Virus record (IMG/VR): IMGVR_UViG_3300020037_004820
Source of the DNA: a virus
Taxonomy: Duplodnaviria; Caudoviricetes
Reading direction: 5' to 3' (one strand)
Length of the DNA stretch: 64,000 nt
Shown here: positions 1 to 64,000 of the stretch, one piece after another
How positions within the stretch are numbered: the first letter of the stretch is position 1
How the letters are laid out: each line of letters opens with the position of its first letter
Translations under genes and position numbers: made by a program
Notes under the pieces: generated by a model
What the model saw: the letters and a program-made list of their open reading frames with translations, nothing else
What the model was told of the DNA's origin: nothing
The model's database searches: none

Positions 1-30
1 AAAGAGGGATATATTATCCCTCTTTCTATT
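1..30 (+). terminator. Probable intrinsic terminator of the upstream transcript
   Basis: Perfect inverted repeat AAAGAGGGATA-TAT-TATCCCTCTTT (1-25) running into the T-rich TTTCTATT. Confidence 0.65.
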
Positions 31-33
31 ATT

Positions 34-750
34 ATGTATCTAAATGAGACTTATGAAGATAAAGATATATCTTTTAAAGTTTTACATTATTTTCTTTGTC
101 ATTTATATGATGTTCGGAAAAATAAACTTTTAGAATCCTATAGAAATGATAAAAATGAGATAAAAATTGCACTAAATGGTTTATCTAATAAAGAATTAGA
201 GTTCAATAGTAAATTAAATAATCAATTAGTTGACGAGTTCTGCGAGTTTATAAAACTTAAAGAAGATCATGTTAATATTCTTATAGAAAATATAGAAGAT
301 TTCCCTGAAAATGCTAATTCAATAAACATTTATGAAGCATTTTGTAATAAATTATTAGAAAAAAAGCGATTGGATGAAAAAGATTCTGAGATAATAGAAT
401 TAGATATAGAAGATGATCCTGTTGAAGAAAATATAGAAGATTCCAATATAGAATTATCAGAAGATTCTACAGTAAAACGTTTATTTACAAAGTATTTTGG
501 AGATAAACAATTATCTGAAAAAATTATTAAAGGATCACCTCCTGAATATGAATGGAATCAAACTTCATTAAGATTTAAAAATCCTGATGGAACTTGGGGA
601 AAATGGGTAGATCTAAAAGGATCTAGCGGTAAATCTGGGGGTGGTTCAAAGGGAATGAACCGTGAACAGGTAAATGAGCTTATACAAGATGCATTAGCTT
701 TAGAAGAATCTTCCACAGTTAGTAATGTTTTTCCGTTTTTTATGTCTTAA
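34..750 (+). CDS. Hypothetical acidic protein, possibly virion-associated
   Basis: 238-aa ORF. The C-terminal PEYEWNQTSLRFKNPDGTWGKWVDLKG segment resembles a motif seen in phage collagen-like/fibre proteins. Confidence 0.6.
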   Translation: MYLNETYEDKDISFKVLHYFLCHLYDVRKNKLLESYRNDKNEIKIALNGLSNKELEFNSKLNNQLVDEFCEFIKLKEDHVNILIENIEDFPENANSINIYEAFCNKLLEKKRLDEKDSEIIELDIEDDPVEENIEDSNIELSEDSTVKRLFTKYFGDKQLSEKIIKGSPPEYEWNQTSLRFKNPDGTWGKWVDLKGSSGKSGGGSKGMNREQVNELIQDALALEESSTVSNVFPFFMS

Positions 751-762
751 ATCATCTTATTA

Positions 763-770
763 CTATTTAG
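763..770 (+). promoter_or_regulatory. Putative phage late promoter (CTAWTTA motif)
   Basis: Intergenic CTATTTAG, 9 nt before the ATG at 780. The motif recurs at 7100, 19408, 36308, 47810 and 57544. Confidence 0.5.
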
Positions 771-779
771 GGATAGATT

Positions 780-1343
780 ATGTTCACACTAGATGCCTCT
801 AAAACTTTAAATGGAAAAGCAGATTCTGCTACTTCTATATCATATACAATAACAGGTCTGGAGTTGGCAGGAACTACAGAAGTATATAAAGTATTAGCTC
901 AGGGGCAACTAGCTTCCTCTGTTGGTTTATTATATACTGTCCCTGTATCAAAAACTGCTTTTATTAAACAAATTTTCTTAGCAAATACAACTTCTAATTC
1001 TATAGGAGGCATAAAACTATATATTGGAGGTACAGGTGCTGCCAACCAAATTATAAATCTTACTATACCGCCAAATGGTTCGGCTAAATTTGATTCAACA
1101 GGATGGCAAGTTTATGATTTTTTAGGAATAGAGGTTAGAGATAATACTCTAACCACTTTATATGAAGAAGCAAGTTCCACTATCGCCTATTTAGGTAAAG
1201 CATTACCAGGAGTATTGAGTAGTGAAGCATTGTGGAGAATATCTAAAATAGATACATCATCTGGCATCATAACAACTTTTGCAGATGGGAATTCAAACTT
1301 CGATAATATATGGGATAATAGAGCAGCTTTGAGTTATTCATAA
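780..1343 (+). CDS. Putative virion structural protein
   Basis: Beta-rich N-terminus (LYTVPVSKTAFIKQIFLAN) and a C-terminal YLGKA.PG...WRISKI...FADGNSNFDNIWDNRA motif common in phage virion proteins. Confidence 0.6.
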   Translation: MFTLDASKTLNGKADSATSISYTITGLELAGTTEVYKVLAQGQLASSVGLLYTVPVSKTAFIKQIFLANTTSNSIGGIKLYIGGTGAANQIINLTIPPNGSAKFDSTGWQVYDFLGIEVRDNTLTTLYEEASSTIAYLGKALPGVLSSEALWRISKIDTSSGIITTFADGNSNFDNIWDNRAALSYS

Positions 1344-1365
1344 TTTAGAAATAGGAAAATAAAAA

Positions 1366-3240
1366 ATGGCATTAATAACCGATCCAGATGATCTTGCAGA
1401 CAGCGCAGTCGATGACAGTTCGCAGGAAGTATATATAAATACCTCTACGAAAACAATTAAACTTGTAGTAGTGGGTAATTTATCTACAGATGGTGTTACT
1501 CTTAAATGTTTATATTCATTTCTTAAAGAGGAATGGAGAACAGACCCTAATTCAAAGAATTTAGCAGCATTTCCTTTTCCAATGGTTCCTATTACTAACG
1601 AATCTTTTGAATTCGTAGAAGGGTGGGATATTTTTGATAATACTGGTAGATATCTACTGAGAACCGCAGGATGGACCGTGCGTAATACATCTGGAAACGT
1701 TACACAAAAATGGGCAGGCATTATAGGACTAGGAACTATCGAGGCTGGCGACCAATTATATTATCAACAAGAAACTGGAGGGTCAGCAACGAACGTCCAA
1801 TTAACGGGACAAATTAATCAAGCGGTTCAGATTTTAAGAGATGATGATGGTGATGGTGTATATGCAGAAGGTTCTGATTATGATCGAACCTCTTATTTTT
1901 CTCTATTTTGTAGAGAAGTTTCACAACTTTATGGAAAATCAACACTTACAGATATCGGTGTTACCTCCATGGACTCTCAGGCATATCGTTTTCCTATTAC
2001 AACTGCGGCTGATTTAAAGATATCCGATGCAGATGCAATGGTGGCGCTGTCTGTAGCATTGTCCTCTGCAACATGGACAGGAGGAGTTGCTACATATAAT
2101 TTTGGAGCAATTCATACATTATCAGATGGAGATTATGTTGAAATAACAGGTGTTACGCCTGTTGGATATAATGTAAGAGGCTACATTACTTATGTGGATA
2201 CTGATACATTTACTATACCGATCACAGTAGACCCAGGAGCTTATACTTCTGGCGGATCTGTTAAATCGATTTATAATTTGATCAAGATTAGATATTTTGA
2301 TCAAGCGTTTTCTAAAGATATAGATTCAACCACTGAAAGAAATTTCGGTATTGTTGTGGATGTTGGGACACATTCTGGTGTAGATGGCTCGACTTCTGGA
2401 AACAATGTGTTTACTAGCTCAGAAGGAGGAATACCTACTTCTAACAATCCTTTCGCAAGCGGAACCTTAGTAATACATGAAGGAATACACTCAGGATCTT
2501 ATCCTATTATTGGAAATCCCACAGCTACAACTGTTACAATTTCAGGAACATTAAGTTCTCTACTTACTCAATCTTTTACCATTTATCCGCCTGTTGCAGT
2601 TCCTGCAACAGCAGAAGAAATATATACAGCAGTTCAATATAATCTCAGACAAAATTCAGATATAGACTCCACAGATCAATCTGTTACGGGAAAAGTAGCA
2701 GACCAGATTATGTATTTTGTTGGAGATACTTTAATATCAGGTAGAGCCGCAACTGGAGCACAACCGACGAATCCAAACGGAGGTGGTTCTGGTGTTATAA
2801 TTGAAGGATTTGATACAAACGATACAAATAGATTAACTTTTTATGATAATACCAATACAGCAAGAAATTTTCCTTTCGTAGCTACATTAACAATAAATTT
2901 TGGGGCAAATCTTATAGCAGATGCAAGTGCTAAATATTGGGTATTTTTCACCAGTGTTCCAGATGGAGATTATGGAACAGCCGATGCTATTGTTGTAGAT
3001 GATAATGATGGTGTAGATATGTCAGGTAACGTATCCGCAGCAAGCTCTATTACTTTAACTTTCGATTATGATAACAATGTACAAGGAAGTAGAACACCGG
3101 CAGAAAATGCCGCAGTTACAGTTGTTGGAATAGGATTAGAAACAGGACAATATGTTTCAGCAACTACTACAATTACAAGAAGTACATCTAATTCAGTTTC
3201 TCTTGTTGCTGCGCTCGAACGTAACTATCAAAATCCATAA
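1366..3240 (+). CDS. Virion structural/fibre-associated protein
   Basis: 624 aa, T/G/S/D-rich. Contains a small beta-barrel module (HTLSDGDYVEITGV...TDTFTI). The N-terminus resembles ORF 6658. Confidence 0.65.
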   Translation: MALITDPDDLADSAVDDSSQEVYINTSTKTIKLVVVGNLSTDGVTLKCLYSFLKEEWRTDPNSKNLAAFPFPMVPITNESFEFVEGWDIFDNTGRYLLRTAGWTVRNTSGNVTQKWAGIIGLGTIEAGDQLYYQQETGGSATNVQLTGQINQAVQILRDDDGDGVYAEGSDYDRTSYFSLFCREVSQLYGKSTLTDIGVTSMDSQAYRFPITTAADLKISDADAMVALSVALSSATWTGGVATYNFGAIHTLSDGDYVEITGVTPVGYNVRGYITYVDTDTFTIPITVDPGAYTSGGSVKSIYNLIKIRYFDQAFSKDIDSTTERNFGIVVDVGTHSGVDGSTSGNNVFTSSEGGIPTSNNPFASGTLVIHEGIHSGSYPIIGNPTATTVTISGTLSSLLTQSFTIYPPVAVPATAEEIYTAVQYNLRQNSDIDSTDQSVTGKVADQIMYFVGDTLISGRAATGAQPTNPNGGGSGVIIEGFDTNDTNRLTFYDNTNTARNFPFVATLTINFGANLIADASAKYWVFFTSVPDGDYGTADAIVVDDNDGVDMSGNVSAASSITLTFDYDNNVQGSRTPAENAAVTVVGIGLETGQYVSATTTITRSTSNSVSLVAALERNYQNP

Positions 3241-3259
3241 TCCATAAAAGGTATAAAAT

Positions 3260-3448
3260 ATGTATAAAATAACATCGACTACTGACAATAAAAACGTGGG
3301 TAAAATCTCTATGATTTTACCGAAAGTCGGAGATGTTATTATTTTGGAGAATGATTATAATTTTCGCATAGATTATATAACTATAAATAATGATTTATAT
3401 ATATTATCTAATGCAAATTATATAGTGCATTTAGTAAAGGAAAAATAA
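3260..3448 (+). CDS. Small hypothetical protein
   Basis: 62-aa ORF with an AAGGT RBS, exactly filling the gap between two structural genes. Confidence 0.55.
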   Translation: MYKITSTTDNKNVGKISMILPKVGDVIILENDYNFRIDYITINNDLYILSNANYIVHLVKEK

Positions 3449-6400
3449 GTGGCTACATTTACAATTACATCATCTGTTAATATTGATTCACTGATAGGTA
3501 AAACAGGTGGAGATACCTATAATCTTAATGGAGGATATCTTACTATTGATCAAGATAGTAGATATGGCTATAATCAAAATGTTTCTGCGTCCATAGGGCC
3601 ATTTACAGGATCGGCATCTCTTGGAGGAACTCTGAAAATTGATGGAACTGCTGTTAGATTAATACCCTATACTTCGGGATCTGGTACTGTGCCTACTGGT
3701 AGCACAACTATATCTATTGGAGGTGCTTCTGGATTATTAATTGGAGTTTATTCTGGCTCTGGATTAAATGTTGCTCCTACTACATCTGGCTCTGCTATGC
3801 CCGCAACTGGCTTTGTTAAAATAAAACAATGGAATGGTGTGGCATATGCTACAGGATCTCTTACTGGAATAACCGCAAGTGCTACAGATGTGGATAGAGC
3901 AGGGTGGATTGAAGTTGTAGGAGATCAATTTGCAGGAGTTATTCTGAACCGATTGAATAACTTTATTGTTACAGGAACTTATTACGAAATAGGAACAACT
4001 GATGGAAACAGAGCAACTACCTATCAAATACCTAGCAATGGACAATTACAATATCATGCTGGTGTAGAAGTTGAAACAATTGTCTCTGGAACTTATGAGT
4101 TTTATCCGTGTGCCGGAACTCGTACAGCATTGTTAGCAAATATTGCCACTGATGATGTTAGAGGAAAGGTGTGTTGGATTGGTACAGACGGTCTTTTACG
4201 TTTTGGACATGATGGAACAAACTCTACAGGAGGATATATAGTTCCATCTGGTCGCAAAATTAGAATAGCTAATGTATTTTTAGTTAATTGTACGACAGCC
4301 GCTCGCGCTGTAAACGTTTTACCCAATGCCACATTAGCTACTAGATTTGAATTAGCTACTACTGGTGGCGGGGTTATAACGGCAAATTGCGCCAGCATTT
4401 CTTGGTATTTTAATATGGCTCAACCATTTTCTGTTTCATTAAACAACGTAGGAATATGCACTTCTTTACTTCTTAGTGAATGTGCATCTGAGATAACTTG
4501 GGATAATGTGAATGTTGGACAAGAAGCTGCAAATACACAAATTGCTTTAACTATAAACACTTGTCTTGCGGGTGGAACTATTAGTGATTCTATTTTCACA
4601 AGAGCGGCACAAGCTACGGCTGTTCCTGTAGTTTCAATGTCTGATAATGATGGATTTACTTTTATAAATTGTCGATCAGTATCATTAACTAAAGCTGCAA
4701 ATGCTGGTGCTACATCCTTTTTACTTACCAGAACAAATAATACTACCTTTACAAATACTACGATAGGTGGTGGTAAAATATTTCTTACTACTTGTTCTGA
4801 TGTAACGTGTACAGATACAATTTATTATGATGATCCAGCATTAACAACATCTGTAGCAATTGCTATGTATGCTTTTGAAGTAGGAACAAATTGTCTTAGA
4901 TGTACATTTGATGGTTTAACTTTTGGTGGATTAAGAATGTGTCAACCCTTTTCAGGTTTACTAAGCATATTAGCAGCGGGTTGCAAGGAGATCAAATTAA
5001 GAAATCTGGGAACATATGCATCACCCTTAGATTTAGGTGATGTTGTACAAAATAATGTAGCGTGGACAAGAGTAACCACTACAGCTACAGTCACTAAAGT
5101 TGCTCATGGTTTAAAAACTAATGATGTTATCTATGTAACCCAAGCTTCTGTAGCTGCTACAACAATTACTTTAGTTGCTAAAACAATAACTAGATTGACA
5201 GATGATACTTTTACATTTGTTTGTTTAAACGCTGGTGCAGCATCGGGAACCTTAACTTATTTTCCTTCTGTTACGCAAACATTAGTAGTAATTGCCGCTG
5301 GAGCCACTGCTAATGATGTAAGAATACAGAGATGTTATTGTAATCATACAAGAACTTCTCTGTATTCTGCCGACAACTCTTCAAAAAACATCATATTTGA
5401 ATCTGTTCGTTCCGATTGGATTGATACTTTTCTAACTCCTCAATTAAATGGAACTCTCAAACAAGTTTCTGGGACTCCTGTTTTTACAGCACAAACTTCT
5501 TGTTACGGAACACATTTTATTGATGGATCAATAGGAGATTTTCCCCAAAATACTGCTGCTCAAGCATGGACTCGTGTAACAACAACCGCAACTGTTACTG
5601 CTAATGATCACAGATTAAGAACTGGTATGTTTGTAATTGTTACTGTTTCAAGTGATACCGGAGCAATTATTTTAGGTCAAAAAACAATAACAGTATTAAC
5701 TAATAATACTTTTACATTTACTTGTTTAAATGCTGGCGCAGCTTCTGGAACATTAACCTTTGTCCCTCTTATTGATCGTTTTACAATCATGATGAATGAG
5801 TCCACTGCGGATACATCTGACCAATATACCATTGACTCAGGGTCTGTTGGTTTTACATCTACTGGCGGTCTATACATGCCTGTTATAAATGACCAGATAA
5901 CTTTTGAAACACCTGATTATATACTTGGATATCTGAACTTTCCTATTGCAGAAGCGGTTATGGCGGGTGGAACGATAACTAACTATGACATAACGTATGC
6001 AATAAATACAGGTTCTGGATATGGAAGTTTTACTAAATTATCATATCCCAGAACAGGTGCTGGTGGATCTAATGGTAGCACAAACGTTACAATGACAGAT
6101 ACTACTGGAGTTGAGGCGGGAGATTACGTATTTGGAACAAATATAGCAGGAAATGCTACTGTAGTTTCTATAACTAATGGAACAACTATCGTAGTGAGTT
6201 CTGCAAATATTGGAGTAGTATCTGGTATATTAAGATTTAGTAGATTACCTCTTGAATCAAATATTCCGGCAACTGGTTTTAAAATAAAAGTAAGACTAAA
6301 AACAACCACTACAAATGCTACGGCTATAACAAGTTTGTTGTTTTATCTAACAAGCACTACAACGACTAGAGCTTATCAATATCCTCTAGATCAATACAAT

Positions 6401-6658
6401 TTAACCTTTACGGGATTGCAAAATCCATCAGAAATAAGAATATTTGATTCTGCAAATCCAACAACTGAAATTACGGGACAAGAAGATATTACAACAGGAA
6501 TCTACACTGGTCTTATAGATCCTGCTACATATCCAACAGTAATTGCGGCTATTTTATCTCTTGGATATCAGAATATTAGACTTACAGGAATTGATATGTC
6601 TGCTGGTGATGTAACGATTCCTGTTCAACAACAAATAGATAGGCAGTATAGTAACTAA
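3449..6658 (+). CDS. Tail fibre/tailspike-like protein with a beta-helix region
   Basis: 1069 aa, GTG start with an AAGG RBS, T/A/G/N-rich and beta-helix-like. Two internal copies of WTRVTTTATVT...H.L.T...KTIT.LT..TFTF.CLNAGAASGTLT. Confidence 0.65.
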   Translation: MATFTITSSVNIDSLIGKTGGDTYNLNGGYLTIDQDSRYGYNQNVSASIGPFTGSASLGGTLKIDGTAVRLIPYTSGSGTVPTGSTTISIGGASGLLIGVYSGSGLNVAPTTSGSAMPATGFVKIKQWNGVAYATGSLTGITASATDVDRAGWIEVVGDQFAGVILNRLNNFIVTGTYYEIGTTDGNRATTYQIPSNGQLQYHAGVEVETIVSGTYEFYPCAGTRTALLANIATDDVRGKVCWIGTDGLLRFGHDGTNSTGGYIVPSGRKIRIANVFLVNCTTAARAVNVLPNATLATRFELATTGGGVITANCASISWYFNMAQPFSVSLNNVGICTSLLLSECASEITWDNVNVGQEAANTQIALTINTCLAGGTISDSIFTRAAQATAVPVVSMSDNDGFTFINCRSVSLTKAANAGATSFLLTRTNNTTFTNTTIGGGKIFLTTCSDVTCTDTIYYDDPALTTSVAIAMYAFEVGTNCLRCTFDGLTFGGLRMCQPFSGLLSILAAGCKEIKLRNLGTYASPLDLGDVVQNNVAWTRVTTTATVTKVAHGLKTNDVIYVTQASVAATTITLVAKTITRLTDDTFTFVCLNAGAASGTLTYFPSVTQTLVVIAAGATANDVRIQRCYCNHTRTSLYSADNSSKNIIFESVRSDWIDTFLTPQLNGTLKQVSGTPVFTAQTSCYGTHFIDGSIGDFPQNTAAQAWTRVTTTATVTANDHRLRTGMFVIVTVSSDTGAIILGQKTITVLTNNTFTFTCLNAGAASGTLTFVPLIDRFTIMMNESTADTSDQYTIDSGSVGFTSTGGLYMPVINDQITFETPDYILGYLNFPIAEAVMAGGTITNYDITYAINTGSGYGSFTKLSYPRTGAGGSNGSTNVTMTDTTGVEAGDYVFGTNIAGNATVVSITNGTTIVVSSANIGVVSGILRFSRLPLESNIPATGFKIKVRLKTTTTNATAITSLLFYLTSTTTTRAYQYPLDQYNLTFTGLQNPSEIRIFDSANPTTEITGQEDITTGIYTGLIDPATYPTVIAAILSLGYQNIRLTGIDMSAGDVTIPVQQQIDRQYSN

Positions 6659-7092
6659 TGATATTTGATGGAACCAATAAAATAATCACTCTTGAGGCGT
6701 CAGATACTCAATCGGTTTCAGTTCTTGAAATATATTCAAGATGGAAAGATTGGGTAGCTTTAGGTAATGCACAATATCCTCAAGCCATGTCTAATGTAGG
6801 TGGAGACTCTATTACGAGTATTCTCTTTTTAGGTAGCACCTTTTTCATGGAAAATGATTGGAAAATTCGCCCAAGAGAGGCTCATCAAGAATTAGAAATT
6901 ATAGGTAATTTATATACACGAGACGAATCTAATCCAATTATACCAACTACTGGAGTTTATAGAGTTCTTGTTACAACTAAAGTATCTAATCTAATTGATA
7001 CAATTGCTACAGGAGGCTCTAGTTTAACTGCGGCCGATGTTTGGGCATATAATAAAGCTTTAACAGTTGGCAAATTCTTAGCTCTTAAATGA
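6658..7092 (+). CDS. Small virion structural protein, paralogous to the N-terminus of ORF 1366
   Basis: FDGTNKIITL...LEIYSRWKDW...FFMENDWKI parallels INTSTKTIKL...KCLYSFLKEEW...FEFVEGWDI. TAATG coupling to the upstream gene. Confidence 0.6.
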   Translation: MIFDGTNKIITLEASDTQSVSVLEIYSRWKDWVALGNAQYPQAMSNVGGDSITSILFLGSTFFMENDWKIRPREAHQELEIIGNLYTRDESNPIIPTTGVYRVLVTTKVSNLIDTIATGGSSLTAADVWAYNKALTVGKFLALK

Positions 7093-7099
7093 TGTTACT

Positions 7100-7107
7100 C
7101 TAATTAT
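7100..7107 (+). promoter_or_regulatory. Putative late promoter, possibly giving a leaderless transcript
   Basis: CTAATTAT, 3 nt, then the ATG at 7111. No Shine-Dalgarno sequence. Confidence 0.5.
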
Positions 7108-7110
7108 AAC

Positions 7111-7788
7111 ATGGCCAATTATAACATTCCAAACGCCAGTGCGATCGTGGTCAAAAAATGTTCACATCCTGATAACTGTTTAGAGAAATATTTCTCTAAT
7201 GGGTATTGTCGTATTCATTATAATAGAATAAGAAAAACCGGAGAAGTAGGAGATTTAAACAGAACTCGAAGAGAAAATAGAACAAAAGTGAATGAACCGT
7301 GTATGGTTGAAGGATGTATTAAACTTCAAAAAAAATATGGTTTTTGTACTATGCATCATAGTAGATTTTGGGAAAATGGAGATACAGGAAAAGCAGGAAC
7401 ATTAAAATTTATAGATACAGCCCCCGAGGGATATAAAACTTGTCAAAATAAAGATTGTGAAATTCCTATAAAAACAATTGAAGAATTTCACACTATGAAA
7501 GATAAACGAACAGATAAATATAGAAAAGTTTCTTATTGTAAAATTTGTACAAGGGAAGAAATCGCTAAACGAAATTATAAATTATCAAAAATTGAATTTC
7601 GAAAATTATTAAATAAAGGAAAATGTGAAATATGTTACAAACCAACTGATTTAGTAGTTGATCATTGCCATAAGACAGGCAAGGTTAGAGGATTATTATG
7701 TAATAATTGTAATCGCGCTATAGGTTTGCTTGGAGATAATGTCCATTCATTATTTAATGCTTGGTTATATGTAAAGGAGAATTCCTAA
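7111..7788 (+). mobile_element. Free-standing homing endonuclease, endonuclease VII/HNH-like
   Basis: C-terminal CEIC...LVVDHCHKTGKVRGLLCNNCNRAIGLL EndoVII signature and two N-terminal C...C...G[YF]C..H..R repeats. The first 13 codons duplicate the start of the next gene. Confidence 0.85.
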
Positions 7789-7790
7789 TA

Positions 7791-10700
7791 ATGGCGCAAA
7801 ATATCCCAATGGCCTCGGCCATAGTGGCCGGCCTTTTCTCGCAAGAAGATAAAATCAAATTAGATGCCTTGCCTGGAAGTATAACAGGTTCTGCACCCGA
7901 TCCATTATCTTCTTCTATTCAACGATCACATCAACTTTCCGCTTCATACTTTAGTATGAGTAGTGGATCTATTGATACTCTATCTGCAACAACCGTTACT
8001 ATTGCTAATCTTATTGTTCAAAATAGCAATATAACAGCATCTTCTGTTCCTGATCCGCTGAGCAGCTCTGTTCAACGTGCTCACAACTTATCAGCCTCTT
8101 ATTTTGAGTTCATATCTGGTAATGTTCGAACATTGACGGGAACTGGTCTGCAAACAACATGGTTCTCTGCAAGCTCAGGGACTGTTCACGTTGAAACAGC
8201 CTCATATCTGACTGGAACTGAGTTCAAGGCTCGAACAGGATCGTTCTCAATCGTGAACAGTCATATTATGACTGGAACAAACTTCACAGCAAGCTCAGGC
8301 TCTGTTCACGTCTTAACAGCCTCTTATCTGACTGGAAACACGATAACAATCCAAGATTTGGTTGTGATCAATTCAAACATAACAGCCTCATCAGTCCTGT
8401 TATCGGCCTCAACAGTCCGTGCTCACAACTTATCGGCCTCATATTTCGAGTTTATATCAGGTAATGTTCGGACGTTAACTGGAACAACAAGCGTTACCAG
8501 TCCAAGAGGTGTGTTCACGGATTTAGTAGTAATTAACACAAATATCACAGCTACAATTCCTGATCCATTGAGCAGTTCTGTTCAACGTTCTCATAATTTA
8601 TCAGCTTCTTATTTTCAATTTATATCTGGCAACGTTCGAACATTAACAGGGACGGGAATATCAGGATCAAGTGGTACTTATCACGTATTAACAGGCGCTT
8701 ATCTATCTGGTAACACTTTAACAGTACAGGATTTAGTAGTAATAAACTCTAATATAACTGCTTCATCTGCGCTATTATCCTCATCTATAGTTCGTGCACA
8801 TAATTTGTCCGCTTCTTATTTCGAGTTTATATCAGGTAATGTTCGGACATTAACTGGTACAACGAGTGTAACCAGCCCAAGAGGAGTGTTCACTGATCTT
8901 GTAGTAACAAATACAAATATAACGGCAACAATCCCTGACCCATTAAGCAGTTCTGTTCAACGTTCCCACAACTTATCTGCCTCTTATTATGAATTTATAT
9001 CAGGAAACGTTAGAACACTGACAGGAACGGGAATATCAGGAAGCTCAGGAACTTTTCATGTTGTTACAGCATCTTATTTATCTGCAACAAGTAAAATAGT
9101 TGCAGGTAATTTAGATACTTGGGGAGCTGTATCCTTTAATGCTCCTATACAAGTATATATAGGAGGAGGTTTCACTACAGACGGATATAATTCTACAATG
9201 GGTGGAGGAAGTTTATCCGATGTTAATGATTTATCCGCCAGCAATGTTAGTGCATTTAACTTATCAGCTTCTTATTTTGAGTTCATATCAGGTAATGTTA
9301 AAACATTAACAGGAACAACAAGCGTTACCAGTCCAAGAGGTGTATTTACAGATTTAGTAGTAATAAATACAAATATTACAGCTACTATTCCTGATCCACT
9401 AAGCAGCTCTGTTCAACGTAGTCACAATTTATCTGCTTCATATTTTGAATTTATATCAGGGAACGTTAGAACATTAACAGGAACTGGTCTTCAATCTACA
9501 TGGGTTTCTGCTAGCTCAGGAACATATCATGTATTGACAGGTGCTTATCTATCTGGTAACACTTTAACAGTACAGGATTTGGTAGTAATCAATTCTAATA
9601 TAACGGCATCATCCGCGCTACTTTCTGCATCTATTATTAGATCACATAATTTATCCGCATCTTATTTCCAGTTCATATCAGGAAACGTTCGAACATTAAC
9701 AGGAACAGGTATATCAGGAAGCTCAGGGACATACCATGTTTTAACAGGTGCTTATATTGTTTCTACACTTCTAACAGGCACTGGAATATCTGGGTCTAGC
9801 GGTACTTATCATGTACTAACAGGAGCATATCTTACATCTACAATTGCTCAGATCTTTAATATTTCTGCCTCGTTTGCAGGGATTATAACAGCTTCTATAA
9901 ATAATATGTCAGCATCTGCTGCGGTAAAAGCTTTTAACTTATCAGCGTCTTATTATGAGTTTATATCTGGCAACGTTCGAACATTGACAGGCACAGGAAT
10001 ATCAGGATCTAGTGGTACTTATCATGTATTAACAGGCGCATATGTCACAGGGACAAGTGGTACATATCATCAATTTTCTGCATCATATTTATCAGCTACA
10101 CGCTTAACAGTAACTGATTTAGTCGCTATAAATACTAATATAACCTCTACAATACCTGATCCACTAAGCAGTTCTATTCAAAGAAGTCATAATCTATCGG
10201 CCTCTTATTTCGAGTTTATATCTGGCAACGTCAGAACATTGACAGGAACTGGATTGCAAGCAACCTGGTTGTCCGCAAGTTCGGGTACTTATCATGTATT
10301 AACAAGTACATATATAAAATCCTCGCGTATAGAAAATGATAGTTTATTAATAACTGCTTCGAATTTAATATTAAATTCTAAAGGAAATATTACTTTACAA
10401 AATTCTCAAAATAATATTGCGCTTATAGCGGATAATGGTAAAATACAATTCGGAGCATGGGGAACAAATAACGCTATTGAAGTTGTAACAGAAGATGCAG
10501 ATATTCAAATATCTGCACCCGGAAGAGGTGTTCGTATAGTGGCAACAGCAACTATTATACCTCAATTGTTAACCGCTTCCACAGGTCAATTTAATAATTT
10601 ATCAGCATCTTATTATCAATTTATATCAGGCAATGTTAGAACATTGACAGGGACGGGAATATCAGGATCTAGTGGTACTTATCATGTATTAACAGGCGCT

Positions 10701-11567
10701 TATATATCAGGAACAAGTTTATATATAACGAATTTAGTCGCTATAAATACAAATATAACAGCCTCTGTTCCTGATCCATTGAGCAGCTCTGTTCAACGTT
10801 CTCATAATTTATCAGCCTCTTATTTCCAATTCATATCAGGAAATGTTAGAACATTAACTGGAACAACCAGTATAACCAGTCCTAGAGGTGTATTTACAGA
10901 TTTAGTAGTAACAAATACAAATATAACAGCGACTATTCCTGATCCATTGAGCAGCTCTATACAAAGAGCACATCAGTTATCGGCCTCTTATTTCCAATTC
11001 ATATCAGGTAACGTTCGAACATTGACGGGAACAGGAATTGGCTCAACGCAAATATCTGGGACATATATTACTGCATCACAATTAGACATTAATTTAGTCA
11101 ATAATATATCTCCTCAAAAATTAATAGTGAAAAACACAGCTTTTAGTTCTTCAGCAAGTGGTACGCAATTTATTCCCGAATTGTCTCAATCTATAAATGC
11201 AAATGAAACTTGGGCAATCAAATTTATGATACATCAATTTTGTTCAGGTTCACAGGGAGCACGATACACTATTTTCGCGCCTACTGGTTCTTTCATAATG
11301 GGATGGACAACGGTGTACTCAAATTCTGATCTTGGATCAGTTGCAAGACATTACACTTTTTACGCGAATTCGTTAAATACAGAAATACCCTTTTCGGTCG
11401 GAAACAGTGCTGCTCAATTTGAATATGCACATCAAATTGAATTAACAATTCGAAATGGCGCAAATGCTGGTGATGTAAAGTTGGGAGTTAGAAGAATGAC
11501 TGCTGCTGATTTTCTACACGTTACAACAGGTTCTTACATTCACTCAATTAAGGGTGAAAAAAATTAA
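7791..11567 (+). CDS. Long repetitive fibre protein (probable triple beta-helix shaft with a C-terminal globular head)
   Basis: ATG at 7791 follows AAGGAG (7774-7779). 13 near-identical LSASY[FY][EQ]FISGNV[RK]TLTGT cores with 5-residue periodicity. About 150 non-repetitive beta-rich residues at the C-terminus. Confidence 0.8.
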   Translation: MAQNIPMASAIVAGLFSQEDKIKLDALPGSITGSAPDPLSSSIQRSHQLSASYFSMSSGSIDTLSATTVTIANLIVQNSNITASSVPDPLSSSVQRAHNLSASYFEFISGNVRTLTGTGLQTTWFSASSGTVHVETASYLTGTEFKARTGSFSIVNSHIMTGTNFTASSGSVHVLTASYLTGNTITIQDLVVINSNITASSVLLSASTVRAHNLSASYFEFISGNVRTLTGTTSVTSPRGVFTDLVVINTNITATIPDPLSSSVQRSHNLSASYFQFISGNVRTLTGTGISGSSGTYHVLTGAYLSGNTLTVQDLVVINSNITASSALLSSSIVRAHNLSASYFEFISGNVRTLTGTTSVTSPRGVFTDLVVTNTNITATIPDPLSSSVQRSHNLSASYYEFISGNVRTLTGTGISGSSGTFHVVTASYLSATSKIVAGNLDTWGAVSFNAPIQVYIGGGFTTDGYNSTMGGGSLSDVNDLSASNVSAFNLSASYFEFISGNVKTLTGTTSVTSPRGVFTDLVVINTNITATIPDPLSSSVQRSHNLSASYFEFISGNVRTLTGTGLQSTWVSASSGTYHVLTGAYLSGNTLTVQDLVVINSNITASSALLSASIIRSHNLSASYFQFISGNVRTLTGTGISGSSGTYHVLTGAYIVSTLLTGTGISGSSGTYHVLTGAYLTSTIAQIFNISASFAGIITASINNMSASAAVKAFNLSASYYEFISGNVRTLTGTGISGSSGTYHVLTGAYVTGTSGTYHQFSASYLSATRLTVTDLVAINTNITSTIPDPLSSSIQRSHNLSASYFEFISGNVRTLTGTGLQATWLSASSGTYHVLTSTYIKSSRIENDSLLITASNLILNSKGNITLQNSQNNIALIADNGKIQFGAWGTNNAIEVVTEDADIQISAPGRGVRIVATATIIPQLLTASTGQFNNLSASYYQFISGNVRTLTGTGISGSSGTYHVLTGAYISGTSLYITNLVAINTNITASVPDPLSSSVQRSHNLSASYFQFISGNVRTLTGTTSITSPRGVFTDLVVTNTNITATIPDPLSSSIQRAHQLSASYFQFISGNVRTLTGTGIGSTQISGTYITASQLDINLVNNISPQKLIVKNTAFSSSASGTQFIPELSQSINANETWAIKFMIHQFCSGSQGARYTIFAPTGSFIMGWTTVYSNSDLGSVARHYTFYANSLNTEIPFSVGNSAAQFEYAHQIELTIRNGANAGDVKLGVRRMTAADFLHVTTGSYIHSIKGEKN
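7896..11036 (+). repeat. Modular coding repeats within the fibre gene
   Basis: Recurring blocks PDPLSSS[VI]QR[SA]H, LSASYF[EQ]FISGNVRTLTGT, GISGSSGTYHVLTGAY and TSVTSPRGVFTDLVV. DNA copies differ mainly at synonymous sites. Confidence 0.9.
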
Positions 11568-11632
11568 CAATTTGAATGCAGATATAATCTGTCTATTAGT
11601 TAAACTAGAAATTAGTTAAAAGTATACGAATA

Positions 11633-11652
11633 TTTGTTCAATTTTGAACAAA
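11633..11652. promoter_or_regulatory. Palindromic operator or RNA hairpin before the glycan cluster
   Basis: TTTGTTCAA-TT-TTGAACAAA immediately upstream of the GGAG RBS of ORF 11665. Confidence 0.4.
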
Positions 11653-11664
11653 ATGGAGATATAA

Positions 11665-12438
11665 ATGAAGTCATTTAAGAAAGATTTTGATATTATATTA
11701 ACAAAACTACAGACTAGAGAAAATTTTGCGTTTATTCGATTTTCGGACGGTGAACTATTTGTATTACAGAATAAATCTTTGAGATTAGATGATACTGGAA
11801 CCTGGATAGATGATGTATTAGCTGGACCAACATATACAGCAGAAGATTATAAATTTTTTGATCCATCACAGCATCAAGAGTTTAGAAATAGACTAATGGA
11901 TTCTATGTTACATGTACAAAATAATTATTTTGTAGGAATAAGTTGTCCATGTTGCGTTTCGATGACTAATTATAAATGGATGAAAACATTAATGCAAAAT
12001 AGAGAATATACCTGGGCAAATCTTTTTGTTAATAGTAATTATCCAAAATTCATATCTGAATTTTTACCTGAATTAAAGAAAAGAAAAATTGTATTGATTT
12101 GTAATGAAAAAGCTATAATAAAAAACTCGGAACTAAATATAGTTAAAGATTTTAGAATTGGCAGAAACGCAATGATCGAAAATATAGATTTGCATTTAGA
12201 TATTTCTAAATGGATTGAAGAAAATCAAATAGAGAATCATGTATTCTGCTTCTCAGCATCGTCATTAACTAATATAACGGTCAATGAATTGTATAAAAAA
12301 CATTCTAATAATACATATTTGGATATAGGTACAACTTTGAATAGAAATTTTGGTTTTCCTCTAAATCGTGACTATCTTAGAGCTTATTGGAGTGAGAAAG
12401 ATCATCCTGATCTTCATAAAACTTGTATATTTATATGA
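11665..12438 (+). CDS. Putative GT-D-fold (DUF1792-like) glycosyltransferase
   Basis: FIRFSDGE motif near the N-terminus and YLDIG motif near the C-terminus, matching the GT-D pattern. Confidence 0.6.
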   Translation: MKSFKKDFDIILTKLQTRENFAFIRFSDGELFVLQNKSLRLDDTGTWIDDVLAGPTYTAEDYKFFDPSQHQEFRNRLMDSMLHVQNNYFVGISCPCCVSMTNYKWMKTLMQNREYTWANLFVNSNYPKFISEFLPELKKRKIVLICNEKAIIKNSELNIVKDFRIGRNAMIENIDLHLDISKWIEENQIENHVFCFSASSLTNITVNELYKKHSNNTYLDIGTTLNRNFGFPLNRDYLRAYWSEKDHPDLHKTCIFI

Positions 12439-13352
12439 TTGAAAAATTACAAGAAATTGCAAAGAATAATAAAGGTAAATTATTATCCGACAAATATGTT
12501 ACAAATAAGTCCAAGTATTTATGGGAATGTCAAAAAGGACATCAATGGTTAGCAACAGCGGGAAATGTGAAACAAGGTTCATGGTGTCCTATTTTTCCCT
12601 GTTTCAAAAAAGCAAAAAAAAATATTAATATATTAATTGACTTAGCTACTAAAAATAATGGTAAATGTTTATCAACTGAGTATTGTAATAGAAATACTAA
12701 ATATTTATGGGAATGTGAAAAAGGACATCAATGGAGATCAAATGTAAATCATATATTAAATGATGAAACATGGTGTCCAAAATGTATAAAACCAGGATGT
12801 ATACGAGACTTAGAATGGTTGTACAATTTAGCAAAAGAAAATAATGGTAAATGTTTGTCAACTGAATATAAAGGAAGAAATAGAAAATATTTATGGGAAT
12901 GTGAAAAAGGACATCAATGGTCGGCAACTTTACAAAATATAAGTAGAACAGCATGGTGCCCAAATTGTCGAGATTCCATTGGAGAAAGATTAATATCAAA
13001 AATATTAATTTTAATGGAGATTGATTTTATTAAAGAATATCCATTACAGAATTGTATATATAAACGGACACTTAGAGGAGATTTTTTTCTTCCTAAATAT
13101 AATACTTTAATTGAATTTGACGGCATTCAACATTTTAAACAGTCAAAAGGACGATGGAAAAAAGTGTCATTATCTGATAATCAAATTAGAGATAAAATAA
13201 AGAATAAATTTTGTAAAGAAAATAATATAAATTTGATTAGAATACCTTATACAGAATTAAAAAATATAGAAACTATACTTACAGAAGAATTTCAAAATGG
13301 ATTTACACGTACCCTTAATATGTCAGATATTTTGTTAAATTCATTAATTTGA
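12435..13352 (+). mobile_element. Free-standing endonuclease with three Zn-ribbon repeats and a DUF559/Vsr-like nuclease domain
   Basis: Three KYLWEC.KGHQW...WCP repeats and a C-terminal DFFLP...IEFDGIQH...DKIKNKFCKENNINLIRIPY. ATGA overlap at 12435. Flanked by two versions of the host gene 3' end. Confidence 0.8.
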
Positions 13353-13437
13353 CTTTGCATTAACTCGTGATTATCTAAGAGCATACTGGACCAATCAATA
13401 TCATCCTGATTTGGAAAAAACTTGCATATGGATCTAA
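13348..13437 (+). pseudogene. Orphaned original 3' end of the GT-D-like gene
   Basis: Translates to FDFALTRDYLRAYWTNQYHPDLEKTCIWI*, 20/29 identical to FGFPLNRDYLRAYWSEKDHPDLHKTCIFI* encoded at 12349-12438. Confidence 0.9.
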
Positions 13438-14066
13438 CTTTCGATATAAATACAGATTGTATAAAATGTAATCATGATTATATTACACAATGTACTTCCA
13501 ATGTAGAATTGATAGATTGTACAGAATTAGCGTGGGATTTTATATTACGATTACGAAATGAAAATTCCTCTAACTTTATAGATCAACATGAAATAACTAA
13601 AGAAGAACATTATGCTTTTATGGAAAAATATGGAAAGAATTATTTCATATTTTATAGAACATGTAACGGGTGCAAATGTGGGGCATGTTATTGTCCATCT
13701 GGTTTTATAGGAATTGTAAATAATGATATACGATTATGTACAGATTCAAGTTATAGACGAGAAGGTGTGGCTGTAGAAATGTTAGAGTTTGTTAGAGATC
13801 ATTTTCCTAATGCATATGGAAGAGTAAAAGCAAATAATATTGCAAGTCAAAAAGTTTTTGAAAAAGTTAATTATTGGTCATTTAAAACTGATGAATATTT
13901 CTTTTATTACGTTCCTGAAGATCTTAGAGAGGACGAACAAGTTTTGCGCTTTCTAAATAAGCATCTTATGAGATGTTTTTATTGTTCAAAAATTGTTCCA
14001 TCAAGTGATAATGAAGAAGGATTATCTGTTTGTAAAAATTGTATAACTATCCATGAGGAATTTTAA
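13428..14066 (+). CDS. GNAT-family N-acetyltransferase
   Basis: YRREGVA acetyl-CoA-binding loop and VKANNIASQKVFEK motif. C-terminal CxxC...CxxC. ATG at 13428 overlaps the orphan fragment. Confidence 0.75.
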   Translation: MDLTFDINTDCIKCNHDYITQCTSNVELIDCTELAWDFILRLRNENSSNFIDQHEITKEEHYAFMEKYGKNYFIFYRTCNGCKCGACYCPSGFIGIVNNDIRLCTDSSYRREGVAVEMLEFVRDHFPNAYGRVKANNIASQKVFEKVNYWSFKTDEYFFYYVPEDLREDEQVLRFLNKHLMRCFYCSKIVPSSDNEEGLSVCKNCITIHEEF

Positions 14067-14717
14067 ATGAGTTATAATCCATTTCAAGCAGTTGAAGAAT
14101 TTGAGAAAGCATTGGCTGAATATTGCGGCGCACCTTATTGTGTTGCAGTAGATTCATGTACAAATGCTTTCTTTTTAACCCTTAAGTTTTTTCAATTAGA
14201 AAATATGGATCTTGTTTTTCCTTTAAAAACGTATTTAAGTATGCCTATGATGGCTTTAGCAACAGGTAATAGAGTAATATTTGATGATTATGCATGGAAA
14301 GGAATATATCCTATAACTGTTTTTAAACGAATTGATTTATTGCTTATAGATTCTGCTAAACGTCTTAGCAGAAACGATTATTTTCCAAATTCTGTTATGT
14401 TTAAATCATTTCATATGAAAAAGCATATAACAAGTGTATCAGGTAAAGGTGGAGCAATTCTAACGGATAATAAAGCACTATATGATTGGTGTGTAAAGGC
14501 TCGTTGGGAAGGTCGAACACCTTACACTGATTATAAAGACCCTGCGCAGGATATAACAATTGTTGGATATAATATGAATATGACGCCAGAGGAAGCTACG
14601 TTTCTTCATCGTCAATTGCAGAAATGCCCAGACTATATGCCTGATTTAGATGAGCCAGGTGGTTATAGAAATTTAGATGAGTTTACAGTATTTAAAAACT
14701 GCAAGAGAATAAAATGA
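14067..14717 (+). CDS. DegT/DnrJ/EryC1/StrS-family sugar aminotransferase, short form
   Basis: VEEFEKALAEYCGAPYCVAVDSCTNA, IDSA, SFHMKKHI (PLP lysine), GKGGAILTDN and GYNMNM. Only 216 aa. Confidence 0.85.
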   Translation: MSYNPFQAVEEFEKALAEYCGAPYCVAVDSCTNAFFLTLKFFQLENMDLVFPLKTYLSMPMMALATGNRVIFDDYAWKGIYPITVFKRIDLLLIDSAKRLSRNDYFPNSVMFKSFHMKKHITSVSGKGGAILTDNKALYDWCVKARWEGRTPYTDYKDPAQDITIVGYNMNMTPEEATFLHRQLQKCPDYMPDLDEPGGYRNLDEFTVFKNCKRIK

Positions 14718-15379
14718 TAAACCCTGAAAATAGATATACAAATTTACAAAAAGGTCATTATAATGCGGGCACATCTGATCATTTAGAGCACAATGCTAAT
14801 TCAGATTATTGGAGCATATTATTGGAGCCTGTATATTCCTCAGATACTAAAGGAAAAATTGCTTTAGACTTTGGTTGCGGTAAAGGACGTAATATACAAA
14901 ATCTAAAGCAATTTGAATTTAAACGTGTAGATGGCGTAGATATTTCACATATGAATTATATTCATTGTGTGGATCGTTTTCCAGATTCCAAAATATATAA
15001 TAATAACGGCGTAGACCTGTCTGAAATAGAAGATTCAGTATATGATTTTGTAATGTCGACAATAGTTTTTCAACATATACCTGTGTGGGATATTCGTAAC
15101 CAATTATTAACAGAAATATATAGAGTTATGAAAGAAACAGGAATATTCTCATTTCAAATGGGATATGGATCGTCGATAGAACCTGGACATTCTTCTTATT
15201 TCGGTAATTTTTATGAGGCAAGCTCCACTAATGGAGGAGCAGATGTCCAAATTACTGACGAACAAGATTTAATAAATGATTTAAAATTTATAGGATTTAA
15301 AAACATAAAAACTGTTGTTTCCGAATCTTTTAGCGATAATAATCATACGCATTGGCTGTATATTAAGTGCGAAAAATAA
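14714..15379 (+). CDS. Class I SAM-dependent methyltransferase
   Basis: ALDFGCGKGR, GVDIS, YDFVMSTIVFQHI and EIYRVMKETG motifs. Confidence 0.9.
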   Translation: MINPENRYTNLQKGHYNAGTSDHLEHNANSDYWSILLEPVYSSDTKGKIALDFGCGKGRNIQNLKQFEFKRVDGVDISHMNYIHCVDRFPDSKIYNNNGVDLSEIEDSVYDFVMSTIVFQHIPVWDIRNQLLTEIYRVMKETGIFSFQMGYGSSIEPGHSSYFGNFYEASSTNGGADVQITDEQDLINDLKFIGFKNIKTVVSESFSDNNHTHWLYIKCEK

Positions 15380-15390
15380 GGAGAATTAAA

Positions 15391-15978
15391 ATGATACTAA
15401 ATATATTTTTAGATTTTGATGGTGTTGTCCATCCAATGAAAGAAGAATTTCATCAAGCTATGCAAAAAATGGAAGAATATGATCTTGCTCGATATGGCGA
15501 TAGATATTTTCAAGAGTATCCTAATAATTTTAGAGAGTTGGGCGGCAAAAAAATATTTTGGCTACCCTATTACTTTGGATATGCTAACAGAATTGGTCAA
15601 ATATTAGAAAAATTTGAAAACAGATTTAATGAAATAAGATTATGGGTTCACTCAAACTGGAGAGGTTTGGGAGACGAAATAATTGGACAAATATTAGAAG
15701 GAACAACTCTTCATAAATATTATAAAGGAATATTACCTTTACAATATGCAAGTCAAAGTAGATTCATCAATATTTTAGGATTTATGGAAGATTATTGTCC
15801 TCCAGATGAAAATCATACATGGATAGCATTAGATGATTTAGACGATCTATTTCATCATGTACCTGAACATTTTGTGAAATGTGAATCTGAAATAGGTTTC
15901 ACTAAGAAATGCGAAAATCAATTAATCAGATTATTATCTGTTAGAAGCAATTTATTGCTTGCAAAGAGTTTATCATAA
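15391..15978 (+). CDS. HAD-superfamily phosphatase (Swiss-Army-knife RNA-repair-like HAD domain)
   Basis: IFLDFDGVV, HSNWR and WIALDD motifs. AGGAG RBS before the ATG at 15391. Confidence 0.75.
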   Translation: MILNIFLDFDGVVHPMKEEFHQAMQKMEEYDLARYGDRYFQEYPNNFRELGGKKIFWLPYYFGYANRIGQILEKFENRFNEIRLWVHSNWRGLGDEIIGQILEGTTLHKYYKGILPLQYASQSRFINILGFMEDYCPPDENHTWIALDDLDDLFHHVPEHFVKCESEIGFTKKCENQLIRLLSVRSNLLLAKSLS

Positions 15979-16823
15979 TGAAAATAGCTTTAGCATTACA
16001 TGGATATTTTAATAATAAAGCAGATCCAGAATCTGGAGATAATGGATTTAAATATCTATGCGATATTCTATTAAATAAATACGACGTAGATGTATTTGTA
16101 CACTCTTGGGATGTTGCTCAAAAAGAGTATATAAATGCTCTATATGAGCCTAAATACTCTATTATAGAGGAACAAGCTTCCTTTAAAGAGGCAATGAAAG
16201 CTCATAATGTTTCTCAAGAATATTTTGATGAAGGATTTGATAGAGATAATAGTCCTTATGCAGCTTGTAAAATAGAATCTACATTATCTTTTCTAGCTTC
16301 TAGAAAGAAATCATTAGATTTAGTATTTGAATATGAAGAAAAAACTAATTCATCCTATGATGTTGTTATATCTGCTAGATTTGATCTTGGACAACGTGAT
16401 AAATTTGGTAAATGGAAATATTATGTTTCCCAAATGAATTTTGAACCATTGTTGGATATGAATTTTCTATATTCGGCAATGTGGGATCAATTGAATGCAG
16501 GCTATGCTGATCAATGGTTCTATTCCAATTCAAATAATATGAAATTAGTATCTATGGCATTTGATGCTGCTTTATATGAATACTTTGTACCTAATAGTAA
16601 ATATGAAAAAGCTGTTACACAAGGTTGGCCAGATTCTTTACAATATGACGGAGGATTTTATGATCCTGCACAGTTTTCCAATGAAAAATTGAAAGTATAT
16701 AGAGATGCTAGAAATCCCGTTTCGGAGATGAAATATCCTAAATGGCAATGTGTGAACAATCATATTCTCTACAAATGGCATATGATCACATATGATTTGT
16801 ATGAAAAATCGAGGTTTGTATAA
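15978..16823 (+). CDS. Putative glycosyltransferase (WavE-related type)
   Basis: MKIALALHG, VDVFVHSWD, YDVVISARFD and ADQWFYS, a pattern typical of polysaccharide-locus proteins. Confidence 0.55.
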   Translation: MKIALALHGYFNNKADPESGDNGFKYLCDILLNKYDVDVFVHSWDVAQKEYINALYEPKYSIIEEQASFKEAMKAHNVSQEYFDEGFDRDNSPYAACKIESTLSFLASRKKSLDLVFEYEEKTNSSYDVVISARFDLGQRDKFGKWKYYVSQMNFEPLLDMNFLYSAMWDQLNAGYADQWFYSNSNNMKLVSMAFDAALYEYFVPNSKYEKAVTQGWPDSLQYDGGFYDPAQFSNEKLKVYRDARNPVSEMKYPKWQCVNNHILYKWHMITYDLYEKSRFV

Positions 16824-16827
16824 TACA

Positions 16828-17658
16828 ATGAGTTACGGTAATATATATGTAGTAATACAGGGGCCATATTCTTTACACATCCAAGATATGTTGTCACAGC
16901 TTAAAGATCTATCTAATATTAGATATTGTGTTTCCACATATAAAAATATATATAAGAAAAAAATAGAAGATTTAAATGTAATATATTCTGATCCTTTAAT
17001 ATTGCCTAACAACAAATTTATAAATAACATTAAGCAATATAAAGGTGAAGGAATATATTGTCAACAAATATATTCCACTTTTATAGGTCTTTACACACTT
17101 AAGCAAAAATATGATATACAAGAAAATGATATTGTTATAAAATGTAGAACTGATGAATATTTTAATTTAGAAAAATTTTTGTCTTTTATTAAAAATGATA
17201 AAGTGTTATATAATGTAGATTGGGTTTATGATGAAAATTCAATGTCTGATCATTTATTTTGTTGTAATTTTAACCTTATGTACAAATCATATTGTGATAT
17301 GATTAATATATTAATCACAGCAGCAGAAGATACTGAAAATGTTTTTAATCCTTTACAAAAAATAGAAACGGTTATATGGAGATATTTATCTAAATATAAA
17401 AATAACTTAAAAAAAGTTCCTATAAATATAAATAATCTTTTCCCTTGTAAATTTGTGAGAAATAATGCAGGTATAGTTTGTATTCTTAATGATAAAGGAA
17501 AAGATATATCTATAAATCATTTAGAAATAATTTCTTCTTCAAATTCTCAAAAAGAGAAAGTAAAAAATTTAGAAGTATATAACAAATTTTTTGATACTAG
17601 AAAAGTAGTTCAACCTTTCTCAGAAGAAAATATGCTTAAAACTTATGGAGACAATTAG
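16828..17658 (+). CDS. WavE-like lipopolysaccharide synthesis protein/putative glycosyltransferase
   Basis: VVIQGP, VSTY, VIKCRTDE and SDHLF motifs. Extremely AT-rich. Confidence 0.55.
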   Translation: MSYGNIYVVIQGPYSLHIQDMLSQLKDLSNIRYCVSTYKNIYKKKIEDLNVIYSDPLILPNNKFINNIKQYKGEGIYCQQIYSTFIGLYTLKQKYDIQENDIVIKCRTDEYFNLEKFLSFIKNDKVLYNVDWVYDENSMSDHLFCCNFNLMYKSYCDMINILITAAEDTENVFNPLQKIETVIWRYLSKYKNNLKKVPININNLFPCKFVRNNAGIVCILNDKGKDISINHLEIISSSNSQKEKVKNLEVYNKFFDTRKVVQPFSEENMLKTYGDN

Positions 17659-17712
17659 AATTTATATGAAAATTTATAAGAAGATATTAGTGTAAAGTAA
17701 TTAAGGAGTAAT

Positions 17713-18417
17713 ATGACGAATGATTTAGCTTTTATTTTATATTCACATTCAAGTTTAGAATGGATCTTGCCTGCATTTACTGGACAAGCTTTTGAACATT
17801 TTCCTATTAATTGTCCAAAATATTTATTTTATGACAAATATTTAGACATAGCAGAATATGATTGTAAACAATATTCTAATGAGGATAAATACTCTAAACG
17901 ACTTCTAACCTGTTTAGAAAATATTCAAGAACCATTTGTTCTAATTCATCACGAAGATATGATCTTCTATGACGACGTGGACACGGATCAGTTCTCCTAT
18001 TATCTAGAAATCATGAAAACGAGCGATTTTAGCTATATTAAATTATTGAAAGGAGGATTGTCTCAACAACAGCCTCAACAATATATGGAAGGTGTATTTA
18101 AGTTACAAGATGATGAACCTTATAGATATGCAGTGCAACCTGCTATTTGGAGAAAATCTGATTTAATAAAAATCTTGAAACATTTTGATAATAAATCAAT
18201 ATATGAATTAGAAGAGGGTGGCGTATCTAAGTACATGTTTGAAAATAACTTTAAGTGCTTATTTGCATATAACCAAGGGGATAGTAAAAGAGGAATGTAT
18301 CATTGGGACAATTCTAAATATCCATTCATTGCGACTGCTCTGAATAAAGGTGAATGGAATATGGTTGAATATGAAATTGAAATAGAAAATCTTAGATCGG
18401 AATATGCATTGGTATAA
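17713..18417 (+). CDS. Putative GT-A-like glycosyltransferase
   Basis: YSKRLLTCLENI...VLIHHEDMIF...QPAIWRK...YELE pattern, as in EPS-locus proteins. Cluster context. Confidence 0.5.
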   Translation: MTNDLAFILYSHSSLEWILPAFTGQAFEHFPINCPKYLFYDKYLDIAEYDCKQYSNEDKYSKRLLTCLENIQEPFVLIHHEDMIFYDDVDTDQFSYYLEIMKTSDFSYIKLLKGGLSQQQPQQYMEGVFKLQDDEPYRYAVQPAIWRKSDLIKILKHFDNKSIYELEEGGVSKYMFENNFKCLFAYNQGDSKRGMYHWDNSKYPFIATALNKGEWNMVEYEIEIENLRSEYALV

Positions 18418-18430
18418 AAGGTAGGTTTAA

Positions 18431-19381
18431 ATGAATATTGCAGTTGTAACAGGTGTAGCGGGCTTTATTGGATATCATATGGCCAAATTGTTGGTTCAAA
18501 ACAATTGGTTTGTATATGGTATAGATAAAAAAGCATTAGATTATGATCGTAAAGACCTTTATAATTCAAATGGAAATTTCAAATTTATTCAAGAAGATAT
18601 TTGTAATCTAAAGAAGCTACCGGACTGCGATTATGTATTCAATTTCGCCGCAGAGACACACGTACATAATTCTATTATAGATAGCGAGCAGTTCATACAC
18701 TCTAACGTGGATGGAGTGCGCAATTTGTTAGAAATTATCAGAAAGCAAGCTGATAATGTGGTTAAAAAACCTATATTTTTTCATATATCAACAGATGAAG
18801 TATATGGCGATCAAATTGATTGGTTAGCATGTGAGGAAGATAAGTTAAATCCATCTTCCCCTTATTCAGCGTCAAAAGCTGCTGCTGATATGCTTATTTT
18901 AGCATGGGCAAGAACTTATGGATTAGAATATGTTATTTTACGTCCATCAAACAATTATGGAACTCATCAACATCCTGAAAAATTTATACCTTTATCTATA
19001 AAATTAGCAATTTGGGACAAGAAGATCAGGTTGCATAATCGCGGAACACCCAAACGAACATGGCTTCATGTTCAAGATACCTGTTCAGCAATACTAAAGT
19101 TAGTAGAAAAGAATGCTAGAGGTATATATAATGTTTCTGGAAATGTTGAACAAACTAATATTACAACTGCTACTCAAATATTGAAATATTTAAATTATAC
19201 AGTAGATGAAGACACTTTTGATCTAGGATATATAAGACCTGGGCAAGATATGAGATATAATATAGATGTAACTAAACTAAAAGATTTGGGATGGAAACAT
19301 TTAAAGAATTTTGAAGAAGAGTTGCCTAAGATTATAGAATGGTATATTGAATATCCTCAAGGAAGATTGTTTAATGAATAA
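18431..19381 (+). CDS. rmlB: dTDP/NDP-glucose 4,6-dehydratase
   Basis: VTGVAGFIG, FAAETHV, HISTDEVYG, PYSASKAA, SNNYG..QHPEKFIP, R.WLHV.D and RPGQDMRY motifs. Confidence 0.92.
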   Translation: MNIAVVTGVAGFIGYHMAKLLVQNNWFVYGIDKKALDYDRKDLYNSNGNFKFIQEDICNLKKLPDCDYVFNFAAETHVHNSIIDSEQFIHSNVDGVRNLLEIIRKQADNVVKKPIFFHISTDEVYGDQIDWLACEEDKLNPSSPYSASKAAADMLILAWARTYGLEYVILRPSNNYGTHQHPEKFIPLSIKLAIWDKKIRLHNRGTPKRTWLHVQDTCSAILKLVEKNARGIYNVSGNVEQTNITTATQILKYLNYTVDEDTFDLGYIRPGQDMRYNIDVTKLKDLGWKHLKNFEEELPKIIEWYIEYPQGRLFNE

Positions 19382-19407
19382 AACAATACACTATTCAAAA
19401 GTTATCA

Positions 19408-19415
19408 CTATTTAG
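19408..19415 (+). promoter_or_regulatory. Putative late promoter carried with the LAGLIDADG gene
   Basis: CTATTTAG, 3 nt, then the ATG at 19419, with no RBS. Same spacing as at 7100. Confidence 0.5.
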
Positions 19416-19418
19416 TGT

Positions 19419-20279
19419 ATGAAAATTAGTAAAGAACAACATGCATCTATTATAAAAGAGCTAGAAACGAAATCTCAAAAAAGTGTTGCACAATTATATG
19501 AAGTCTCTCAAACAACTATAGGAAATATAGCTAGAAAATACAATATTCAAAGAGATATAGCTAGACTGAATACTTGTAGAAGAAAGTGTGATTTTGATTA
19601 CTTTAAGACAATAGATTCAAAAGAGAAGGCATATTGGTTAGGATTTATATGCGCGGATGGATGTATTCTACAAAATTATACTAAAGTAACGTTACAAGTA
19701 AAAGATAAAGAAATAATAGATAAATTCAAAATAGCAATAAAGTCAGATCATCCTGTTTCTTTTTATAATAAAATGGACAAAAGAACAGGTAAACAATATG
19801 ATAGATATGTTTTATCTATTAATGGTAAAGAATTTAGACAAAACTTAATAAACGCGGGTATATCTTATGATAAAACAGATAATCTAAATATTCCAAATAT
19901 AGATGAGAAATATTATTCATATTTCTTTGCAGGATTATTCGATGGAGACGGTTCTGTTAGCAATACTGGTAAAGTATATACTAAAAATGGGAAAAAAAGT
20001 TGGAAATATAAATGCAGAATTAGTTTAATAAGTACAAAAGAAGTTTTAGAGCATTTAATTCTATATATACAAAATAAGTTAGGTGTAAAGGAACTAAAAC
20101 TAACTAAAGTTACAAAAAATAAAGCAAATGTATGGAAAATGCATTTATATAAAGAGGCTAGTATTTTTCTTGATTGGATATATCAAGATTCGACATTTTC
20201 TTATTTACAAAGAAAATACATAAAATATCTAGATATAAAAAAAGGAGAAAATTTATTATGTCAAATCAAATCAAGATGA
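19419..20279 (+). mobile_element. Free-standing LAGLIDADG homing endonuclease with an N-terminal HTH
   Basis: YFKTIDSKEKAYWLGFICADGC and FFAGLFDGDGSV motifs, C-terminal YLQRKY, and HTH VAQLYEVSQTTIGNI. Confidence 0.92.
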
Positions 20280-21655
20280 TCTGCATGGACCTCGATGGTG
20301 TATTAGTTGATGCAAGAGATATACATTATATTGCTTTAAATAAAGCATTAGAAGATGTAGATGAAAAATATATAATTTCTAAAGAAGAACATCTCTCTAC
20401 ATTTGACGGACGATCAACTTCTGTTAAACTTAGAATGCTAACAGAGTTAAAAGGATTACCTTCTATTTGTTATCAAGAAATTTGGGAAAAGAAACAATTA
20501 TATACTATAGAAGAAATTGAAAAATTTGAGCCAGATTATAGACTTGGACATATTTTAGAACAACTAACTTTAGAAGGATATACATTAGTTGTAGCATCTA
20601 ATTCTATTCGTCCTAATGTTTTAAAAATGTTAGAGAAGAAAGATATTCTTAAATATTTTACTTATTATTTTTCTAATCAAGATGTTGATCAACCTAAGCC
20701 TCATTGTGAAATGTATCTAAGAGCTATGTTAGCTTGTGGTGTAGGACCTAAAGAAACTCTTATTTTAGAAGATTCTCATATAGGAAGATTAGCTGCTTTA
20801 AACTCTGGGGCTTATTTATGTCCTATTATTGATCCACATGATGTAACTTATGAAAAGATAAAATCTTATTTAACATTTCATTCTACTAATTTACAACCAA
20901 AATGGCAGGGAGGCTCTATGAATGTAGTTATACCGATGGCAGGAAAAGGTTCAAGATTTGCACAAGTTGGGTATACTTTTCCTAAACCTCTTATTCCAGT
21001 AAATAAAATGAACGGTAAACCTATGATACAGGTTGCAGTTGAAAATATAAACACAGAAGCTAGATTTATATATATTGTTCAAAAAGAACATTATGAGAAG
21101 TATAATTTGAAGACTTTGTTAAATTTGATTACCCCAAATTGTGAAATTATTCAAGTAGATGGAGTTACCGAAGGTGCTGCATGTACTGTATTGTTAGCAG
21201 AGCAATTTATCAATAATGATTCTCAATTGTTTATTGCAAATTCTGATCAATTTGTTGAGTGGGATTCTAATCAATTTTTCTATTCTATGCAGGGGGATTC
21301 GGTTGACGCAGGATTGGCAACATTTGAAAGTTCTCATCCGAAGTGGTCATTCGCAAAACTTGATAATAATGGATTTGTATCAGAAGTTGCGGAGAAGAAT
21401 CCAATTAGCAATCTAGCTTCTGTCGGTTTCTATTGGTATAAACATGGCAAAGATTTTGTCAGTGGCGCAAAAAAAATGATTATTAATGATAGACGAGTTA
21501 ATAATGAATTTTATGTTTGTCCTGTTTTGAATGAACTTATCAATGAAGGAAAGAAAGTAAAAGTTCATAATGTTGAACGAATGTGGTCATTAGGGACGCC
21601 AGAAGATTTGGTTTATTTTGAGGAAAATTATGAAAACAACCATTATAGCACATAG
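20258..21655 (+). CDS. Fused HAD phosphatase / sugar nucleotidyltransferase
   Basis: N-terminal DLDGVL, ASNS, PKP and EDS HAD motifs. C-terminal VIPMAGKGSRF...PKPLI, ANSDQ, EVAEK and LGTPEDL. AAGGAG RBS before the ATG at 20258. Confidence 0.9.
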   Translation: MSNQIKMICMDLDGVLVDARDIHYIALNKALEDVDEKYIISKEEHLSTFDGRSTSVKLRMLTELKGLPSICYQEIWEKKQLYTIEEIEKFEPDYRLGHILEQLTLEGYTLVVASNSIRPNVLKMLEKKDILKYFTYYFSNQDVDQPKPHCEMYLRAMLACGVGPKETLILEDSHIGRLAALNSGAYLCPIIDPHDVTYEKIKSYLTFHSTNLQPKWQGGSMNVVIPMAGKGSRFAQVGYTFPKPLIPVNKMNGKPMIQVAVENINTEARFIYIVQKEHYEKYNLKTLLNLITPNCEIIQVDGVTEGAACTVLLAEQFINNDSQLFIANSDQFVEWDSNQFFYSMQGDSVDAGLATFESSHPKWSFAKLDNNGFVSEVAEKNPISNLASVGFYWYKHGKDFVSGAKKMIINDRRVNNEFYVCPVLNELINEGKKVKVHNVERMWSLGTPEDLVYFEENYENNHYST

Positions 21656-22145
21656 AGCAAATCTGTACGGACCAAATCCAAATACAGAAAACACATTAGA
21701 AGCCATTCAGGATTGTATTAAACGTGATATAGACATGGAATTGGATATATGGCATAAAGATGGAAAATTCTTTTTAGGACATGATGAACCTAGATTAGAA
21801 TTTGATCCTTTTACTTATAATTTTAGAGAAGTATATGTATGGTTTCATTGTAAAACAATTGAAACATTAGATAAACTATTAACTGTACAATTTTATAGAT
21901 CGCAAAATTATAGTAATCAATATGCTGTGTTTTTTCATGATAAAGATGCTACAACTTTGACTTCTGAAAATAATTTTTGGACATATCCTGGAAAAGATTT
22001 ATTTAAAAAGTCTATAGCTGTAATGCCTGAATATGTATCTAAAGAGTATGAGCAATATACAAAAGAATTGTTTTTGAATAATATGATTGCTGGTGTATGT
22101 ACTGATTACCCTCTCGAATGGGTACAGTTACGAAAGGAAAAATAA
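21630..22145 (+). CDS. Glycerophosphodiester phosphodiesterase (PLC-like) protein
   Basis: IIAHRAN, ENT, ELDIW, LGHD, WFHCK and GVCTDY motifs. Confidence 0.8.
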   Translation: MKTTIIAHRANLYGPNPNTENTLEAIQDCIKRDIDMELDIWHKDGKFFLGHDEPRLEFDPFTYNFREVYVWFHCKTIETLDKLLTVQFYRSQNYSNQYAVFFHDKDATTLTSENNFWTYPGKDLFKKSIAVMPEYVSKEYEQYTKELFLNNMIAGVCTDYPLEWVQLRKEK

Positions 22146-22146
22146 T

Positions 22147-22440
22147 ATGAATGAACTAGAAATGGTAGAAGAAGGATGCGGATCAGATGAGCAAGGAAGT
22201 AAAGAATGGGTACTTACTTTAAGTGAACAAGCACAATTGTGTGTAGTTGAATTATTTCAAAAAGCATTAGTTACCATGAAGGATGTTTCTGATATTTTAG
22301 CTAATTTAACTTTTAAAGTAGATTCTCTAAATCATGAATTAGTTGTAATAAATCCTGAAACTTGTAGGCTAACTCCTGATGATCTATTGGATGCAGAGTT
22401 AGAAGTTGTTGGGAAGAAAGAATTTAAAAATAAAGCATGA
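22147..22440 (+). CDS. Hypothetical protein
   Basis: ORF with an AAGGA RBS, coupled to its neighbours. Confidence 0.6.
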   Translation: MNELEMVEEGCGSDEQGSKEWVLTLSEQAQLCVVELFQKALVTMKDVSDILANLTFKVDSLNHELVVINPETCRLTPDDLLDAELEVVGKKEFKNKA

Positions 22441-22682
22441 TAAAAAAGAATATACAATGTGTAGATTGTGAAAAATTTAGTTCCATATTCATAAAATATG
22501 GAGATGAAATGAATTGTGCACATTGTAATAGTGCAAATGTTAAAGTAATTTATAAACCATTAAAATTTGATAATAAGGTTGATATAAATACTTCAACCGG
22601 AGAGCTTTCTCAAGAATATATAGATGAAAACAAATTTGTTCTTGAAGAAATGAAAAAGGAAAAAATGCTATGGAATTCTTAG
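22437..22682 (+). CDS. Small zinc-ribbon protein (FmdB-like)
   Basis: CVDC...CAHC.S..V motif. ATGA overlap. Confidence 0.6.
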   Translation: MIKKNIQCVDCEKFSSIFIKYGDEMNCAHCNSANVKVIYKPLKFDNKVDINTSTGELSQEYIDENKFVLEEMKKEKMLWNS

Positions 22683-22960
22683 TTTTAGTTGTTGTTATTC
22701 TTAGTATATTAAGTTTAGTTTTATTTTTCTGGTGCCGTAATTTAGTTTCAAAACTAAAAATTGTAGCAGAGAAAAGAGTTGATGATATTAATATTTTAAA
22801 TGAATACTATTCAAAATTGACGTATATAACAGATGATGAAATGTGGTCGGGAGATCCATCTTTTCGGGCAATAAAGAGCCATACAGATTTACTTATAAAG
22901 TATTTTCAGGATGATGAAGTATATCGTGCTATTGGATTCCTATATGAAGCAAAAAACTAA
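22670..22960 (+). CDS. Hypothetical membrane-anchored protein
   Basis: N-terminal hydrophobic stretch FLVLVVVILSILSLVLFFW. Confidence 0.6.
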   Translation: MEFLVLVVVILSILSLVLFFWCRNLVSKLKIVAEKRVDDINILNEYYSKLTYITDDEMWSGDPSFRAIKSHTDLLIKYFQDDEVYRAIGFLYEAKN

Positions 22961-23630
22961 GAAAAATTTCTATTTTACAGAAGATACCGAAGCAGCTATT
23001 TTAGAATATGTTCGTTCTACAGATTCAAAAGAAAAGAATGAAATATTTAAAAATAGAATGAACAAAACTTTTAAAGAACTTATAGATAACGTTGTTCAAG
23101 TCTACAAGCTAGGAAAATTACCTAATATTGCTCTTCTAAAAGAAGATTGCTTATTATATTTAATCAGTGTGTTACATAAATTTGATCAAAGTAGAGAATC
23201 TGCTGCTTTTACATATTTCACTGTAGTAACTAAACATTGGTTTTTCTTTCAACATAAAAAATTCAATAAACAAAAGATTGAAGAATGTAACATAGATGAT
23301 GTACATACTATCGAAGAAGTAGAAAATATAGCATCGTTTAATGATTACGAATTTCTAAGAGAATCTGCGGAATTTAGATATAGTTTTTTGAAAGAATTGA
23401 ATGAATATAAAACTAAATTTTCTGAAAATGATAAAACTTTAAAAGTAATATATGCGCTTATTTATATATATGAACATATAGATGATATAGATTGGTTGAG
23501 CAAAAAAGGTGTATACGTCTATTTAAGAGAGATATCAGGATTGGAAACAAAAGAGATATCTTCTTGTATAAAAAAATTAGCTCCTTTTGTTAAAAATTTT
23601 ACAAAAAGATGGAATAATGGCGAAATATGA
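22944..23630 (+). CDS. T4 gp55-like late-transcription sigma factor
   Basis: YFTEDTEAAILEY...DCLLYLISVLHKFDQSRESAAFTYFTVV matches the sigma region-2 KFD...AF.YF pattern of gp55-like proteins. Confidence 0.65.
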   Translation: MKQKTKKNFYFTEDTEAAILEYVRSTDSKEKNEIFKNRMNKTFKELIDNVVQVYKLGKLPNIALLKEDCLLYLISVLHKFDQSRESAAFTYFTVVTKHWFFFQHKKFNKQKIEECNIDDVHTIEEVENIASFNDYEFLRESAEFRYSFLKELNEYKTKFSENDKTLKVIYALIYIYEHIDDIDWLSKKGVYVYLREISGLETKEISSCIKKLAPFVKNFTKRWNNGEI

Positions 23631-23938
23631 AACAGAGTTCTTTACGTAAAAAAATTCTTCTAAATATAGAAGAAGATAGACAGAAAGCAAAAGAATTTGC
23701 AGAACATATAACTAATTTTATCACAAATACCTCTGGTATTTCTGGTGAAGAATATTCTAAAATTATGATATCTGCTGCAAAGTTAATGGAAGTTAGCTCT
23801 AAAGCTAATGATCAAGTTGTAAAAGTGTTTGAAACTGTTAATAAATATAAACCAAAGAAAGTTACAACATCTCAAGAATTATCACAAGAAGAAGTTCAAC
23901 AAATCTTAAGTGGAGAGAATGAGACTGTGGAGATTTAA
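23627..23938 (+). CDS. Helical hypothetical protein (weakly small-terminase-like)
   Basis: 103 aa, two long predicted helices. ATGA overlap with the sigma gene. Confidence 0.45.
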   Translation: MKQSSLRKKILLNIEEDRQKAKEFAEHITNFITNTSGISGEEYSKIMISAAKLMEVSSKANDQVVKVFETVNKYKPKKVTTSQELSQEEVQQILSGENETVEI

Positions 23939-23942
23939 ATGA

Positions 23943-25403
23943 ATGCCAGACTCTTCTGGAAAATTACAAGGAACTCTAAATGCGGAAAAAAATATTCCGC
24001 ATGGAGCATTTAACGCACTTGCTACATTGAGAAATCCTAAAAAACAAATAATGGATTTCTCAAATTATGATCCCATCACTACTCTAAGAGAAGAACTTAC
24101 TAAAAAATATACTCCTGATGTATTTGATGCAAAAGCAGAGTGGAATGCTATTGTATTGAAGCAACTAAATCCAGAAGATCAATTTACTGGTATAGATCCT
24201 ATATTTGCCGCTTTATCTGTTTTGCTAAGTGATCCAGCAGATGCTGCTAAAAAAGATGTTGTGAAGTTTATAGGAAGAATTCCCGAACTTCATGGATGTT
24301 TATTATTACCAGAAGGCCCAGAAGATGTTTTAGCTTTATCAATGTATCCTGTATTCGAAGGCGCCAAATCTTTAGGACCAGTTTCAGAAGGAGATGTTGT
24401 AAGAGTAACATTTGATAATTTAAATAACTTTTCTGGTCCTAAATATATAGGACCTTTAACTTCCCCAAGTGCTGTAGTAGGTTTAGGAACAGCAGATACA
24501 ACCAGTCCTCGACAAGCATTTGTAAATAATGTAAGAGCTAGTCAATCCTCTGTACCGGCTATTTCTAATGTAAATAACAATCCAAACAGAGTAGGGCACG
24601 CTGCTAATAGAGGATTCCCTAAACAACAAATAGCAATAGAAGACGCAATATCAAAATTTCCACATTCTCTTTATGATAGAGCGAGAGCCAGAGGGTTTAA
24701 TACAGATCTGGTTCCTGTTGCAAATATAACAGTAGAACAGCATGTAAATGTATATGTTTCCGTTGCAGTTGCGGAAGTAATAGAGCAATACTGGAGACAA
24801 CAGTTTCCTGATGCTACTGTTATGATAATTTTTAATACAAGAAATAGATCAGAAAGAGATAGAGAAAATTCTCATGGAATAGGCGCAGCTATTGATTTTG
24901 TAGTACATCATGGCAACACTACTATACCAGTTTTGCAAACATGGACTGCTCTTACCCGCTTAGGTAAAGCAGGACGTATACCTTTAGGCGGAAGAGGTGT
25001 CTATTTAAATACCTCTGAAAATGGTATAAAAGGTGTTCTGCCTGAAGAATGTGGAGAAGCTTCTCCGGGTCAAGGAAAATCTAAAGATCAACTTCCTCAA
25101 GGTGGATCGGCAGGTATTCATTATGATTGGAGAGATGCATTTGGAAATCAAAGAGGTCCAAGAGGTGGAAAACCTAATACTTGGATTTCTACGGATATTG
25201 ATGGGGATGGACATGATGAGTATGAATTAGGACAACCTAATTCAACATTAGGTACAAGTGATACATATGTTTATACATATTTAGAAAGCGTTTTACCAAA
25301 TGTGCTAAAATATTGGAAACAACAGGGAAGTCAAGATAATACTTTACCTGAAGTTGGAACAACTGTATTTAATGTTTTACAAATATTGGAACTAGAACAA
25401 TGA
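23943..25403 (+). CDS. Baseplate hub (gp5 OB-fold-like) protein with an M15-type Zn peptidase domain
   Basis: GDVVRVTFDNLNNFSGPKYIG OB-fold-like segment. SHGIGAAIDF and GIHYDWR supply His-Asp-His zinc ligands. Lies upstream of the spike and gp25 genes. Confidence 0.65.
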   Translation: MPDSSGKLQGTLNAEKNIPHGAFNALATLRNPKKQIMDFSNYDPITTLREELTKKYTPDVFDAKAEWNAIVLKQLNPEDQFTGIDPIFAALSVLLSDPADAAKKDVVKFIGRIPELHGCLLLPEGPEDVLALSMYPVFEGAKSLGPVSEGDVVRVTFDNLNNFSGPKYIGPLTSPSAVVGLGTADTTSPRQAFVNNVRASQSSVPAISNVNNNPNRVGHAANRGFPKQQIAIEDAISKFPHSLYDRARARGFNTDLVPVANITVEQHVNVYVSVAVAEVIEQYWRQQFPDATVMIIFNTRNRSERDRENSHGIGAAIDFVVHHGNTTIPVLQTWTALTRLGKAGRIPLGGRGVYLNTSENGIKGVLPEECGEASPGQGKSKDQLPQGGSAGIHYDWRDAFGNQRGPRGGKPNTWISTDIDGDGHDEYELGQPNSTLGTSDTYVYTYLESVLPNVLKYWKQQGSQDNTLPEVGTTVFNVLQILELEQ

Positions 25404-26257
25404 GCGATACACGTTATAATAAATTAGAAAAAGAAGTAATAAATGGAATAGGAAATACTCCTTTAAATGAAATTATTCCAAATTATAATGAAGCATCTTC
25501 TGAGCATATTATTCAAGGAAAAAATAATGCTTATATAGTTTTAGGAAGAGATCGTCCATCAGATATATTTTCCGGTTATGGCGGACGTGGAGCTATAAAA
25601 GCAGGCTCAATTGATATAGTAACCGGAAGAGTTTCAGCTATTATAAAAACTATAGATGATCGAGGAAATAAAGTTTACACAAATCCAAGTATGGAATATG
25701 ATGCATCTAGAATTCTTGTATCACAAAGAACAGATGTAGATACAAATTTTTATTTACCAGGAAAATCTGTTATAAATAAAGCAGCAATTGCTATAAAATC
25801 AGATAATGTACGTATAATTGCTAGAGAAACTATAAAACTTGTAACAAATATAGATAAATTTGATTCTAATGGAGAATTGAAGATACAAATGGGAGGAGTT
25901 GAATTATATGCTACAGACGGAAAACAACTTCAACCAATGGTTAAAGGCGAAAATTTATCAGAAGTTATAAGAGATATATATGATAAAATAGGAACAAATA
26001 CGTCAGAGTTAGCTAATATTTACAGACTACTATTAACTTTATGTAACGGTTTAGCAGGGCATGTGCATCCTACAGGAATAGGTCCAACAGCGCCCTCTAT
26101 AGAAGTTGCTGCGGTATCTTCTGTTTTAGGAGCAGAAGCTTCTATGCATACAATTTCAAATCAAATGCAGCATGCTAATTTGCAAATAGCTAAAATAAAC
26201 TATTTGACTCCCGGATCAGTCAAATATATAAATAGTTTATATCATAAGTTGGATTAA
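25400..26257 (+). CDS. Baseplate central spike (gp5 C-terminal-like)
   Basis: AIAIKSDNVRIIARETIKL beta-helix-like segment, QPMVKGE, and an apex HxH motif (GHVHPTGIGPTAP). Confidence 0.7.
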   Translation: MSDTRYNKLEKEVINGIGNTPLNEIIPNYNEASSEHIIQGKNNAYIVLGRDRPSDIFSGYGGRGAIKAGSIDIVTGRVSAIIKTIDDRGNKVYTNPSMEYDASRILVSQRTDVDTNFYLPGKSVINKAAIAIKSDNVRIIARETIKLVTNIDKFDSNGELKIQMGGVELYATDGKQLQPMVKGENLSEVIRDIYDKIGTNTSELANIYRLLLTLCNGLAGHVHPTGIGPTAPSIEVAAVSSVLGAEASMHTISNQMQHANLQIAKINYLTPGSVKYINSLYHKLD

Positions 26258-26260
26258 ACA

Positions 26261-28228
26261 ATGACAAATCCTTTTGTAACAGAACGAGCAAATTACGATC
26301 TTTCTCTATTAGAAAGAGAATATAGAAAGCGTCCAGAAAATGTTTGGATTCAACAAAATTTACCTAAAACTCAATGTATAAATGTACAAGTAGATAATGC
26401 TAAAACATTTTCGGATTTAGGGACATTTTTGGGTACATTTGATTTATCTTTATTAGCACAATTATCTGCTTTTAAAGCTATGTCTGTTTCCCCAGCAAAT
26501 TTCACAGATTTTTTAGGATATCTAGACCAAACAATTTCTTATTTTTCTTGTATATTTTCTGCAAATTTGGATACAATCAACAATAAAAGTCCATCAGATA
26601 AATCATTTGATTGGGGAGCATTTGCTTTAACTATTTCTTTTGATTTTCTAAAGGCATACGGTATAGGATTGTTCAAGTTATTAGAAAGAATAGCTGTAGA
26701 AATTATTAAAAAAGTATTTCTTGAAATATTAGATATAGTTGATTGTAACAAAATAAATAAATGCATAGTACCTTGTGAACCTAATCAAAATCCTTATCAA
26801 AAATTGTTCGTTAAACCATTAATAAAAGAAAGTACAAATACTGGAATATTTTTTGCACAGAAAGTTATAGATGGTAAATTTTCTGAAAAAGGTTTTGATA
26901 TAAATGGGACAGACATAAAAGATTATTCTAATAAAGTTATATCTAGATTAATGCCTGATGAATTAGAATGTTTACTAAAAGGATTTAAATCTACGGCAGT
27001 ATATCAATTTCTTATAGATTTATTTAAAGATCATACAGGACATGATGTTACAACAGGGGATATTGATACTTTATTTCAAGACATTGCGGTTGTTGTTGAT
27101 TTAGTTCCTTATACACCAGTTGGAATAGAAAATAATCCCTGTGGTTTAATTTCTATGGAAGCTGTAGCTAGAATGAGATTGCGTCAACAAGGTTTGTCTG
27201 AACAACAAATAACTGATAGAATGAATCTTGTTATTCAAGAAAGTCAAGGAAAGTTACAAACTATTACAGATTTTCTAAGAAATTTACCGTCTTCACCGCC
27301 AGATTTAGATAATGTTAATATATTAGACGAAAACGGTAACACGATAGCAAATGGAAATGCGCCAATAGTTTCAGCAGTGATAAACACAAGTTTAGATTTG
27401 ATATTCAATTCTATTGGGTACAATCAACAAGCTGTACAATCTATATTAGACACCATTTTAGTCCATCCATTAGGCGAAATATGCCTAGCGTATTATTGGA
27501 CAAATTGGGGCTCCGCAGGAGAGGCAGCTATACCTAGAAGTCTACCAATTGACCAATTTGAAGAAGGCAATTCTATAGATGAAATTATCTCACAAGAGAC
27601 TGTCACGTTAGGCGATTACTCTTTGACTAATCCATTAAGTAATTCGACCTTTAGCGCTTTGTTAGCTAAAATAAATCAACAAATTAATAAAAATGATTTC
27701 AATTTGATAAGTTTTGTATTAGATTCTTTAGTAGTTGGAGGATCTGAACGTTTCTATGACAAATATAATTTGCAAACAAAAGCTAAATTTAAAGGATACT
27801 CTATAAATTATGAAGAAAATGGCGATATAAATATAACATCAAATAATGTTAAAAAATTCTCTATTAAACATAGTTACTTTACAGATATAGAAAACAATGT
27901 TGTAACTAATATTGTATATGAAGATATAGATGTTAATTATTTGTCTTTAGTCAACAGAAATGATATTTCTGAGGTATTGCGTACATATAATAGTCCCAAA
28001 CTATTTTCTGAAAATATAACTGTTTTGGAAAATGAACCAGAACGTATTTTTAAAGATATATACGATAATATATTTAGTTATATGGAACAGTCTATGTCTA
28101 CAGAATTTTTCTTTCAAGAATTTTTTAGGTTACCTGGAGATTCTTTACATAAAGAAGATTTTTCAAAAATTGATTATTTTAACGTAGAAGAAATAATCCA
28201 AAATATAAAGGAAAAAATAAATGCGTGA
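26261..28228 (+). CDS. Hypothetical protein, probably structural
   Basis: 655-aa ORF inside the baseplate operon. Confidence 0.6.
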   Translation: MTNPFVTERANYDLSLLEREYRKRPENVWIQQNLPKTQCINVQVDNAKTFSDLGTFLGTFDLSLLAQLSAFKAMSVSPANFTDFLGYLDQTISYFSCIFSANLDTINNKSPSDKSFDWGAFALTISFDFLKAYGIGLFKLLERIAVEIIKKVFLEILDIVDCNKINKCIVPCEPNQNPYQKLFVKPLIKESTNTGIFFAQKVIDGKFSEKGFDINGTDIKDYSNKVISRLMPDELECLLKGFKSTAVYQFLIDLFKDHTGHDVTTGDIDTLFQDIAVVVDLVPYTPVGIENNPCGLISMEAVARMRLRQQGLSEQQITDRMNLVIQESQGKLQTITDFLRNLPSSPPDLDNVNILDENGNTIANGNAPIVSAVINTSLDLIFNSIGYNQQAVQSILDTILVHPLGEICLAYYWTNWGSAGEAAIPRSLPIDQFEEGNSIDEIISQETVTLGDYSLTNPLSNSTFSALLAKINQQINKNDFNLISFVLDSLVVGGSERFYDKYNLQTKAKFKGYSINYEENGDINITSNNVKKFSIKHSYFTDIENNVVTNIVYEDIDVNYLSLVNRNDISEVLRTYNSPKLFSENITVLENEPERIFKDIYDNIFSYMEQSMSTEFFFQEFFRLPGDSLHKEDFSKIDYFNVEEIIQNIKEKINA

Positions 28229-29294
28229 TTTATTAGCTGATTATAGAAAAGAAACTATAGAAGAATTATTGAAAATTTATCTAAAAAGCTCTATACTAAA
28301 AGAGTTTCTATTTGTATTTCCTTTTTTAACAAAAATTTCATTTACTGATAATGACTTTTCATATTTTATAAGTAAGAAATTAAGAATTAAATATTATGAA
28401 CCAGTTTCTTCTTATATAGAAACTGAAGAAAAATTTTTGCAATTATGTGTTCAAGCTTTACTTGAAATACAGAATGCTCTTTCAACTATAAGCAACTATG
28501 GTCCTTTTTCTGTTTTAGATATTGTTAAAGATTTTCCAAATTTAGCATTCAAATTATACGAAACTGAGAAAGATGTATATAATACATATACAGAAGATGA
28601 TAGATATTCTAAAAATAACTTGTATAGTGAAGTATACGTGCGTGTAGAGGATAATTCTTTAGAAGAAGCCAGAAATGATGAGGAAAAAGCATTCTTATTG
28701 CGCCCAAATGAATTTAGAGGTATAGTAAATCCAACAAGTTTTAAGGAATTATTAGATTCTTCTGGATTGACGCAAGATAGATTTTTGGCGCTTATCAGAA
28801 ACAGATATCTCGGCGTTAGAATTGTTTACAATTCACAGCTTCATTTAGCCAATGTTCAGAATCATAAAACTTTATATGATTCGATATTAGAGGATTCCAA
28901 ATATATCTTTGAAAAAACGAATGCATTAGCTTTTAAGCATAATCCACATACTACTCTATACAAATTTCCTTTAGTTTTAGCTAAAAAAGAAGTAATTTTT
29001 CCTGCATATCTAGGAAGTATACAGGCTATGAAAGATTACATAAATTCTACACAATATTACCAAGATATATTCTTTTTAAAGACTAAACTGTGGGAAGACG
29101 CTAATTTCGCAAAAATGTTTATCTATCATATACCTGTTAAAGCATTTCAATCAGTATTATTTAACAATTTCTGTGAAAAATATTACTTACTACAAGAAGT
29201 GATGCAAGAGAATAAAGTATTCCAAGATTTAGATAAAACTATAATTAAATTGCTACAACGTATAAAATTTGCAGAGGACCCAACTAACATATGA
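28221..29294 (+). CDS. Hypothetical protein, probably structural
   Basis: 357-aa ORF overlapping both neighbours. Confidence 0.6.
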   Translation: MRDLLADYRKETIEELLKIYLKSSILKEFLFVFPFLTKISFTDNDFSYFISKKLRIKYYEPVSSYIETEEKFLQLCVQALLEIQNALSTISNYGPFSVLDIVKDFPNLAFKLYETEKDVYNTYTEDDRYSKNNLYSEVYVRVEDNSLEEARNDEEKAFLLRPNEFRGIVNPTSFKELLDSSGLTQDRFLALIRNRYLGVRIVYNSQLHLANVQNHKTLYDSILEDSKYIFEKTNALAFKHNPHTTLYKFPLVLAKKEVIFPAYLGSIQAMKDYINSTQYYQDIFFLKTKLWEDANFAKMFIYHIPVKAFQSVLFNNFCEKYYLLQEVMQENKVFQDLDKTIIKLLQRIKFAEDPTNI

Positions 29295-29668
29295 ACCCAG
29301 GTTATAGTATAAAACTTCCTTTTCAATATGATCCATCTGATGGTCCGTATAGAACAACTAAAACTATAAAAGAAACTATAACTCAAAATTTGAGAACCTT
29401 ATTTATGACAAATCCTGGTGAACGAATAATGAATATAGATTTTGGAATAGGAATACGACAATTTTTGTTTGAAAATTTCACACCAGAATTGATTGACAAA
29501 TTAGAAGAAAGAATACGCACACAAATTTCTAGATACATAAAAGGAATAGTTATTAATTCTATTAAAGTGGTTCAACTTACACAACAACCTAATAGTATAG
29601 ATATTTCTTTAGATTATAGTATACCAGGTATAGCATCTTCTATACTATTTCAATTAGGAGTAATATGA
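29291..29668 (+). CDS. Baseplate wedge/sheath-initiator, gp25-like
   Basis: ITQNLRTLFMTNPGERIMNIDFGIGIRQFLFE signature. Confidence 0.9.
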   Translation: MNPGYSIKLPFQYDPSDGPYRTTKTIKETITQNLRTLFMTNPGERIMNIDFGIGIRQFLFENFTPELIDKLEERIRTQISRYIKGIVINSIKVVQLTQQPNSIDISLDYSIPGIASSILFQLGVI

Positions 29669-29669
29669 T

Positions 29670-31433
29670 ATGTCTTCAAAAATAATTAATTATACGAATA
29701 GAGATTATGATTCTTTAAAGAAATTTTTGATCGACTATGCAAGACAGTTCTATCCCGATACTGTTCAAGATTTTTCTGAAGCTTCTCCAGGCGCAATGCT
29801 TATAGATATGATGGCATTGATCGGAGATATGTTAGCCTTTTATACAGATTTTCAAGGTAACGAATCTATTTTAGATACAGCCAAACAATTAGAAAATATT
29901 CTGCGCTTAGCAAAAGAAAAAGGGTTCAAAGATACTGGAAAACCTTCTGCTCAAGGTGAAGTAGATATTTATATATTAATCCCAGCAAATTCTTCCGGCG
30001 AACCTGATCAAGCGTATATCCCACTTCTTAAAAAAGACTCATCCTTTTCAGTGAGTACCACAGGTGCATCTTATTTACTAACTCAAGATGTGGATTTTAC
30101 TAAACCAGATGTAAAAAAAGTAGTAGGACGCGTAAATTCAGATGGTATACCTACTTTTTTTGCTTTCAAAGCATCTGGACAAGTTATATCAGGAGCTAGA
30201 TTTTTTCAAAAAGTTGCGGTCGAAACTTTTAAAAATTATTTTAAAGCAAAACTTAATAATCCTTTATTATCAGAGGTATTATCCGTAACTGATTCTAATG
30301 GAAATGAGTATTATCAAGTAGATTATCTAACACAAAATGTTGTATACAAATATATTAAAAATACAGGATATAATAGTGATACTGTCCCCTATGTTTTAGC
30401 AAAAATATATGCCCCAAGACGTTTTGTTGTTGAATATCATGATGGTTTTTATTATTTAGTATTCGGAAATGGTTCCGCAGACAGTGTAACCGATCCTAGA
30501 AATCTAGTTTTAAATTTCTCATCCAGAAATTACATCTCAGATAGAGCTATTGATCCTAAAAACATTATAGAAAGTGATAAGTTTGGAGTTGGTCCAAGTG
30601 ATACGACTCTTACAGTAGTATACAGAGCTAATGATTCTAGAAAGATAGGTGCAGCTCAGCGTCAATTAAATAAAGCCATTAGTCCTATATTTGATTTCTC
30701 AGTAGATGCAGTTGACCAAACTAAAAAGAATGCAGTTGTATCTTCTATCGAAGTTGAGAATGTAAAACCTATTTCAAGTATTTCACAAGTATTAGATGCA
30801 GAAGATATAAAATATAGAGCATACGGTGCATATGCCGCACAAGATCGAGCAGTTAGTAAAGATGATTATATAACATTATGCTATGCAATGGACCCTAAAT
30901 TGGGAGCAATAAAAAGAGCAAATATTTATCAAGATACAAATTCTTTTAAAAGAAATTTAAATTTATGTGTAATTGGGCAAGATGATAATTTATATTTAAC
31001 ACAATGTCCTATAGAATTAAAGACTAATCTAAAAACATGGTTATTGCAGAAAAAAATGATCAATGATACTTTAGATATTATAGATGCAAAAATTATCAAT
31101 TTAGGTGTAGAATGGGTTGTAGATACAAGTGAATCAAATAAACATGTTGTTTATCAAAAATGTATAAGTAAATTATTCGAGTTATTTAATGAAAAACAAG
31201 ATATTGGGGAGTCTTTTTCTATTAGCAAAATATATAAGACATTAAATAACATACCTGAAGTTATAGATACAAAGAAAGTCAAAATTACTTTAAAAAATGG
31301 TACAGGATATGCCTCAAGCGGATTTGATATATATGCAAATCTAAGTAAAGATGGAGATTATATAATTTGTCCAAAAGATCATATATTTGAAGTTAAATAT
31401 ATGGAAAAAGATATAGTGGGGACTGTAATATGA
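29670..31433 (+). CDS. Baseplate wedge subunit, gp6-like (baseplate J family)
   Basis: INYTNRDYDSLK..L..Y, DFSEASPGAMLID, YYLVFGNG and AQDRAVSKDDY motifs. Confidence 0.9.
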   Translation: MSSKIINYTNRDYDSLKKFLIDYARQFYPDTVQDFSEASPGAMLIDMMALIGDMLAFYTDFQGNESILDTAKQLENILRLAKEKGFKDTGKPSAQGEVDIYILIPANSSGEPDQAYIPLLKKDSSFSVSTTGASYLLTQDVDFTKPDVKKVVGRVNSDGIPTFFAFKASGQVISGARFFQKVAVETFKNYFKAKLNNPLLSEVLSVTDSNGNEYYQVDYLTQNVVYKYIKNTGYNSDTVPYVLAKIYAPRRFVVEYHDGFYYLVFGNGSADSVTDPRNLVLNFSSRNYISDRAIDPKNIIESDKFGVGPSDTTLTVVYRANDSRKIGAAQRQLNKAISPIFDFSVDAVDQTKKNAVVSSIEVENVKPISSISQVLDAEDIKYRAYGAYAAQDRAVSKDDYITLCYAMDPKLGAIKRANIYQDTNSFKRNLNLCVIGQDDNLYLTQCPIELKTNLKTWLLQKKMINDTLDIIDAKIINLGVEWVVDTSESNKHVVYQKCISKLFELFNEKQDIGESFSISKIYKTLNNIPEVIDTKKVKITLKNGTGYASSGFDIYANLSKDGDYIICPKDHIFEVKYMEKDIVGTVI

Positions 31434-32845
31434 TAAAAAGAACGTATGCTACAGCAGATACTCAAATAACTAATGGTAAAAGAGATAATCTTTTATTCTC
31501 AGGAAATTTGTCGAATATGGGTAGAGCTGATACAGGTGAATTATTTTCCATATTCAATTCTAATGGTATAAGCACACAATCTTTTCAAAATGATCAATCT
31601 AGATTATTATTTAAGTTTGATATAGATTCTATATTAAATGATTCTGAAATTCTAACATCTTCTGCGGCATATTATTTACGTTTATATAACGTAGCACATG
31701 ATTGTACTTTACCCAGAAATTATACACTAGTTGTACATCCTTTGACTAAATCATGGGAAGAAGGAGACGGATTAGATATTGATAATTATATGGATACAGG
31801 TTCCGCCAATTGGATTTCAGCTTCATCTGGAGTTAGATGGGAAAATACTGGATCAGATTTTAACACATCTTATGCATATTCCCAAACATTTGTTAGTGGA
31901 TTTGAAGACTTAGAAATTGATATTACATCTTTAGTTTCTGTATGGAAATCAGGTACATTGCTTAATAATGGATTAATTGTTAAATTCACTTCTTCTCAAG
32001 AATATACATCACAAAGCTATTATAAAAAATCATTTTCTATGAGAGGTACTCAATATTGGTACAGTCGTCCTTGTATCGAAGTAAGATGGCAAGATGCCCA
32101 ATTTGACGACAGAAACAATTCCTACATAAGTGCAGCATATGCTCCGGGTTCCGACAACTTGAACACCCTCTATTTGTACAATAAGGTAAGAGGGCAGCTT
32201 GTTGACATTCCAAGCGTTGGACAAGGAAACATTTATGTCTCATTGTTTACTGGAAATGTAGCAACTCAAAGTGCATATAATTCAAATGCTACCGGAACTT
32301 GGGTATCGACGGGTATATATAGAGCACAATTTTATTCTACATTTACAGGTACATTATATGATTTTTGGCATAATAACAGTCCTGTACAAATACCAACCAC
32401 TGTTTTCTTCTCGTCTTCTATTAAAATGAAAAATTTCTTAGAAGATTACCATACAAATAATGATGAATTTATTTTATCTATGCCAAATATTCGGGACTTT
32501 TATCATATGAATGATAAAGTTAGATTAGATTTATCTATAAGAAAACGTGCATGGAAAGCTAATATTTATACAACAATGACACAAGAACAAACAAGAGAAT
32601 ATATCAAAAAAGCGTATTACCAAATAAGAAGAAGTTTAGATTCAAAAATAGTCATAGATTATGGAACTGGATCTACATATCATACCTTGTTATCATATGA
32701 TAAAGATGGAAATTATTTCAATTTGAATATGAACTTGTTTGAACCAGATTATCAATACGAAATATCTTATATTTTCGATATTGAAGGTAAAAAAACTCTT
32801 CAAAAAGATAAATTCAAGTTTAGAGTTCAAAGAGAAATTGTTTGA
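31430..32845 (+). CDS. Baseplate-associated protein with a DNRLRE-like beta-sandwich
   Basis: ADTQI, SRLLFKFD, LRLYN, HPLTKSWEEG, IDITSLV..W, NNGLIVK, FSM...RPCIEV pattern. Confidence 0.65.
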   Translation: MIKRTYATADTQITNGKRDNLLFSGNLSNMGRADTGELFSIFNSNGISTQSFQNDQSRLLFKFDIDSILNDSEILTSSAAYYLRLYNVAHDCTLPRNYTLVVHPLTKSWEEGDGLDIDNYMDTGSANWISASSGVRWENTGSDFNTSYAYSQTFVSGFEDLEIDITSLVSVWKSGTLLNNGLIVKFTSSQEYTSQSYYKKSFSMRGTQYWYSRPCIEVRWQDAQFDDRNNSYISAAYAPGSDNLNTLYLYNKVRGQLVDIPSVGQGNIYVSLFTGNVATQSAYNSNATGTWVSTGIYRAQFYSTFTGTLYDFWHNNSPVQIPTTVFFSSSIKMKNFLEDYHTNNDEFILSMPNIRDFYHMNDKVRLDLSIRKRAWKANIYTTMTQEQTREYIKKAYYQIRRSLDSKIVIDYGTGSTYHTLLSYDKDGNYFNLNMNLFEPDYQYEISYIFDIEGKKTLQKDKFKFRVQREIV

Positions 32846-32855
32846 GGGTAAATAA

Positions 32856-35800
32856 GTGAGCATAAAAGAACTATTCGATTCTGAACAAAAAGTTGGAACA
32901 GTGATTTCTAAAAAATCATTATCTGATCTTACATCTTCGTATTTAATACAAAGTCCAGGTGTATTATCTGCTTCATATACAAAATATGATCAATTACTTC
33001 CTCATATAGATTTTTCAAGACCAGAGAATTTTGTAAAATACGGGTCGGCTGAAAAGTATTATTCTGCTTCTATTTCTAGAATTGTATATACTTTTCCGTA
33101 TGATGGGTCTAAAAGAGAGAAGCTTAATTGGAGAAATAGCTCTTCTTATTTAGATAATTATCTTTTTGATGAAGAATACCCAAAACATACAGGATCTATA
33201 ACTATAGGAACAAGTTTTGGAACAGCGTCTGTTAATAGCAGCGGGTATTATACTACGCCAGGAAGACTGGAGTATATTAAAGTAGGACCAGGGTTATCTT
33301 ATGGATCTATATATTCGTCCTCAGACAGAAACTCAGCTTTATCGTTTAATAGTGAAAATGGATTTTGTATTGAATTTTGGATGAAACAAGATCCTTGGAG
33401 TGCAGATATAGCAACTGCATCATATCAATGTATTTTTGACATTGGTGCCCGAGTAGCCGATATTACTTCTTCTTTAGCCTTTGCTAATCCTGCAAGCGGG
33501 TATAGAATTTCTGTTGTTGCAACAGGTACAACTTTAGCATTATTATCAGATGATGGAAATGCCGATTCAACTTTGAATTTTTACAATGCGTTTTCAGCAT
33601 CACAATGGAATCAATTTGCATTAAATGTATTTTCAGGTGGCTCTGTAGATATATGGAAAAATGGTATTAAACAAATTTCATCATCTTCTCTTGATTACGG
33701 AACTTTTTGTGAATGGCCCTATATTCCTGTCGATTTAAGGTTTAGTGGAACTATTGGAGCTTTTTCTAGTATTCCAGGCACATGGTTGGATGGAAATGTA
33801 CAATTAGGATGGAATAAATTTTCAGGTTCTATTGATGATTTTAGATTTTGGAGACGTTCAAGAACAGATAAGGAACTTGCATCAAATTGGTTCCACAGTG
33901 TTGATGGAGGATATGAAACTGATACTGAATTAAATCCAGATATGGGATTTTACTATAAATTCAACGAATATACAACAGGAACAGGTTCGATAGATGCAAC
34001 AGTATTAGATTACTCTGGTAGAAAAAATAACGGTCAATGGATTGGATATTTATCTGGTGCTAGAAGTTCAATAGGAGCAATGTCTAGCGAAGTTAAAGAT
34101 CCTATTCAATTTATCACGTCAGATATAGTTTCAAGTTTTATACAACAAAAATTATCTACAGGAAGCTATTACGATATCCATAATAATGGAGCTATCATAA
34201 ACAATCTACCTTCTTTTATATTAGAAGAAGACTCTAACAATCATTATGTAAATCTAACACAAATTATAGCTTCAATGTTTGATAGATTTTTTCTTCAAAT
34301 ACAGTCTTTAACTTCTCTAAAAGATTCTTCTTATTTTGCTTCTGGATCATTATCATCTGATATAATGCTTAAACTTATAAATTCTAATGGATTACGTTTA
34401 GACAATATTCTAAGTGATTACGATTTACAAGAAATTTTGCAACAAAAAGCCGATACATTTTTGTATGAAAATGATATTGAAAGAATTAAAGAAGTAATTT
34501 ACAAAAACATTTACAATAATTTGGTTTATATATTCAAAGCAAAAGGTACTGAAAAAGCTATTAAGGCTGTTTTTAGATCATTCGGTGTAGATGATGATGT
34601 ATTAAAAATTAAAGGATATGCTAAAGAAGGTGTTATAGAGATAGATGGATCTAAGAGAAAAGATACTGTTCGTAGAAAAAACTTTTTAGATTTATACGGA
34701 TATACTGATCCTAATAATATGAATGGTGTTGTGACTAATGCATATATACCTATTCAAAGTGCTTCATATGCATATTTAACCACTTCGTTAAGTTCTGTAG
34801 AAAAAGTAACAGATTCTTCTAATAAATCTTTAGAATGTTCTATTCTTTTTCCTAAAAAATTAGGATTATCTGATCCTAATCACGTATTTTTAAATCAAAA
34901 TCAATTATCTGCATCTCTATTTGGATTTTACGAGGTAGACCAATCTTTATCTCCTTCTTCTACCGATTTTACATGGCAAACAGGTGGCTATAAATTAAAT
35001 GTATATTCTGTGCAAAAAGATAGATATACTAAAGATGCTAAATTTGTATTTGTAATTTCGGGGTCTACTTTTTCTCAAATATACACTGAAACAATGTTTT
35101 ATCCAGATATCTATGATAATTCAAAATGGACATTTGCTTTTAGAACCTATCATAGTGCATCTAAAGATACTGGACTTATAAATACAGAAATAATTGCTTC
35201 TTCTCATATTAATACGGCAAGTATAGAGTTATATGGTGTTCAAGAAGAAGCTGGAGTTATTATACATTCATTTTCTTTTAGAACGGACATAGCGTATAAT
35301 GGAGTATCAGGAACTGCTACTAATAACCAATATTTATTAGGACAAAAAACTAAACTATATGTAGGAGCAAATAGAACAAACTTTACTGGAACAGTTCTCT
35401 ATCCAACTTATGCAAAATTTATAAATCTAAGATATTGGGATAACATCTTATCAGATGAAGATATTTTAAATCATGCTAAAGATGTTCATAATTTTGGTAT
35501 ACATAGTTCTTCTAGAAATTGGAAAAACTATATAAATTCTATTTGGGATAATCAACCTAGAGAATTTATTCCTAATGCAGAGACTCTATTAGTTAATTGG
35601 GATTTTGAAAACAATTATATACCGGATTCTAATGGGATATTTACTGTTTCCTCATTTAGTTCCGCATCTCAATATACAGCTAATAATATTCAAAGTAATC
35701 AGGAACTTAGAGTTGTAGGCAAGAATTATAGCGCAATAGGCTATGGATTCAATTCAGGTGCTATAGTAATTGATAAAAATTATGCAATAGAACAAAAGAA

Positions 35801-36311
35801 TAGAATTCCTACGGACTATTACGGCTACGATGATATATCATTATTAGATGATTCCGATAAGTATTTTGGAAGGTCTATAAGACCAATTGAATATTTCTAT
35901 ACTATTGAAAATTCTATATATGATGTTATATCTGAAGATATTTTAAATTTCTTTTCATCTATAGACGAGTTTAGCAATTTATATGGATATGCGATTGAAA
36001 GATATAGAACAGAGTATAAATTACTTAGACTTTTTAGAAATATCTTTTTCTCTAAAGTTGGAAATACATCTATAGATATAGATAAATATATTTCATATTA
36101 TAAATGGTTAGATGATGCGATTTCTTCAATAGTTTCTAAATTGTTGCCTGTATCAGCAAATGCAGATGCTAATATAAGAAATGTAATAGAATCTCACGTT
36201 TTGGAAAGAAATAAATATTTATGGAATGCTGAAATTGTAAGACAAAAGCTGATGCATGTAATAGAAGGTTCTGTTAAACCTATTCATTCAAAATTTAATG
36301 TAAACGGCTAA
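32856..36311 (+). CDS. Large baseplate wedge protein with LamG-like domains
   Basis: FCIEFWMK and FSGSIDDFRFWRR LamG motifs. IFKAKGTEKAIKAVFRSFG resembles gp7/P2-gpI-type wedge proteins. GTG start. Confidence 0.7.
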   Translation: MSIKELFDSEQKVGTVISKKSLSDLTSSYLIQSPGVLSASYTKYDQLLPHIDFSRPENFVKYGSAEKYYSASISRIVYTFPYDGSKREKLNWRNSSSYLDNYLFDEEYPKHTGSITIGTSFGTASVNSSGYYTTPGRLEYIKVGPGLSYGSIYSSSDRNSALSFNSENGFCIEFWMKQDPWSADIATASYQCIFDIGARVADITSSLAFANPASGYRISVVATGTTLALLSDDGNADSTLNFYNAFSASQWNQFALNVFSGGSVDIWKNGIKQISSSSLDYGTFCEWPYIPVDLRFSGTIGAFSSIPGTWLDGNVQLGWNKFSGSIDDFRFWRRSRTDKELASNWFHSVDGGYETDTELNPDMGFYYKFNEYTTGTGSIDATVLDYSGRKNNGQWIGYLSGARSSIGAMSSEVKDPIQFITSDIVSSFIQQKLSTGSYYDIHNNGAIINNLPSFILEEDSNNHYVNLTQIIASMFDRFFLQIQSLTSLKDSSYFASGSLSSDIMLKLINSNGLRLDNILSDYDLQEILQQKADTFLYENDIERIKEVIYKNIYNNLVYIFKAKGTEKAIKAVFRSFGVDDDVLKIKGYAKEGVIEIDGSKRKDTVRRKNFLDLYGYTDPNNMNGVVTNAYIPIQSASYAYLTTSLSSVEKVTDSSNKSLECSILFPKKLGLSDPNHVFLNQNQLSASLFGFYEVDQSLSPSSTDFTWQTGGYKLNVYSVQKDRYTKDAKFVFVISGSTFSQIYTETMFYPDIYDNSKWTFAFRTYHSASKDTGLINTEIIASSHINTASIELYGVQEEAGVIIHSFSFRTDIAYNGVSGTATNNQYLLGQKTKLYVGANRTNFTGTVLYPTYAKFINLRYWDNILSDEDILNHAKDVHNFGIHSSSRNWKNYINSIWDNQPREFIPNAETLLVNWDFENNYIPDSNGIFTVSSFSSASQYTANNIQSNQELRVVGKNYSAIGYGFNSGAIVIDKNYAIEQKNRIPTDYYGYDDISLLDDSDKYFGRSIRPIEYFYTIENSIYDVISEDILNFFSSIDEFSNLYGYAIERYRTEYKLLRLFRNIFFSKVGNTSIDIDKYISYYKWLDDAISSIVSKLLPVSANADANIRNVIESHVLERNKYLWNAEIVRQKLMHVIEGSVKPIHSKFNVNG

Positions 36312-36315
36312 TTAC
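36308..36315 (+). promoter_or_regulatory. Putative late promoter
   Basis: CTAATTAC overlapping the stop codon, 16 nt upstream of the ATG at 36332. Confidence 0.4.
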
Positions 36316-36331
36316 AGCAACGGAATACAAC

Positions 36332-39300
36332 ATGCCTTATACTGACCCAACTGAATCAATCTATAGAGTTTTAGGAGAATATTTACCTCATTATACAGGG
36401 AATATTTCCAATATATATAGAATTGCTAATGTTAAATTATCTGGATCGGTTTTTTATAACGACCAGAAAAATATTGTTTCCAAAAGTATAGGAAATTATC
36501 AAAATTCTTATGAAGTTGTAGAATCTACTGGACGAAGAGATAATAATTTATCTCTTCGTTTATATCCTCTATCTCAAAGCATTTCTATTATTAAACTTGA
36601 TGGGCAAGTTCCTTATACTATGCCTGCACGCCAGTTTAATAAAAACATAATTGCTGTAATCTTTAGTGCTCCAGGCGGAAGCGATGTTGATGCAAATGGG
36701 CAACGAGATCTTGAGGGACTAGAATATTCTTCAAATAATAACATAAATTTTAGAAATGCAATCGTTAGAAAAGATATTAACCAAGATTGGAGAACGCCCG
36801 AAACATCTTCGGCATATACTCGTCATAAGACAGATAAAAATACACATTATAGAATATCTCCAATTACCTTAACATTTGAAACCAAATCCGATAATGGATT
36901 TGTTACGCATTTTGTTCCTTATCATATTGATCAAATAGCTTGGCTATCTCAATCGCTTATGAAAACAGAGGTTCAGAAGAAAAGTCATTATATATATTTC
37001 AATGAACAAACGGGAAGTGAATATGTCTTTACTTCTAGTATGGTAGGAAGTGAATTATCTAATTCATTTGGATCAGATTATTGGAGCATATATGGCTATG
37101 TCCCTTGGATACAAACAAGAGCCAGTGAAAATTGGAGACATAGAGCATTAAAAAATAGATCATATTATTATGTTAATAGAAATGAAAATTCTCAAGAAGG
37201 AAAAAGAGGTGTAAGAGTTGATACAGGTTTATTTATACAATCTGGTACATTTGACTCATCCTCCGAAGGTATATTAATTTTTAAAGAACCTTTGTTGGAT
37301 TTTTCTAATCAGTTATCCTTTATAAAAGTTAAAGATAATATGAAAAAAGATATGATTATAAAGTCTCCTATATATAAATCTATATTCTTTAACGAAGAAT
37401 TGAATAATATATATGGAATAGAAGATTCTATAAAAGATAAAGATAGATTAGCTTCTTTCTTAGAAACACAATATTCTTATATAAAAGGTAAAAAATACCA
37501 AATATATCCTAATCCTAAAGTTGGAGGTTTTCTTAGAACTAGAAAACGTGAAAATTTTATATTTAAAGCATGGAAAGATGATTCATTTAGAACACAATCT
37601 CAAGTATATGGAGGGGCAACTCCAAATGCGGATAATACACGACAAGTTAGAAATTCTGCTATAAAAGGTTACACTGTTCCTAGTTTATATGATTTTAATT
37701 TAACAGGATCTATATGGCCTCTGGATCAATATATTCATCCTACAATGTTTTTGACAGGAAATAGAAGAGTTCAAGGTGAGTTAATGATGACTGTAGGACA
37801 GGATAGTATAGCTGAGCAAGTTTTAACTGTTCAAAGATCTTATATGCCAGTAGTTAGTTATAGATATACAGAAAATACAAATCCTATAAGTGTATTACCT
37901 TGGACGGCATATAGAGCGGCAAAATCGACTCCTTTTAAGGACTCAGAGGATGTATATTCTTTACATACTTCTAGAAAATATTTAAGTTATGGTGTTGTTC
38001 CTGAATTCAATGTGTCTCAGCAAATTACAAGTGGTAATTTTACCCAATTAACAAAATATCTAACTGATAATTCATTTGTATTTATGAATACAGGTTCTTA
38101 TACTGTAAATAAACTAACAGATACATATTCTGTAAAAGATACTTTGCAATTCAATATAAATGCTGTTATACAAACTAGACCTTATGATAATTTTTATCCA
38201 TGTCAATATACATTGGAATGTGCTAAACAATTTTCTGCATCTTTATCAAAAGTTAGTAGTTATAACGCTGCTTTATCAAATTATGTAGGAAGTGGATCTG
38301 CTTTATTATTTGCAATGTTTCCATTTTTTAATCCTGGAATATTATATGCATCTATTAAAGCAGGATTGCCTATGTCTTTCAATTTTAATTCAAATTTAAC
38401 ATCTGGAGACATTTGTGAATTTGAAGAAATTTTTGATCCTTCACGTTTCTTGTTAGAATATACAATCCAAAACAATCATTTTACAGAAACATTGTCTGTG
38501 GATCTATATAAAAATGCAATCCTTAATTTCATGGAAGAAGTTCGATATACATTTTGTAAAAATAATAGTTTAGAATATTTTGAATCAAATAACGATGTAG
38601 ATTTTAAAGTGTTCACATCTGGAACAAATTATATATTAGATGTGGTTTTAGATACAGGGAAATTAGATTTCAGTTCTAGTAATATTTCACAATACGGAAA
38701 AGCTATTATAGGTGGAGTAAATTATATAGGATATTCCCATAATTTATATCCTGCAAATATTCCTCCATGGTGGCCTGGGAATGAAACATCTAATGCAAGT
38801 ATAGGAACTAAAGTTGCTAGAATTTCATTCACTCCAACACTTACTAGAAAATATACTTTAGATGAAATTTTCGCATTATCTTCTGTAACTTTTCATAAGA
38901 GATTAACAGATACAATATCTGTTCCACAATCTTATACAAAGTTAACATCTTCGTTTAATTTATTCGAGAAATCAACGGATAATGATGGAAATAGTAAATG
39001 GAAGATAAAATCTAAATGGGAATTTCCATTTTTAGCTTTAACAGGTGCTATGGATCATTTTAGCAGCGCTTTAACGACTAGACCTATAGAAAATACTTGG
39101 AGTAATAACACAGTAGAATATGCCGGTGGATTATGGCATGATTTTTGTGAAGTTCCGTCTTCTGAACAAGGAATATTTTTATCTCTAAAGGATTTTAATT
39201 ATATATCAGGTAGTACTGCTCTTAAATCTGCTTCTTTGGCAAGACAAGTTGGATTTGATATAAATAAGAAAAAACGAGTTGGGGAATTGAATACACAAAA

Positions 39301-39808
39301 AGAAATTTCTGAATTAATATGTATAGTTCCAATTAATAAACAAGATGATACATTTTTTATCATTAATACACCTATTATGTCTAAAAGTTTATCTACAGAA
39401 TCTGCTTCTATATCTACAACATATCATGAAAATATAGAATTTGCAAAACGTTATATTTTGCCACCAAAATTGGACTATACAATCTCTGGAAACAAACCTA
39501 TTTTAATGTTTTGTACAGAAATATCCGACGTGTGGTCTAAACGAGATTTGTCTTATATATGGCAAAATCTTTTGCCACAAAACGGATTAGATCATAAAGA
39601 GAAATCATTAATTTATGAAGTTAAAGATCAAAAAGATTTAGATATGTTAAAGAATAAAGAGATTTACTTTATGATATTTAAATGTAAACAACGTTCTATA
39701 TCTAATCCTCTAGGTTCATATGGGTACAATTGGCCATTTGATATGTGCAGTCTTGTGGAATTGGCACAAATTGAAATGGTTACAGAAGAAATAGGGATAA
39801 ATACATAA
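36332..39808 (+). CDS. Large virion structural protein
   Basis: 1158-aa ORF in the baseplate operon, rich in [ST]-[GAS]-[ST] triplets. Confidence 0.65.
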   Translation: MPYTDPTESIYRVLGEYLPHYTGNISNIYRIANVKLSGSVFYNDQKNIVSKSIGNYQNSYEVVESTGRRDNNLSLRLYPLSQSISIIKLDGQVPYTMPARQFNKNIIAVIFSAPGGSDVDANGQRDLEGLEYSSNNNINFRNAIVRKDINQDWRTPETSSAYTRHKTDKNTHYRISPITLTFETKSDNGFVTHFVPYHIDQIAWLSQSLMKTEVQKKSHYIYFNEQTGSEYVFTSSMVGSELSNSFGSDYWSIYGYVPWIQTRASENWRHRALKNRSYYYVNRNENSQEGKRGVRVDTGLFIQSGTFDSSSEGILIFKEPLLDFSNQLSFIKVKDNMKKDMIIKSPIYKSIFFNEELNNIYGIEDSIKDKDRLASFLETQYSYIKGKKYQIYPNPKVGGFLRTRKRENFIFKAWKDDSFRTQSQVYGGATPNADNTRQVRNSAIKGYTVPSLYDFNLTGSIWPLDQYIHPTMFLTGNRRVQGELMMTVGQDSIAEQVLTVQRSYMPVVSYRYTENTNPISVLPWTAYRAAKSTPFKDSEDVYSLHTSRKYLSYGVVPEFNVSQQITSGNFTQLTKYLTDNSFVFMNTGSYTVNKLTDTYSVKDTLQFNINAVIQTRPYDNFYPCQYTLECAKQFSASLSKVSSYNAALSNYVGSGSALLFAMFPFFNPGILYASIKAGLPMSFNFNSNLTSGDICEFEEIFDPSRFLLEYTIQNNHFTETLSVDLYKNAILNFMEEVRYTFCKNNSLEYFESNNDVDFKVFTSGTNYILDVVLDTGKLDFSSSNISQYGKAIIGGVNYIGYSHNLYPANIPPWWPGNETSNASIGTKVARISFTPTLTRKYTLDEIFALSSVTFHKRLTDTISVPQSYTKLTSSFNLFEKSTDNDGNSKWKIKSKWEFPFLALTGAMDHFSSALTTRPIENTWSNNTVEYAGGLWHDFCEVPSSEQGIFLSLKDFNYISGSTALKSASLARQVGFDINKKKRVGELNTQKEISELICIVPINKQDDTFFIINTPIMSKSLSTESASISTTYHENIEFAKRYILPPKLDYTISGNKPILMFCTEISDVWSKRDLSYIWQNLLPQNGLDHKEKSLIYEVKDQKDLDMLKNKEIYFMIFKCKQRSISNPLGSYGYNWPFDMCSLVELAQIEMVTEEIGINT

Positions 39809-40620
39809 TGGAATTGTTTAATAAATTAGAAGATGTTATATCTTTTGTGCTAACTGGATATGGTAAAGAACAATTAGCCACAGGAACGTTCAATCCTGTA
39901 TATTACGCTTTTTCTGATTCGGATATCTTGTACGATACGAGTTATGCTCCAGTAAGTCCACAAGGTTCTTATCCTGTCAGTTCTAGTCAAAATAGAACAA
40001 TAGAGGATTTAGCTAAAAAAGATAGACCTAAACCTAGCACTTTTCCATCTGTGTCTGAGAACGATTTCGGGGATAATTTTTATAAAGCCGGATTAGTGGG
40101 AACTTCAGAATATGGGAATAACTTATATCCAGCATTTGAAGTAAAACTATATGATGGACAAATATCCGGGTCATATTATTATAGTGGAACATTTTTGAAC
40201 CAAAATATACCTACTATAAATGTAAATATTCAATGTAAATACGATCCAGATACTAAAACATTTAAAAAACACGAAACATTATTTTTAGAGATAAATGAAT
40301 TAAATGGCTTATTTGAAAAAGAAAATTTTGAATATAGCATACTACAACGTTATGACCCTATAGTCCGAACAGGTCCAGTTCCTTTATTTCTATATGTTCC
40401 TGATAAATTATTAGAATTTGTAGATAGAGAAGAAGATTTAGAAAATCAAGAGTTTCCTCCTTTACAAATAGATACAGATTCTCTATCTAATGATAAAGTA
40501 GAATATTGGTTTGATATTGATGTGGACGATAAAATAATTGAACTTTTAGATTTCGAATTATCTGATTCTAATATTTATCTAAGACCTGAAAATATAGAAC
40601 CTAGACCGGAGAATTGTTAA
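39808..40620 (+). CDS. Structural protein with a tail-collar-fibre-like N-terminus, paralog of ORF 47841
   Basis: FVLTGYGKEQLATGTFNPVYYAFSDSDILY aligns with IVLTDAGRQRLARG..FRIVKFALADSEIDY. Confidence 0.6.
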   Translation: MELFNKLEDVISFVLTGYGKEQLATGTFNPVYYAFSDSDILYDTSYAPVSPQGSYPVSSSQNRTIEDLAKKDRPKPSTFPSVSENDFGDNFYKAGLVGTSEYGNNLYPAFEVKLYDGQISGSYYYSGTFLNQNIPTINVNIQCKYDPDTKTFKKHETLFLEINELNGLFEKENFEYSILQRYDPIVRTGPVPLFLYVPDKLLEFVDREEDLENQEFPPLQIDTDSLSNDKVEYWFDIDVDDKIIELLDFELSDSNIYLRPENIEPRPENC

Positions 40621-42365
40621 TGATTAGAGAATTGGAATTATTTAACACATTAGGATTAGTACCAACTATAACATCGGTTTTTTTAGAGCAAAAAAACCTA
40701 AGTAAAGTCAGTGCTAATTTTCAAATAGATATACCTCTTTCTAAAAATAGAAATCCTTGGATTTTGAATGAAAAGGTTTTAAAATATTTGAATCTTACTA
40801 TAACTTTTTGTACAAATGTTGAATTATACACAATTCTATCATCTAAAACTAATGATTGGACATACAGTTATATTTCTGAAGGCGGATTCATTGAAAATAT
40901 AGATTATGTACAGATAAATAAAAAGTTACAATCTTCTTATTTAAATTTCATTGTCGAATCGGATACTAAAGACAATAAATTGATTAAAACAGGTTTTACT
41001 GAAGATGTTATATTAAATGTGGAATCTTTAAAACACTTTTCTATATTCATTGCTATAAGTTTAGATAAAAAAGAAATAGCAAAGCAATTTGATATAAATG
41101 AAGCAAAATATGTAGATCTTTTAGGTTTTTGTGAATCTGAAGTTTTTATCGAAGACTATAAGGTAGTAAATAAAAACTTAAATGATGTATCTGTTCTTTT
41201 AGATAAAGATTCTTTTAGTTTAAATTCTATAGATATTTCATCTGCTACCTCTAATATTTTATACAATTATAGAGGTACAAAAAGCAGCACATATAGTTCT
41301 GAGCTTTTCTATTCTGTAGGGCGTGATGGAAGAATCATAGGATTTTTTATAACAGATATTATTACTTTATTTAGAAATGAAAGTAGAATAGCATCTTTTT
41401 TTGATAGAAAAGAATTTCTTAAATATTTCTTCTCGTCTGAGACATTGTTTCTTCCAAAAAGAATAACTTTAAAACGAATAAACGAACAAGGAGAACAGAC
41501 GATTCTTTATGATGGAAAATATTCTACAAAAATAGATACTGATAAATGTAAAATAACAAAAAGCCATATAACTTCTGATAAAAAATTATATACAACATTT
41601 TTTGATAAAACATCAGGAGAATTATCTAAATGCTACACTTACTATGTGTATATGACTTTTCAAGATGCTACTTTTAGTTATCTAACTAAAATACTAGAAA
41701 AAATAGACAAACATGCTTTAGATATTTCAAAAATAATAAATTTAGCAAGTAGTGGACGCTATTATGATTCTATTACGAATTCTTTTTCGAATAAATTTTA
41801 TGAAGTTTTAGAATCTGAAAATTTATCCATTAAATCTGTAATTTTAGCTGTATCGGGGATATTTTCTCAATTTATGGATTTAGATTTAAATACTCAAACT
41901 AAAATACTTAATCTATCTAATAGTAAATATCATAATTTCGAAGTATTAGAGCACATATCCGATGTTTTATCCTATTTGCAAGCTCAAATTTCTAGTCTTA
42001 AATTTAGATTATCTCAAACATCTATTTTAGATATTTCTATAGAATGTTTATTCGATACGCAAGTTGATAAAACAATACATTCTAATTTTAGAGAAGAAGT
42101 TATTACAACAATAGAATCTAAAGGGTATCCTGAAATATCTAAAACAGATTTTCTTAAAAGAATTTCCAAAGAAGTTAATAAATATTATAATGTCCCAGAT
42201 ATTTCAAATCCTTTAAAAGTTTCCTATTTTTCTCCAAGTTCCTTCGGGAATAGGAAACAGTTTATAGTTCAGGATACAATAGACTTTTCTAATTTAGATA
42301 AATATAATAAAGCTCTCATAGAAATATATTACACAAATAATGTGGGACCAAAAGATGAGCTATAA
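40620..42365 (+). CDS. Hypothetical structural protein
   Basis: Long ORF with TAATG coupling at 40620. Confidence 0.6.
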   Translation: MIRELELFNTLGLVPTITSVFLEQKNLSKVSANFQIDIPLSKNRNPWILNEKVLKYLNLTITFCTNVELYTILSSKTNDWTYSYISEGGFIENIDYVQINKKLQSSYLNFIVESDTKDNKLIKTGFTEDVILNVESLKHFSIFIAISLDKKEIAKQFDINEAKYVDLLGFCESEVFIEDYKVVNKNLNDVSVLLDKDSFSLNSIDISSATSNILYNYRGTKSSTYSSELFYSVGRDGRIIGFFITDIITLFRNESRIASFFDRKEFLKYFFSSETLFLPKRITLKRINEQGEQTILYDGKYSTKIDTDKCKITKSHITSDKKLYTTFFDKTSGELSKCYTYYVYMTFQDATFSYLTKILEKIDKHALDISKIINLASSGRYYDSITNSFSNKFYEVLESENLSIKSVILAVSGIFSQFMDLDLNTQTKILNLSNSKYHNFEVLEHISDVLSYLQAQISSLKFRLSQTSILDISIECLFDTQVDKTIHSNFREEVITTIESKGYPEISKTDFLKRISKEVNKYYNVPDISNPLKVSYFSPSSFGNRKQFIVQDTIDFSNLDKYNKALIEIYYTNNVGPKDEL

Positions 42366-43170
42366 GAATGCAATAAAGAGGGCGATACAAATGAGTGTTT
42401 CAACTTTAGAAAAATTAGTAGTTATAATGCATAGATTTGGGATAGATTATAATGAATTTAATCTTAAATTTGAAAATATAGAACATTTAGAGATAAATTT
42501 CAATAATAATGTTATAGATATTCCTGACCCTGTATTATCAACATGGGAACCTTATCATTTAATCTTAGATGACGCTCTACCTATTTCTTCGTCTTATCTT
42601 GGAAATGGAGTATATTCTTATTACAATGATCCAGGTGTTTATCCAATATTATCTGTTCAAAATCCTATAAAAACTGTACAAGGAAGTATAATTTTTTGGG
42701 CATCATCATCTATAGACTTAGGAACATTTGCGTTATTGCAAAATCTTCCCAATTCTTTGGACCCGCAAATTATTGCATTTCCGACATCTATATCTGGATA
42801 TTTAATTAAACCTACAAGTGCTAATTCCCTTTACGAACCTGATACACTTTCTGAAATTCCTTTCGGAAGCTGGGGATTATTCGTCTTAACTCAAGATAAT
42901 TTAGTTCAAAAAATTTATCGAAATAATTTACTTACAGATACTGGATCATCCGCTAATTTAGTGGGAACATTAACCTTCAATTTTTATTCACATATACTTG
43001 CGAACATAGCTTTTACAAATACCGCTTTAACTTCTGAGCAAGTTACTGCCTTATGGAACGCTGGTGTGACTGCTAATTACAAAGATGTTTTAGGGTTTAC
43101 TCCTGAAGCATATTGGAGAAGTGCTCCTTTGCCTGGATCACCTTCTTATATAGCTAATGAGGTATTTTAA
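42355..43170 (+). CDS. LamG/concanavalin-like domain protein
   Basis: GSIIFW, WGLFVLTQD..QKIYRN and NIAFTNTALTSEQVTALWN. Start uncertain (42355 or 42391). Confidence 0.6.
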   Translation: MSYKNAIKRAIQMSVSTLEKLVVIMHRFGIDYNEFNLKFENIEHLEINFNNNVIDIPDPVLSTWEPYHLILDDALPISSSYLGNGVYSYYNDPGVYPILSVQNPIKTVQGSIIFWASSSIDLGTFALLQNLPNSLDPQIIAFPTSISGYLIKPTSANSLYEPDTLSEIPFGSWGLFVLTQDNLVQKIYRNNLLTDTGSSANLVGTLTFNFYSHILANIAFTNTALTSEQVTALWNAGVTANYKDVLGFTPEAYWRSAPLPGSPSYIANEVF

Positions 43171-43613
43171 TGGCAAATAAGAATGAAACAAGAGAGCAAT
43201 TTTTAGAGAAATTATTTTTCGATATATTTCTTACATGTATAGTTTTAAAAGACTCAAAACTATTCAATTTTGAATACATAAAAACAATTACCAAAACAGA
43301 TAATTTACCTATACAAACAACTGCTCTCATAGAATCTTTTAAAAAAGATGCAGAAAAAATGAATTCGATAGAGTTGTCTAATAAATATTTTTTCATTATG
43401 TACATGAATTATCAACATTTATTTCAAATAGAATATTTTGATGATAAACTTCAAAAATGGAATTTATTAACGGAACAAGTTTTGAACACTCTCCCTGATG
43501 TTAAAGTATTATGCAGAGTAGTATCTTTTATCAATGAAGAACTAAGTATAGTAAGAAGTGAAAGTATAGATATAGAATTAGTTAATCAATATTTTATACT
43601 TAGTAACCAATAA
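43170..43613 (+). CDS. Hypothetical protein
   Basis: 147 aa, GAGG RBS, TAATG coupling. Confidence 0.6.
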   Translation: MANKNETREQFLEKLFFDIFLTCIVLKDSKLFNFEYIKTITKTDNLPIQTTALIESFKKDAEKMNSIELSNKYFFIMYMNYQHLFQIEYFDDKLQKWNLLTEQVLNTLPDVKVLCRVVSFINEELSIVRSESIDIELVNQYFILSNQ

Positions 43614-43614
43614 T

Positions 43615-46600
43615 ATGAAAATAAGAAAATACCTTTTTAGAGATCATTACAAAGTATCAACAGATAAATTTAGAGATATTCTAGGTTTATACCATGATTA
43701 TAAAAATCAAAATCTAACAGATTTATCTAATCCTATAAAAGAAATTTTTAATCATTCTATATTTTCAATATCTGATGCAGTTATTGTAGATGAAGATCAA
43801 GGTTTATACAAACAAAATGTAACTTTTAAACCAACAAATTTAGATTCAAATCAAAGATTTTTGAATCAAGAATATAGACAAAGATCAATTGAGGAATTAG
43901 ATCAAAATTTAATTCCAAGACGTGTGGATTTTCAACAAGGAGGAAATGGTTTTATATATACCACACCTGCTCCCATTGAAGGACCTGGGGAGTTAAATAC
44001 AACTACTCAAACATCTAATAATACTTCTCCAATTGAGGTAACTGTTCCTTTAGATCCCGTTATTCCTATTTCTGGTAAAACTAATAGAGAAGTTATAGTT
44101 GATACTATTAGAAGCAATAAACATTACGAAGATATAAATACTATAGTAGATGAAGTGACTGATTTAAAAATAGGAACAGATGATTCCTATGTAAATATTG
44201 AATCTAAATACAATTTTTTCATACCAAAATACGAAGAACAGATACAATCTAATTTAATTCCTGAAGAAATTTTACCGAACTTTTATGTTGTTAGTTTAGC
44301 TCTAAATCAAGATATCTTAAATTCTATATCACAAGATGATTACAATTCTTCTTTAGCGTTAGGAAACACATCTCCTTATGAAAATCTTAATAAAAAATTT
44401 GATAAATTTATCACATTAGATGGAAACCTATCATTAGATAGAAATGGGGATATCGGGTTCTTTTTTGCTCTTGCCTTAGTAGCTTATATGGAACAATACG
44501 CGGAAGTGTATGATTCAGTATCTGTAGATTATATAGAAACTGTTAAGAAAAGATTTGGACATTTATTTAATAATTTAACTAATAAAGAAATTTTAGATAA
44601 ATTGAATGAATTTAAAAGCTCATATCCTTTATATATTAATATAGAATGGACAACTACAACATTAAGTCCTTTACTTGTCTTTCTACAAAATGCAGGAATA
44701 TCTTTGCAAGCATTACAAAGTTTTCTTGGAGACAAATTGCTTATCAAAATACAATCTTCTGGTTTATCAGAAGTTTCAAGGTTTTCTATTTTAGCACAAT
44801 CTCCTAGATTAGATTTCACAACAGGTTTAGGGCATTTTGAGGAATATTCTCAGAATCTATATACATATGATGCAGGTCAATGGATTATCGACTTTTTGCT
44901 TGAGATCTTCGCAGGGACAAGCAATGAAATAATTCACCCTAATGAGTTGCTGGTTATTGACCAAAATGGGCAAGAGATTCCGATCACTGACCAGTTTGAC
45001 CCGACGAGGGGCGCTATTGATATTTACGAAATACTCAACGCAATATCTGCTATACCTGGGTATCGGGATTTACTTAATACCTCTATACGAACGTATAAGC
45101 AACTTATAGAGGGAGATTTTGCTAAGTCGGAAGTTTTGCTATACAAAATAGAAAAAAGAAATTCACAACATGTGTTACTTCAAACATTTTATATACCTAA
45201 TGTTTCTGGAATAAATGTGCAAAATTATGTAGATACTCAAGTTAAGTATAATAAAGAATATAAATACAAAATATTTGCGTATACAGCAATTTATGGTACA
45301 GAATATTATTATTCAAGATTTCAATCTGAAACAGATGATACACATTACTATAGAGCTGGTGAAGGGCATTTATCGATTGATACAAATATTAGTTTAGGAA
45401 TGTCTAACAAAAAAGTAAAGCAACCTATTAAAGAAAATTCTATAGTAGGATATTTTAGAGTTTTATCTGCGGACGAAGGGCATCAACTATTCGATATATT
45501 TATGAACACTTCTATAGCAGGTTCTGATCAATTTACATTAGGCTTTTTTGGCGATACAACTAGTTTAAACGTAGATAATTTATTAATCAATAAATGGTAT
45601 CATTTTTCTATTGTATCTAAAAAAGTAAAATCAATAGAAGGTATATCTTTTATAAGAGAATTATACATAGACGCTAGATTAGCAGGATCTGTTATTGCAG
45701 ATCCTATAGTAGAATTTAAAAATAGAATATTAATACCAGGATATGCGCCCTCTGCAACAGATCCTCTATTTGATCCCTTTGGAAGTTTTGGGAATTATTC
45801 CACAGTTACTCGTGATATGAGTAACATAGCAGTTTTCGATAGAGCACTAGAATATTCAGAAATAAAATCCTTAAAAAATCTAGGAAGATGTTGGGATATT
45901 AGAAAATCTAAAAAAGGTATACCTCCTTTGAATATAAATGATTGGACTGGAGAGGTTCCTTCATTTTATTGGCGTAAAAAAGCTATATATAATGTAGTTA
46001 CAAATGATGGATTTGCAGGCGAAGCTAACTTGGTTCTACATGGAGATGCAGTTTCTATAAAATGCGACGACAATTCTATACCAGATGATTCTAAAAAAGA
46101 AACATTTGAACCAAGAAATATAGAACCTAGAGATATAATACCTCCTTTATTCGAAGAATATCCTGTATATGGAGAAACAGATTCTTTAACTCCTGTTGAT
46201 CCTTTTATAATTGAACCACAAGAGCCATTTAAGGGATCAACAGGAGTTCCTGAATTTTTAGACATAGGTATACCATATGAACCTCCGGGTGTTCCAGGGT
46301 ATGGAGAAGTATTTATTCCTCCAGAAGAACCTCCTTTTATTCCACAAGAATCTCCTCCTGATTTTATAAAACAAGAGGTATATATTCCTACACCTACTGT
46401 TCCTACTGTTCCAATAACAGTTCCTGGTAAAAAATATATACCTGTAATATCTGTAGGAGGAGATACAACTCCTCCAGTTCAACCTGCTCAACCTTCTACT
46501 ACATCAGGGTATGCAGAAGTATTTATTGCACCAGATGCTTCTACACCAACTGTTAGAGTAGTTCCAACAGTTATTCCAAATATGCCTAGTGTTCCTGATA

Positions 46601-46836
46601 CAAGAGTGACAACTGCGCAAATAACACCTCAAACAGCACGACCTATATCAGCAGGAGGTGGAACTTCTCCTCCGCTTGTTCCACCTAAAAAGACAGTATT
46701 TACAAGAGATACACAAGTTACTCCTGTTAAAAAAGAGCAAGCGCCTATTTTACAACCTTCTCCTGTAACTATAAAAAAAGATATAATTACTCAAAAAGCG
46801 TCTACATTAATAACAACTAAAGGTACAAAAAAATGA
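43615..46836 (+). CDS. Structural protein with an Ig/FN3-like segment, a LamG-like domain and a Pro/Thr-rich tail
   Basis: YVDTQVKYNKEYKYKIFAY, NKWYHFSIV...LYID...NIAVFDRAL, then about 250 Pro-rich residues. Confidence 0.6.
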   Translation: MKIRKYLFRDHYKVSTDKFRDILGLYHDYKNQNLTDLSNPIKEIFNHSIFSISDAVIVDEDQGLYKQNVTFKPTNLDSNQRFLNQEYRQRSIEELDQNLIPRRVDFQQGGNGFIYTTPAPIEGPGELNTTTQTSNNTSPIEVTVPLDPVIPISGKTNREVIVDTIRSNKHYEDINTIVDEVTDLKIGTDDSYVNIESKYNFFIPKYEEQIQSNLIPEEILPNFYVVSLALNQDILNSISQDDYNSSLALGNTSPYENLNKKFDKFITLDGNLSLDRNGDIGFFFALALVAYMEQYAEVYDSVSVDYIETVKKRFGHLFNNLTNKEILDKLNEFKSSYPLYINIEWTTTTLSPLLVFLQNAGISLQALQSFLGDKLLIKIQSSGLSEVSRFSILAQSPRLDFTTGLGHFEEYSQNLYTYDAGQWIIDFLLEIFAGTSNEIIHPNELLVIDQNGQEIPITDQFDPTRGAIDIYEILNAISAIPGYRDLLNTSIRTYKQLIEGDFAKSEVLLYKIEKRNSQHVLLQTFYIPNVSGINVQNYVDTQVKYNKEYKYKIFAYTAIYGTEYYYSRFQSETDDTHYYRAGEGHLSIDTNISLGMSNKKVKQPIKENSIVGYFRVLSADEGHQLFDIFMNTSIAGSDQFTLGFFGDTTSLNVDNLLINKWYHFSIVSKKVKSIEGISFIRELYIDARLAGSVIADPIVEFKNRILIPGYAPSATDPLFDPFGSFGNYSTVTRDMSNIAVFDRALEYSEIKSLKNLGRCWDIRKSKKGIPPLNINDWTGEVPSFYWRKKAIYNVVTNDGFAGEANLVLHGDAVSIKCDDNSIPDDSKKETFEPRNIEPRDIIPPLFEEYPVYGETDSLTPVDPFIIEPQEPFKGSTGVPEFLDIGIPYEPPGVPGYGEVFIPPEEPPFIPQESPPDFIKQEVYIPTPTVPTVPITVPGKKYIPVISVGGDTTPPVQPAQPSTTSGYAEVFIAPDASTPTVRVVPTVIPNMPSVPDTRVTTAQITPQTARPISAGGGTSPPLVPPKKTVFTRDTQVTPVKKEQAPILQPSPVTIKKDIITQKASTLITTKGTKK

Positions 46837-47801
46837 GAGATATGACTGGCTTTGGGGGACTTGACCCTTTTACAAATGAGCAAAATTCTGAAAATCCTTC
46901 TTTGATTAATGCTCCAAAAGAGGAACAACAGGTTGGACCTATTAGCACAGGTGTGGAACCATCCACACCATTTACTCCTGAAAATATACAGAATATTTCT
47001 GATATCTTATTTTCGGATGAATTTCAATTCTCAGTATTTTTCAAACCTTTGTTAAAATTAGTGGAAGTAGATTATAGCGATTGGATATCCGCAAAAATAT
47101 TAGATTTTCCACCTACACCGCCTGTTGTACATTTTTGGCCTATAAAAGATGTATCTAATCGATACAATATAGCATTAGCTCCTTCGAGTGGAGAAATTCG
47201 TCAATCTCCTATAGCATTGCGTTTAAATGAAATAAGTTTTTTCAAAGATATATTAAATCAACAAAAAAGTACAGATGGCAAAATAACCTTTAAATATGAA
47301 GGAGAAATTGCTCAATATGAAATGTTTAGAATAGAAAATACTCCTTTAAGTTGGAAATCTTTCACACAAGATTCTACGAGTGTTAAAAAGATTTTTTCGG
47401 GATATGAAAATTTTCTATTTCAAGAATCGATTCAATCTAATAAGGACTATTATTATACCTTTAGAGCATATGATTTTCATTTGAAGTTTTCAAATCCTTC
47501 TCCAATTTATAAAGTAAGAATATACGAAAACGATGGAGTGGAGTATTTAGATGTAAAAGTATTCAATTTTCCTGAGAAGAAAAAAATAATTTCAAAAGAT
47601 TTTAGAAAGTTTATTAGAATTGATACATCTTTGGAACAAAAAACTTATAAAGAACCAAACTCCTCATTAGAAACAGAAGGAAAATTAGGCTTATACGATG
47701 AATCTTCTTATAATCGAAAATTTGTATTAAGAATTACAAGTAAGCATACAGGAAAAACATTAGATGTTGTTCTAAATTTTGTAAAAGAGGATATAATCTG
47801 A
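46833..47801 (+). CDS. Structural protein with an FN3-like segment
   Basis: ILDFPPTPP, QYEMFR and NKDYYYTFRAYD...SNPSPIY. ATGA overlap. Confidence 0.6.
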   Translation: MRDMTGFGGLDPFTNEQNSENPSLINAPKEEQQVGPISTGVEPSTPFTPENIQNISDILFSDEFQFSVFFKPLLKLVEVDYSDWISAKILDFPPTPPVVHFWPIKDVSNRYNIALAPSSGEIRQSPIALRLNEISFFKDILNQQKSTDGKITFKYEGEIAQYEMFRIENTPLSWKSFTQDSTSVKKIFSGYENFLFQESIQSNKDYYYTFRAYDFHLKFSNPSPIYKVRIYENDGVEYLDVKVFNFPEKKKIISKDFRKFIRIDTSLEQKTYKEPNSSLETEGKLGLYDESSYNRKFVLRITSKHTGKTLDVVLNFVKEDII

Positions 47802-47809
47802 ACAATAGT

Positions 47810-47817
47810 CTAATTAT
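47810..47817 (+). promoter_or_regulatory. Putative late promoter
   Basis: Intergenic CTAATTAT upstream of the AAGGAG RBS and the ATG at 47841. Confidence 0.5.
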
Positions 47818-47840
47818 TGTGATACAAAGGAGCATAACAA

Positions 47841-48737
47841 ATGGCAATTTTAGATAATAGTGGAGATATTGTATTAGATATCGTCTTAACGGATGCAGGG
47901 CGTCAGCGCCTAGCGAGAGGAGATAGAAGTTTCAGAATAGTCAAATTTGCTCTTGCAGATTCTGAGATTGATTACAGAAATTATAACTTAAATCATCCAA
48001 GTGGATCAGCATATTTTGATTTAAATATTGTAGGAACTCCTTGTTTTCAAGCATTTACAAATAATACAGCAGCTATGAAATATAAATTAGTTTCATATGC
48101 TAGAAATGATTTACTTTATTTACCTGTTATTAAAGTCAGTACGAATCTAGGACCAGGGGCAGCTACCTATAATTCTCTTGGTTATTATGTTGTCACATGT
48201 AACGAACAAACGATTCAATCGTTAGGAGTAGGAGCAGGGATTATAGATGGACAAACTGTTCAAACTGCCCAAAGAACTCCCTTAACTTTTGAACAAGGAT
48301 TAGATACGACAGAGTTATCTCCAAAAATACAGATACCTAATGATTTGAAAGAAACTCAATATTTTGTAAAAGTAGATTCTAGAATAGCTGAAATTGTTAC
48401 TCCTAGAGGAACGCCTCGTGCCGCTGAAGTATCATTTATAGATGATGATAAATTTTCGCTATATATATTCTCTATTGCAACCCCAGGGGATTTCATTAGA
48501 GATATAACTAATACAGATGGAAATTCCGCAATAGCTGGTCCGAGAGGAACAATGTTTCAATTCGGTATCAAAGCAAATATAAATCTAAATACATCGGATA
48601 ATTTGTTCACAAAAATAGGCTCTACTGTAACTATTAATGCGGTAGCATATCGATATATTGATACAAATATATTTATAGAAGGTGGTACAACTGGATTTTC
48701 AATGGATGTTCCAGTACGTTTCCTTCGTAAAATCTAA
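47841..48737 (+). CDS. Structural protein with a tail-collar-fibre-like N-terminal motif
   Basis: VLTDAGRQRLA...IVKFALAD motif, strong RBS. Confidence 0.65.
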   Translation: MAILDNSGDIVLDIVLTDAGRQRLARGDRSFRIVKFALADSEIDYRNYNLNHPSGSAYFDLNIVGTPCFQAFTNNTAAMKYKLVSYARNDLLYLPVIKVSTNLGPGAATYNSLGYYVVTCNEQTIQSLGVGAGIIDGQTVQTAQRTPLTFEQGLDTTELSPKIQIPNDLKETQYFVKVDSRIAEIVTPRGTPRAAEVSFIDDDKFSLYIFSIATPGDFIRDITNTDGNSAIAGPRGTMFQFGIKANINLNTSDNLFTKIGSTVTINAVAYRYIDTNIFIEGGTTGFSMDVPVRFLRKI

Positions 48738-48750
48738 GAGGAGTTAGCTC

Positions 48751-49803
48751 ATGCCATCAACATACAAATATATAACCGACGATAAAGTTCAAACGATACA
48801 AAATAAACTACATGAAGCTGTTCCTTTAACTGGAACAATTATATCTGGAACATTAGCAGATTCTAATGTTCGCAATTATGTACATGATAGGTTTCAAAGT
48901 GTATATGACTCTTCTGTATTAAGTTCATCTGCTAATCATATTTTTGATATTGCATTTGGATATTGCAGCGGATCAACTTTGTCGTCTTCTGCTAATTTAC
49001 TTAATAATGAAAAAGTATTAAATTATACCCAATTTGCTCAAATTTTTCAAGGATTTGACATTACTGGATCAATTCAATTATTTGATCAAGATGGTAACAT
49101 CAATGACGGCGGAACAAAGCTTAAAGAATGTGTATTTATTTTCTTCTCTAGAACTGTAGTTAAAGATGGTATAAAAAGAGGTTCGTTTAGTGCAACATTC
49201 TTTACTGGAGGAACTTGGGCAGCGCCTGCTGGAAGATTAGAAATAAACGACCAACATGCTGTTTCTTCTTATTTTGTAAATTCTCCTGTTGGAGAATGGT
49301 CTTATTTGACAGGAAATCCTGCAACTGGAGGAGGCCCGGGATCTCAAGTTGGACTTATTTTTTACGGTCCCGGATTGGTAGTTTTAACTGGGAGCATTTT
49401 CACATCTAGCTCGGGAGGTGGAACTCCAGTATTCTTTAGCTCTGCCGCAGATCCAAATAGAACTTTTAACCAAATGATGACAGCTTCTACTTTATCTTCT
49501 TCTGCAAATGGTTTGAGAAGAAAAATTGTAAATATCAATTTCGTAAATACAACAGAATTGAATTCACAAATATTTTTCTTGGATATTGGTCCAAATGAAT
49601 TCAATTACAGCTCGAATCCAACTTATTTATCCGCATCAAAAATTAGAACAAAAGATGACCCAACGGATAATTCCGTATCGTTTATAACAGAAGTAGGCTT
49701 ATATTCAGCAGATAATGAATTAATAGCTTCTGGTAAATTTTCTCAACCGTTACAAAAAACTGTAGGAAAAGCAATTTCTGTTAGAGCTAGAGTAGATTTC
49801 TAA
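48751..49803 (+). CDS. Structural protein with a tail-collar-fibre-like C-terminal motif
   Basis: FITEVGLYSADNELIASGKFSQPLQK...VRARVDF. GAGGAG RBS. Confidence 0.65.
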   Translation: MPSTYKYITDDKVQTIQNKLHEAVPLTGTIISGTLADSNVRNYVHDRFQSVYDSSVLSSSANHIFDIAFGYCSGSTLSSSANLLNNEKVLNYTQFAQIFQGFDITGSIQLFDQDGNINDGGTKLKECVFIFFSRTVVKDGIKRGSFSATFFTGGTWAAPAGRLEINDQHAVSSYFVNSPVGEWSYLTGNPATGGGPGSQVGLIFYGPGLVVLTGSIFTSSSGGGTPVFFSSAADPNRTFNQMMTASTLSSSANGLRRKIVNINFVNTTELNSQIFFLDIGPNEFNYSSNPTYLSASKIRTKDDPTDNSVSFITEVGLYSADNELIASGKFSQPLQKTVGKAISVRARVDF

Positions 49804-49819
49804 AGGAGACTCACATAAA

Positions 49820-50236
49820 ATGGCTGAAAGTAGAAAAGCAAAAAATTTGCGAATTGCTTCGTGGATACTTTTGACTGTAGTTCCTGCTATATTCGCAGTT
49901 GGATTTGATGCGAAAGGATATGTTGCAAAAGCAGAACAAAGTTTATCAGTGGTTACTATTTTAGAGCCAAAAGTATCTAAAATGGAAACGGAATTATCCC
50001 TTAATGGATTGAATGATTTGTTTACTAAAACTATTGTAGACGCAGATACAAAACGTGTAGATAGAATTATAGATGAATTGAAAACTTTAGATAAAAGTGT
50101 AACAGAACTTACCGCAGCAGTTACTGCTTCGAATGCGAATGTTGAGCAAATAATATTACGAAATAATAAATTTTGGGATGAAGATTGGAGCAAATTTACT
50201 TCTAAAATTGATAAACTAATTGACAGGAAAAAATAA
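49820..50236 (+). CDS. Single-pass membrane protein with a coiled coil
   Basis: Hydrophobic IASWILLTVVPAIFAVGF followed by heptad-rich sequence. AAGGAG RBS. Confidence 0.6.
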   Translation: MAESRKAKNLRIASWILLTVVPAIFAVGFDAKGYVAKAEQSLSVVTILEPKVSKMETELSLNGLNDLFTKTIVDADTKRVDRIIDELKTLDKSVTELTAAVTASNANVEQIILRNNKFWDEDWSKFTSKIDKLIDRKK

Positions 50237-51477
50237 TGTATTTCAAATTTAAGGATAATGATATATATAGACAAACTATTATTGCATATCCTGCGTTTAA
50301 ATTTACATATGTTAAATCCAATGAAGACAGTCAATTTAAGATTTATCTAAATGATGTTCAATCTGGATCAGGAAAAGCTCTTGCTCTAGATGCTCAAATG
50401 AAGACAGAAATAAACGTTAATACAACAGGATCTGAACTCATTTATCCTTTTATTGACAAAACATCTGGACAGTATTGGACATCAAATGTAAATTCTTCTT
50501 CTTTTAATCTTATACCTTTTGGAGCTAGTATAACTGGTACCTATATGGTTAAGCCAACATTATATTTAGATTTCATTTCTTCTACGACTAATTCTATATA
50601 TAAATCATTAGTCAATATATGGGAATCTCAAAAAACATTAAGTAGCGAATTTGAATATGAGAATTTTCCATCAGGAGCGGCTATTCATATATTTCCCAGA
50701 GAATACTATGGAACAGGCTTCAGAAAAGGTAGTGTTAAAGCAACCGTTGTTTCTTTGTATACAGATACAGGAAAAGGAGATTATTTTCCTGATTATTTAA
50801 ATACATTTATTGCTCAAGATATTTATAAAGACGGCATCTTAAGAGTTGTGGAAGATAGTTTTCCTGACAAAACAGTTTCTGATTGTAATATAGGAAGAAT
50901 TGTTGGATATGTATTATATGACTATGGACTTATTTTATTTAAATCTGCTTCTATGATTTATTATACACCATATTCTGATTCAACTGCCTCTTTAAAAACA
51001 AAAGGATTTTCTGGAAATTTTGAATGGTCGTCTGGTTCTTATGGAACTTCTGAAGAAAGAGAATATTATAATTGGAGATGGTTTGGAGATTCGCGTTTTT
51101 GTGACGAAGCAATTAATAGAACAGTCGCATCAATAGAATTTCAAGGGATAAATAAAATTCAAAACTTAACTTTGATGTGCCATTCTCCCAAAGGAAAATT
51201 GAACAACTCTACAAATCCTACATTTGTAGAATTTTCACAAAGCACTAGACTTACTCAATCTTCTGATTATTCTATGGTAGAAAATTCTAGAATTAGGATT
51301 AAAAATATAGTCTCATCTTCTTACAATGTAGAAGAAAATTTTGATAAAAGAACTATACTTTCCACTATTTTAGTTATGGATGAAAATAAAAAAGTATTAG
51401 GAATTGCTAAGGTTGCTAATCCTATAGTAAAGAAAGAAAGTTCTGATAATACTTTTAAAATTTCTTTGGATTTATAA
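50236..51477 (+). CDS. Structural protein, paralog of ORF 48751
   Basis: Shared GFRKGSV/GIKRGSF, VGYVLYDYGLI/VGLIFYGPGLV and NNSTNPTF/NYSSNPTY, plus a terminal GIAKVANPIVK...KISLDL. Confidence 0.65.
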   Translation: MYFKFKDNDIYRQTIIAYPAFKFTYVKSNEDSQFKIYLNDVQSGSGKALALDAQMKTEINVNTTGSELIYPFIDKTSGQYWTSNVNSSSFNLIPFGASITGTYMVKPTLYLDFISSTTNSIYKSLVNIWESQKTLSSEFEYENFPSGAAIHIFPREYYGTGFRKGSVKATVVSLYTDTGKGDYFPDYLNTFIAQDIYKDGILRVVEDSFPDKTVSDCNIGRIVGYVLYDYGLILFKSASMIYYTPYSDSTASLKTKGFSGNFEWSSGSYGTSEEREYYNWRWFGDSRFCDEAINRTVASIEFQGINKIQNLTLMCHSPKGKLNNSTNPTFVEFSQSTRLTQSSDYSMVENSRIRIKNIVSSSYNVEENFDKRTILSTILVMDENKKVLGIAKVANPIVKKESSDNTFKISLDL

Positions 51478-52953
51478 ATGAATATAGATAAACAAATCTT
51501 AAACGAAGTAATTTCTGTTGTAATAAAAGAACAAGATATGTCTTTAATGAATAACTCTGTTCGAACAGAATATTTAAAAAAGTTACTTTTATATGTAGAA
51601 TATATCTCTAGATATTATAAAGTAATTAATGATCATATTAATAATGCTGCTTCAACACAATTATCTACAATAGAAATTTATGAACAAACTATTAACTTTC
51701 TTAAAACTATAATTTCTGATCCAGATTTTATACAGATACAAAATGCCTTAAAATCTCTAACAACAAATTCAGATCAAGAGTTTGGGAAACTTTTACCTAC
51801 TCTATCAAATTCTTTACAAAATTTAGTTACTTTTTTGAATTCATACAATAATACATTACCAGAAGAAGAACAGATACATGCTTTTACATCTTTTATAAAA
51901 GATTTTAGAATGTATTCAAATAGTATATCCAAGATATTAAATAATATACGAACTAAATTTTCGGATATTTCAACAAAAAATGTTTCAAATAAACCTTTGC
52001 CTGAATTATCGACAGTAAGTTATGTAAATGATTTAGAAAATATATCATTGGTTTATCTTTCTGAGATAGAAGCTCTTTTTAAAAAATTTGATAATATTCG
52101 AATTGAATCAGGAGAATATGCTAAGAAATGGGAAGATTTTAATATTCTTCGAGGACACAATATGTATGCCCAAGGAATTGGCGTTGTAAACGATCCTAAT
52201 CCTGAAATCTCTGATAAAATTAAGAGATTTATGGCAAATTATACTAAAAAACATTTATCTCCAAATATGGATGTTATGCAAAGTGCTCCCTATTCTTTTA
52301 ATATAGGACAATTTATTCAAATTCTACAGACAGGAAAATATAAGGCAAATCCAAAGGAAAAATATCCAACTAGAGAAATACAAAAAGCTCAATCTATTCA
52401 ACAATCTTTATCTAAAATCTTTGGATGGGATACTGTTACGAAAAATGTAACAAAGAATAGTATAGAAGGAACTTTACAAGAAAAATTTAAAGAAATTCAT
52501 GCAAAATTATGGGATGCAAATTCCGGCAAGTATCTATATGATTCAGAACTTAGACAAATTTTTCAAATATTGTTTAATGTGAGACGTTTGTATAAGAAAA
52601 CTTTGAACAATATAATAACTAAAATGCATCAAATGAAGGATAAAAGTTTACCAGAAGTTTTTTCAAAAATAGGTCCTATTATAGATGCTATAGTGAAATA
52701 TGTTCAATTTGGTAAATTAAATATTCGAAATGTGTTATTGAATTTAATAACGAATTCTGGCGTTAACATTGATGTTGCAAGATATCAAACAATGTTTAGT
52801 AAGCAGAATGACGAGACAGTTGCCAAACGTTTAGCATATTGGTCATTATTCCAACGATTAGGTTGGACTAAAGGACTTAAAAACGAAGAACCTCCAGAAT
52901 GGATGTATGGAAATGCAATCAAGTCTGAGCCTACAGTAGCAGCGTCCCCTTAA
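51478..52953 (+). CDS. Hypothetical helical protein
   Basis: 491-aa ORF with no recognisable motif. Confidence 0.6.
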   Translation: MNIDKQILNEVISVVIKEQDMSLMNNSVRTEYLKKLLLYVEYISRYYKVINDHINNAASTQLSTIEIYEQTINFLKTIISDPDFIQIQNALKSLTTNSDQEFGKLLPTLSNSLQNLVTFLNSYNNTLPEEEQIHAFTSFIKDFRMYSNSISKILNNIRTKFSDISTKNVSNKPLPELSTVSYVNDLENISLVYLSEIEALFKKFDNIRIESGEYAKKWEDFNILRGHNMYAQGIGVVNDPNPEISDKIKRFMANYTKKHLSPNMDVMQSAPYSFNIGQFIQILQTGKYKANPKEKYPTREIQKAQSIQQSLSKIFGWDTVTKNVTKNSIEGTLQEKFKEIHAKLWDANSGKYLYDSELRQIFQILFNVRRLYKKTLNNIITKMHQMKDKSLPEVFSKIGPIIDAIVKYVQFGKLNIRNVLLNLITNSGVNIDVARYQTMFSKQNDETVAKRLAYWSLFQRLGWTKGLKNEEPPEWMYGNAIKSEPTVAASP

Positions 52954-52961
52954 GGAATAAA

Positions 52962-53525
52962 ATGATATTAGCACTTGATTTAAGTTCATCTAAAACCGGA
53001 ATTTGTTGTATGACATATGACGGAAAATTATACTTTTTCTCATATTTAGATACTGCGCCTACTACTAAGGCAAAGAAAGTATTATTTGAGGATATTTATG
53101 ACAAAATAAAATATGTCACTGATTATTTTGAAAAATGGTATGATATGCATCCAGATTCTCCCAAAATAACTCAGATTCATATAGAAGGTCCACTTAGCAA
53201 ATTTGCTCCTGGTAAATCTTCAATGCATACATTAGAAACCTTATTCCAAATGAATTATTCCGTTAGTTTTGAATTATATAGAATATTTGGTATCAAACCT
53301 ACTCATTGGCATCCAACTACATTGAGAAGTGCTAATGGAATAAAGATACCTCGTGGCAGCGATACGAAAAAAATCATATTCGATTTTGTCAGTAATACAT
53401 ATCCTGAATTTGTAAAAGCATTACCTGATAAATTAGCCAAAAGTAATCCATGGATTGACGTAGCTGATTCTGTAGTTATAGCAAGAGGTGCTTGGCTACT
53501 TGGACAGCAAAATGATAAACATTGA
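52962..53525 (+). CDS. RuvC-like Holliday junction resolvase
   Basis: MILALDLSSSKTG, IHIEG and DVADSVVIA catalytic motifs. Confidence 0.85.
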   Translation: MILALDLSSSKTGICCMTYDGKLYFFSYLDTAPTTKAKKVLFEDIYDKIKYVTDYFEKWYDMHPDSPKITQIHIEGPLSKFAPGKSSMHTLETLFQMNYSVSFELYRIFGIKPTHWHPTTLRSANGIKIPRGSDTKKIIFDFVSNTYPEFVKALPDKLAKSNPWIDVADSVVIARGAWLLGQQNDKH

Positions 53526-54513
53526 AGAAAAAAAACAAATAATAATCGATATCTTAGGGGAATATGAGACAAGAGCAGGAGAAATCCTGTTTTTTTGTCC
53601 CAACTGTTCCCACAAAAACAAAAAACTTTCATTTAATTTCAAAAAGGATAAGTTCCAATGCTGGGTATGTGAATATTCTGGCAAATCTATTAAAAATTTC
53701 GTTAAAAAATTTGGAACTTACGAACAGCTTAAATCTTATACAGCATATGACGAATCTGTCACTCTTGATACAGTTTATCAAAATATATTTGGGCAAAAAG
53801 ATAAAATAAATCATATTGCAACCTGCGCTTTGCCAGAGGGATATGAATTCATTTACTATTCTAATAGTAAATTTGCGAAAGATGCTTTAAATTATCTAAT
53901 CAATGATAGAGGATTAACAGAGCAAGATATATATAAATGGCGTATAGGCATATGCAAGAATGGGGATTATTACAATCGTATAATAATCCCCTCATTTAAT
54001 TCTTCTGGAAATTGTAATTATTTTGTGGCAAGAGGGGTATATTCTGATACCAAATACACCTATTTGTACCCAAAAATAGAAAAAAGTCAAATAATTTTCA
54101 ATGAGCTAAATATAGATTGGAATAAACCTATATTTCTTACAGAAGGTTGTTTTGATGCTATAAAAATAGGTAAAAATGTGATACCATTGATTGGCAAGAC
54201 TATACCGATAGATGCAGAATTTTATTCTAAACTAATTGAGAAACTAATAATGTACCAGCCTGTTATCTATCTATGTTTTGATACAGATATAGTGGCGGGG
54301 CAACCTATAAATCGTTCTATAGAAATAGCTAAACTATTAATGTCCTACAGTTTATCAGAAATTTATATTTTAGATCCCGCAAAAGTTCGTAAAAAAGATT
54401 TTGGGGAATTGGATGATATAGAAAAGAAAATAGTAATGAATAATCCAGAACGGATTAATTCTAGATATGACCTTATAGAAAAGCAAATAAACATGTTAGA
54501 GGTGATGCTATGA
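53512..54513 (+). CDS. DNA primase (Zn finger plus TOPRIM)
   Basis: CPNCSH...FQCWVC, YL..RGL, RIIIP, YFVAR, LTEGCFDA, CFDTD and KKDFGE motifs. Confidence 0.9.
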   Translation: MINIEEKKQIIIDILGEYETRAGEILFFCPNCSHKNKKLSFNFKKDKFQCWVCEYSGKSIKNFVKKFGTYEQLKSYTAYDESVTLDTVYQNIFGQKDKINHIATCALPEGYEFIYYSNSKFAKDALNYLINDRGLTEQDIYKWRIGICKNGDYYNRIIIPSFNSSGNCNYFVARGVYSDTKYTYLYPKIEKSQIIFNELNIDWNKPIFLTEGCFDAIKIGKNVIPLIGKTIPIDAEFYSKLIEKLIMYQPVIYLCFDTDIVAGQPINRSIEIAKLLMSYSLSEIYILDPAKVRKKDFGELDDIEKKIVMNNPERINSRYDLIEKQINMLEVML

Positions 54514-54587
54514 TATCTATACGCTACAACGTTGATGTGTCAACTATATGTAAGTTAATAAAAAGAGAAAAAAAATGCCAAAAATAA
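54510..54587 (+). pseudogene. 25-codon mini-ORF, possible remnant of a deleted endonuclease gene (HTH tail)
   Basis: GAGGTG RBS and ATGA overlap. Translates to MISIRYNVDVSTICKLIKREKKCQK*, which resembles an HTH recognition helix. Confidence 0.45.
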
Positions 54588-57547
54588 TTATATTGAGTGA
54601 TCTACACATTAAAAATAACGTTCGACATGATGAATATTTAAAATATTTCGGATATATAAAAGAACAGCTTCTGCGATATGAACCTGATTATGTATTATTT
54701 TGTGGAGATCTGTTTCATAGTAAAACTACTCTATCTCCTGACTCGTTTACTTATGCATATAAATTTCTAAAAATGCTTAGTATTTGTCCAAATACACAAG
54801 TAGTTGTCTTGGCCGGCAACCATGACATGAATGAGAAAAATTTAGATAAATTAGATGCAATTACCCCACTTTTTGAACATTTAGATTCCGAACGTTATTT
54901 CTATTGCAAAACTGCTAATGACATATTTTATGAAGATGTTGCTTTTAGACCTTATCCTTTATCTGATAAATCGAATTGGAAATTTGATAGAAATGGAATT
55001 GCCGATTCTGAAATACTAATCGGTTTATATCATGGTCCACTTAATGGGGTAAAGACAGATTTGGGATTTGTCTTCTCAGAAGGAAGAGATGTTAAAGAAT
55101 TTGAAAGTTGTGATTACTTGTTTTGTGGGGATATTCATAGTCTCACAGATTATACAGAGACTGGAACAAAAATAAGTGTTGGAAATCCTATTCAACAAGA
55201 TTTTGGTGAAAATACTAGAAAAGGAATGTGGCTCTATGAAATAGAATCCAGAACAAAATTCCAAAGACAATTTATAGAAATACCAAATTATTTTCCATAT
55301 ATAACATTAAATGCAGGCGAAGATATACCTACTTTGACGGAAGCAGATAAAGTAAGGTTCAGAATTTTTTCAAACATTTCTTATGAAGAAACTCAGGAAT
55401 ATGTAAAACAAGTTAAAAACGCTTTTGGTCAAAAAATACAATCTTTAACTATATCTAGAACTCCTGTAGCTAATATAGAAAATTCTATATCGAAAATAAT
55501 GACTTACAACGAGTATATAAAGGATAAAGACAATAAAGAAAAACTACTAGAATTGTACAATCTTTATATAAAAGAAGTAGAAGATATTTCCAATGTAAAT
55601 AACTGGAAAATAAAACAAATTACATGGAATAACTTGTTGAGTTATGAAGAGAATAACTTTATTGATTTTGAACAATTAGAAGGAAAAGCAATTGGTATTT
55701 TTGGAAAAAATTATAGCGGTAAAACGTCTGTAATTGACATTATATGTTTTGCACTATATGGATCATGGACTAAACCTTTTGTTAAACTTATTAATTTGAT
55801 AAATGATCGTAAAAAATCCGCAGATGTATCATTGGTATTGCAAATCAATAATAAAGAATACACAATTTATAGGAATCTAGAAAGAGTAGGGAAAACTTGT
55901 AAATCTACTCTAACTTTTAAGAATGTGACAGATAATTTAGAGCTGAATGAAGTAGATATAGGTTCTACGCAGAAATCTATAGAATCTTACATAGGTTCTA
56001 AGTCTCAATTTTTATTGACATCATTGTCAACACAATTTAATAACTTTTCTTTATTAGATGAAAAAAATACAAAGAGAAAAGAATATTTTTCTTCCTTTTT
56101 AGGTATAACGAAATACGAGCAAATTTATAAATTGGTTAAAGAGGATATAAAGACATTAAAAGATGAAATATCTGTATATAGTAAATTCTCTAATATAGAA
56201 GAGATTAATAAAAAAATAACTTTAGTAGATATTGATATTGAAAATGCTATCACAGAATTAAAAAGATTAGATAACATTATACAAAAACTATCTAGTATAG
56301 ATAAGACATATTATAAGACTATTGTAAAAAATAAAGAGCTTAGAAATAATACTCGATTTATGGAGCAACAACTCTCTCTTAAATTAGAAAGAAATAATAG
56401 AAAGATAGATGCTCTGTCAAAAGAAATTGTACAAGATATATATTGTCCTCAAGTTATTATTCCTGAGGAGGCTATGGAAGATATACATAGTTTATTAAAC
56501 ACTGTGAATTCCTTATCTGCTGGAATAATGAAGAAGAATTTTGAATTAGAAAAATGTCAAGAAGCAAAAAAATTATTGAATAGTGTCCCGTGTGGTACTC
56601 AATTTTTACAATGTAGATTTATCACCAATTCTAAAGCATTTATAGAAGTAGATGATGCAGCATTATTAGGAAGTATAAAAGCTCTTCAAACGGAATTGAC
56701 TGAAACTAAAGAAAAGATAAAAGCCGTCGAATATCAGAATGATCTCATTAAGAAAAATATAGCCAAAAATAAAGAATTTGAAAAAATAGTTCAAAAAAAT
56801 GAGTTAATTAAAAAACAAATAAACGATTTAGCTAAAGAACGAGAAGAAGATGTTCACGAATATAATGAATTATATAATACACTAAAACGTTTGGATGTGA
56901 TAGTGGATCAAGATTCTTTTAAAGAAAAAGAAATTGAAATAGCAATTAAAGAAGAATTAGAAATACATAAGTTACGTGTTGCTTTTGAAGGAAGTTTGAA
57001 AGTTTCGGAAATACAAAAAAAAGAACTTCAAAATACGTTAGACGTTATTTCTTCAAAACAACTTTCCTTAAGCTATTTGGAAGAATTTTCTGACACTGTT
57101 GGGAAAAATGGAATTATAGTTTCAATTCTAAATCAATATATACCTGCTATTGCAGATTTTGTTAATAATATATTAATCAATTTCGTAGACTTCAAAATAT
57201 CTATAGATATAGAAAACGATAAAGATATAGAAATTTATATAGAAGATTCGTTCTCATCAAGATTGGTAGAAACCTGTTCAGGCTCTCAAATGACGATCAT
57301 TGCGTATGCTCTACGTATGGCACTACTGTATTACTGCCAAATACCTTCCTGTAATTTGGTAATAATGGACGAACCTGCGACGGCCTTAGACTCAGATCAC
57401 TTAGCGGATTTCTCTAAATTGCTAGACATGCTTAAGTTGAATAATAAAACCATTATGATGGTTACACATATTATGATGCTTAAAGATTTTATGGAGGTAT
57501 CTTTACTCGTTGACAAGACTTCTGGATATTCTAAAATAATTTGCTAA
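54575..57547 (+). CDS. Fused SbcD/Mre11 nuclease - SbcC/Rad50 ATPase (T4 gp47-gp46-like)
   Basis: SDLH, GDLFH, GNHD, HG and GDIH metallophosphoesterase motifs, then Walker A GKNYSGKT, coiled coil, signature CSGSQ, Walker B IMDEP..ALD and VTH, all in one ORF. Confidence 0.92.
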   Translation: MPKIIILSDLHIKNNVRHDEYLKYFGYIKEQLLRYEPDYVLFCGDLFHSKTTLSPDSFTYAYKFLKMLSICPNTQVVVLAGNHDMNEKNLDKLDAITPLFEHLDSERYFYCKTANDIFYEDVAFRPYPLSDKSNWKFDRNGIADSEILIGLYHGPLNGVKTDLGFVFSEGRDVKEFESCDYLFCGDIHSLTDYTETGTKISVGNPIQQDFGENTRKGMWLYEIESRTKFQRQFIEIPNYFPYITLNAGEDIPTLTEADKVRFRIFSNISYEETQEYVKQVKNAFGQKIQSLTISRTPVANIENSISKIMTYNEYIKDKDNKEKLLELYNLYIKEVEDISNVNNWKIKQITWNNLLSYEENNFIDFEQLEGKAIGIFGKNYSGKTSVIDIICFALYGSWTKPFVKLINLINDRKKSADVSLVLQINNKEYTIYRNLERVGKTCKSTLTFKNVTDNLELNEVDIGSTQKSIESYIGSKSQFLLTSLSTQFNNFSLLDEKNTKRKEYFSSFLGITKYEQIYKLVKEDIKTLKDEISVYSKFSNIEEINKKITLVDIDIENAITELKRLDNIIQKLSSIDKTYYKTIVKNKELRNNTRFMEQQLSLKLERNNRKIDALSKEIVQDIYCPQVIIPEEAMEDIHSLLNTVNSLSAGIMKKNFELEKCQEAKKLLNSVPCGTQFLQCRFITNSKAFIEVDDAALLGSIKALQTELTETKEKIKAVEYQNDLIKKNIAKNKEFEKIVQKNELIKKQINDLAKEREEDVHEYNELYNTLKRLDVIVDQDSFKEKEIEIAIKEELEIHKLRVAFEGSLKVSEIQKKELQNTLDVISSKQLSLSYLEEFSDTVGKNGIIVSILNQYIPAIADFVNNILINFVDFKISIDIENDKDIEIYIEDSFSSRLVETCSGSQMTIIAYALRMALLYYCQIPSCNLVIMDEPATALDSDHLADFSKLLDMLKLNNKTIMMVTHIMMLKDFMEVSLLVDKTSGYSKIIC

Positions 57548-57551
57548 TTAT
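57544..57551 (+). promoter_or_regulatory. Putative late promoter for the lysis/packaging genes
   Basis: CTAATTAT at the replication-to-late gene boundary, upstream of the GAGGA RBS and the ATG at 57571. Confidence 0.5.
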
Positions 57552-57570
57552 GTAAGATTAAGAGGAAAAC

Positions 57571-57939
57571 ATGACAATGAAAGAAAGAATTAAAGGATTT
57601 TTGGACAAATATCTTAACAAGTTTATTTCTAGAAAACTTTTTGTTTTTATCGTAGGAACAGTTCTTTTATGTACTGGATTGATTAATGCAGAAATTTGGT
57701 TAACTCTTTCATCTTTTTATATAACCGCAGAAGGTGTAAAAGATTGGACAGTTGCGAATAATACATCTAAGTCTACAACAACAGTTACTACAAATACAGA
57801 TAAAGCAAATTCATCTATATCGGTAACAAAAGGCGGAACAACGGGTACACCTCCAACAGAACCATTAGATGTAAAAGTAATAAATACAGAACCTATTTCT
57901 GTAGAAACGGAGGATGGAACTTATGGTAGACAAGGTTAA
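57571..57939 (+). CDS. Putative holin
   Basis: KFISRKLF followed by two short hydrophobic segments and a hydrophilic T-rich tail. Confidence 0.5.
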   Translation: MTMKERIKGFLDKYLNKFISRKLFVFIVGTVLLCTGLINAEIWLTLSSFYITAEGVKDWTVANNTSKSTTTVTTNTDKANSSISVTKGGTTGTPPTEPLDVKVINTEPISVETEDGTYGRQG

Positions 57940-58282
57940 AAGATTTTTTAAGAAATATGGAATAATTGCATATACTATTGTTACTCTAGCCATTGCTGTT
58001 GTAGTTTTATTGGTAGTTTGCGTAGTATCCGCTGGACGTTTTGATTTGAAAAAAATTACAGATAAGTTAGATGTAGTTATAGACTCTTCTAGAGATAAAC
58101 TTACAGATATTAAAATAGATGAAGTATCTGTTAAAATAGAGAAAAAAGTTGCTTTAGAACAAGCAACTAAAGAAAAAGAAGTTCTTATTAAAAAATATAC
58201 GATAGTAAAAGCTATTACCGATAAAAAGAAAAGAGTTGACGCACTTATAGCTTTAAATAAATCTATTGAGGTAAAATTATGA
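57914..58282 (+). CDS. Inner-membrane-anchored coiled-coil protein (i-spanin-like)
   Basis: Basic N-terminus, one TM segment, then a K/E-rich helical domain. Confidence 0.45.
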   Translation: MELMVDKVKRFFKKYGIIAYTIVTLAIAVVVLLVVCVVSAGRFDLKKITDKLDVVIDSSRDKLTDIKIDEVSVKIEKKVALEQATKEKEVLIKKYTIVKAITDKKKRVDALIALNKSIEVKL

Positions 58283-58725
58283 AAAAAAGTTTTCTTATAT
58301 TTTTAACTTTATTGCTTAGTTTATTTCCAATTAAAAATGTATCATATGCTCAAGAAGAAACAGGTCCTCCTATACAACTTGTAGAGAAATTTGAACCTCA
58401 TTATTTGGAAGTGCTGCAAGATGGAATATTACAATCTGGAGTGTTCATAACAGAACAAGATTATTCCTTTTATACTAATCTAAAAATAGAATTTAATTTT
58501 GTACAAAAACAGCTTCAAATTTATGAAACATATAGTGAAGGTTTAGATAAAATTATACAAGATCATAAAGCATTATCTGAGAATATACTAAAAGATGTTC
58601 AAGAAGTTAGAGAAATGGTAATAGATGCTCAAGATTCTTGGTGGAATAATAATAAATTCTATATAGGAGTAGCTGCGGGCGCTATAATTACAGGACTAAT
58701 TATAGCAGGCGCAAATGCATTATGA
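58279..58725 (+). CDS. Secreted coiled-coil protein with a C-terminal hydrophobic anchor (spanin-like)
   Basis: MKKSFLIFLTLLLSLF...SYA|QEE signal peptide and C-terminal WW...FYIGVAAGAIITGLIIAG. Confidence 0.45.
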   Translation: MKKSFLIFLTLLLSLFPIKNVSYAQEETGPPIQLVEKFEPHYLEVLQDGILQSGVFITEQDYSFYTNLKIEFNFVQKQLQIYETYSEGLDKIIQDHKALSENILKDVQEVREMVIDAQDSWWNNNKFYIGVAAGAIITGLIIAGANAL

Positions 58726-59012
58726 ATTTACAAGAAGTAGAGAAATATTACGAGAAAAAATTTTCCGAAAAAATAACTGTTATAACTGCTAAGCAAAAAG
58801 AATCTAAATATATAGAAATATTGGAAAATAAAATAGAGAATGAATCTATAGAAAAAGAAGGTTTTACACTTACTATACCTATAAGAAAAAGATCATTATT
58901 TGAAAATAAATGTAAACATTGTGGAAATGGATGCGTAAAAGATAACGATAGATTTTATTATTCGAAATATAAGACATGTCATCATTGTGCTATATTACAT
59001 GAGGAGAGATAA
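58722..59012 (+). CDS. Small Cys-rich Zn-finger protein
   Basis: CKHC...C...CHHC motif. Confidence 0.55.
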   Translation: MNLQEVEKYYEKKFSEKITVITAKQKESKYIEILENKIENESIEKEGFTLTIPIRKRSLFENKCKHCGNGCVKDNDRFYYSKYKTCHHCAILHEER

Positions 59013-59013
59013 A

Positions 59014-59535
59014 ATGCCTGAAAAAAAACTAACTGCACCGGAAATTATGTCTGCGATAGCCACCGCAGTTTATCAAACAGCAGATTCCACAGATTCTAAA
59101 AAAGTTAACACTTACGATGATGATCATGAAATGCCTTATTGGGTTAGTTATGAAGATCCTGTAAGTGCAGTTAAATGCAAATTTAGAGATAACAAATTGC
59201 TTATCATGTTCACTGTTGAACTTATAAATGCTCTAAAATTGACAAATCATTACTCCAATAAAGTAGACGCTAAATTAGAAGATATAGTTTCTCAAATAAA
59301 AACTAAATATAAAGAAATAACTGGTAAAACTTTAGGTTTAACTAAATTTGGAGATACTTTTGAACAATCCACTGTTATTTCAAATAGACAACAAACTAAA
59401 ACATATTTTTGTGTATATGAGATAGCGGGTATAGAATCTGTGGAGAAACAGAATGCTAAGGAAGTGAAAGAACTATTACAAAATGCTTTAGATAAAGCAG
59501 AAAAGGTAACAGGGCTTAGCGTTCGATCTAAATAA
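59014..59535 (+). CDS. Hypothetical protein
   Basis: GAGGAG RBS before the ATG at 59014. Confidence 0.6.
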   Translation: MPEKKLTAPEIMSAIATAVYQTADSTDSKKVNTYDDDHEMPYWVSYEDPVSAVKCKFRDNKLLIMFTVELINALKLTNHYSNKVDAKLEDIVSQIKTKYKEITGKTLGLTKFGDTFEQSTVISNRQQTKTYFCVYEIAGIESVEKQNAKEVKELLQNALDKAEKVTGLSVRSK

Positions 59536-59537
59536 TA

Positions 59538-61226
59538 ATGCTATCAACTTTAAAAAACAAAGTAACTCCCGCTAAAACAATTTCTAAAACAGACCAAGCT
59601 TCCGAAATTAGAAGATGTAGTAAAGATCCAGCCCATTTTGCTAAAAATTATATCTATATTAAGCATAAAAGTGGAAAGGCTATAAAATTTAAACTGTGGG
59701 ATTTTCAAGAAGAAGCTTTACACGCCTTTAGAGATAACAGTAAAAATATTATTCTGAAAAGCCGTCAAATGGGTATTACCGAATTGATGGCCATGTATAT
59801 TTTATGGTTAACGCTTTTTAGCAGTGACAAAAACGTCATAGTTGTGTCTAAAAATGCTAGACAGGCAGCCCAAATCGTTAAGCGTATAAAATACGCATAT
59901 AAAAAACTTCCAGTCTGGCTTAAAGTCGCAAAGATGGTGTCAGACAACGTTCACACAATAGAGTTCAGTAATGACTCTATTATATTCGCAGATGCAACTA
60001 CTCCAGACGCAGGACGTGGTGAAGCATGTTCTTTATTCGTGGTTGACGAAGCAGCCTTCATTCCTGTATTTGAAGAAATGTGGGGATCAGTAGAACCTAC
60101 TATCAACAATGGTGGAGCTTGTATAATTGCATCTACACCTAACGGTGGAGCTGGAGAATTCTACAATCTTTATACTAATGCGCCTAAAAATGGATTAAAT
60201 CCAATTAAAATTGAATGGGATATGCATCCTGATAGAGATGAAGAGTGGTATGAAGAAACTAAACGCTCTATGTCTCCTAAAAAATTCGCACAAGAATATT
60301 TATGTTCTTTCCTATTGTCAGGAGATACAGTTGTTGATGGTGAAGATATTTTAAGACATGAAAAATGCATAAAAGATCCAATAGAAGAAATGGGGCCTGA
60401 ACGTGCTGTCTGGAAATGGGTAGAATACAACCCTTCTCATAGATATTTAGTATCATGCGATACGGCCAGAGGAGACGGCGAAGACTTTTCAGCATTTGTT
60501 GTAATTGATGCAGATACTTTAGAGATAGCATGTGAATATAAAGGGAAAATAAAAGTAAATAAATTTGCTGAGCTAATTTCGTATTGTGGATACGATTATG
60601 GCACATGTTTAGTTGTAGTAGAAAATAATACATACGGACTAGCTGTTTTAACAAAACTTATAGAACTTAAATATCCTATGATATATGGAGAAGAGAAAGG
60701 TGGAAAAATCCATTTTGATGGATATGTGGATTGGGATCTGGACGATGTTGTACCAGGATTTAGAACTGACTTAGCTTCTAGAGTTCTAAGTATAGATAAG
60801 TTAGAAGAATCTTTCAGATTAGACAGAGTTATAACTTATTCTAAAAGATGTATTGAAGAGCTTAGAAACTTTATTTACGAAAATGGTAAACCTCAAGCTA
60901 GAAAAGGGACAAATGATGATATTGTCATTTCTCTTGCTATTGGACTATTCGTATGCTCCGTTGTATTTGGATCTAAAGATTCTGATCTAGATATGACTAG
61001 GAGATTATTAGAAAATATACGAAAAATAGATTATTCTATCAATTATAAAACTTCCCAAGAAAAGGGATTTAATTCTGAGGATAATATTTATAGACAACAT
61101 CCTTCTGATCCTTATTGTGGTATCTATAGAGATCAAACAATTGATTTTAGATGGGTTTTAGGGAACAGAAAAGCTCCTGAGAAAGTAGAAAATAAAGGAG
61201 TAGACTTTTTAGGAACATTGAGGTAA
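59538..61226 (+). CDS. terL: Terminase large subunit (T4 gp17-like)
   Basis: LWDFQ, KSRQMGIT (Walker A), GRG, VVDEAAF (Walker B), STPNG, FAQEY, DTARG.G.DFS, VENN and DDIVISLA. Confidence 0.95.
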   Translation: MLSTLKNKVTPAKTISKTDQASEIRRCSKDPAHFAKNYIYIKHKSGKAIKFKLWDFQEEALHAFRDNSKNIILKSRQMGITELMAMYILWLTLFSSDKNVIVVSKNARQAAQIVKRIKYAYKKLPVWLKVAKMVSDNVHTIEFSNDSIIFADATTPDAGRGEACSLFVVDEAAFIPVFEEMWGSVEPTINNGGACIIASTPNGGAGEFYNLYTNAPKNGLNPIKIEWDMHPDRDEEWYEETKRSMSPKKFAQEYLCSFLLSGDTVVDGEDILRHEKCIKDPIEEMGPERAVWKWVEYNPSHRYLVSCDTARGDGEDFSAFVVIDADTLEIACEYKGKIKVNKFAELISYCGYDYGTCLVVVENNTYGLAVLTKLIELKYPMIYGEEKGGKIHFDGYVDWDLDDVVPGFRTDLASRVLSIDKLEESFRLDRVITYSKRCIEELRNFIYENGKPQARKGTNDDIVISLAIGLFVCSVVFGSKDSDLDMTRRLLENIRKIDYSINYKTSQEKGFNSEDNIYRQHPSDPYCGIYRDQTIDFRWVLGNRKAPEKVENKGVDFLGTLR

Positions 61227-61229
61227 CTT

Positions 61230-63398
61230 ATGCCAAACGATAAAGCAGAATATTTTGCAAAAATAAGGGAAGCTAAAAAAGAAAAAGCTAAAACAGTTTA
61301 TAATCCATCTAACGTATTATATAACAAATTAACTAAGTTCTTCTCTGGACCTGTTGTAAAATTTAAAACTCCAGACATTGCTAATACAAATAAAATAAAT
61401 CTTTCTAAACATGATTGGAAAGATTCATTTCATACACCATTTAAGCGAACAGAAGAATATTTTCTTATAAATGAAGCGCAAATTGAGCAAAATCAAGAAA
61501 CAGCAAGAATGGAAAGATATGTTGATCTTGAAAATATGGAATTATCTCCTCCTGAGATTAAAGTTGCGTTAGATATATATGCGGATGAAATAACTTGTTA
61601 TACAGAATTTTCTCCTATATTAAAAATTATTTGTCCTAAAGATGAAATACGAGAAATATTACGTTCATTATTTTATGATACTTTGAATGTGCCTATGAAT
61701 CTCTTTAGATGGGTTCGTGCAATGTGTTCAAAAGGTGATTTCTTTTTATTTTTAGATATAGATCCAAAATTAGGAGTAGTTGGAACTAAAGCATTACCCA
61801 CTATGGCTATTCAAAGATTAGAAGGCGAAGATCCTACTAATCCAAACTATATTCAATTTCAATGGAATGATAAAGGAATAACATTTGAAAATGTTGAAAT
61901 AGCTCACTTTAGAATATTAGGAAATGATAAATATTATCCATATGGTACAAGTATCTTAGATGCTTCTAGAAAAATTACCAAACAACTAAATTTAATGATC
62001 GAACATATGATGACATATCGTATAGTAAGATCGTCTGAAAAAAGAGCTTTTTATTATGATATTGGTGGTATGCCAAGCACAGAGCAAGAGACTTATTTAG
62101 AAAAAGCTATTAGTAAAACAAAAAGACAATCTGTTATCAATGCAGATAATGGTCAATTAGACCTAAGATATAATGTAGTAGGAGTTGAAGAAGATTATCA
62201 TATCCCTACACGAAAAGGTTCTGAAACTAGAATCGAGCCACTTCCGGGTGGACAATTTGTGGGAGACATAGAAGACGTTGAATTCCTAAGAGATCAATTG
62301 TTTACATCTCTAAAAATTCCTGGCTCATATCTGACTAATAAAAACGCAGATGGAGAACAGAATTCATTAGCACAGAAGAGTATGCTTTTCGCAAAAGAGA
62401 TAACAAGAATTCAGCATTCTGTTGTTGCCGAGTTGCGTAAGATAGCAATGGTGCATCTTATAACATTAGGATATACAGGTAAAGATATTTTATCTTTTGA
62501 TATTAGATTAAATAATCCTTCTAAACTTGCGGAAATGCAAGAATTTGAACATCTTAAATTAAAATCTGAAGCGGCTTCCCTATTGTCAGATCATAATTTA
62601 AGTAAGAGATGGATTCAATCTAATATATTTGGTTTTTCTCCTGATGAGATTAAGCAAAATGTTTACGAAATTCTGGGTGATGCTAAATTCCAAGCAATTC
62701 TCTCTAATATAGAGAATGCAGTTGCAGGTGGAGGAGTTCCAGGGATGGATGGAGGAGGCGGTGCAGGTGGTGCATTAGGTGGACCATCCCCAGATGGATC
62801 TATTCCTGGATTAGACCAAATGGCTGGAGGAGAAGGTGAGCCACAAGCTAACCCTGAAGATGAATTTGTACAATTAGGAGGAGAAGGTGGAGGAATGATG
62901 CCACCGGGGGAACAAGGACGAAGAAGTGATGGTGAATCCAGATTCCTAACTCCTAAATCTCTACGTTCTTATCAAACAGCTAATTCTAGAGGAAATGCGC
63001 ATAGTAAAACAACCTCAGATGGAAGAAACCAAAGATTCAATCAAATGAATGCAACAACAGGAAGAAATGTTGTTAGAAGCAATCATAAAGCTATTGCACA
63101 TGGTTATGATCATTTGATTGCAGGAATTTTCCCTTCTTTACATAATGAAAATAATGTATTAAATGACGAACAACTTCTTACTGAAGAAAATTTGATAACA
63201 AATATAGAGCATTCCATGGTGGAATCTATCAATCTTCTATCTAGTATAGATGAAGATCGTAAAGAGCGAAAGCAACTTATTAACAAAAGTTTAGCTAATT
63301 ACAAACAAGATGAAGTCGTGAATAAAATAGTTACAGATAGAAAACAAAGAATAGATGAATATATAAAAACCATTCATTTTACAGGGAGAACATCATGA
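61230..63398 (+). CDS. Portal protein (T4 gp20-like) with a C-terminal extension
   Basis: ALDIYADE, IAHFR, PYGTSIL, YRIVRSSEKRAFYYDIG, EEDYHIP.R...TRIEPLPGG, IEDVEF and LKIP. Follows terL. Confidence 0.93.
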   Translation: MPNDKAEYFAKIREAKKEKAKTVYNPSNVLYNKLTKFFSGPVVKFKTPDIANTNKINLSKHDWKDSFHTPFKRTEEYFLINEAQIEQNQETARMERYVDLENMELSPPEIKVALDIYADEITCYTEFSPILKIICPKDEIREILRSLFYDTLNVPMNLFRWVRAMCSKGDFFLFLDIDPKLGVVGTKALPTMAIQRLEGEDPTNPNYIQFQWNDKGITFENVEIAHFRILGNDKYYPYGTSILDASRKITKQLNLMIEHMMTYRIVRSSEKRAFYYDIGGMPSTEQETYLEKAISKTKRQSVINADNGQLDLRYNVVGVEEDYHIPTRKGSETRIEPLPGGQFVGDIEDVEFLRDQLFTSLKIPGSYLTNKNADGEQNSLAQKSMLFAKEITRIQHSVVAELRKIAMVHLITLGYTGKDILSFDIRLNNPSKLAEMQEFEHLKLKSEAASLLSDHNLSKRWIQSNIFGFSPDEIKQNVYEILGDAKFQAILSNIENAVAGGGVPGMDGGGGAGGALGGPSPDGSIPGLDQMAGGEGEPQANPEDEFVQLGGEGGGMMPPGEQGRRSDGESRFLTPKSLRSYQTANSRGNAHSKTTSDGRNQRFNQMNATTGRNVVRSNHKAIAHGYDHLIAGIFPSLHNENNVLNDEQLLTEENLITNIEHSMVESINLLSSIDEDRKERKQLINKSLANYKQDEVVNKIVTDRKQRIDEYIKTIHFTGRTS

Positions 63399-64000
63399 CC
63401 ATGAGTCATAATAAAAAAAGAAATACTGCTTTTTTGTTTGAAGTTTTGCTTAAAGAGCAAACAAAAGCTATTCTCGAAAAGAAAGATGCTAAAGCAAAAT
63501 ATATTGAAAAAGTTATAAAAGAGTATTTCGCGATAGATTCTATTCTTTATAAAGAATTGGAACTATATAACTCTTTATTAGAATACAGAGATAGAAACGG
63601 TGAAGATGTTGATAAAATCATTTTATTAACTAAAACTGAAAGAGCTACTCTTAACGATAAAGAAATTTATGAATCTCAAAGTAAATTAATATCTATAATC
63701 AATAAAAAATTGGGACCTGATGTTTTCTACAATTTTGTTCCAAACTATAAAGAATTAGCTACTATTAATATTTTATTTTCCAAGCAAACTCCTTTCAATA
63801 TTAAAGTTAAAATGGAAGAAAGTTTAAAAAATCATTTACAAACTGCTTTACCTAAAGAAGAATATATAGAAGAAAAAGTAGATTCTCTAATATTCAAGAA
63901 ATGTGTTGAAAACTTCAATGGGAAATATGAATCTTTATTAGACGAGCAAAAAGAGTTATTATCTAAATATTTACTGTCTAAGTTCGGAGATACTATTGAT
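63395..64000 (+). CDS. Hypothetical protein downstream of the portal (truncated by the window end)
   Basis: ATGA overlap at 63395. Open frame MTMSHNKKRNTAFLFEVLLKE... runs to the window end. Absent from the ORF track. Confidence 0.75.
   Translation, partial: MTMSHNKKRNTAFLFEVLLKEQTKAILEKKDAKAKYIEKVIKEYFAIDSILYKELELYNSLLEYRDRNGEDVDKIILLTKTERATLNDKEIYESQSKLISIINKKLGPDVFYNFVPNYKELATINILFSKQTPFNIKVKMEESLKNHLQTALPKEEYIEEKVDSLIFKKCVENFNGKYESLLDEQKELLSKYLLSKFGDTID

Follow-up and report, generated by a model that had tools for sequence, protein, structure and literature searches.

Free-standing homing endonuclease genes beside duplicated gene ends in the fibre and glycan cluster of a T4-like phage

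Introduction

How can a free-standing homing endonuclease gene lie within coding sequence, outside any intron or intein, while the gene that it adjoins stays whole? The question is raised by an uncultured low-GC T4-like phage, of which a stretch of 64,000 nt (the window) was analysed; all of the features described below lie on its plus strand. A model's reading of the letters (the sequence-only reading) had proposed that three endonuclease genes of unrelated families in this stretch had each entered the end of a gene and supplied a replacement for it. All three genes were confirmed, and the proteins have recognised homing-endonuclease folds: Endonuclease_7 in element 1, a predicted Vsr-like fold in element 2, and two LAGLIDADG motifs in element 3. 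The two-copy layout that the proposal calls for is present at elements 1 and 2, with the proximal copy in phase with the gene, and is absent from element 3, which has no duplicated end.

Free-standing homing endonuclease genes are known from other phages. Intronless homing by the T4 nucleases SegF, SegG, and MobE is said to have been described by Belle and colleagues in 2002. F-CphI of cyanophage S-PM2 is a homing endonuclease with an EndoVII motif (PMC6083498). I-Bth0305I (PDB 3r3p) and Hef belong to the Vsr-like “EDxHD” family of homing endonucleases (PMC3239194). We think it probable that the window contains three free-standing homing endonuclease genes in a phage fibre/glycan cluster, the first two of them terminus-replacing and the third a plain insertion.

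Results

Element 2 Lies between Two Copies of a Glycosyltransferase Gene End

Element 2 (12435–13352) is a free-standing nuclease gene that has, on either side, a copy of the last 29 codons of a gene for a GT-D-like glycosyltransferase (GT; 11665–12438); the two copies have diverged. The copy in use as the 3′ end of the GT gene (12349–12438) precedes the nuclease gene. The other copy (13348–13437) follows it as an orphan of 29 codons plus a stop, its frame intact, and contains the start of a downstream GNAT-like gene (13428–14066), the ATG of which, at 13428, is overlapped by the stop region of the orphan. In a flank-duplication test, the two copies gave a score of 118 (null maximum 41). At its other end, the GT gene is directly preceded by a 57 nt fragment (11608–11664) left over from the 3′ end of a nuclease gene of EndoVII type; this fragment provides the GT ribosome-binding site (RBS) and matches positions 9942–10000 of phage L012 with a score of 43 (null maximum 18); no orphan GT start was found upstream of the L012 nuclease.

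The product of element 2 combines zinc-finger repeats of the CapR/DUF723/DUF4379 type (Pfam found CapR and three DUF4379 domains in 12435–13352) with a C-terminal domain that is predicted to be Vsr-like. Only fold comparison was informative about this domain, because sequence searches against Vsr-like families stayed below threshold (a PDB profile search gave 3hrl only, at E 0.19, and Pfam was below its cut-off). With the predicted model (pLDDT 92), the top Foldseek matches were Vsr (1cw0; also 1vsr) and I-Bth0305I (3r3p), at E ~1e-3 and a probability of 1.00. Residues D39, E50, H56, and D76 are invariant in 17 sequences, and the predicted fold with invariant Asp, His, and Asp resembles I-Bth0305I; that enzyme has NUMOD/HTH motifs where element 2 has zinc-finger repeats. 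The same zinc-finger module is described for T5orf172 nucleases by Barth et al. (PMC10448857).

Two other phages, L009 and L094, have the layout of the window and carry the nuclease at the same GT codon. The duplication scores in the three phages were 118–143 (null maximum 45), and the starts of the three orphans fall within about five codons of each other, between PL and TRDY. The GT site is empty in seven relatives, giving three occupied and seven empty alleles at one position. As negative controls, we used more distant GT homologues from a metagenome alignment scan, and the GT-end duplication was absent downstream of the 154 homologues among the matches listed. Elsewhere in the element 2 nuclease family, the duplicated 3′ ends come from three genes unrelated to GT, one of them helicase-like, and there too the orphan abuts the next start. 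A second nuclease copy in L009 and a copy in L010, both upstream of a gene for a 281-residue protein, showed no convincing duplication (scores 45 and 36). Among 73 relatives of the Vsr-like nuclease, only about 4 showed a flank duplication, and among 75 distant loci encoding EndoVII domains there was none; the idea of a strategy shared as a rule by the nuclease families was not upheld.

The Orphan Is Probably the Resident End of the GT Gene

In the window, L009, and L094 alike, the stop region of the orphan runs into the start of the downstream gene, and the same overlap is present in the nuclease-free alleles of L095, L010, L258, and L261. By this retained overlap, the orphan would in each case be the resident GT end. 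The codon at the junction is Thr in all three orphans and Asn in all three in-use ends of the nuclease-bearing alleles. The expectation that empty alleles would have the orphan-type end held in part: five of the seven have Thr at the junction, and two nuclease-free alleles have Asn. In total, the nuclease is absent from 5/5 Thr alleles of known context and present in 3/5 Asn alleles, an association with a one-sided Fisher p of ~0.08 over ten contexts when relatedness is ignored.

The in-use end is also linked to the nuclease by its history. Between L009 and L094, identity along the GT gene rises from 70% over 300 nt to 85% over the last 96 nt that follow them (p = 0.003). None of the other pairs among the 21 compared shows a rise, and the result is borderline after correction for the 21 comparisons. 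The nucleases of these two phages are 71% identical in protein and their GT bodies 70% identical in DNA. The window and L094 have more similar GT bodies (~0.8 in the 3′ half) and nucleases that are just 41% identical. The in-use GT end thus appears to travel with the nuclease rather than with the gene body, and the L009–L094 comparison, a single pair, is suggestive of co-conversion of flanking host sequence. The orphan-type codon in empty alleles, the native overlap of the orphans, and the history that the in-use end shares with the nuclease together support the earlier proposal that element 2 replaced the end of the GT gene.

If the polarity were reversed, the in-use end would be resident, the nuclease gene would have landed precisely on the boundary of the GT gene, and the orphan would be a passenger from the previous host of the nuclease. 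The segments compared are only 69–75 nt long, and the identities of orphan and in-use copies all lie at 70–88% and are mostly indistinguishable, as this alternative would allow; moreover, the nuclease ORFs of L009 and the window end in or beside the orphan, so that the nuclease gene itself includes the edge of the orphan. However, the orphans overlap natively with three different downstream genes, the starts of which the passenger must have imported, and although the L009 and L094 nucleases are closely related, the orphans of these phages are 76–78% identical, compared with 85–88% for the in-use ends. We consider reversed polarity unlikely. The test applied in fungi, in which the native end is near-identical to that of a sister lineage, is impossible here because the GT relatives are all ~70–78% identical in DNA; in comparisons of 75 nt with nuclease-free relatives, orphan and in-use ends all fall at 64–83% identity and are not clearly separated.

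The degree of divergence bears on a further alternative, in which an illegitimate insertion duplicated the gene end locally and the copies diverged in situ, with no foreign end involved. Such an origin needs no donor allele, and illegitimate joins do produce short duplications. However, copies within a genome differ at a pS of 0.53–0.72, as between phages, with a pN/pS of ~0.3, and an untranslated copy is unlikely to have kept its frame and conserved residues at such divergence in three lineages. In the pair of fibre gene starts described below, moreover, one Ser codon reads AGT in one copy and TCG in the other, so that all three positions have changed. Duplication in place is, in our judgment, quite improbable. 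The reading in which a resident end was displaced by an imported one also accommodates the comparison of orphans between phages: orphan pairs have a pN/pS of 0.17–0.35, equal to that of functional ends, and this similarity to working ends points to independent and fairly recent orphaning.

Element 1 Begins with a Copy of the Fibre Gene Start

Element 1 (7111–7788) is a free-standing gene for an HNH/EndoVII-type homing endonuclease (Pfam Endonuclease_7, E 8e-16) and is followed by a tail-fibre gene (7791–11567). The N terminus of the nuclease is MANYNIPNASAIVV and that of the fibre is MAQNIPMASAIVAG. Over its first 13–14 codons, the nuclease gene duplicates the fibre gene start: start-anchored alignments and homologues identify 14 codons (7111–7152) as an orphan fibre 5′ end that is now the in-frame start of the nuclease, and the first ~14 codons of the fibre gene (7791–7832), which are rich in G or C at third positions (GC3), are the in-use end. 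Codon 13 is a GTG and might be where the nuclease truly starts, in which case the in-frame fusion would be incidental.

A similarity of this length could reflect chance or functional mimicry rather than the capture of a gene start. The shared peptide has just 13–14 residues, and in a blind search of the flanks of element 1 alone the score (40) did not exceed chance (null maximum 45). However, with start-anchored alignments, the nuclease and fibre starts ranked first out of 1485 pairings of gene starts within the window, and the nuclease start scored 48 with its own fibre, 27 with the fibre start of another phage, and 21 with the next best. Homologues of the nuclease align only from residue 13–14 onward and are without the fibre-like piece; the L012 homologue (41% identical) begins MKKIKQCSHPD. 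Finally, L262 provides a second, independent fusion: a nuclease of the same type (52% identical) lies directly 5′ of a fibre homologue and is fused to about six fibre-like codons (MSQKIP). Chance or mimicry is therefore very unlikely.

The fibre start is occupied by a nuclease in L262 and nuclease-free in L012. Replacement of the fibre start stands in outline, given a nuclease family that lacks the fibre-like N terminus and the second fused case; a close nuclease-free fibre allele was not found in the collections searched. Searches for close relatives of the window in a phage GenBank set (fibre and GT queries, DNA and protein) and in IMG/VR (single-protein queries) found none. The near-identical JGI contigs L004–L008 all contain both nucleases and show no presence/absence polymorphism. 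The breaks of these contigs fall within the internal repeats of the nuclease.

Self-splicing introns or inteins as the location of the nuclease genes, with the gene ends as exons and the “orphans” in use, are hardly credible despite the frequency of intron-encoded homing endonucleases in phages, because a search of 6000–22000 with Rfam found no match to a group I or II intron family even at E ≤ 1, each host gene forms a complete ORF typical of its family even when the orphan is left out, and in-frame stops lie ahead of the orphans and separate the ORFs.

Element 3 Separates Two Overlapping Genes

Element 3 (19419–20279) encodes a free-standing double-motif LAGLIDADG nuclease (LAGLIDADG_3/_1) with an N-terminal HTH, and its stop lies in codons 7–8 of a HAD-nucleotidyltransferase gene (20258–21655). 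In L010, where the site is empty, the epimerase and HAD genes overlap, and the native HAD start has its counterpart in ATGAATAAA at the epimerase stop of the window (19374–19382). Relative to this allele, element 3 merely separates the two genes and provides a new RBS, a start, and three to four codons. By this comparison, element 3 was simply inserted where the two genes overlap, with only the start region rebuilt, and it lies directly upstream of its likely target, the region coding for HAD motif I.

The weak similarity noticed earlier between the N termini of the LAGLIDADG and HAD proteins did not survive comparison with other gene starts in the window, among which it ranked 1227 of 1485 pairs; the LAGLIDADG N terminus is native to its own family and is present also in the homologue of phage L263. 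We also considered an orphaned epimerase 3′ end in the LAGLIDADG tail and rejected it, as the protein scores (15–19) fell within the null (mean 19.7) and the tail is family-native.

RBS Motifs and Codon Bias at the Rebuilt Starts

Two features reported for the 5′-type elements were found as described. An AAGGAG motif lies within the last codons of both nucleases, at 7774–7779 in element 1, for the fibre start at 7791, and at 20242–20247 in element 3; of the 55 gene starts that the window contains, only 6 have a perfect AAGGAG. The first codons of the downstream genes do tend to end in C or G, with a GC3 over the first 15 codons of 0.67 (fibre) and 0.53 (HAD) compared with a typical gene-wide value of ~0.17. 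The C/G-ending run of the HAD gene is present in the nuclease-free allele of L010 and so does not represent recoding. Because the orphan fibre start is also GC3-rich (0.53), a simple picture in which the resident end is AT-rich and the incoming end recoded does not fit.

Discussion

The layouts of elements 1 and 2 suggest a route by which a nuclease gene might enter coding sequence. The mobile unit would comprise the nuclease gene and an adjoining, diverged copy of a host gene end, and it would enter within the last 29 codons of a resident gene (GT) or the first ~14 (fibre). The nuclease would cut an allele that lacks the nuclease gene, and the donor would be used to repair the break, with homologous invasion only on the side of the gene body; the other side would be rejoined non-homologously to the broken end of the recipient. 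The resident end would then be left as an orphan with its inner edge near the cut, and the host gene would continue to work with the donor end, which has another sequence than the resident end at the junction and would presumably escape cleavage. In the 5′ version, the nuclease ORF would come to be in frame with the orphaned start, and the rebuilt fibre start would be served by an RBS within the 3′ end of the nuclease gene. Cleavage, immunity, and one-sided repair are features that we infer, and the “recoded, cleavage-immune” terminus of the sequence-only reading is likewise best treated as putative.

This arrangement matches, by analogy, that of the mORF “gene hybrids” of fungal mitochondria, found in atp6 of Allomyces macrogynus and in atp6, atp9, cox2, and nad3 of Glomus, in which an inserted, in-phase C terminus that is used is followed by an endonuclease ORF and then, ~1 kb downstream, by the native C terminus (PMC3630166). 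The terminus copies of the fungal genes are 64–81% identical in DNA and similar in protein (PMC3630166), and those described here are 71–77% identical in DNA. The fungal elements reside in an organelle and encode LAGLIDADG or GIY-YIG nucleases, whereas those described here reside in a phage and encode HNH/EndoVII nucleases or Vsr-like nucleases with zinc fingers. The phage elements also differ in having a 5′-end version, where the orphaned start is joined to a nuclease ORF that bears the RBS of the rebuilt gene, and in having orphans that overlap the start of the next gene; the phage case is known from sequence. A description of the terminus-replacing layout in phages was not found in the literature searched.

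In other respects, the elements resemble the free-standing nucleases of phages. As with SegF, SegG, MobE, and F-CphI, the nuclease genes lie between or beside conserved genes, are patchily distributed, and have empty sites in relatives; element 1 shares the EndoVII catalytic domain with F-CphI, and flanking sequence is apparently co-inherited, as in classical intronless homing. The classical cases are, however, described as intergenic and without a duplicated gene end, whereas here insertion lies inside coding sequence and a substitute end keeps the gene whole. In ICP1 and other phages, nuclease genes mark the boundaries of genetic exchange and mosaics (PMC10448857), and the similarity between L009 and L094 likewise steps up ~100 nt 5′ of the nuclease gene. 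As far as it was searched, that paper does not describe duplicated host-gene ends.

More tentatively, terminus-replacing cassettes may be a general route for free-standing homing endonucleases wherever homology exists on only one side of the cut, with the inner edge of the orphan giving the cleavage position and the imported end acting as the determinant of immunity. Repeated rounds in AT-rich phages might then leave GC3-rich, “recoded” patches at gene ends; such a patch is present at the fibre starts of the window and L262 and not at that of the nuclease-free L012.

Orphan gene fragments beside nuclease genes are a common cause of odd small ORFs and of “split gene” calls in phage annotation. 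If the proposed route is correct, such fragments would become interpretable, and their boundaries would predict, purely computationally, the cut sites of uncharacterised nucleases. Free-standing phage homing endonucleases would extend beyond intergenic gaps, entering coding sequence by means of a substitute end, with neither intron nor intein. The targets here are a tail-fibre gene and a glycan-synthesis gene, where replication genes are the usual ones, and the same process would make chimeric genes and move gene ends between phages, including those of host-range fibres.

Genomic context of the nuclease genes

The window, from an uncultured tailed phage, has a low GC content (~30%), and every gene lies on one strand. 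Its baseplate and terminase genes are of the T4 type, and the terminase shares only 35–39% identity with its counterparts in Microcystis, Flavobacterium, and cyanobacterial phages. A search of the GenBank phage set and IMG/VR found no close relatives. Contigs 99.3–99.99% identical to the window occur in three JGI metagenomes, all with the same nuclease genes. The region studied begins with a 144-aa gene, followed by an EndoVII/HNH nuclease gene (element 1, 7111–7788), a repetitive fibre gene of 1258 aa (7791–11567), a GT-D-like glycosyltransferase gene (GT, 11665–12438), a zinc-finger nuclease gene (element 2, 12435–13352), several sugar-modification genes, the last of them an epimerase/dehydratase gene (18431–19381), a LAGLIDADG nuclease gene (element 3, 19419–20279), and a HAD-nucleotidyltransferase fusion (20258–21655).

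Within the fibre gene, positions 8306–11032 contain many internal DNA repeats (segments of 120–450 nt, 81–89% identical), consistent with the modular repeat fibre proposed earlier. Separately, two co-occurring strains that are elsewhere 99.99% identical differ at 79 positions in a ~430-nt patch (94–528, within gene 34–750). A diversity-generating retroelement was rejected because the changes are not adenine-specific; the patch looks like allelic recombination in a fibre-associated gene.

Probable replacement of the 3' end of GT

A copy of the 29 codons that end GT (12349–12438) lies at 13348–13437, directly 3' of the element 2 stop codon. This second, orphan copy retains an intact frame, with a stop ahead of it, and a six-frame comparison of the two flanks of element 2 gave a score of 118 (null maximum 41). 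GT belongs to a large family (811 matches), whose conserved C-terminal motif fits both copies; the end in use has Phe at a position where nearly all family members have Trp. The genomic context could be established for ten relatives of 64–77% protein identity. On contigs L009 and L094, a related nuclease gene comes directly after GT, with an intact orphan end behind it (flank scores 143 and 119), and in seven relatives (L010, L012/L013, L095, L096, L258, L259/L260, and L261) the next gene comes straight after GT. No second copy of the GT end was present at 154 more distant GT loci among the matches listed.

In the window, L009, and L094, the final codons of the orphan overlap the ATG of the next gene. 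In L009 that gene is a small hydrophobic ORF; in the other two it is GNAT-like. In L095, L010, L258, and L261, which lack a nuclease at this site, the working GT end overlaps the next gene in the same way; the orphan is therefore probably the resident end, still joined to its native neighbour. The sequence-only reading had proposed that three nucleases insert by replacing gene termini; at GT the replacement is real and well supported by the duplication, the empty alleles, and the polarity, and most nuclease-free alleles are of the orphan type at the junction codon.

The small hydrophobic ORF (~34 codons, its ATG overlapping the GT stop) is conserved after GT in L009 (6889–6995), L258 (about 3440–3545), and L261 (about 3335–3440) and is missing from the window. 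Some distant relatives (P0055, P0068, P0076, P0096, P0101, and P0103) carry GT and a GNAT acetyltransferase domain as one fused protein; the window has its GNAT-like gene next after GT, with element 2 separating the two.

The orphans of the window, L009, and L094 start within about five codons, at the Thr codon of ...PL-T-RDY.... The junction codon is Thr in all three orphans and Asn in all three ends in use. The nuclease is absent from five of five Thr alleles with known context and present in three of five Asn alleles (one-sided Fisher p about 0.08 by our calculation, which ignores relatedness).

The L009 and L094 nucleases share 71% protein identity and their GT bodies only 70% DNA identity. 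Over the last 96 nt of GT the two contigs reach 85% identity, up from 70% in the 300 nt before (p = 0.003), and no other pair of the 21 compared showed identity rising toward the GT end. Between the window and L094 the gene bodies are more alike (about 0.8 in the 3' half), and the nucleases are only 41% identical. Because the identities of end, body, and nuclease disagree between these pairs, the end in use appears to behave as part of the nuclease cassette and not of the gene. Orphan pairs differ mainly at synonymous sites (pN/pS 0.17–0.35), as working ends do, which suggests that they diverged during use and were then stranded separately in each lineage. The two copies might instead represent one duplication that diverged in place; within one genome, however, they are as different (pS 0.53–0.72) as the ends of separate phages, which argues against this explanation.

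Just upstream of GT, a 57-nt stretch (11608–11664) aligns with the last 59 nt of the EndoVII-type nuclease gene that is intact in L012 (9355–10014), scoring 43 against a null maximum of 18. The aligned stretch includes a piece of the C-terminal helix conserved in that nuclease, which is no longer in frame, and it supplies the RBS of GT. From this 3'-end remnant, it is probable that a nuclease gene formerly lay upstream of GT and has since been lost.

The element 2 nuclease and its relatives

The N-terminal two-thirds of element 2 consists of repeated zinc-finger modules (DUF4379, CapR, and DUF723), matching the "beads on a string" DNA-binding design of phage homing endonucleases described by Barth et al. 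(PMC10448857). Two of the modules (12652–12734 and 12838–12920) share 88% DNA identity. The C-terminal 128 residues gave a confident structure model (pLDDT 92) that matches both Vsr endonuclease and the I-Bth0305I homing endonuclease in its catalytic domain, whose fold the domain is predicted to share; it contains invariant Asp, Glu, His, and Asp residues. The earlier label "DUF559-like" holds at the fold level; in sequence, the DUF559 structure 3hrl is the top match, at a non-significant E of 0.19.

Among 73 evaluable relatives of element 2 in IMG/VR, four, in three distinct contexts, have flanks that duplicate the 3' end of an unrelated host gene (helicase-like, another transferase-like, and one small gene). 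The orphans again adjoin the next gene start, and one is frameshifted. Flank duplication at 3' ends recurs in this family and is not its rule. Relatives also lie directly upstream of a conserved 281-aa gene (L009 10175–10960 and L010 2973–3866; the window homologue of the 281-aa gene is 15978–16823), marking a second site of repeated insertion within this glycan cluster, with no detectable flank duplication at the L009 and L010 sites. Two metagenome contigs, L004 and L006, end inside the element 2 gene or just ahead of it, and assemblies of such elements are therefore fragile.

Probable replacement of the fibre 5' end

The element 1 nuclease starts MANYNIPNASAIVV and the fibre starts MAQNIPMASAIVAG. 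In DNA, most synonymous sites differ between them, including Ser AGT versus TCG, and the pair is the best of 1485 gene-start pairs in the window when anchored at start codons. The orphan start in element 1 is also similar to the L012 fibre start. Alignments to two nuclease homologues begin only at residue 13–14, and the L012 nuclease starts MKKIKQCSHPD, straight at the first zinc motif; the first ~13 codons of element 1 are therefore likely to be foreign to the nuclease and derived from a fibre gene. GTG at codon 13 could be the real start of the nuclease. L262 provides a second fused case: its nuclease, 52% identical, directly adjoins a fibre homologue on the upstream side and begins MSQKIP, and 15 of the 18 bases coding for this peptide agree with the L012 fibre start (our count). 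The pair ranking, the foreign N terminus, and L262 give reasonable support to terminus replacement at the fibre start as real, and the AAGGAG RBS of the rebuilt start is embedded, as reported earlier, in the last codons of the nuclease gene.

C/G-ending codons make up 0.67 of the nuclease-adjoining fibre start in the window and about half in L262 (our count); the nuclease-free L012 start is not rich in them, and no close nuclease-free fibre allele was found. The bias noted by the sequence-only reading is thus present, and these three sequences may fit synonymous recoding away from an AT-rich target, but as a sign of recoding it is weakened by the window's orphan start, which is GC3-rich too.

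Insertion of element 3 between overlapping genes

Terminus replacement did not extend to the LAGLIDADG gene, whose N terminus resembles that of HAD no more than expected by chance (rank 1227 of 1485). In the empty allele L010, which represents the native state, the epimerase stop overlaps the HAD start. The window keeps the native HAD start sequence at the epimerase end (19374–19382); the insert comes next, and then an RBS, an ATG, and three codons, all of them new, lead up to the point where L010 homology resumes. Element 3 is an ordinary intergenic insertion that needed a rebuilt start. The C/G-ending first HAD codons do exist, but recoding was rejected because nuclease-free L010 shares them.

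The LAGLIDADG N terminus (HTH) and tail are common to a homologue in the unrelated contig L263, also immediately upstream of a HAD-family gene. This recurrence suggests that the conserved motif-I coding region is the putative target. Downstream of the L263 pair, a run of small genes (3648–5593) encodes products sharing a ...YSD(I/L/V)DPYGEE(N/D/I)WE... tail.

Probable splicing-free insertion and known systems

The proposal of insertion without splicing is supported: no intron family matched the element region even at E ≤ 1, and the fibre and GT genes are complete without the orphans. Intronless homing by phage Seg and Mob enzymes offers a parallel for the patchy presence, the empty sites, and the seemingly co-inherited flanks seen here, as does that of F-CphI (PMC6083498). 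The layout is that of the "gene hybrids" of fungal mitochondria, in which mobile endonuclease ORFs insert a C terminus in phase and strand the native one downstream, the copies being 64–81% identical in DNA (PMC3630166). Gene ends duplicated on either side of a nuclease gene were not described for any phage in the open-access papers searched. By such a route, the nuclease would have a cleavage specificity to which the imported end in use would be immune, and repair after cleavage would proceed by a one-sided route.

Follow-up and report, generated by a model that had tools for sequence, protein, structure and literature searches.

This locus raises the question of why one short word recurs in the outer baseplate proteins of a tailed phage, and of what it might do there. 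The window, by which we mean the whole stretch of 64,000 nucleotides analysed here (part of the genome), carries a T4-type module comprising gp25-like and gp6-like wedge genes (PHROG baseplate wedge matches phrog_261/43 for ORF 29291 and phrog_219 for ORF 29670), a T4-type portal (Portal_T4 match, 1.3e-57) and a large terminase (Terminase_6N). The original prediction was that the triplet [ST][GAS][ST] is enriched in six proteins encoded between 31430 and 51477, where it would act as a recognition sequon for a phage-encoded modifying enzyme. Pooled over these ORFs (31430, 32856, 36332, 39808, 48751 and 50236, each named by its first position), the word occurred 82 times against 28 expected (z 11.1), expected counts being taken from 2000 composition-preserving shuffles per protein. 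The excess thus survived the composition correction that had been set beforehand as the check, and it was unaffected by local shuffling in windows of 40, 20 or 10 residues. The hand counts behind the prediction, about 12 in ORF 48751, 9 in ORF 50236 and 2 in SbcCD, came to 13, 9 and 2 on recounting (SbcCD being ORF 54575), and the reported scarcity in structural ORFs was borne out by counts of 0 in 26261, 0 in 28221 and 2 in 40614. The remaining ORFs, taken together, were depleted in the word (24 versus 40.8, z −2.7).

Table. Features of the window; word counts are observed versus expected.
Feature	Position	Strand	Evidence and remarks
Second fibre-like protein	3449..6658	+	Weaker excess, 23 vs 14.9, z 2.3, mostly within the N-terminal 220 residues
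Repeat fibre	7761..11567	+	101 vs 33, z 13; directly upstream of the sugar cluster
Sugar cluster	11665-21655	+	Between fibre 7761 and the baseplate module
GT-D-fold-like candidate glycosyltransferase	11665..12438	+	PF22882 16.9 bits, cut-off 27
GNAT acetyltransferase, short DegT-type aminotransferase (216 aa) and SAM methyltransferase	13422..15379	+	Domain matches
dTDP-glucose 4,6-dehydratase-like enzyme	18431..19381	+	PF16363 1.9e-55; TIGR01181 4.4e-83
Beta-phosphoglucomutase-like HAD domain fused to sugar-1-phosphate nucleotidyltransferase	20174..21655	+	Domain matches
Inner baseplate block, six ORFs including gp25-like 29291 and gp6-like 29670	23943..31433	+	Word 0 vs 7.9, Poisson P 0.0004
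Peripheral baseplate protein, 471 aa	31430..32845	+	10 vs 3.3, z 3.8; directly after the gp6-like wedge gene
Large baseplate/fibre protein, 1151 aa	32856..36311	+	30 vs 9.0, z 7.2; weak Laminin_G_3 match
Large structural protein, 1158 aa	36332..39808	+	16 vs 7.2, z 3.3
Small structural protein, 270 aa	39808..40620	+	4 vs 0.6, z 4.4
Conserved structural protein, 350 aa, paralogue of 50236	48751..49803	+	13 vs 4.1, z 4.7
Structural protein, 413 aa, paralogue of 48751	50236..51477	+	9 vs 3.5, z 3.0

The composition of the word was specific. In the six ORFs pooled, the excess was carried by glycine (37 versus 7.8 expected), alanine (20 versus 5.7) and serine (25 versus 14.7) at the middle position, while other middle residues lay near or below expectation except Q (9 versus 4.5) and L (14 versus 9.1), and the [ST][ST] dipeptide was not enriched (z −0.1). 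Hydrophobic residues were enriched at positions −2, −1 and +1 (0.52–0.56 versus 0.36), the favoured neighbours being Y, F, I and L, with −1 rich in L, F and I. The 82 sites comprised 64 distinct 9-mers and their codon usage was that of the background, which indicates a protein-level signal rather than a DNA word. These features, together with the shuffles and the replication of the excess in hundreds of homologues and two isolates described below, lead us to reject an artefact of S/T/G-rich composition, low complexity, a DNA repeat or hidden repeat copies. Such an origin would fit the somewhat higher S/T fraction of the motif-rich proteins (0.18–0.21) and the presence of two paralogues among the six ORFs, and is extremely unlikely. 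The paralogues, whose families align with an hhalign probability of 99.4%, were the only pair of motif-rich proteins for which BLAST, HMM or hhalign comparison revealed a shared module. The claim that the carriers have different folds therefore failed for 48751 and 50236. At least five carrier families were unrelated in profile–profile comparison.

The carriers differ in kind. ORF 31430 had no match in Pfam or PHROG, the relatives of ORF 32856 are longer (2300–2835 aa), and the ORF 48751 family exceeds 4700 proteins. Between ORF 36332 and its orthologue in the relative L081, four sites were shared, five lost and seven gained; the orthologue of ORF 39808 in the same relative retains three of the four sites. 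The strongest excess in the window lay outside the span of the original prediction, in the fibre encoded at 7761-11567. Its repeats are complex, hydrophobic-rich units of 56–70 residues, including NLSASYF, TLTGTG, ISGSSGTYH, NITASS and LLSSSV, in which the word opens nearly every short segment in a regular repeat; the other motif-rich proteins are not repetitive. No excess was found in the portal, the terminase or the adjacent inner-baseplate proteins, and the gp6-like homologues of relatives carried 25 words against 37.9 expected.

The excess, at 2.5- to 3-fold, was kept in the homologues of four families from at least 15 metagenomic relatives and in two cultured phages, Flavobacterium phage immuto and Microcystis phage Mel-JY01. 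Observed and expected counts were 208 and 80.6 for the 15 homologues of ORF 31430, 536 and 207.7 for the 13 of ORF 32856, 47 and 19.1 for those of ORF 36332, and 1173 and 374 for 112 representatives of the ORF 50236 family; members of the ORF 48751 family averaged 11.7 sites versus 4.4. When both isolate genomes were scanned in full, the only ORFs flagged encoded baseplate or tail-fibre/tail-spike proteins or were unannotated. Among 28 T4 proteins, gp6–12 and gp34–37 included, every |z| for [ST][GA][ST] was below 1.7, and genome-wide scans of T4, P-SSM4, RM378 and ACG-2014g each gave 2–4 ORFs at p<0.01 against about one expected. The T4 and cyanophage proteomes, lacking the excess, show that it is not general to the baseplates and fibres of T4-like phages. 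We conclude that the word, in full hydrophobic-[S/T]-[G/A/S]-[S/T]-hydrophobic, is under protein-level selection in the proteins of the baseplate periphery and the fibres in a deep clade of marine ‘far-T4’ myoviruses. These T4-like phages form a large uncultured group, in whose outer baseplate and fibre proteins the word is about threefold over-represented.

Within the four families the whole excess resided in conserved alignment columns, scattered sites being at chance level. In the ORF 48751 family four sites were ∼100% conserved and S32, G33, S58 and S215 were invariant; one site occupied the same homologous column in the paralogues 48751 and 50236. The expectation that sites would turn over while their density was kept was thus contradicted within families, and was realized only in the isolate homologues, which at 17–26% identity kept the density with mostly different positions. 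In the conserved motif columns, S and T together made up 86% at position 1 and 84% at position 3, with D and N at 1–2.5% each, so that the requirement is hydroxyl-specific. The interchange of G, A and S at the middle position suggests that smallness is required, not glycine geometry. In AF2 models of ORFs 48751 and 50236 (pLDDT 77.5 and 76.3), 21 of 22 sites were predicted to fall in a loop or no further than two residues from a secondary-structure boundary, a placement nearly as frequent for other S/T/G/A residues (Fisher p 0.14); sites were modelled at helix N-termini and strand-to-helix junctions.

Such conservation, with the invariant residues, the column shared by the paralogues, the predicted junctions and helix N-termini, and the fibre segments opened by the word as by a structural rung, is consistent with an unmodified structural word. 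A hydroxyl-small-hydroxyl triplet after a hydrophobic strand end would then be, in the beta-rich outer proteins of this clade, a lineage-specific device for capping secondary-structure elements, for linking them, or for hydrogen bonding between subunits, and the sugar genes nearby would serve another end, for example alteration of the host envelope or action on a small molecule. We regard this as a serious possibility, although somewhat short of even. It does not readily account for the T4 gp6–12 and gp34–37 proteins and the cyanophage proteomes, which are also beta-rich yet lack the trait, or for the convergence of at least five unrelated families on a word that neighbouring structural proteins avoid. 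Moreover, D and N, both usual at caps and turns, hardly occur, the G/A/S interchange speaks against a glycine turn, and the isolate homologues have kept the density at shifted positions.

This last behaviour, density selected while positions shift at deep divergence, would also suit an unmodified surface word, in which multivalent, low-affinity hydroxyl patches beside aromatic or hydrophobic residues bind host surface polysaccharides at adsorption. The confinement of the trait to host-facing parts and annotated tail-fibre/tail-spike proteins, the enrichment of Y, F, I and L beside the word, and weak Laminin_G/ConA-like signals in ORF 32856 and in structural neighbours of ORF 50236 point the same way. 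Carbohydrate-binding sites, however, normally use D/N/E/Q/R with W/Y rather than S/T, positions are strongly conserved within families, and one word would have to serve hosts as unlike as Flavobacterium and Microcystis. We consider this reading improbable.

The genes next to the repeat fibre bear on a possible modification. The island in the window would specify a dTDP-6-deoxy-amino-sugar pathway with acetyl- and methyltransferases, and its enzymes do not avoid the word (8 versus 6.8). ORF 11665, whose GT-D-like match is sub-threshold, is the only glycosyltransferase candidate in the window. It scored 16.5 bits against NF040628 (cut-off 75); in its family of at least 811 members, PF22882 was matched by 19 of 44 members (best E 2e-6) and PF08759 by three of 44, and a search with the family profile found no solved relative. 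The gene is missing from seven relatives; the trio of GT-D-like, GNAT and short DegT genes recurs in relatives L084 and L085, and L084 also shares the synteny of fibre and sugar cluster. Relatives carry sugar islands at the same syntenic place and clear GT1/GT2 genes. In eight of ten clade records and both isolates an adjacent GT4 pair was present, 54–61% identical among clade records and conserved more than the portal; no copy was found within the 64-kb window. The closest solved relative of the core GT4 was chlorovirus B736L (3OY2, E 4.9e-15, full length), and the core GT4 also matched the small-molecule glycosyltransferases BshA, TreT and sucrose-phosphate-synthase-like enzymes. The adjacent GT-B pair of the relatives may parallel GtfA/GtfB; no GtfA/GtfB chain was among the core GT4's 22 solved-structure matches. 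The outgroups without GT1/GT2 matches (T4, P-SSM4 and ACG-2014g) also lacked the baseplate-wide trait, a link that is phylogenetically confounded since it compares essentially one clade with a few outgroups. Immuto DNA contains only dA, dC, dT and fdPreQ1 (bioRxiv 10.1101/2023.04.13.536721), which suggests that the glycosyltransferases of this phage act on something other than DNA.

With a sugar pathway and a weak GT-D-like candidate in the window, and a core GT4 pair in relatives, a modifying enzyme is plausible, and the conserved glycosyltransferase genes in the same phages suggest that the word may mark sites of sugar attachment. Phosphorylation, acylation, cross-linking or another Ser/Thr modification, whether the enzyme came from the phage or from its host, would share the hydroxyl specificity and selected density and nothing further; a search of the window found no kinase or other non-sugar candidate, the conserved neighbours are sugar enzymes, and we hold such a modification to be very improbable. 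As the most likely reading, we tentatively favour O-glycosylation: exposed tail proteins would accept sugars at the word, in the cytoplasm, from a phage-encoded system. A conserved glycosyltransferase would attach a sugar to one of the word's two hydroxyls, displayed by a loop or by the end of a strand or helix; the enzyme would be the core GT4 pair in relatives and possibly the GT-D-like ORF 11665 here, and the variable sugar island beside the baseplate module would set which glycan is added. The robust and specific excess, its spread over unrelated families, the hydroxyl specificity, the restriction to peripheral carriers, the density kept across deep divergence, the predicted loop or boundary placement, the sugar cluster and the syntenic islands of relatives, the GT4 pair, the outgroups lacking both GT1/GT2 matches and the trait, the make-up of immuto DNA and the mycobacteriophage precedent argue for this reading. 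Against it count the positional conservation and invariant S or G residues, a pattern that residues tied to the fold would show, the one-clade confounding, a GT4 pair without a window copy and with small-molecule relatives, a GT-D-like gene that is sub-threshold and patchy, sugar enzymes that do not avoid the word, and boundary placement near background. It is possible, if a little doubtful, that the tail periphery of marine far-T4 phages is O-glycosylated by a general system that the phages encode, in which the GT4 pair reads the word on folded baseplate and fibre proteins and hypervariable islands diversify the glycan. If so, the repeat fibre would carry over 100 such sites, and the sugar coat of the adsorption apparatus would affect host recognition or escape from host defences; the word would then be the first protein-glycosylation sequon to be defined for tailed phages.

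Known systems offer partial likenesses. The general O-glycosylation sequon of Bacteroidota is D-[ST]-[AILVMT], periplasmic, with Asp at −1. It is likewise a three-residue Ser/Thr sequon, and one cultured clade member infects a Flavobacterium; the word here differs in its G/A/S middle residue, in cytoplasmic virion assembly and in its occurrence in a cyanobacterial phage, and because its −1 position is L/F/I-rich without enrichment of D we rejected this sequon. Serine-rich repeat (SRR) adhesins undergo cytoplasmic O-glycosylation of many S-x-S-type Ser/Thr residues by GtfA/GtfB and then GT-D/DUF1792 enzymes (PMC5063993, PMC5207161), sharing with our case Ser/Thr words on a fibre-like surface protein and a GT-D-fold enzyme (here a candidate) at the locus. 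Their acceptors are long, low-complexity Ser-rich tracts exported via aSec, whereas here they would be folded proteins and complex repeats with hydrophobic flanks, and their GT-D enzyme acts in elongating the glycan, not in starting it. In autotransporter heptosylation, the BAHT enzymes TibC/AAH act in the cytoplasm and hyperglycosylate Ser/Thr in the loops of a passenger folded as a beta-helix (PMC4358343); recognition is structural, without a strict linear sequon. These enzymes are iron-containing dodecameric heptosyltransferases with ADP-heptose as donor, and neither an enzyme nor a pathway of this kind was noticed here. Giant viruses, with chlorovirus Vp54 glycans and Megavirinae fibril glycans made through virus-encoded amino-sugar pathways (PMC9614988, PMC4691112), share a 4,6-dehydratase, an aminotransferase, acetyl- and methyltransferases and glycosyltransferases that vary by clade; these viruses infect eukaryotes, and they carry either capsid glycans at atypical N-linked sequons or fibrils bearing polysaccharide. 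In mycobacteriophages, according to PMC12619734, citing Freeman et al. (2023, Cell Host Microbe), genes for phage-encoded glycosyltransferases and methyltransferases lie close to those of structural proteins, and virion proteins synthesized in the cytoplasm, capsid and tail-tube subunits among them, receive O-linked glycans. Here too, sugar enzymes and a glycosyltransferase candidate adjoin structural genes. The mycobacteriophage glycans, in that account, are attached to the C-terminal parts of the major capsid protein and the tail-tube subunit, whereas the candidate sites described here are internal and spread over the baseplate and fibre.

In six ORFs of the baseplate region (31430, 32856, 36332, 39808, 48751 and 50236, each named by its start in the window), the triplet [ST][GAS][ST] was compared with composition-preserving shuffles. 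The original prediction had reported this triplet as abundant there from hand counts, which proved correct (13 in 48751, 9 in 50236, 2 in SbcCD and none in 26261 and 28221). The excess persisted in all six ORFs (z 3.0 to 7.2), with pooled counts of 82 against 28 expected (z 11); the global shuffles thus rule out a composition artefact. It also persisted when residues were shuffled only within windows of 40, 20 or 10, and no excess of [ST][ST], [GA][ST][ST] or [ND][GAS][ND] was found, which excludes local clustering of S, T and G. By middle residue, the counts were 37 against 7.8 for G, 20 against 5.7 for A and 25 against 14.7 for S; other middle residues were close to or under expectation, except Q (9 against 4.5) and L (14 against 9.1). 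The word was flanked by hydrophobic residues. Codon usage at the sites matched the background and 64 of the 82 nine-mers were distinct, indicating selection at the protein level and ruling out a DNA-level word. We consider it highly improbable that the pattern is an artefact.

The highest excess lay beyond the span originally proposed, in ORF 7761, a repeat fibre in which the word begins nearly every short segment (101 against 33). The rest of the window ORFs were depleted (24 against 40.8), and six inner-baseplate ORFs had none against 7.9 expected. The sugar enzymes of the window showed no shortage of the word (8 against 6.8) and depletion of the inner baseplate was weaker in relatives, so that a proteome-wide avoidance of the word is unsupported. 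Phage T4 showed no excess in gp6–gp12 or gp34–gp37, and whole-genome scans of T4, P-SSM4, ACG-2014g and Rhodothermus phage RM378 yielded 2–4 ORFs at p<0.01, as compared with about one by chance. T4 and the two cyanophages therefore rule out a generic T4-like feature. In the close relative L084, three tandem, extremely Thr-rich paralogues of about 400 aa lie between the repeat fibre and a GT-D-like gene; they have no triplet excess beyond composition and no counterpart in the window.

The window phage is an uncultured marine T4-like ('far-T4') myovirus of about 30% G+C with every gene on the + strand, encoding a T4-type portal, a large terminase, a fused SbcCD and gp25-like and gp6-like wedge proteins. 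Blastn against cultured phages gave zero nucleotide matches; among isolates, Microcystis phage Mel-JY01 comes nearest by portal identity (40%), followed by Flavobacterium phage immuto (33%). In the fused SbcCD, an SbcD-like nuclease (Metallophos) and an SbcC-like ATPase (AAA_23/SMC_N) share a single ORF of 990 aa, and the fusion recurs in record L001 (1015 aa). The terminase homologue of L001 has 1008 aa, as compared with 562 aa in the window; the extra length may be an intein or insertion.

Enrichment was found throughout the clade. That of 48751 has more than 4700 matches, with a mean of 11.7 sites against 4.4, and 112 representatives of the 50236 family (27–53% identity) carry 1173 against 374, a ratio that is constant with divergence. 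In 15 relatives the gp6-like protein was flat (25 against 37.9); the genes after it in relatives gave 208 against 80.6 (31430-like), 536 against 207.7 (32856-like) and 47 against 19 (36332-like). Some 32856 homologues are 2300–2835 aa long, as compared with 1151 aa in the window, and these long forms retain a 2.5- to 3-fold excess (e.g. 69 against 22.4).

Within each family, the excess consisted of sites in conserved alignment columns, scattered sites being at or below the chance prediction; four sites of the 48751 family were about 100% conserved. The expectation that sites would turn over in position at a kept density is therefore not valid at within-family depth. In the conserved columns, position 1 was T (47%) or S (39%), position 2 was G (50%), S (27%) or A (12%) and position 3 was S (64%) or T (20%), with D and N at 1–2.5% each. 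All 12 residue combinations of the word were found, and coupling between positions was weak. As judged from these alignments, the constraint is hydroxyl-small-hydroxyl, neither a glycine turn nor the usual helix cap; the near-absence of D and N and the interchange of G, A and S weaken an ordinary helix-cap or turn motif. An unmodified structural word would account for the positional conservation and for the word's regular recurrence along the repeat fibre, but leaves unexplained the exclusion of D and N and the restriction to one clade and to peripheral proteins. We regard it as an appreciable possibility that is nonetheless doubtful.

Both cultured relatives had the same word at matching gene positions with hydrophobic flanks ([ST]G[ST], 23 against 6.6 in immuto and 40 against 6.9 in Mel-JY01), and some of their further enriched ORFs are annotated as tail-fibre and tail-spike proteins. 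The 48751-like and 50236-like proteins of these isolates share 17–26% identity with those of the window and keep 8–12 sites. On alignments that are uncertain at such identity, 1/8, 4/12, 1/10 and 3/10 of these sites fell within three residues of the conserved columns of the marine families (1.1–1.7 by chance). With few sites at these columns and the count kept, positions appear to shift over deep time while density stays.

No kinship among the motif-rich families emerged from BLAST, from an HMM built on the repeat unit of 7761 or from profile-profile comparison with hhalign, except between 48751 and 50236; a common module or concealed copies of that repeat are thereby ruled out. The exceptions, 48751 and 50236, are distant paralogues (hhalign 99.4%, E 9e-22, 209 columns) with one motif site in the same homologous column. 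The premise that the enriched proteins have different folds is thus only partly right: it fails for this pair, which leaves at least five independent families plus the fibre. The C-terminal consensus sequences of the pair are nearly identical, and both proteins belong to very large families of marine phage with no Pfam model and no solved relative.

AF2 models of 48751 (pLDDT 77.5) and 50236 (pLDDT 76.3) were both mixed alpha/beta. For the 48751 model, Foldseek and VIA-align comparison with the PDB produced no clear match (best Z 4.4); for the 50236 model, all matches were to viral proteins that are uncharacterised; and PDB profile searches with the families of 48751, 11665 and 22911 found no relatives. 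In the two models, 21 of the 22 sites were in loops or at most two residues from a secondary-structure boundary, frequently right behind a strand or at the N-terminus of a helix; the placement of other S/T/G/A residues was similar (Fisher p 0.14). The models are compatible with the predicted surface exposure of the sites. That the word is an unmodified surface element contacting glycans seems unlikely to us.

A nucleotide-sugar cluster separates the fibre from the baseplate module. L084 keeps the synteny of fibre and cluster, and three distant relatives have variable sugar islands at the same place, directly upstream of the baseplate module. The 'half-length' DegT-type aminotransferase of the cluster (about 215 aa, usually about 370) is kept in four divergent phages, adjoining GNAT or acetyltransferase, and may be a distinct short enzyme rather than a broken gene. 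The GT-D-like ORF 11665 is absent from five relatives (G001–G005), immuto and Mel-JY01, which rules it out as the common enzyme of the clade. ORF 22911 encodes a protein of about 235 aa conserved clade-wide, including in immuto and Mel-JY01, at the boundary of sugar island and baseplate module. Pfam, PHROG, NCBIfam and PDB gave no support for an enzyme; to judge by its consensus, it may be a small regulatory protein, perhaps sigma-like.

Coordinates of features in the window and in related or comparison phages
Record	Feature	Coordinates	Remark
Window	Repeat fibre	7761-11567	
Window	GT-D-fold-like protein	11665 (start)	Sugar cluster; sub-threshold in window, family-level support
Window	CapR-homology/DUF4379 treble-clef zinc-finger protein	12423-13352	Within sugar cluster
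Window	Short DegT aminotransferase, with GNAT and methyltransferase	14067-14717 (DegT)	Sugar cluster
Window	dTDP-glucose 4,6-dehydratase-like enzyme		Sugar cluster
Window	LAGLIDADG homing-endonuclease ORF	19419-20279	Between dehydratase and HAD-nucleotidyltransferase genes; overlaps called start of latter (20174)
Window	Beta-phosphoglucomutase-like domain fused to nucleotidyltransferase		Sugar cluster
Window	HAD proteins and three unannotated ORFs		Sugar cluster
Window	ORF 22911	22911-23630	
Window	Six inner-baseplate ORFs	23943-31433	
Window	Paralogues 48751 and 50236	48751-49803; 50236-51477	
Window	SbcD/SbcC fusion	54575-57547	
L001	Terminase homologue	6008-9034	
L084	Thr-rich paralogues	1429-5091	
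L084	Zinc-finger protein, two copies	5892-6836; 10175-10960	
L084	233-aa ORF in sugar cluster	7847-8548	34% identity to part of window large terminase
L084	Short DegT	8545-9192	
L085	GT4 pair	4766-7365	
L085	Short DegT	11157-11804	
L095, L096	Long 32856 homologue	13284 onward	
L097	Long 32856 homologue	12302 onward	
L109	GT4 pair	8237-11475	
L113	GT4 pair	5497-8036	
L164 (immuto)	GT4 pair, gp181/gp180	2173-4928	
Immuto	Short DegT	56735-57379	
P-SSM4	Lone excess ORF	4016-4987 (-)	
ACG-2014g	Lone excess ORF	145965-147476 (+)	

An adjacent pair of GT4 glycosyltransferases is common to relatives in the clade as a core gene set; it was not found within the 64 kb of the window. Both members were found in Mel-JY01, G001, G002, G005 and L085, and the first in 8 of 10 clade records, the other two being fragments. 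This first member is 54–61% identical among IMG/VR clade records, as compared with 41–48% for the portal and 42–45% for the gp6-like protein. More than 7300 homologues make up its family, and among solved structures that of chlorovirus B736L is nearest. The pair is preceded by a PD-(D/E)XK nuclease gene in immuto and L085, and the second member carries a fused GT2 domain in G001. T4, P-SSM4 and ACG-2014g had neither GT1/GT2 matches nor a baseplate-wide excess of the word; RM378 had a single GT4 and mild enrichment in two ORFs. Despite lacking such matches, the two cyanophages each have a lone ORF with a very strong triplet excess (38 against 6.6 in P-SSM4; 14 against 2.2 in ACG-2014g); both probably encode repeat or fibre proteins, and they are a possible counter-example. 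Nucleoside LC-MS of immuto DNA gave only dA, dC, dT and fdPreQ1 (bioRxiv 10.1101/2023.04.13.536721). The immuto glycosyltransferases therefore do not act on DNA, which contradicts, for this phage, a role of the sugar genes in DNA glycosylation.

We tentatively propose, at somewhat short of an even chance, that the word is a candidate sequon for phage-encoded O-glycosylation. This would explain together why hydroxyl residues are required, why the word is confined to peripheral virion proteins of unrelated families, why its density is kept and why it co-occurs in the clade with a core glycosyltransferase. Against it stand the strong positional conservation within families, the confounding of the motif–glycosyltransferase association by a single clade, and the ability of GT4 enzymes to use small molecules as substrates. 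Modification of another kind we hold to be very unlikely.

If the sequon reading is true, an abundant, nearly uncultured clade of ocean phages puts self-made, strain-variable glycans on its host-recognition machinery, in structural families with thousands of metagenomic members. This would matter for host range and adsorption and for the puzzle of why so many marine phages have 'LPS-like' sugar genes, and would allow modified sites to be predicted from sequence. Should the word prove unmodified, its convergence in no fewer than five unrelated structural families, together with its avoidance by their neighbours, would still be an unexplained design rule of the baseplate. No earlier report of the enrichment was found in the literature. 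Mycobacteriophages (as cited in PMC12619734) and giant viruses (PMC9614988) are known to have glycosylated virions; the present case differs in its short internal candidate sequon on T4-type baseplate and fibre proteins, which would be a new variant.
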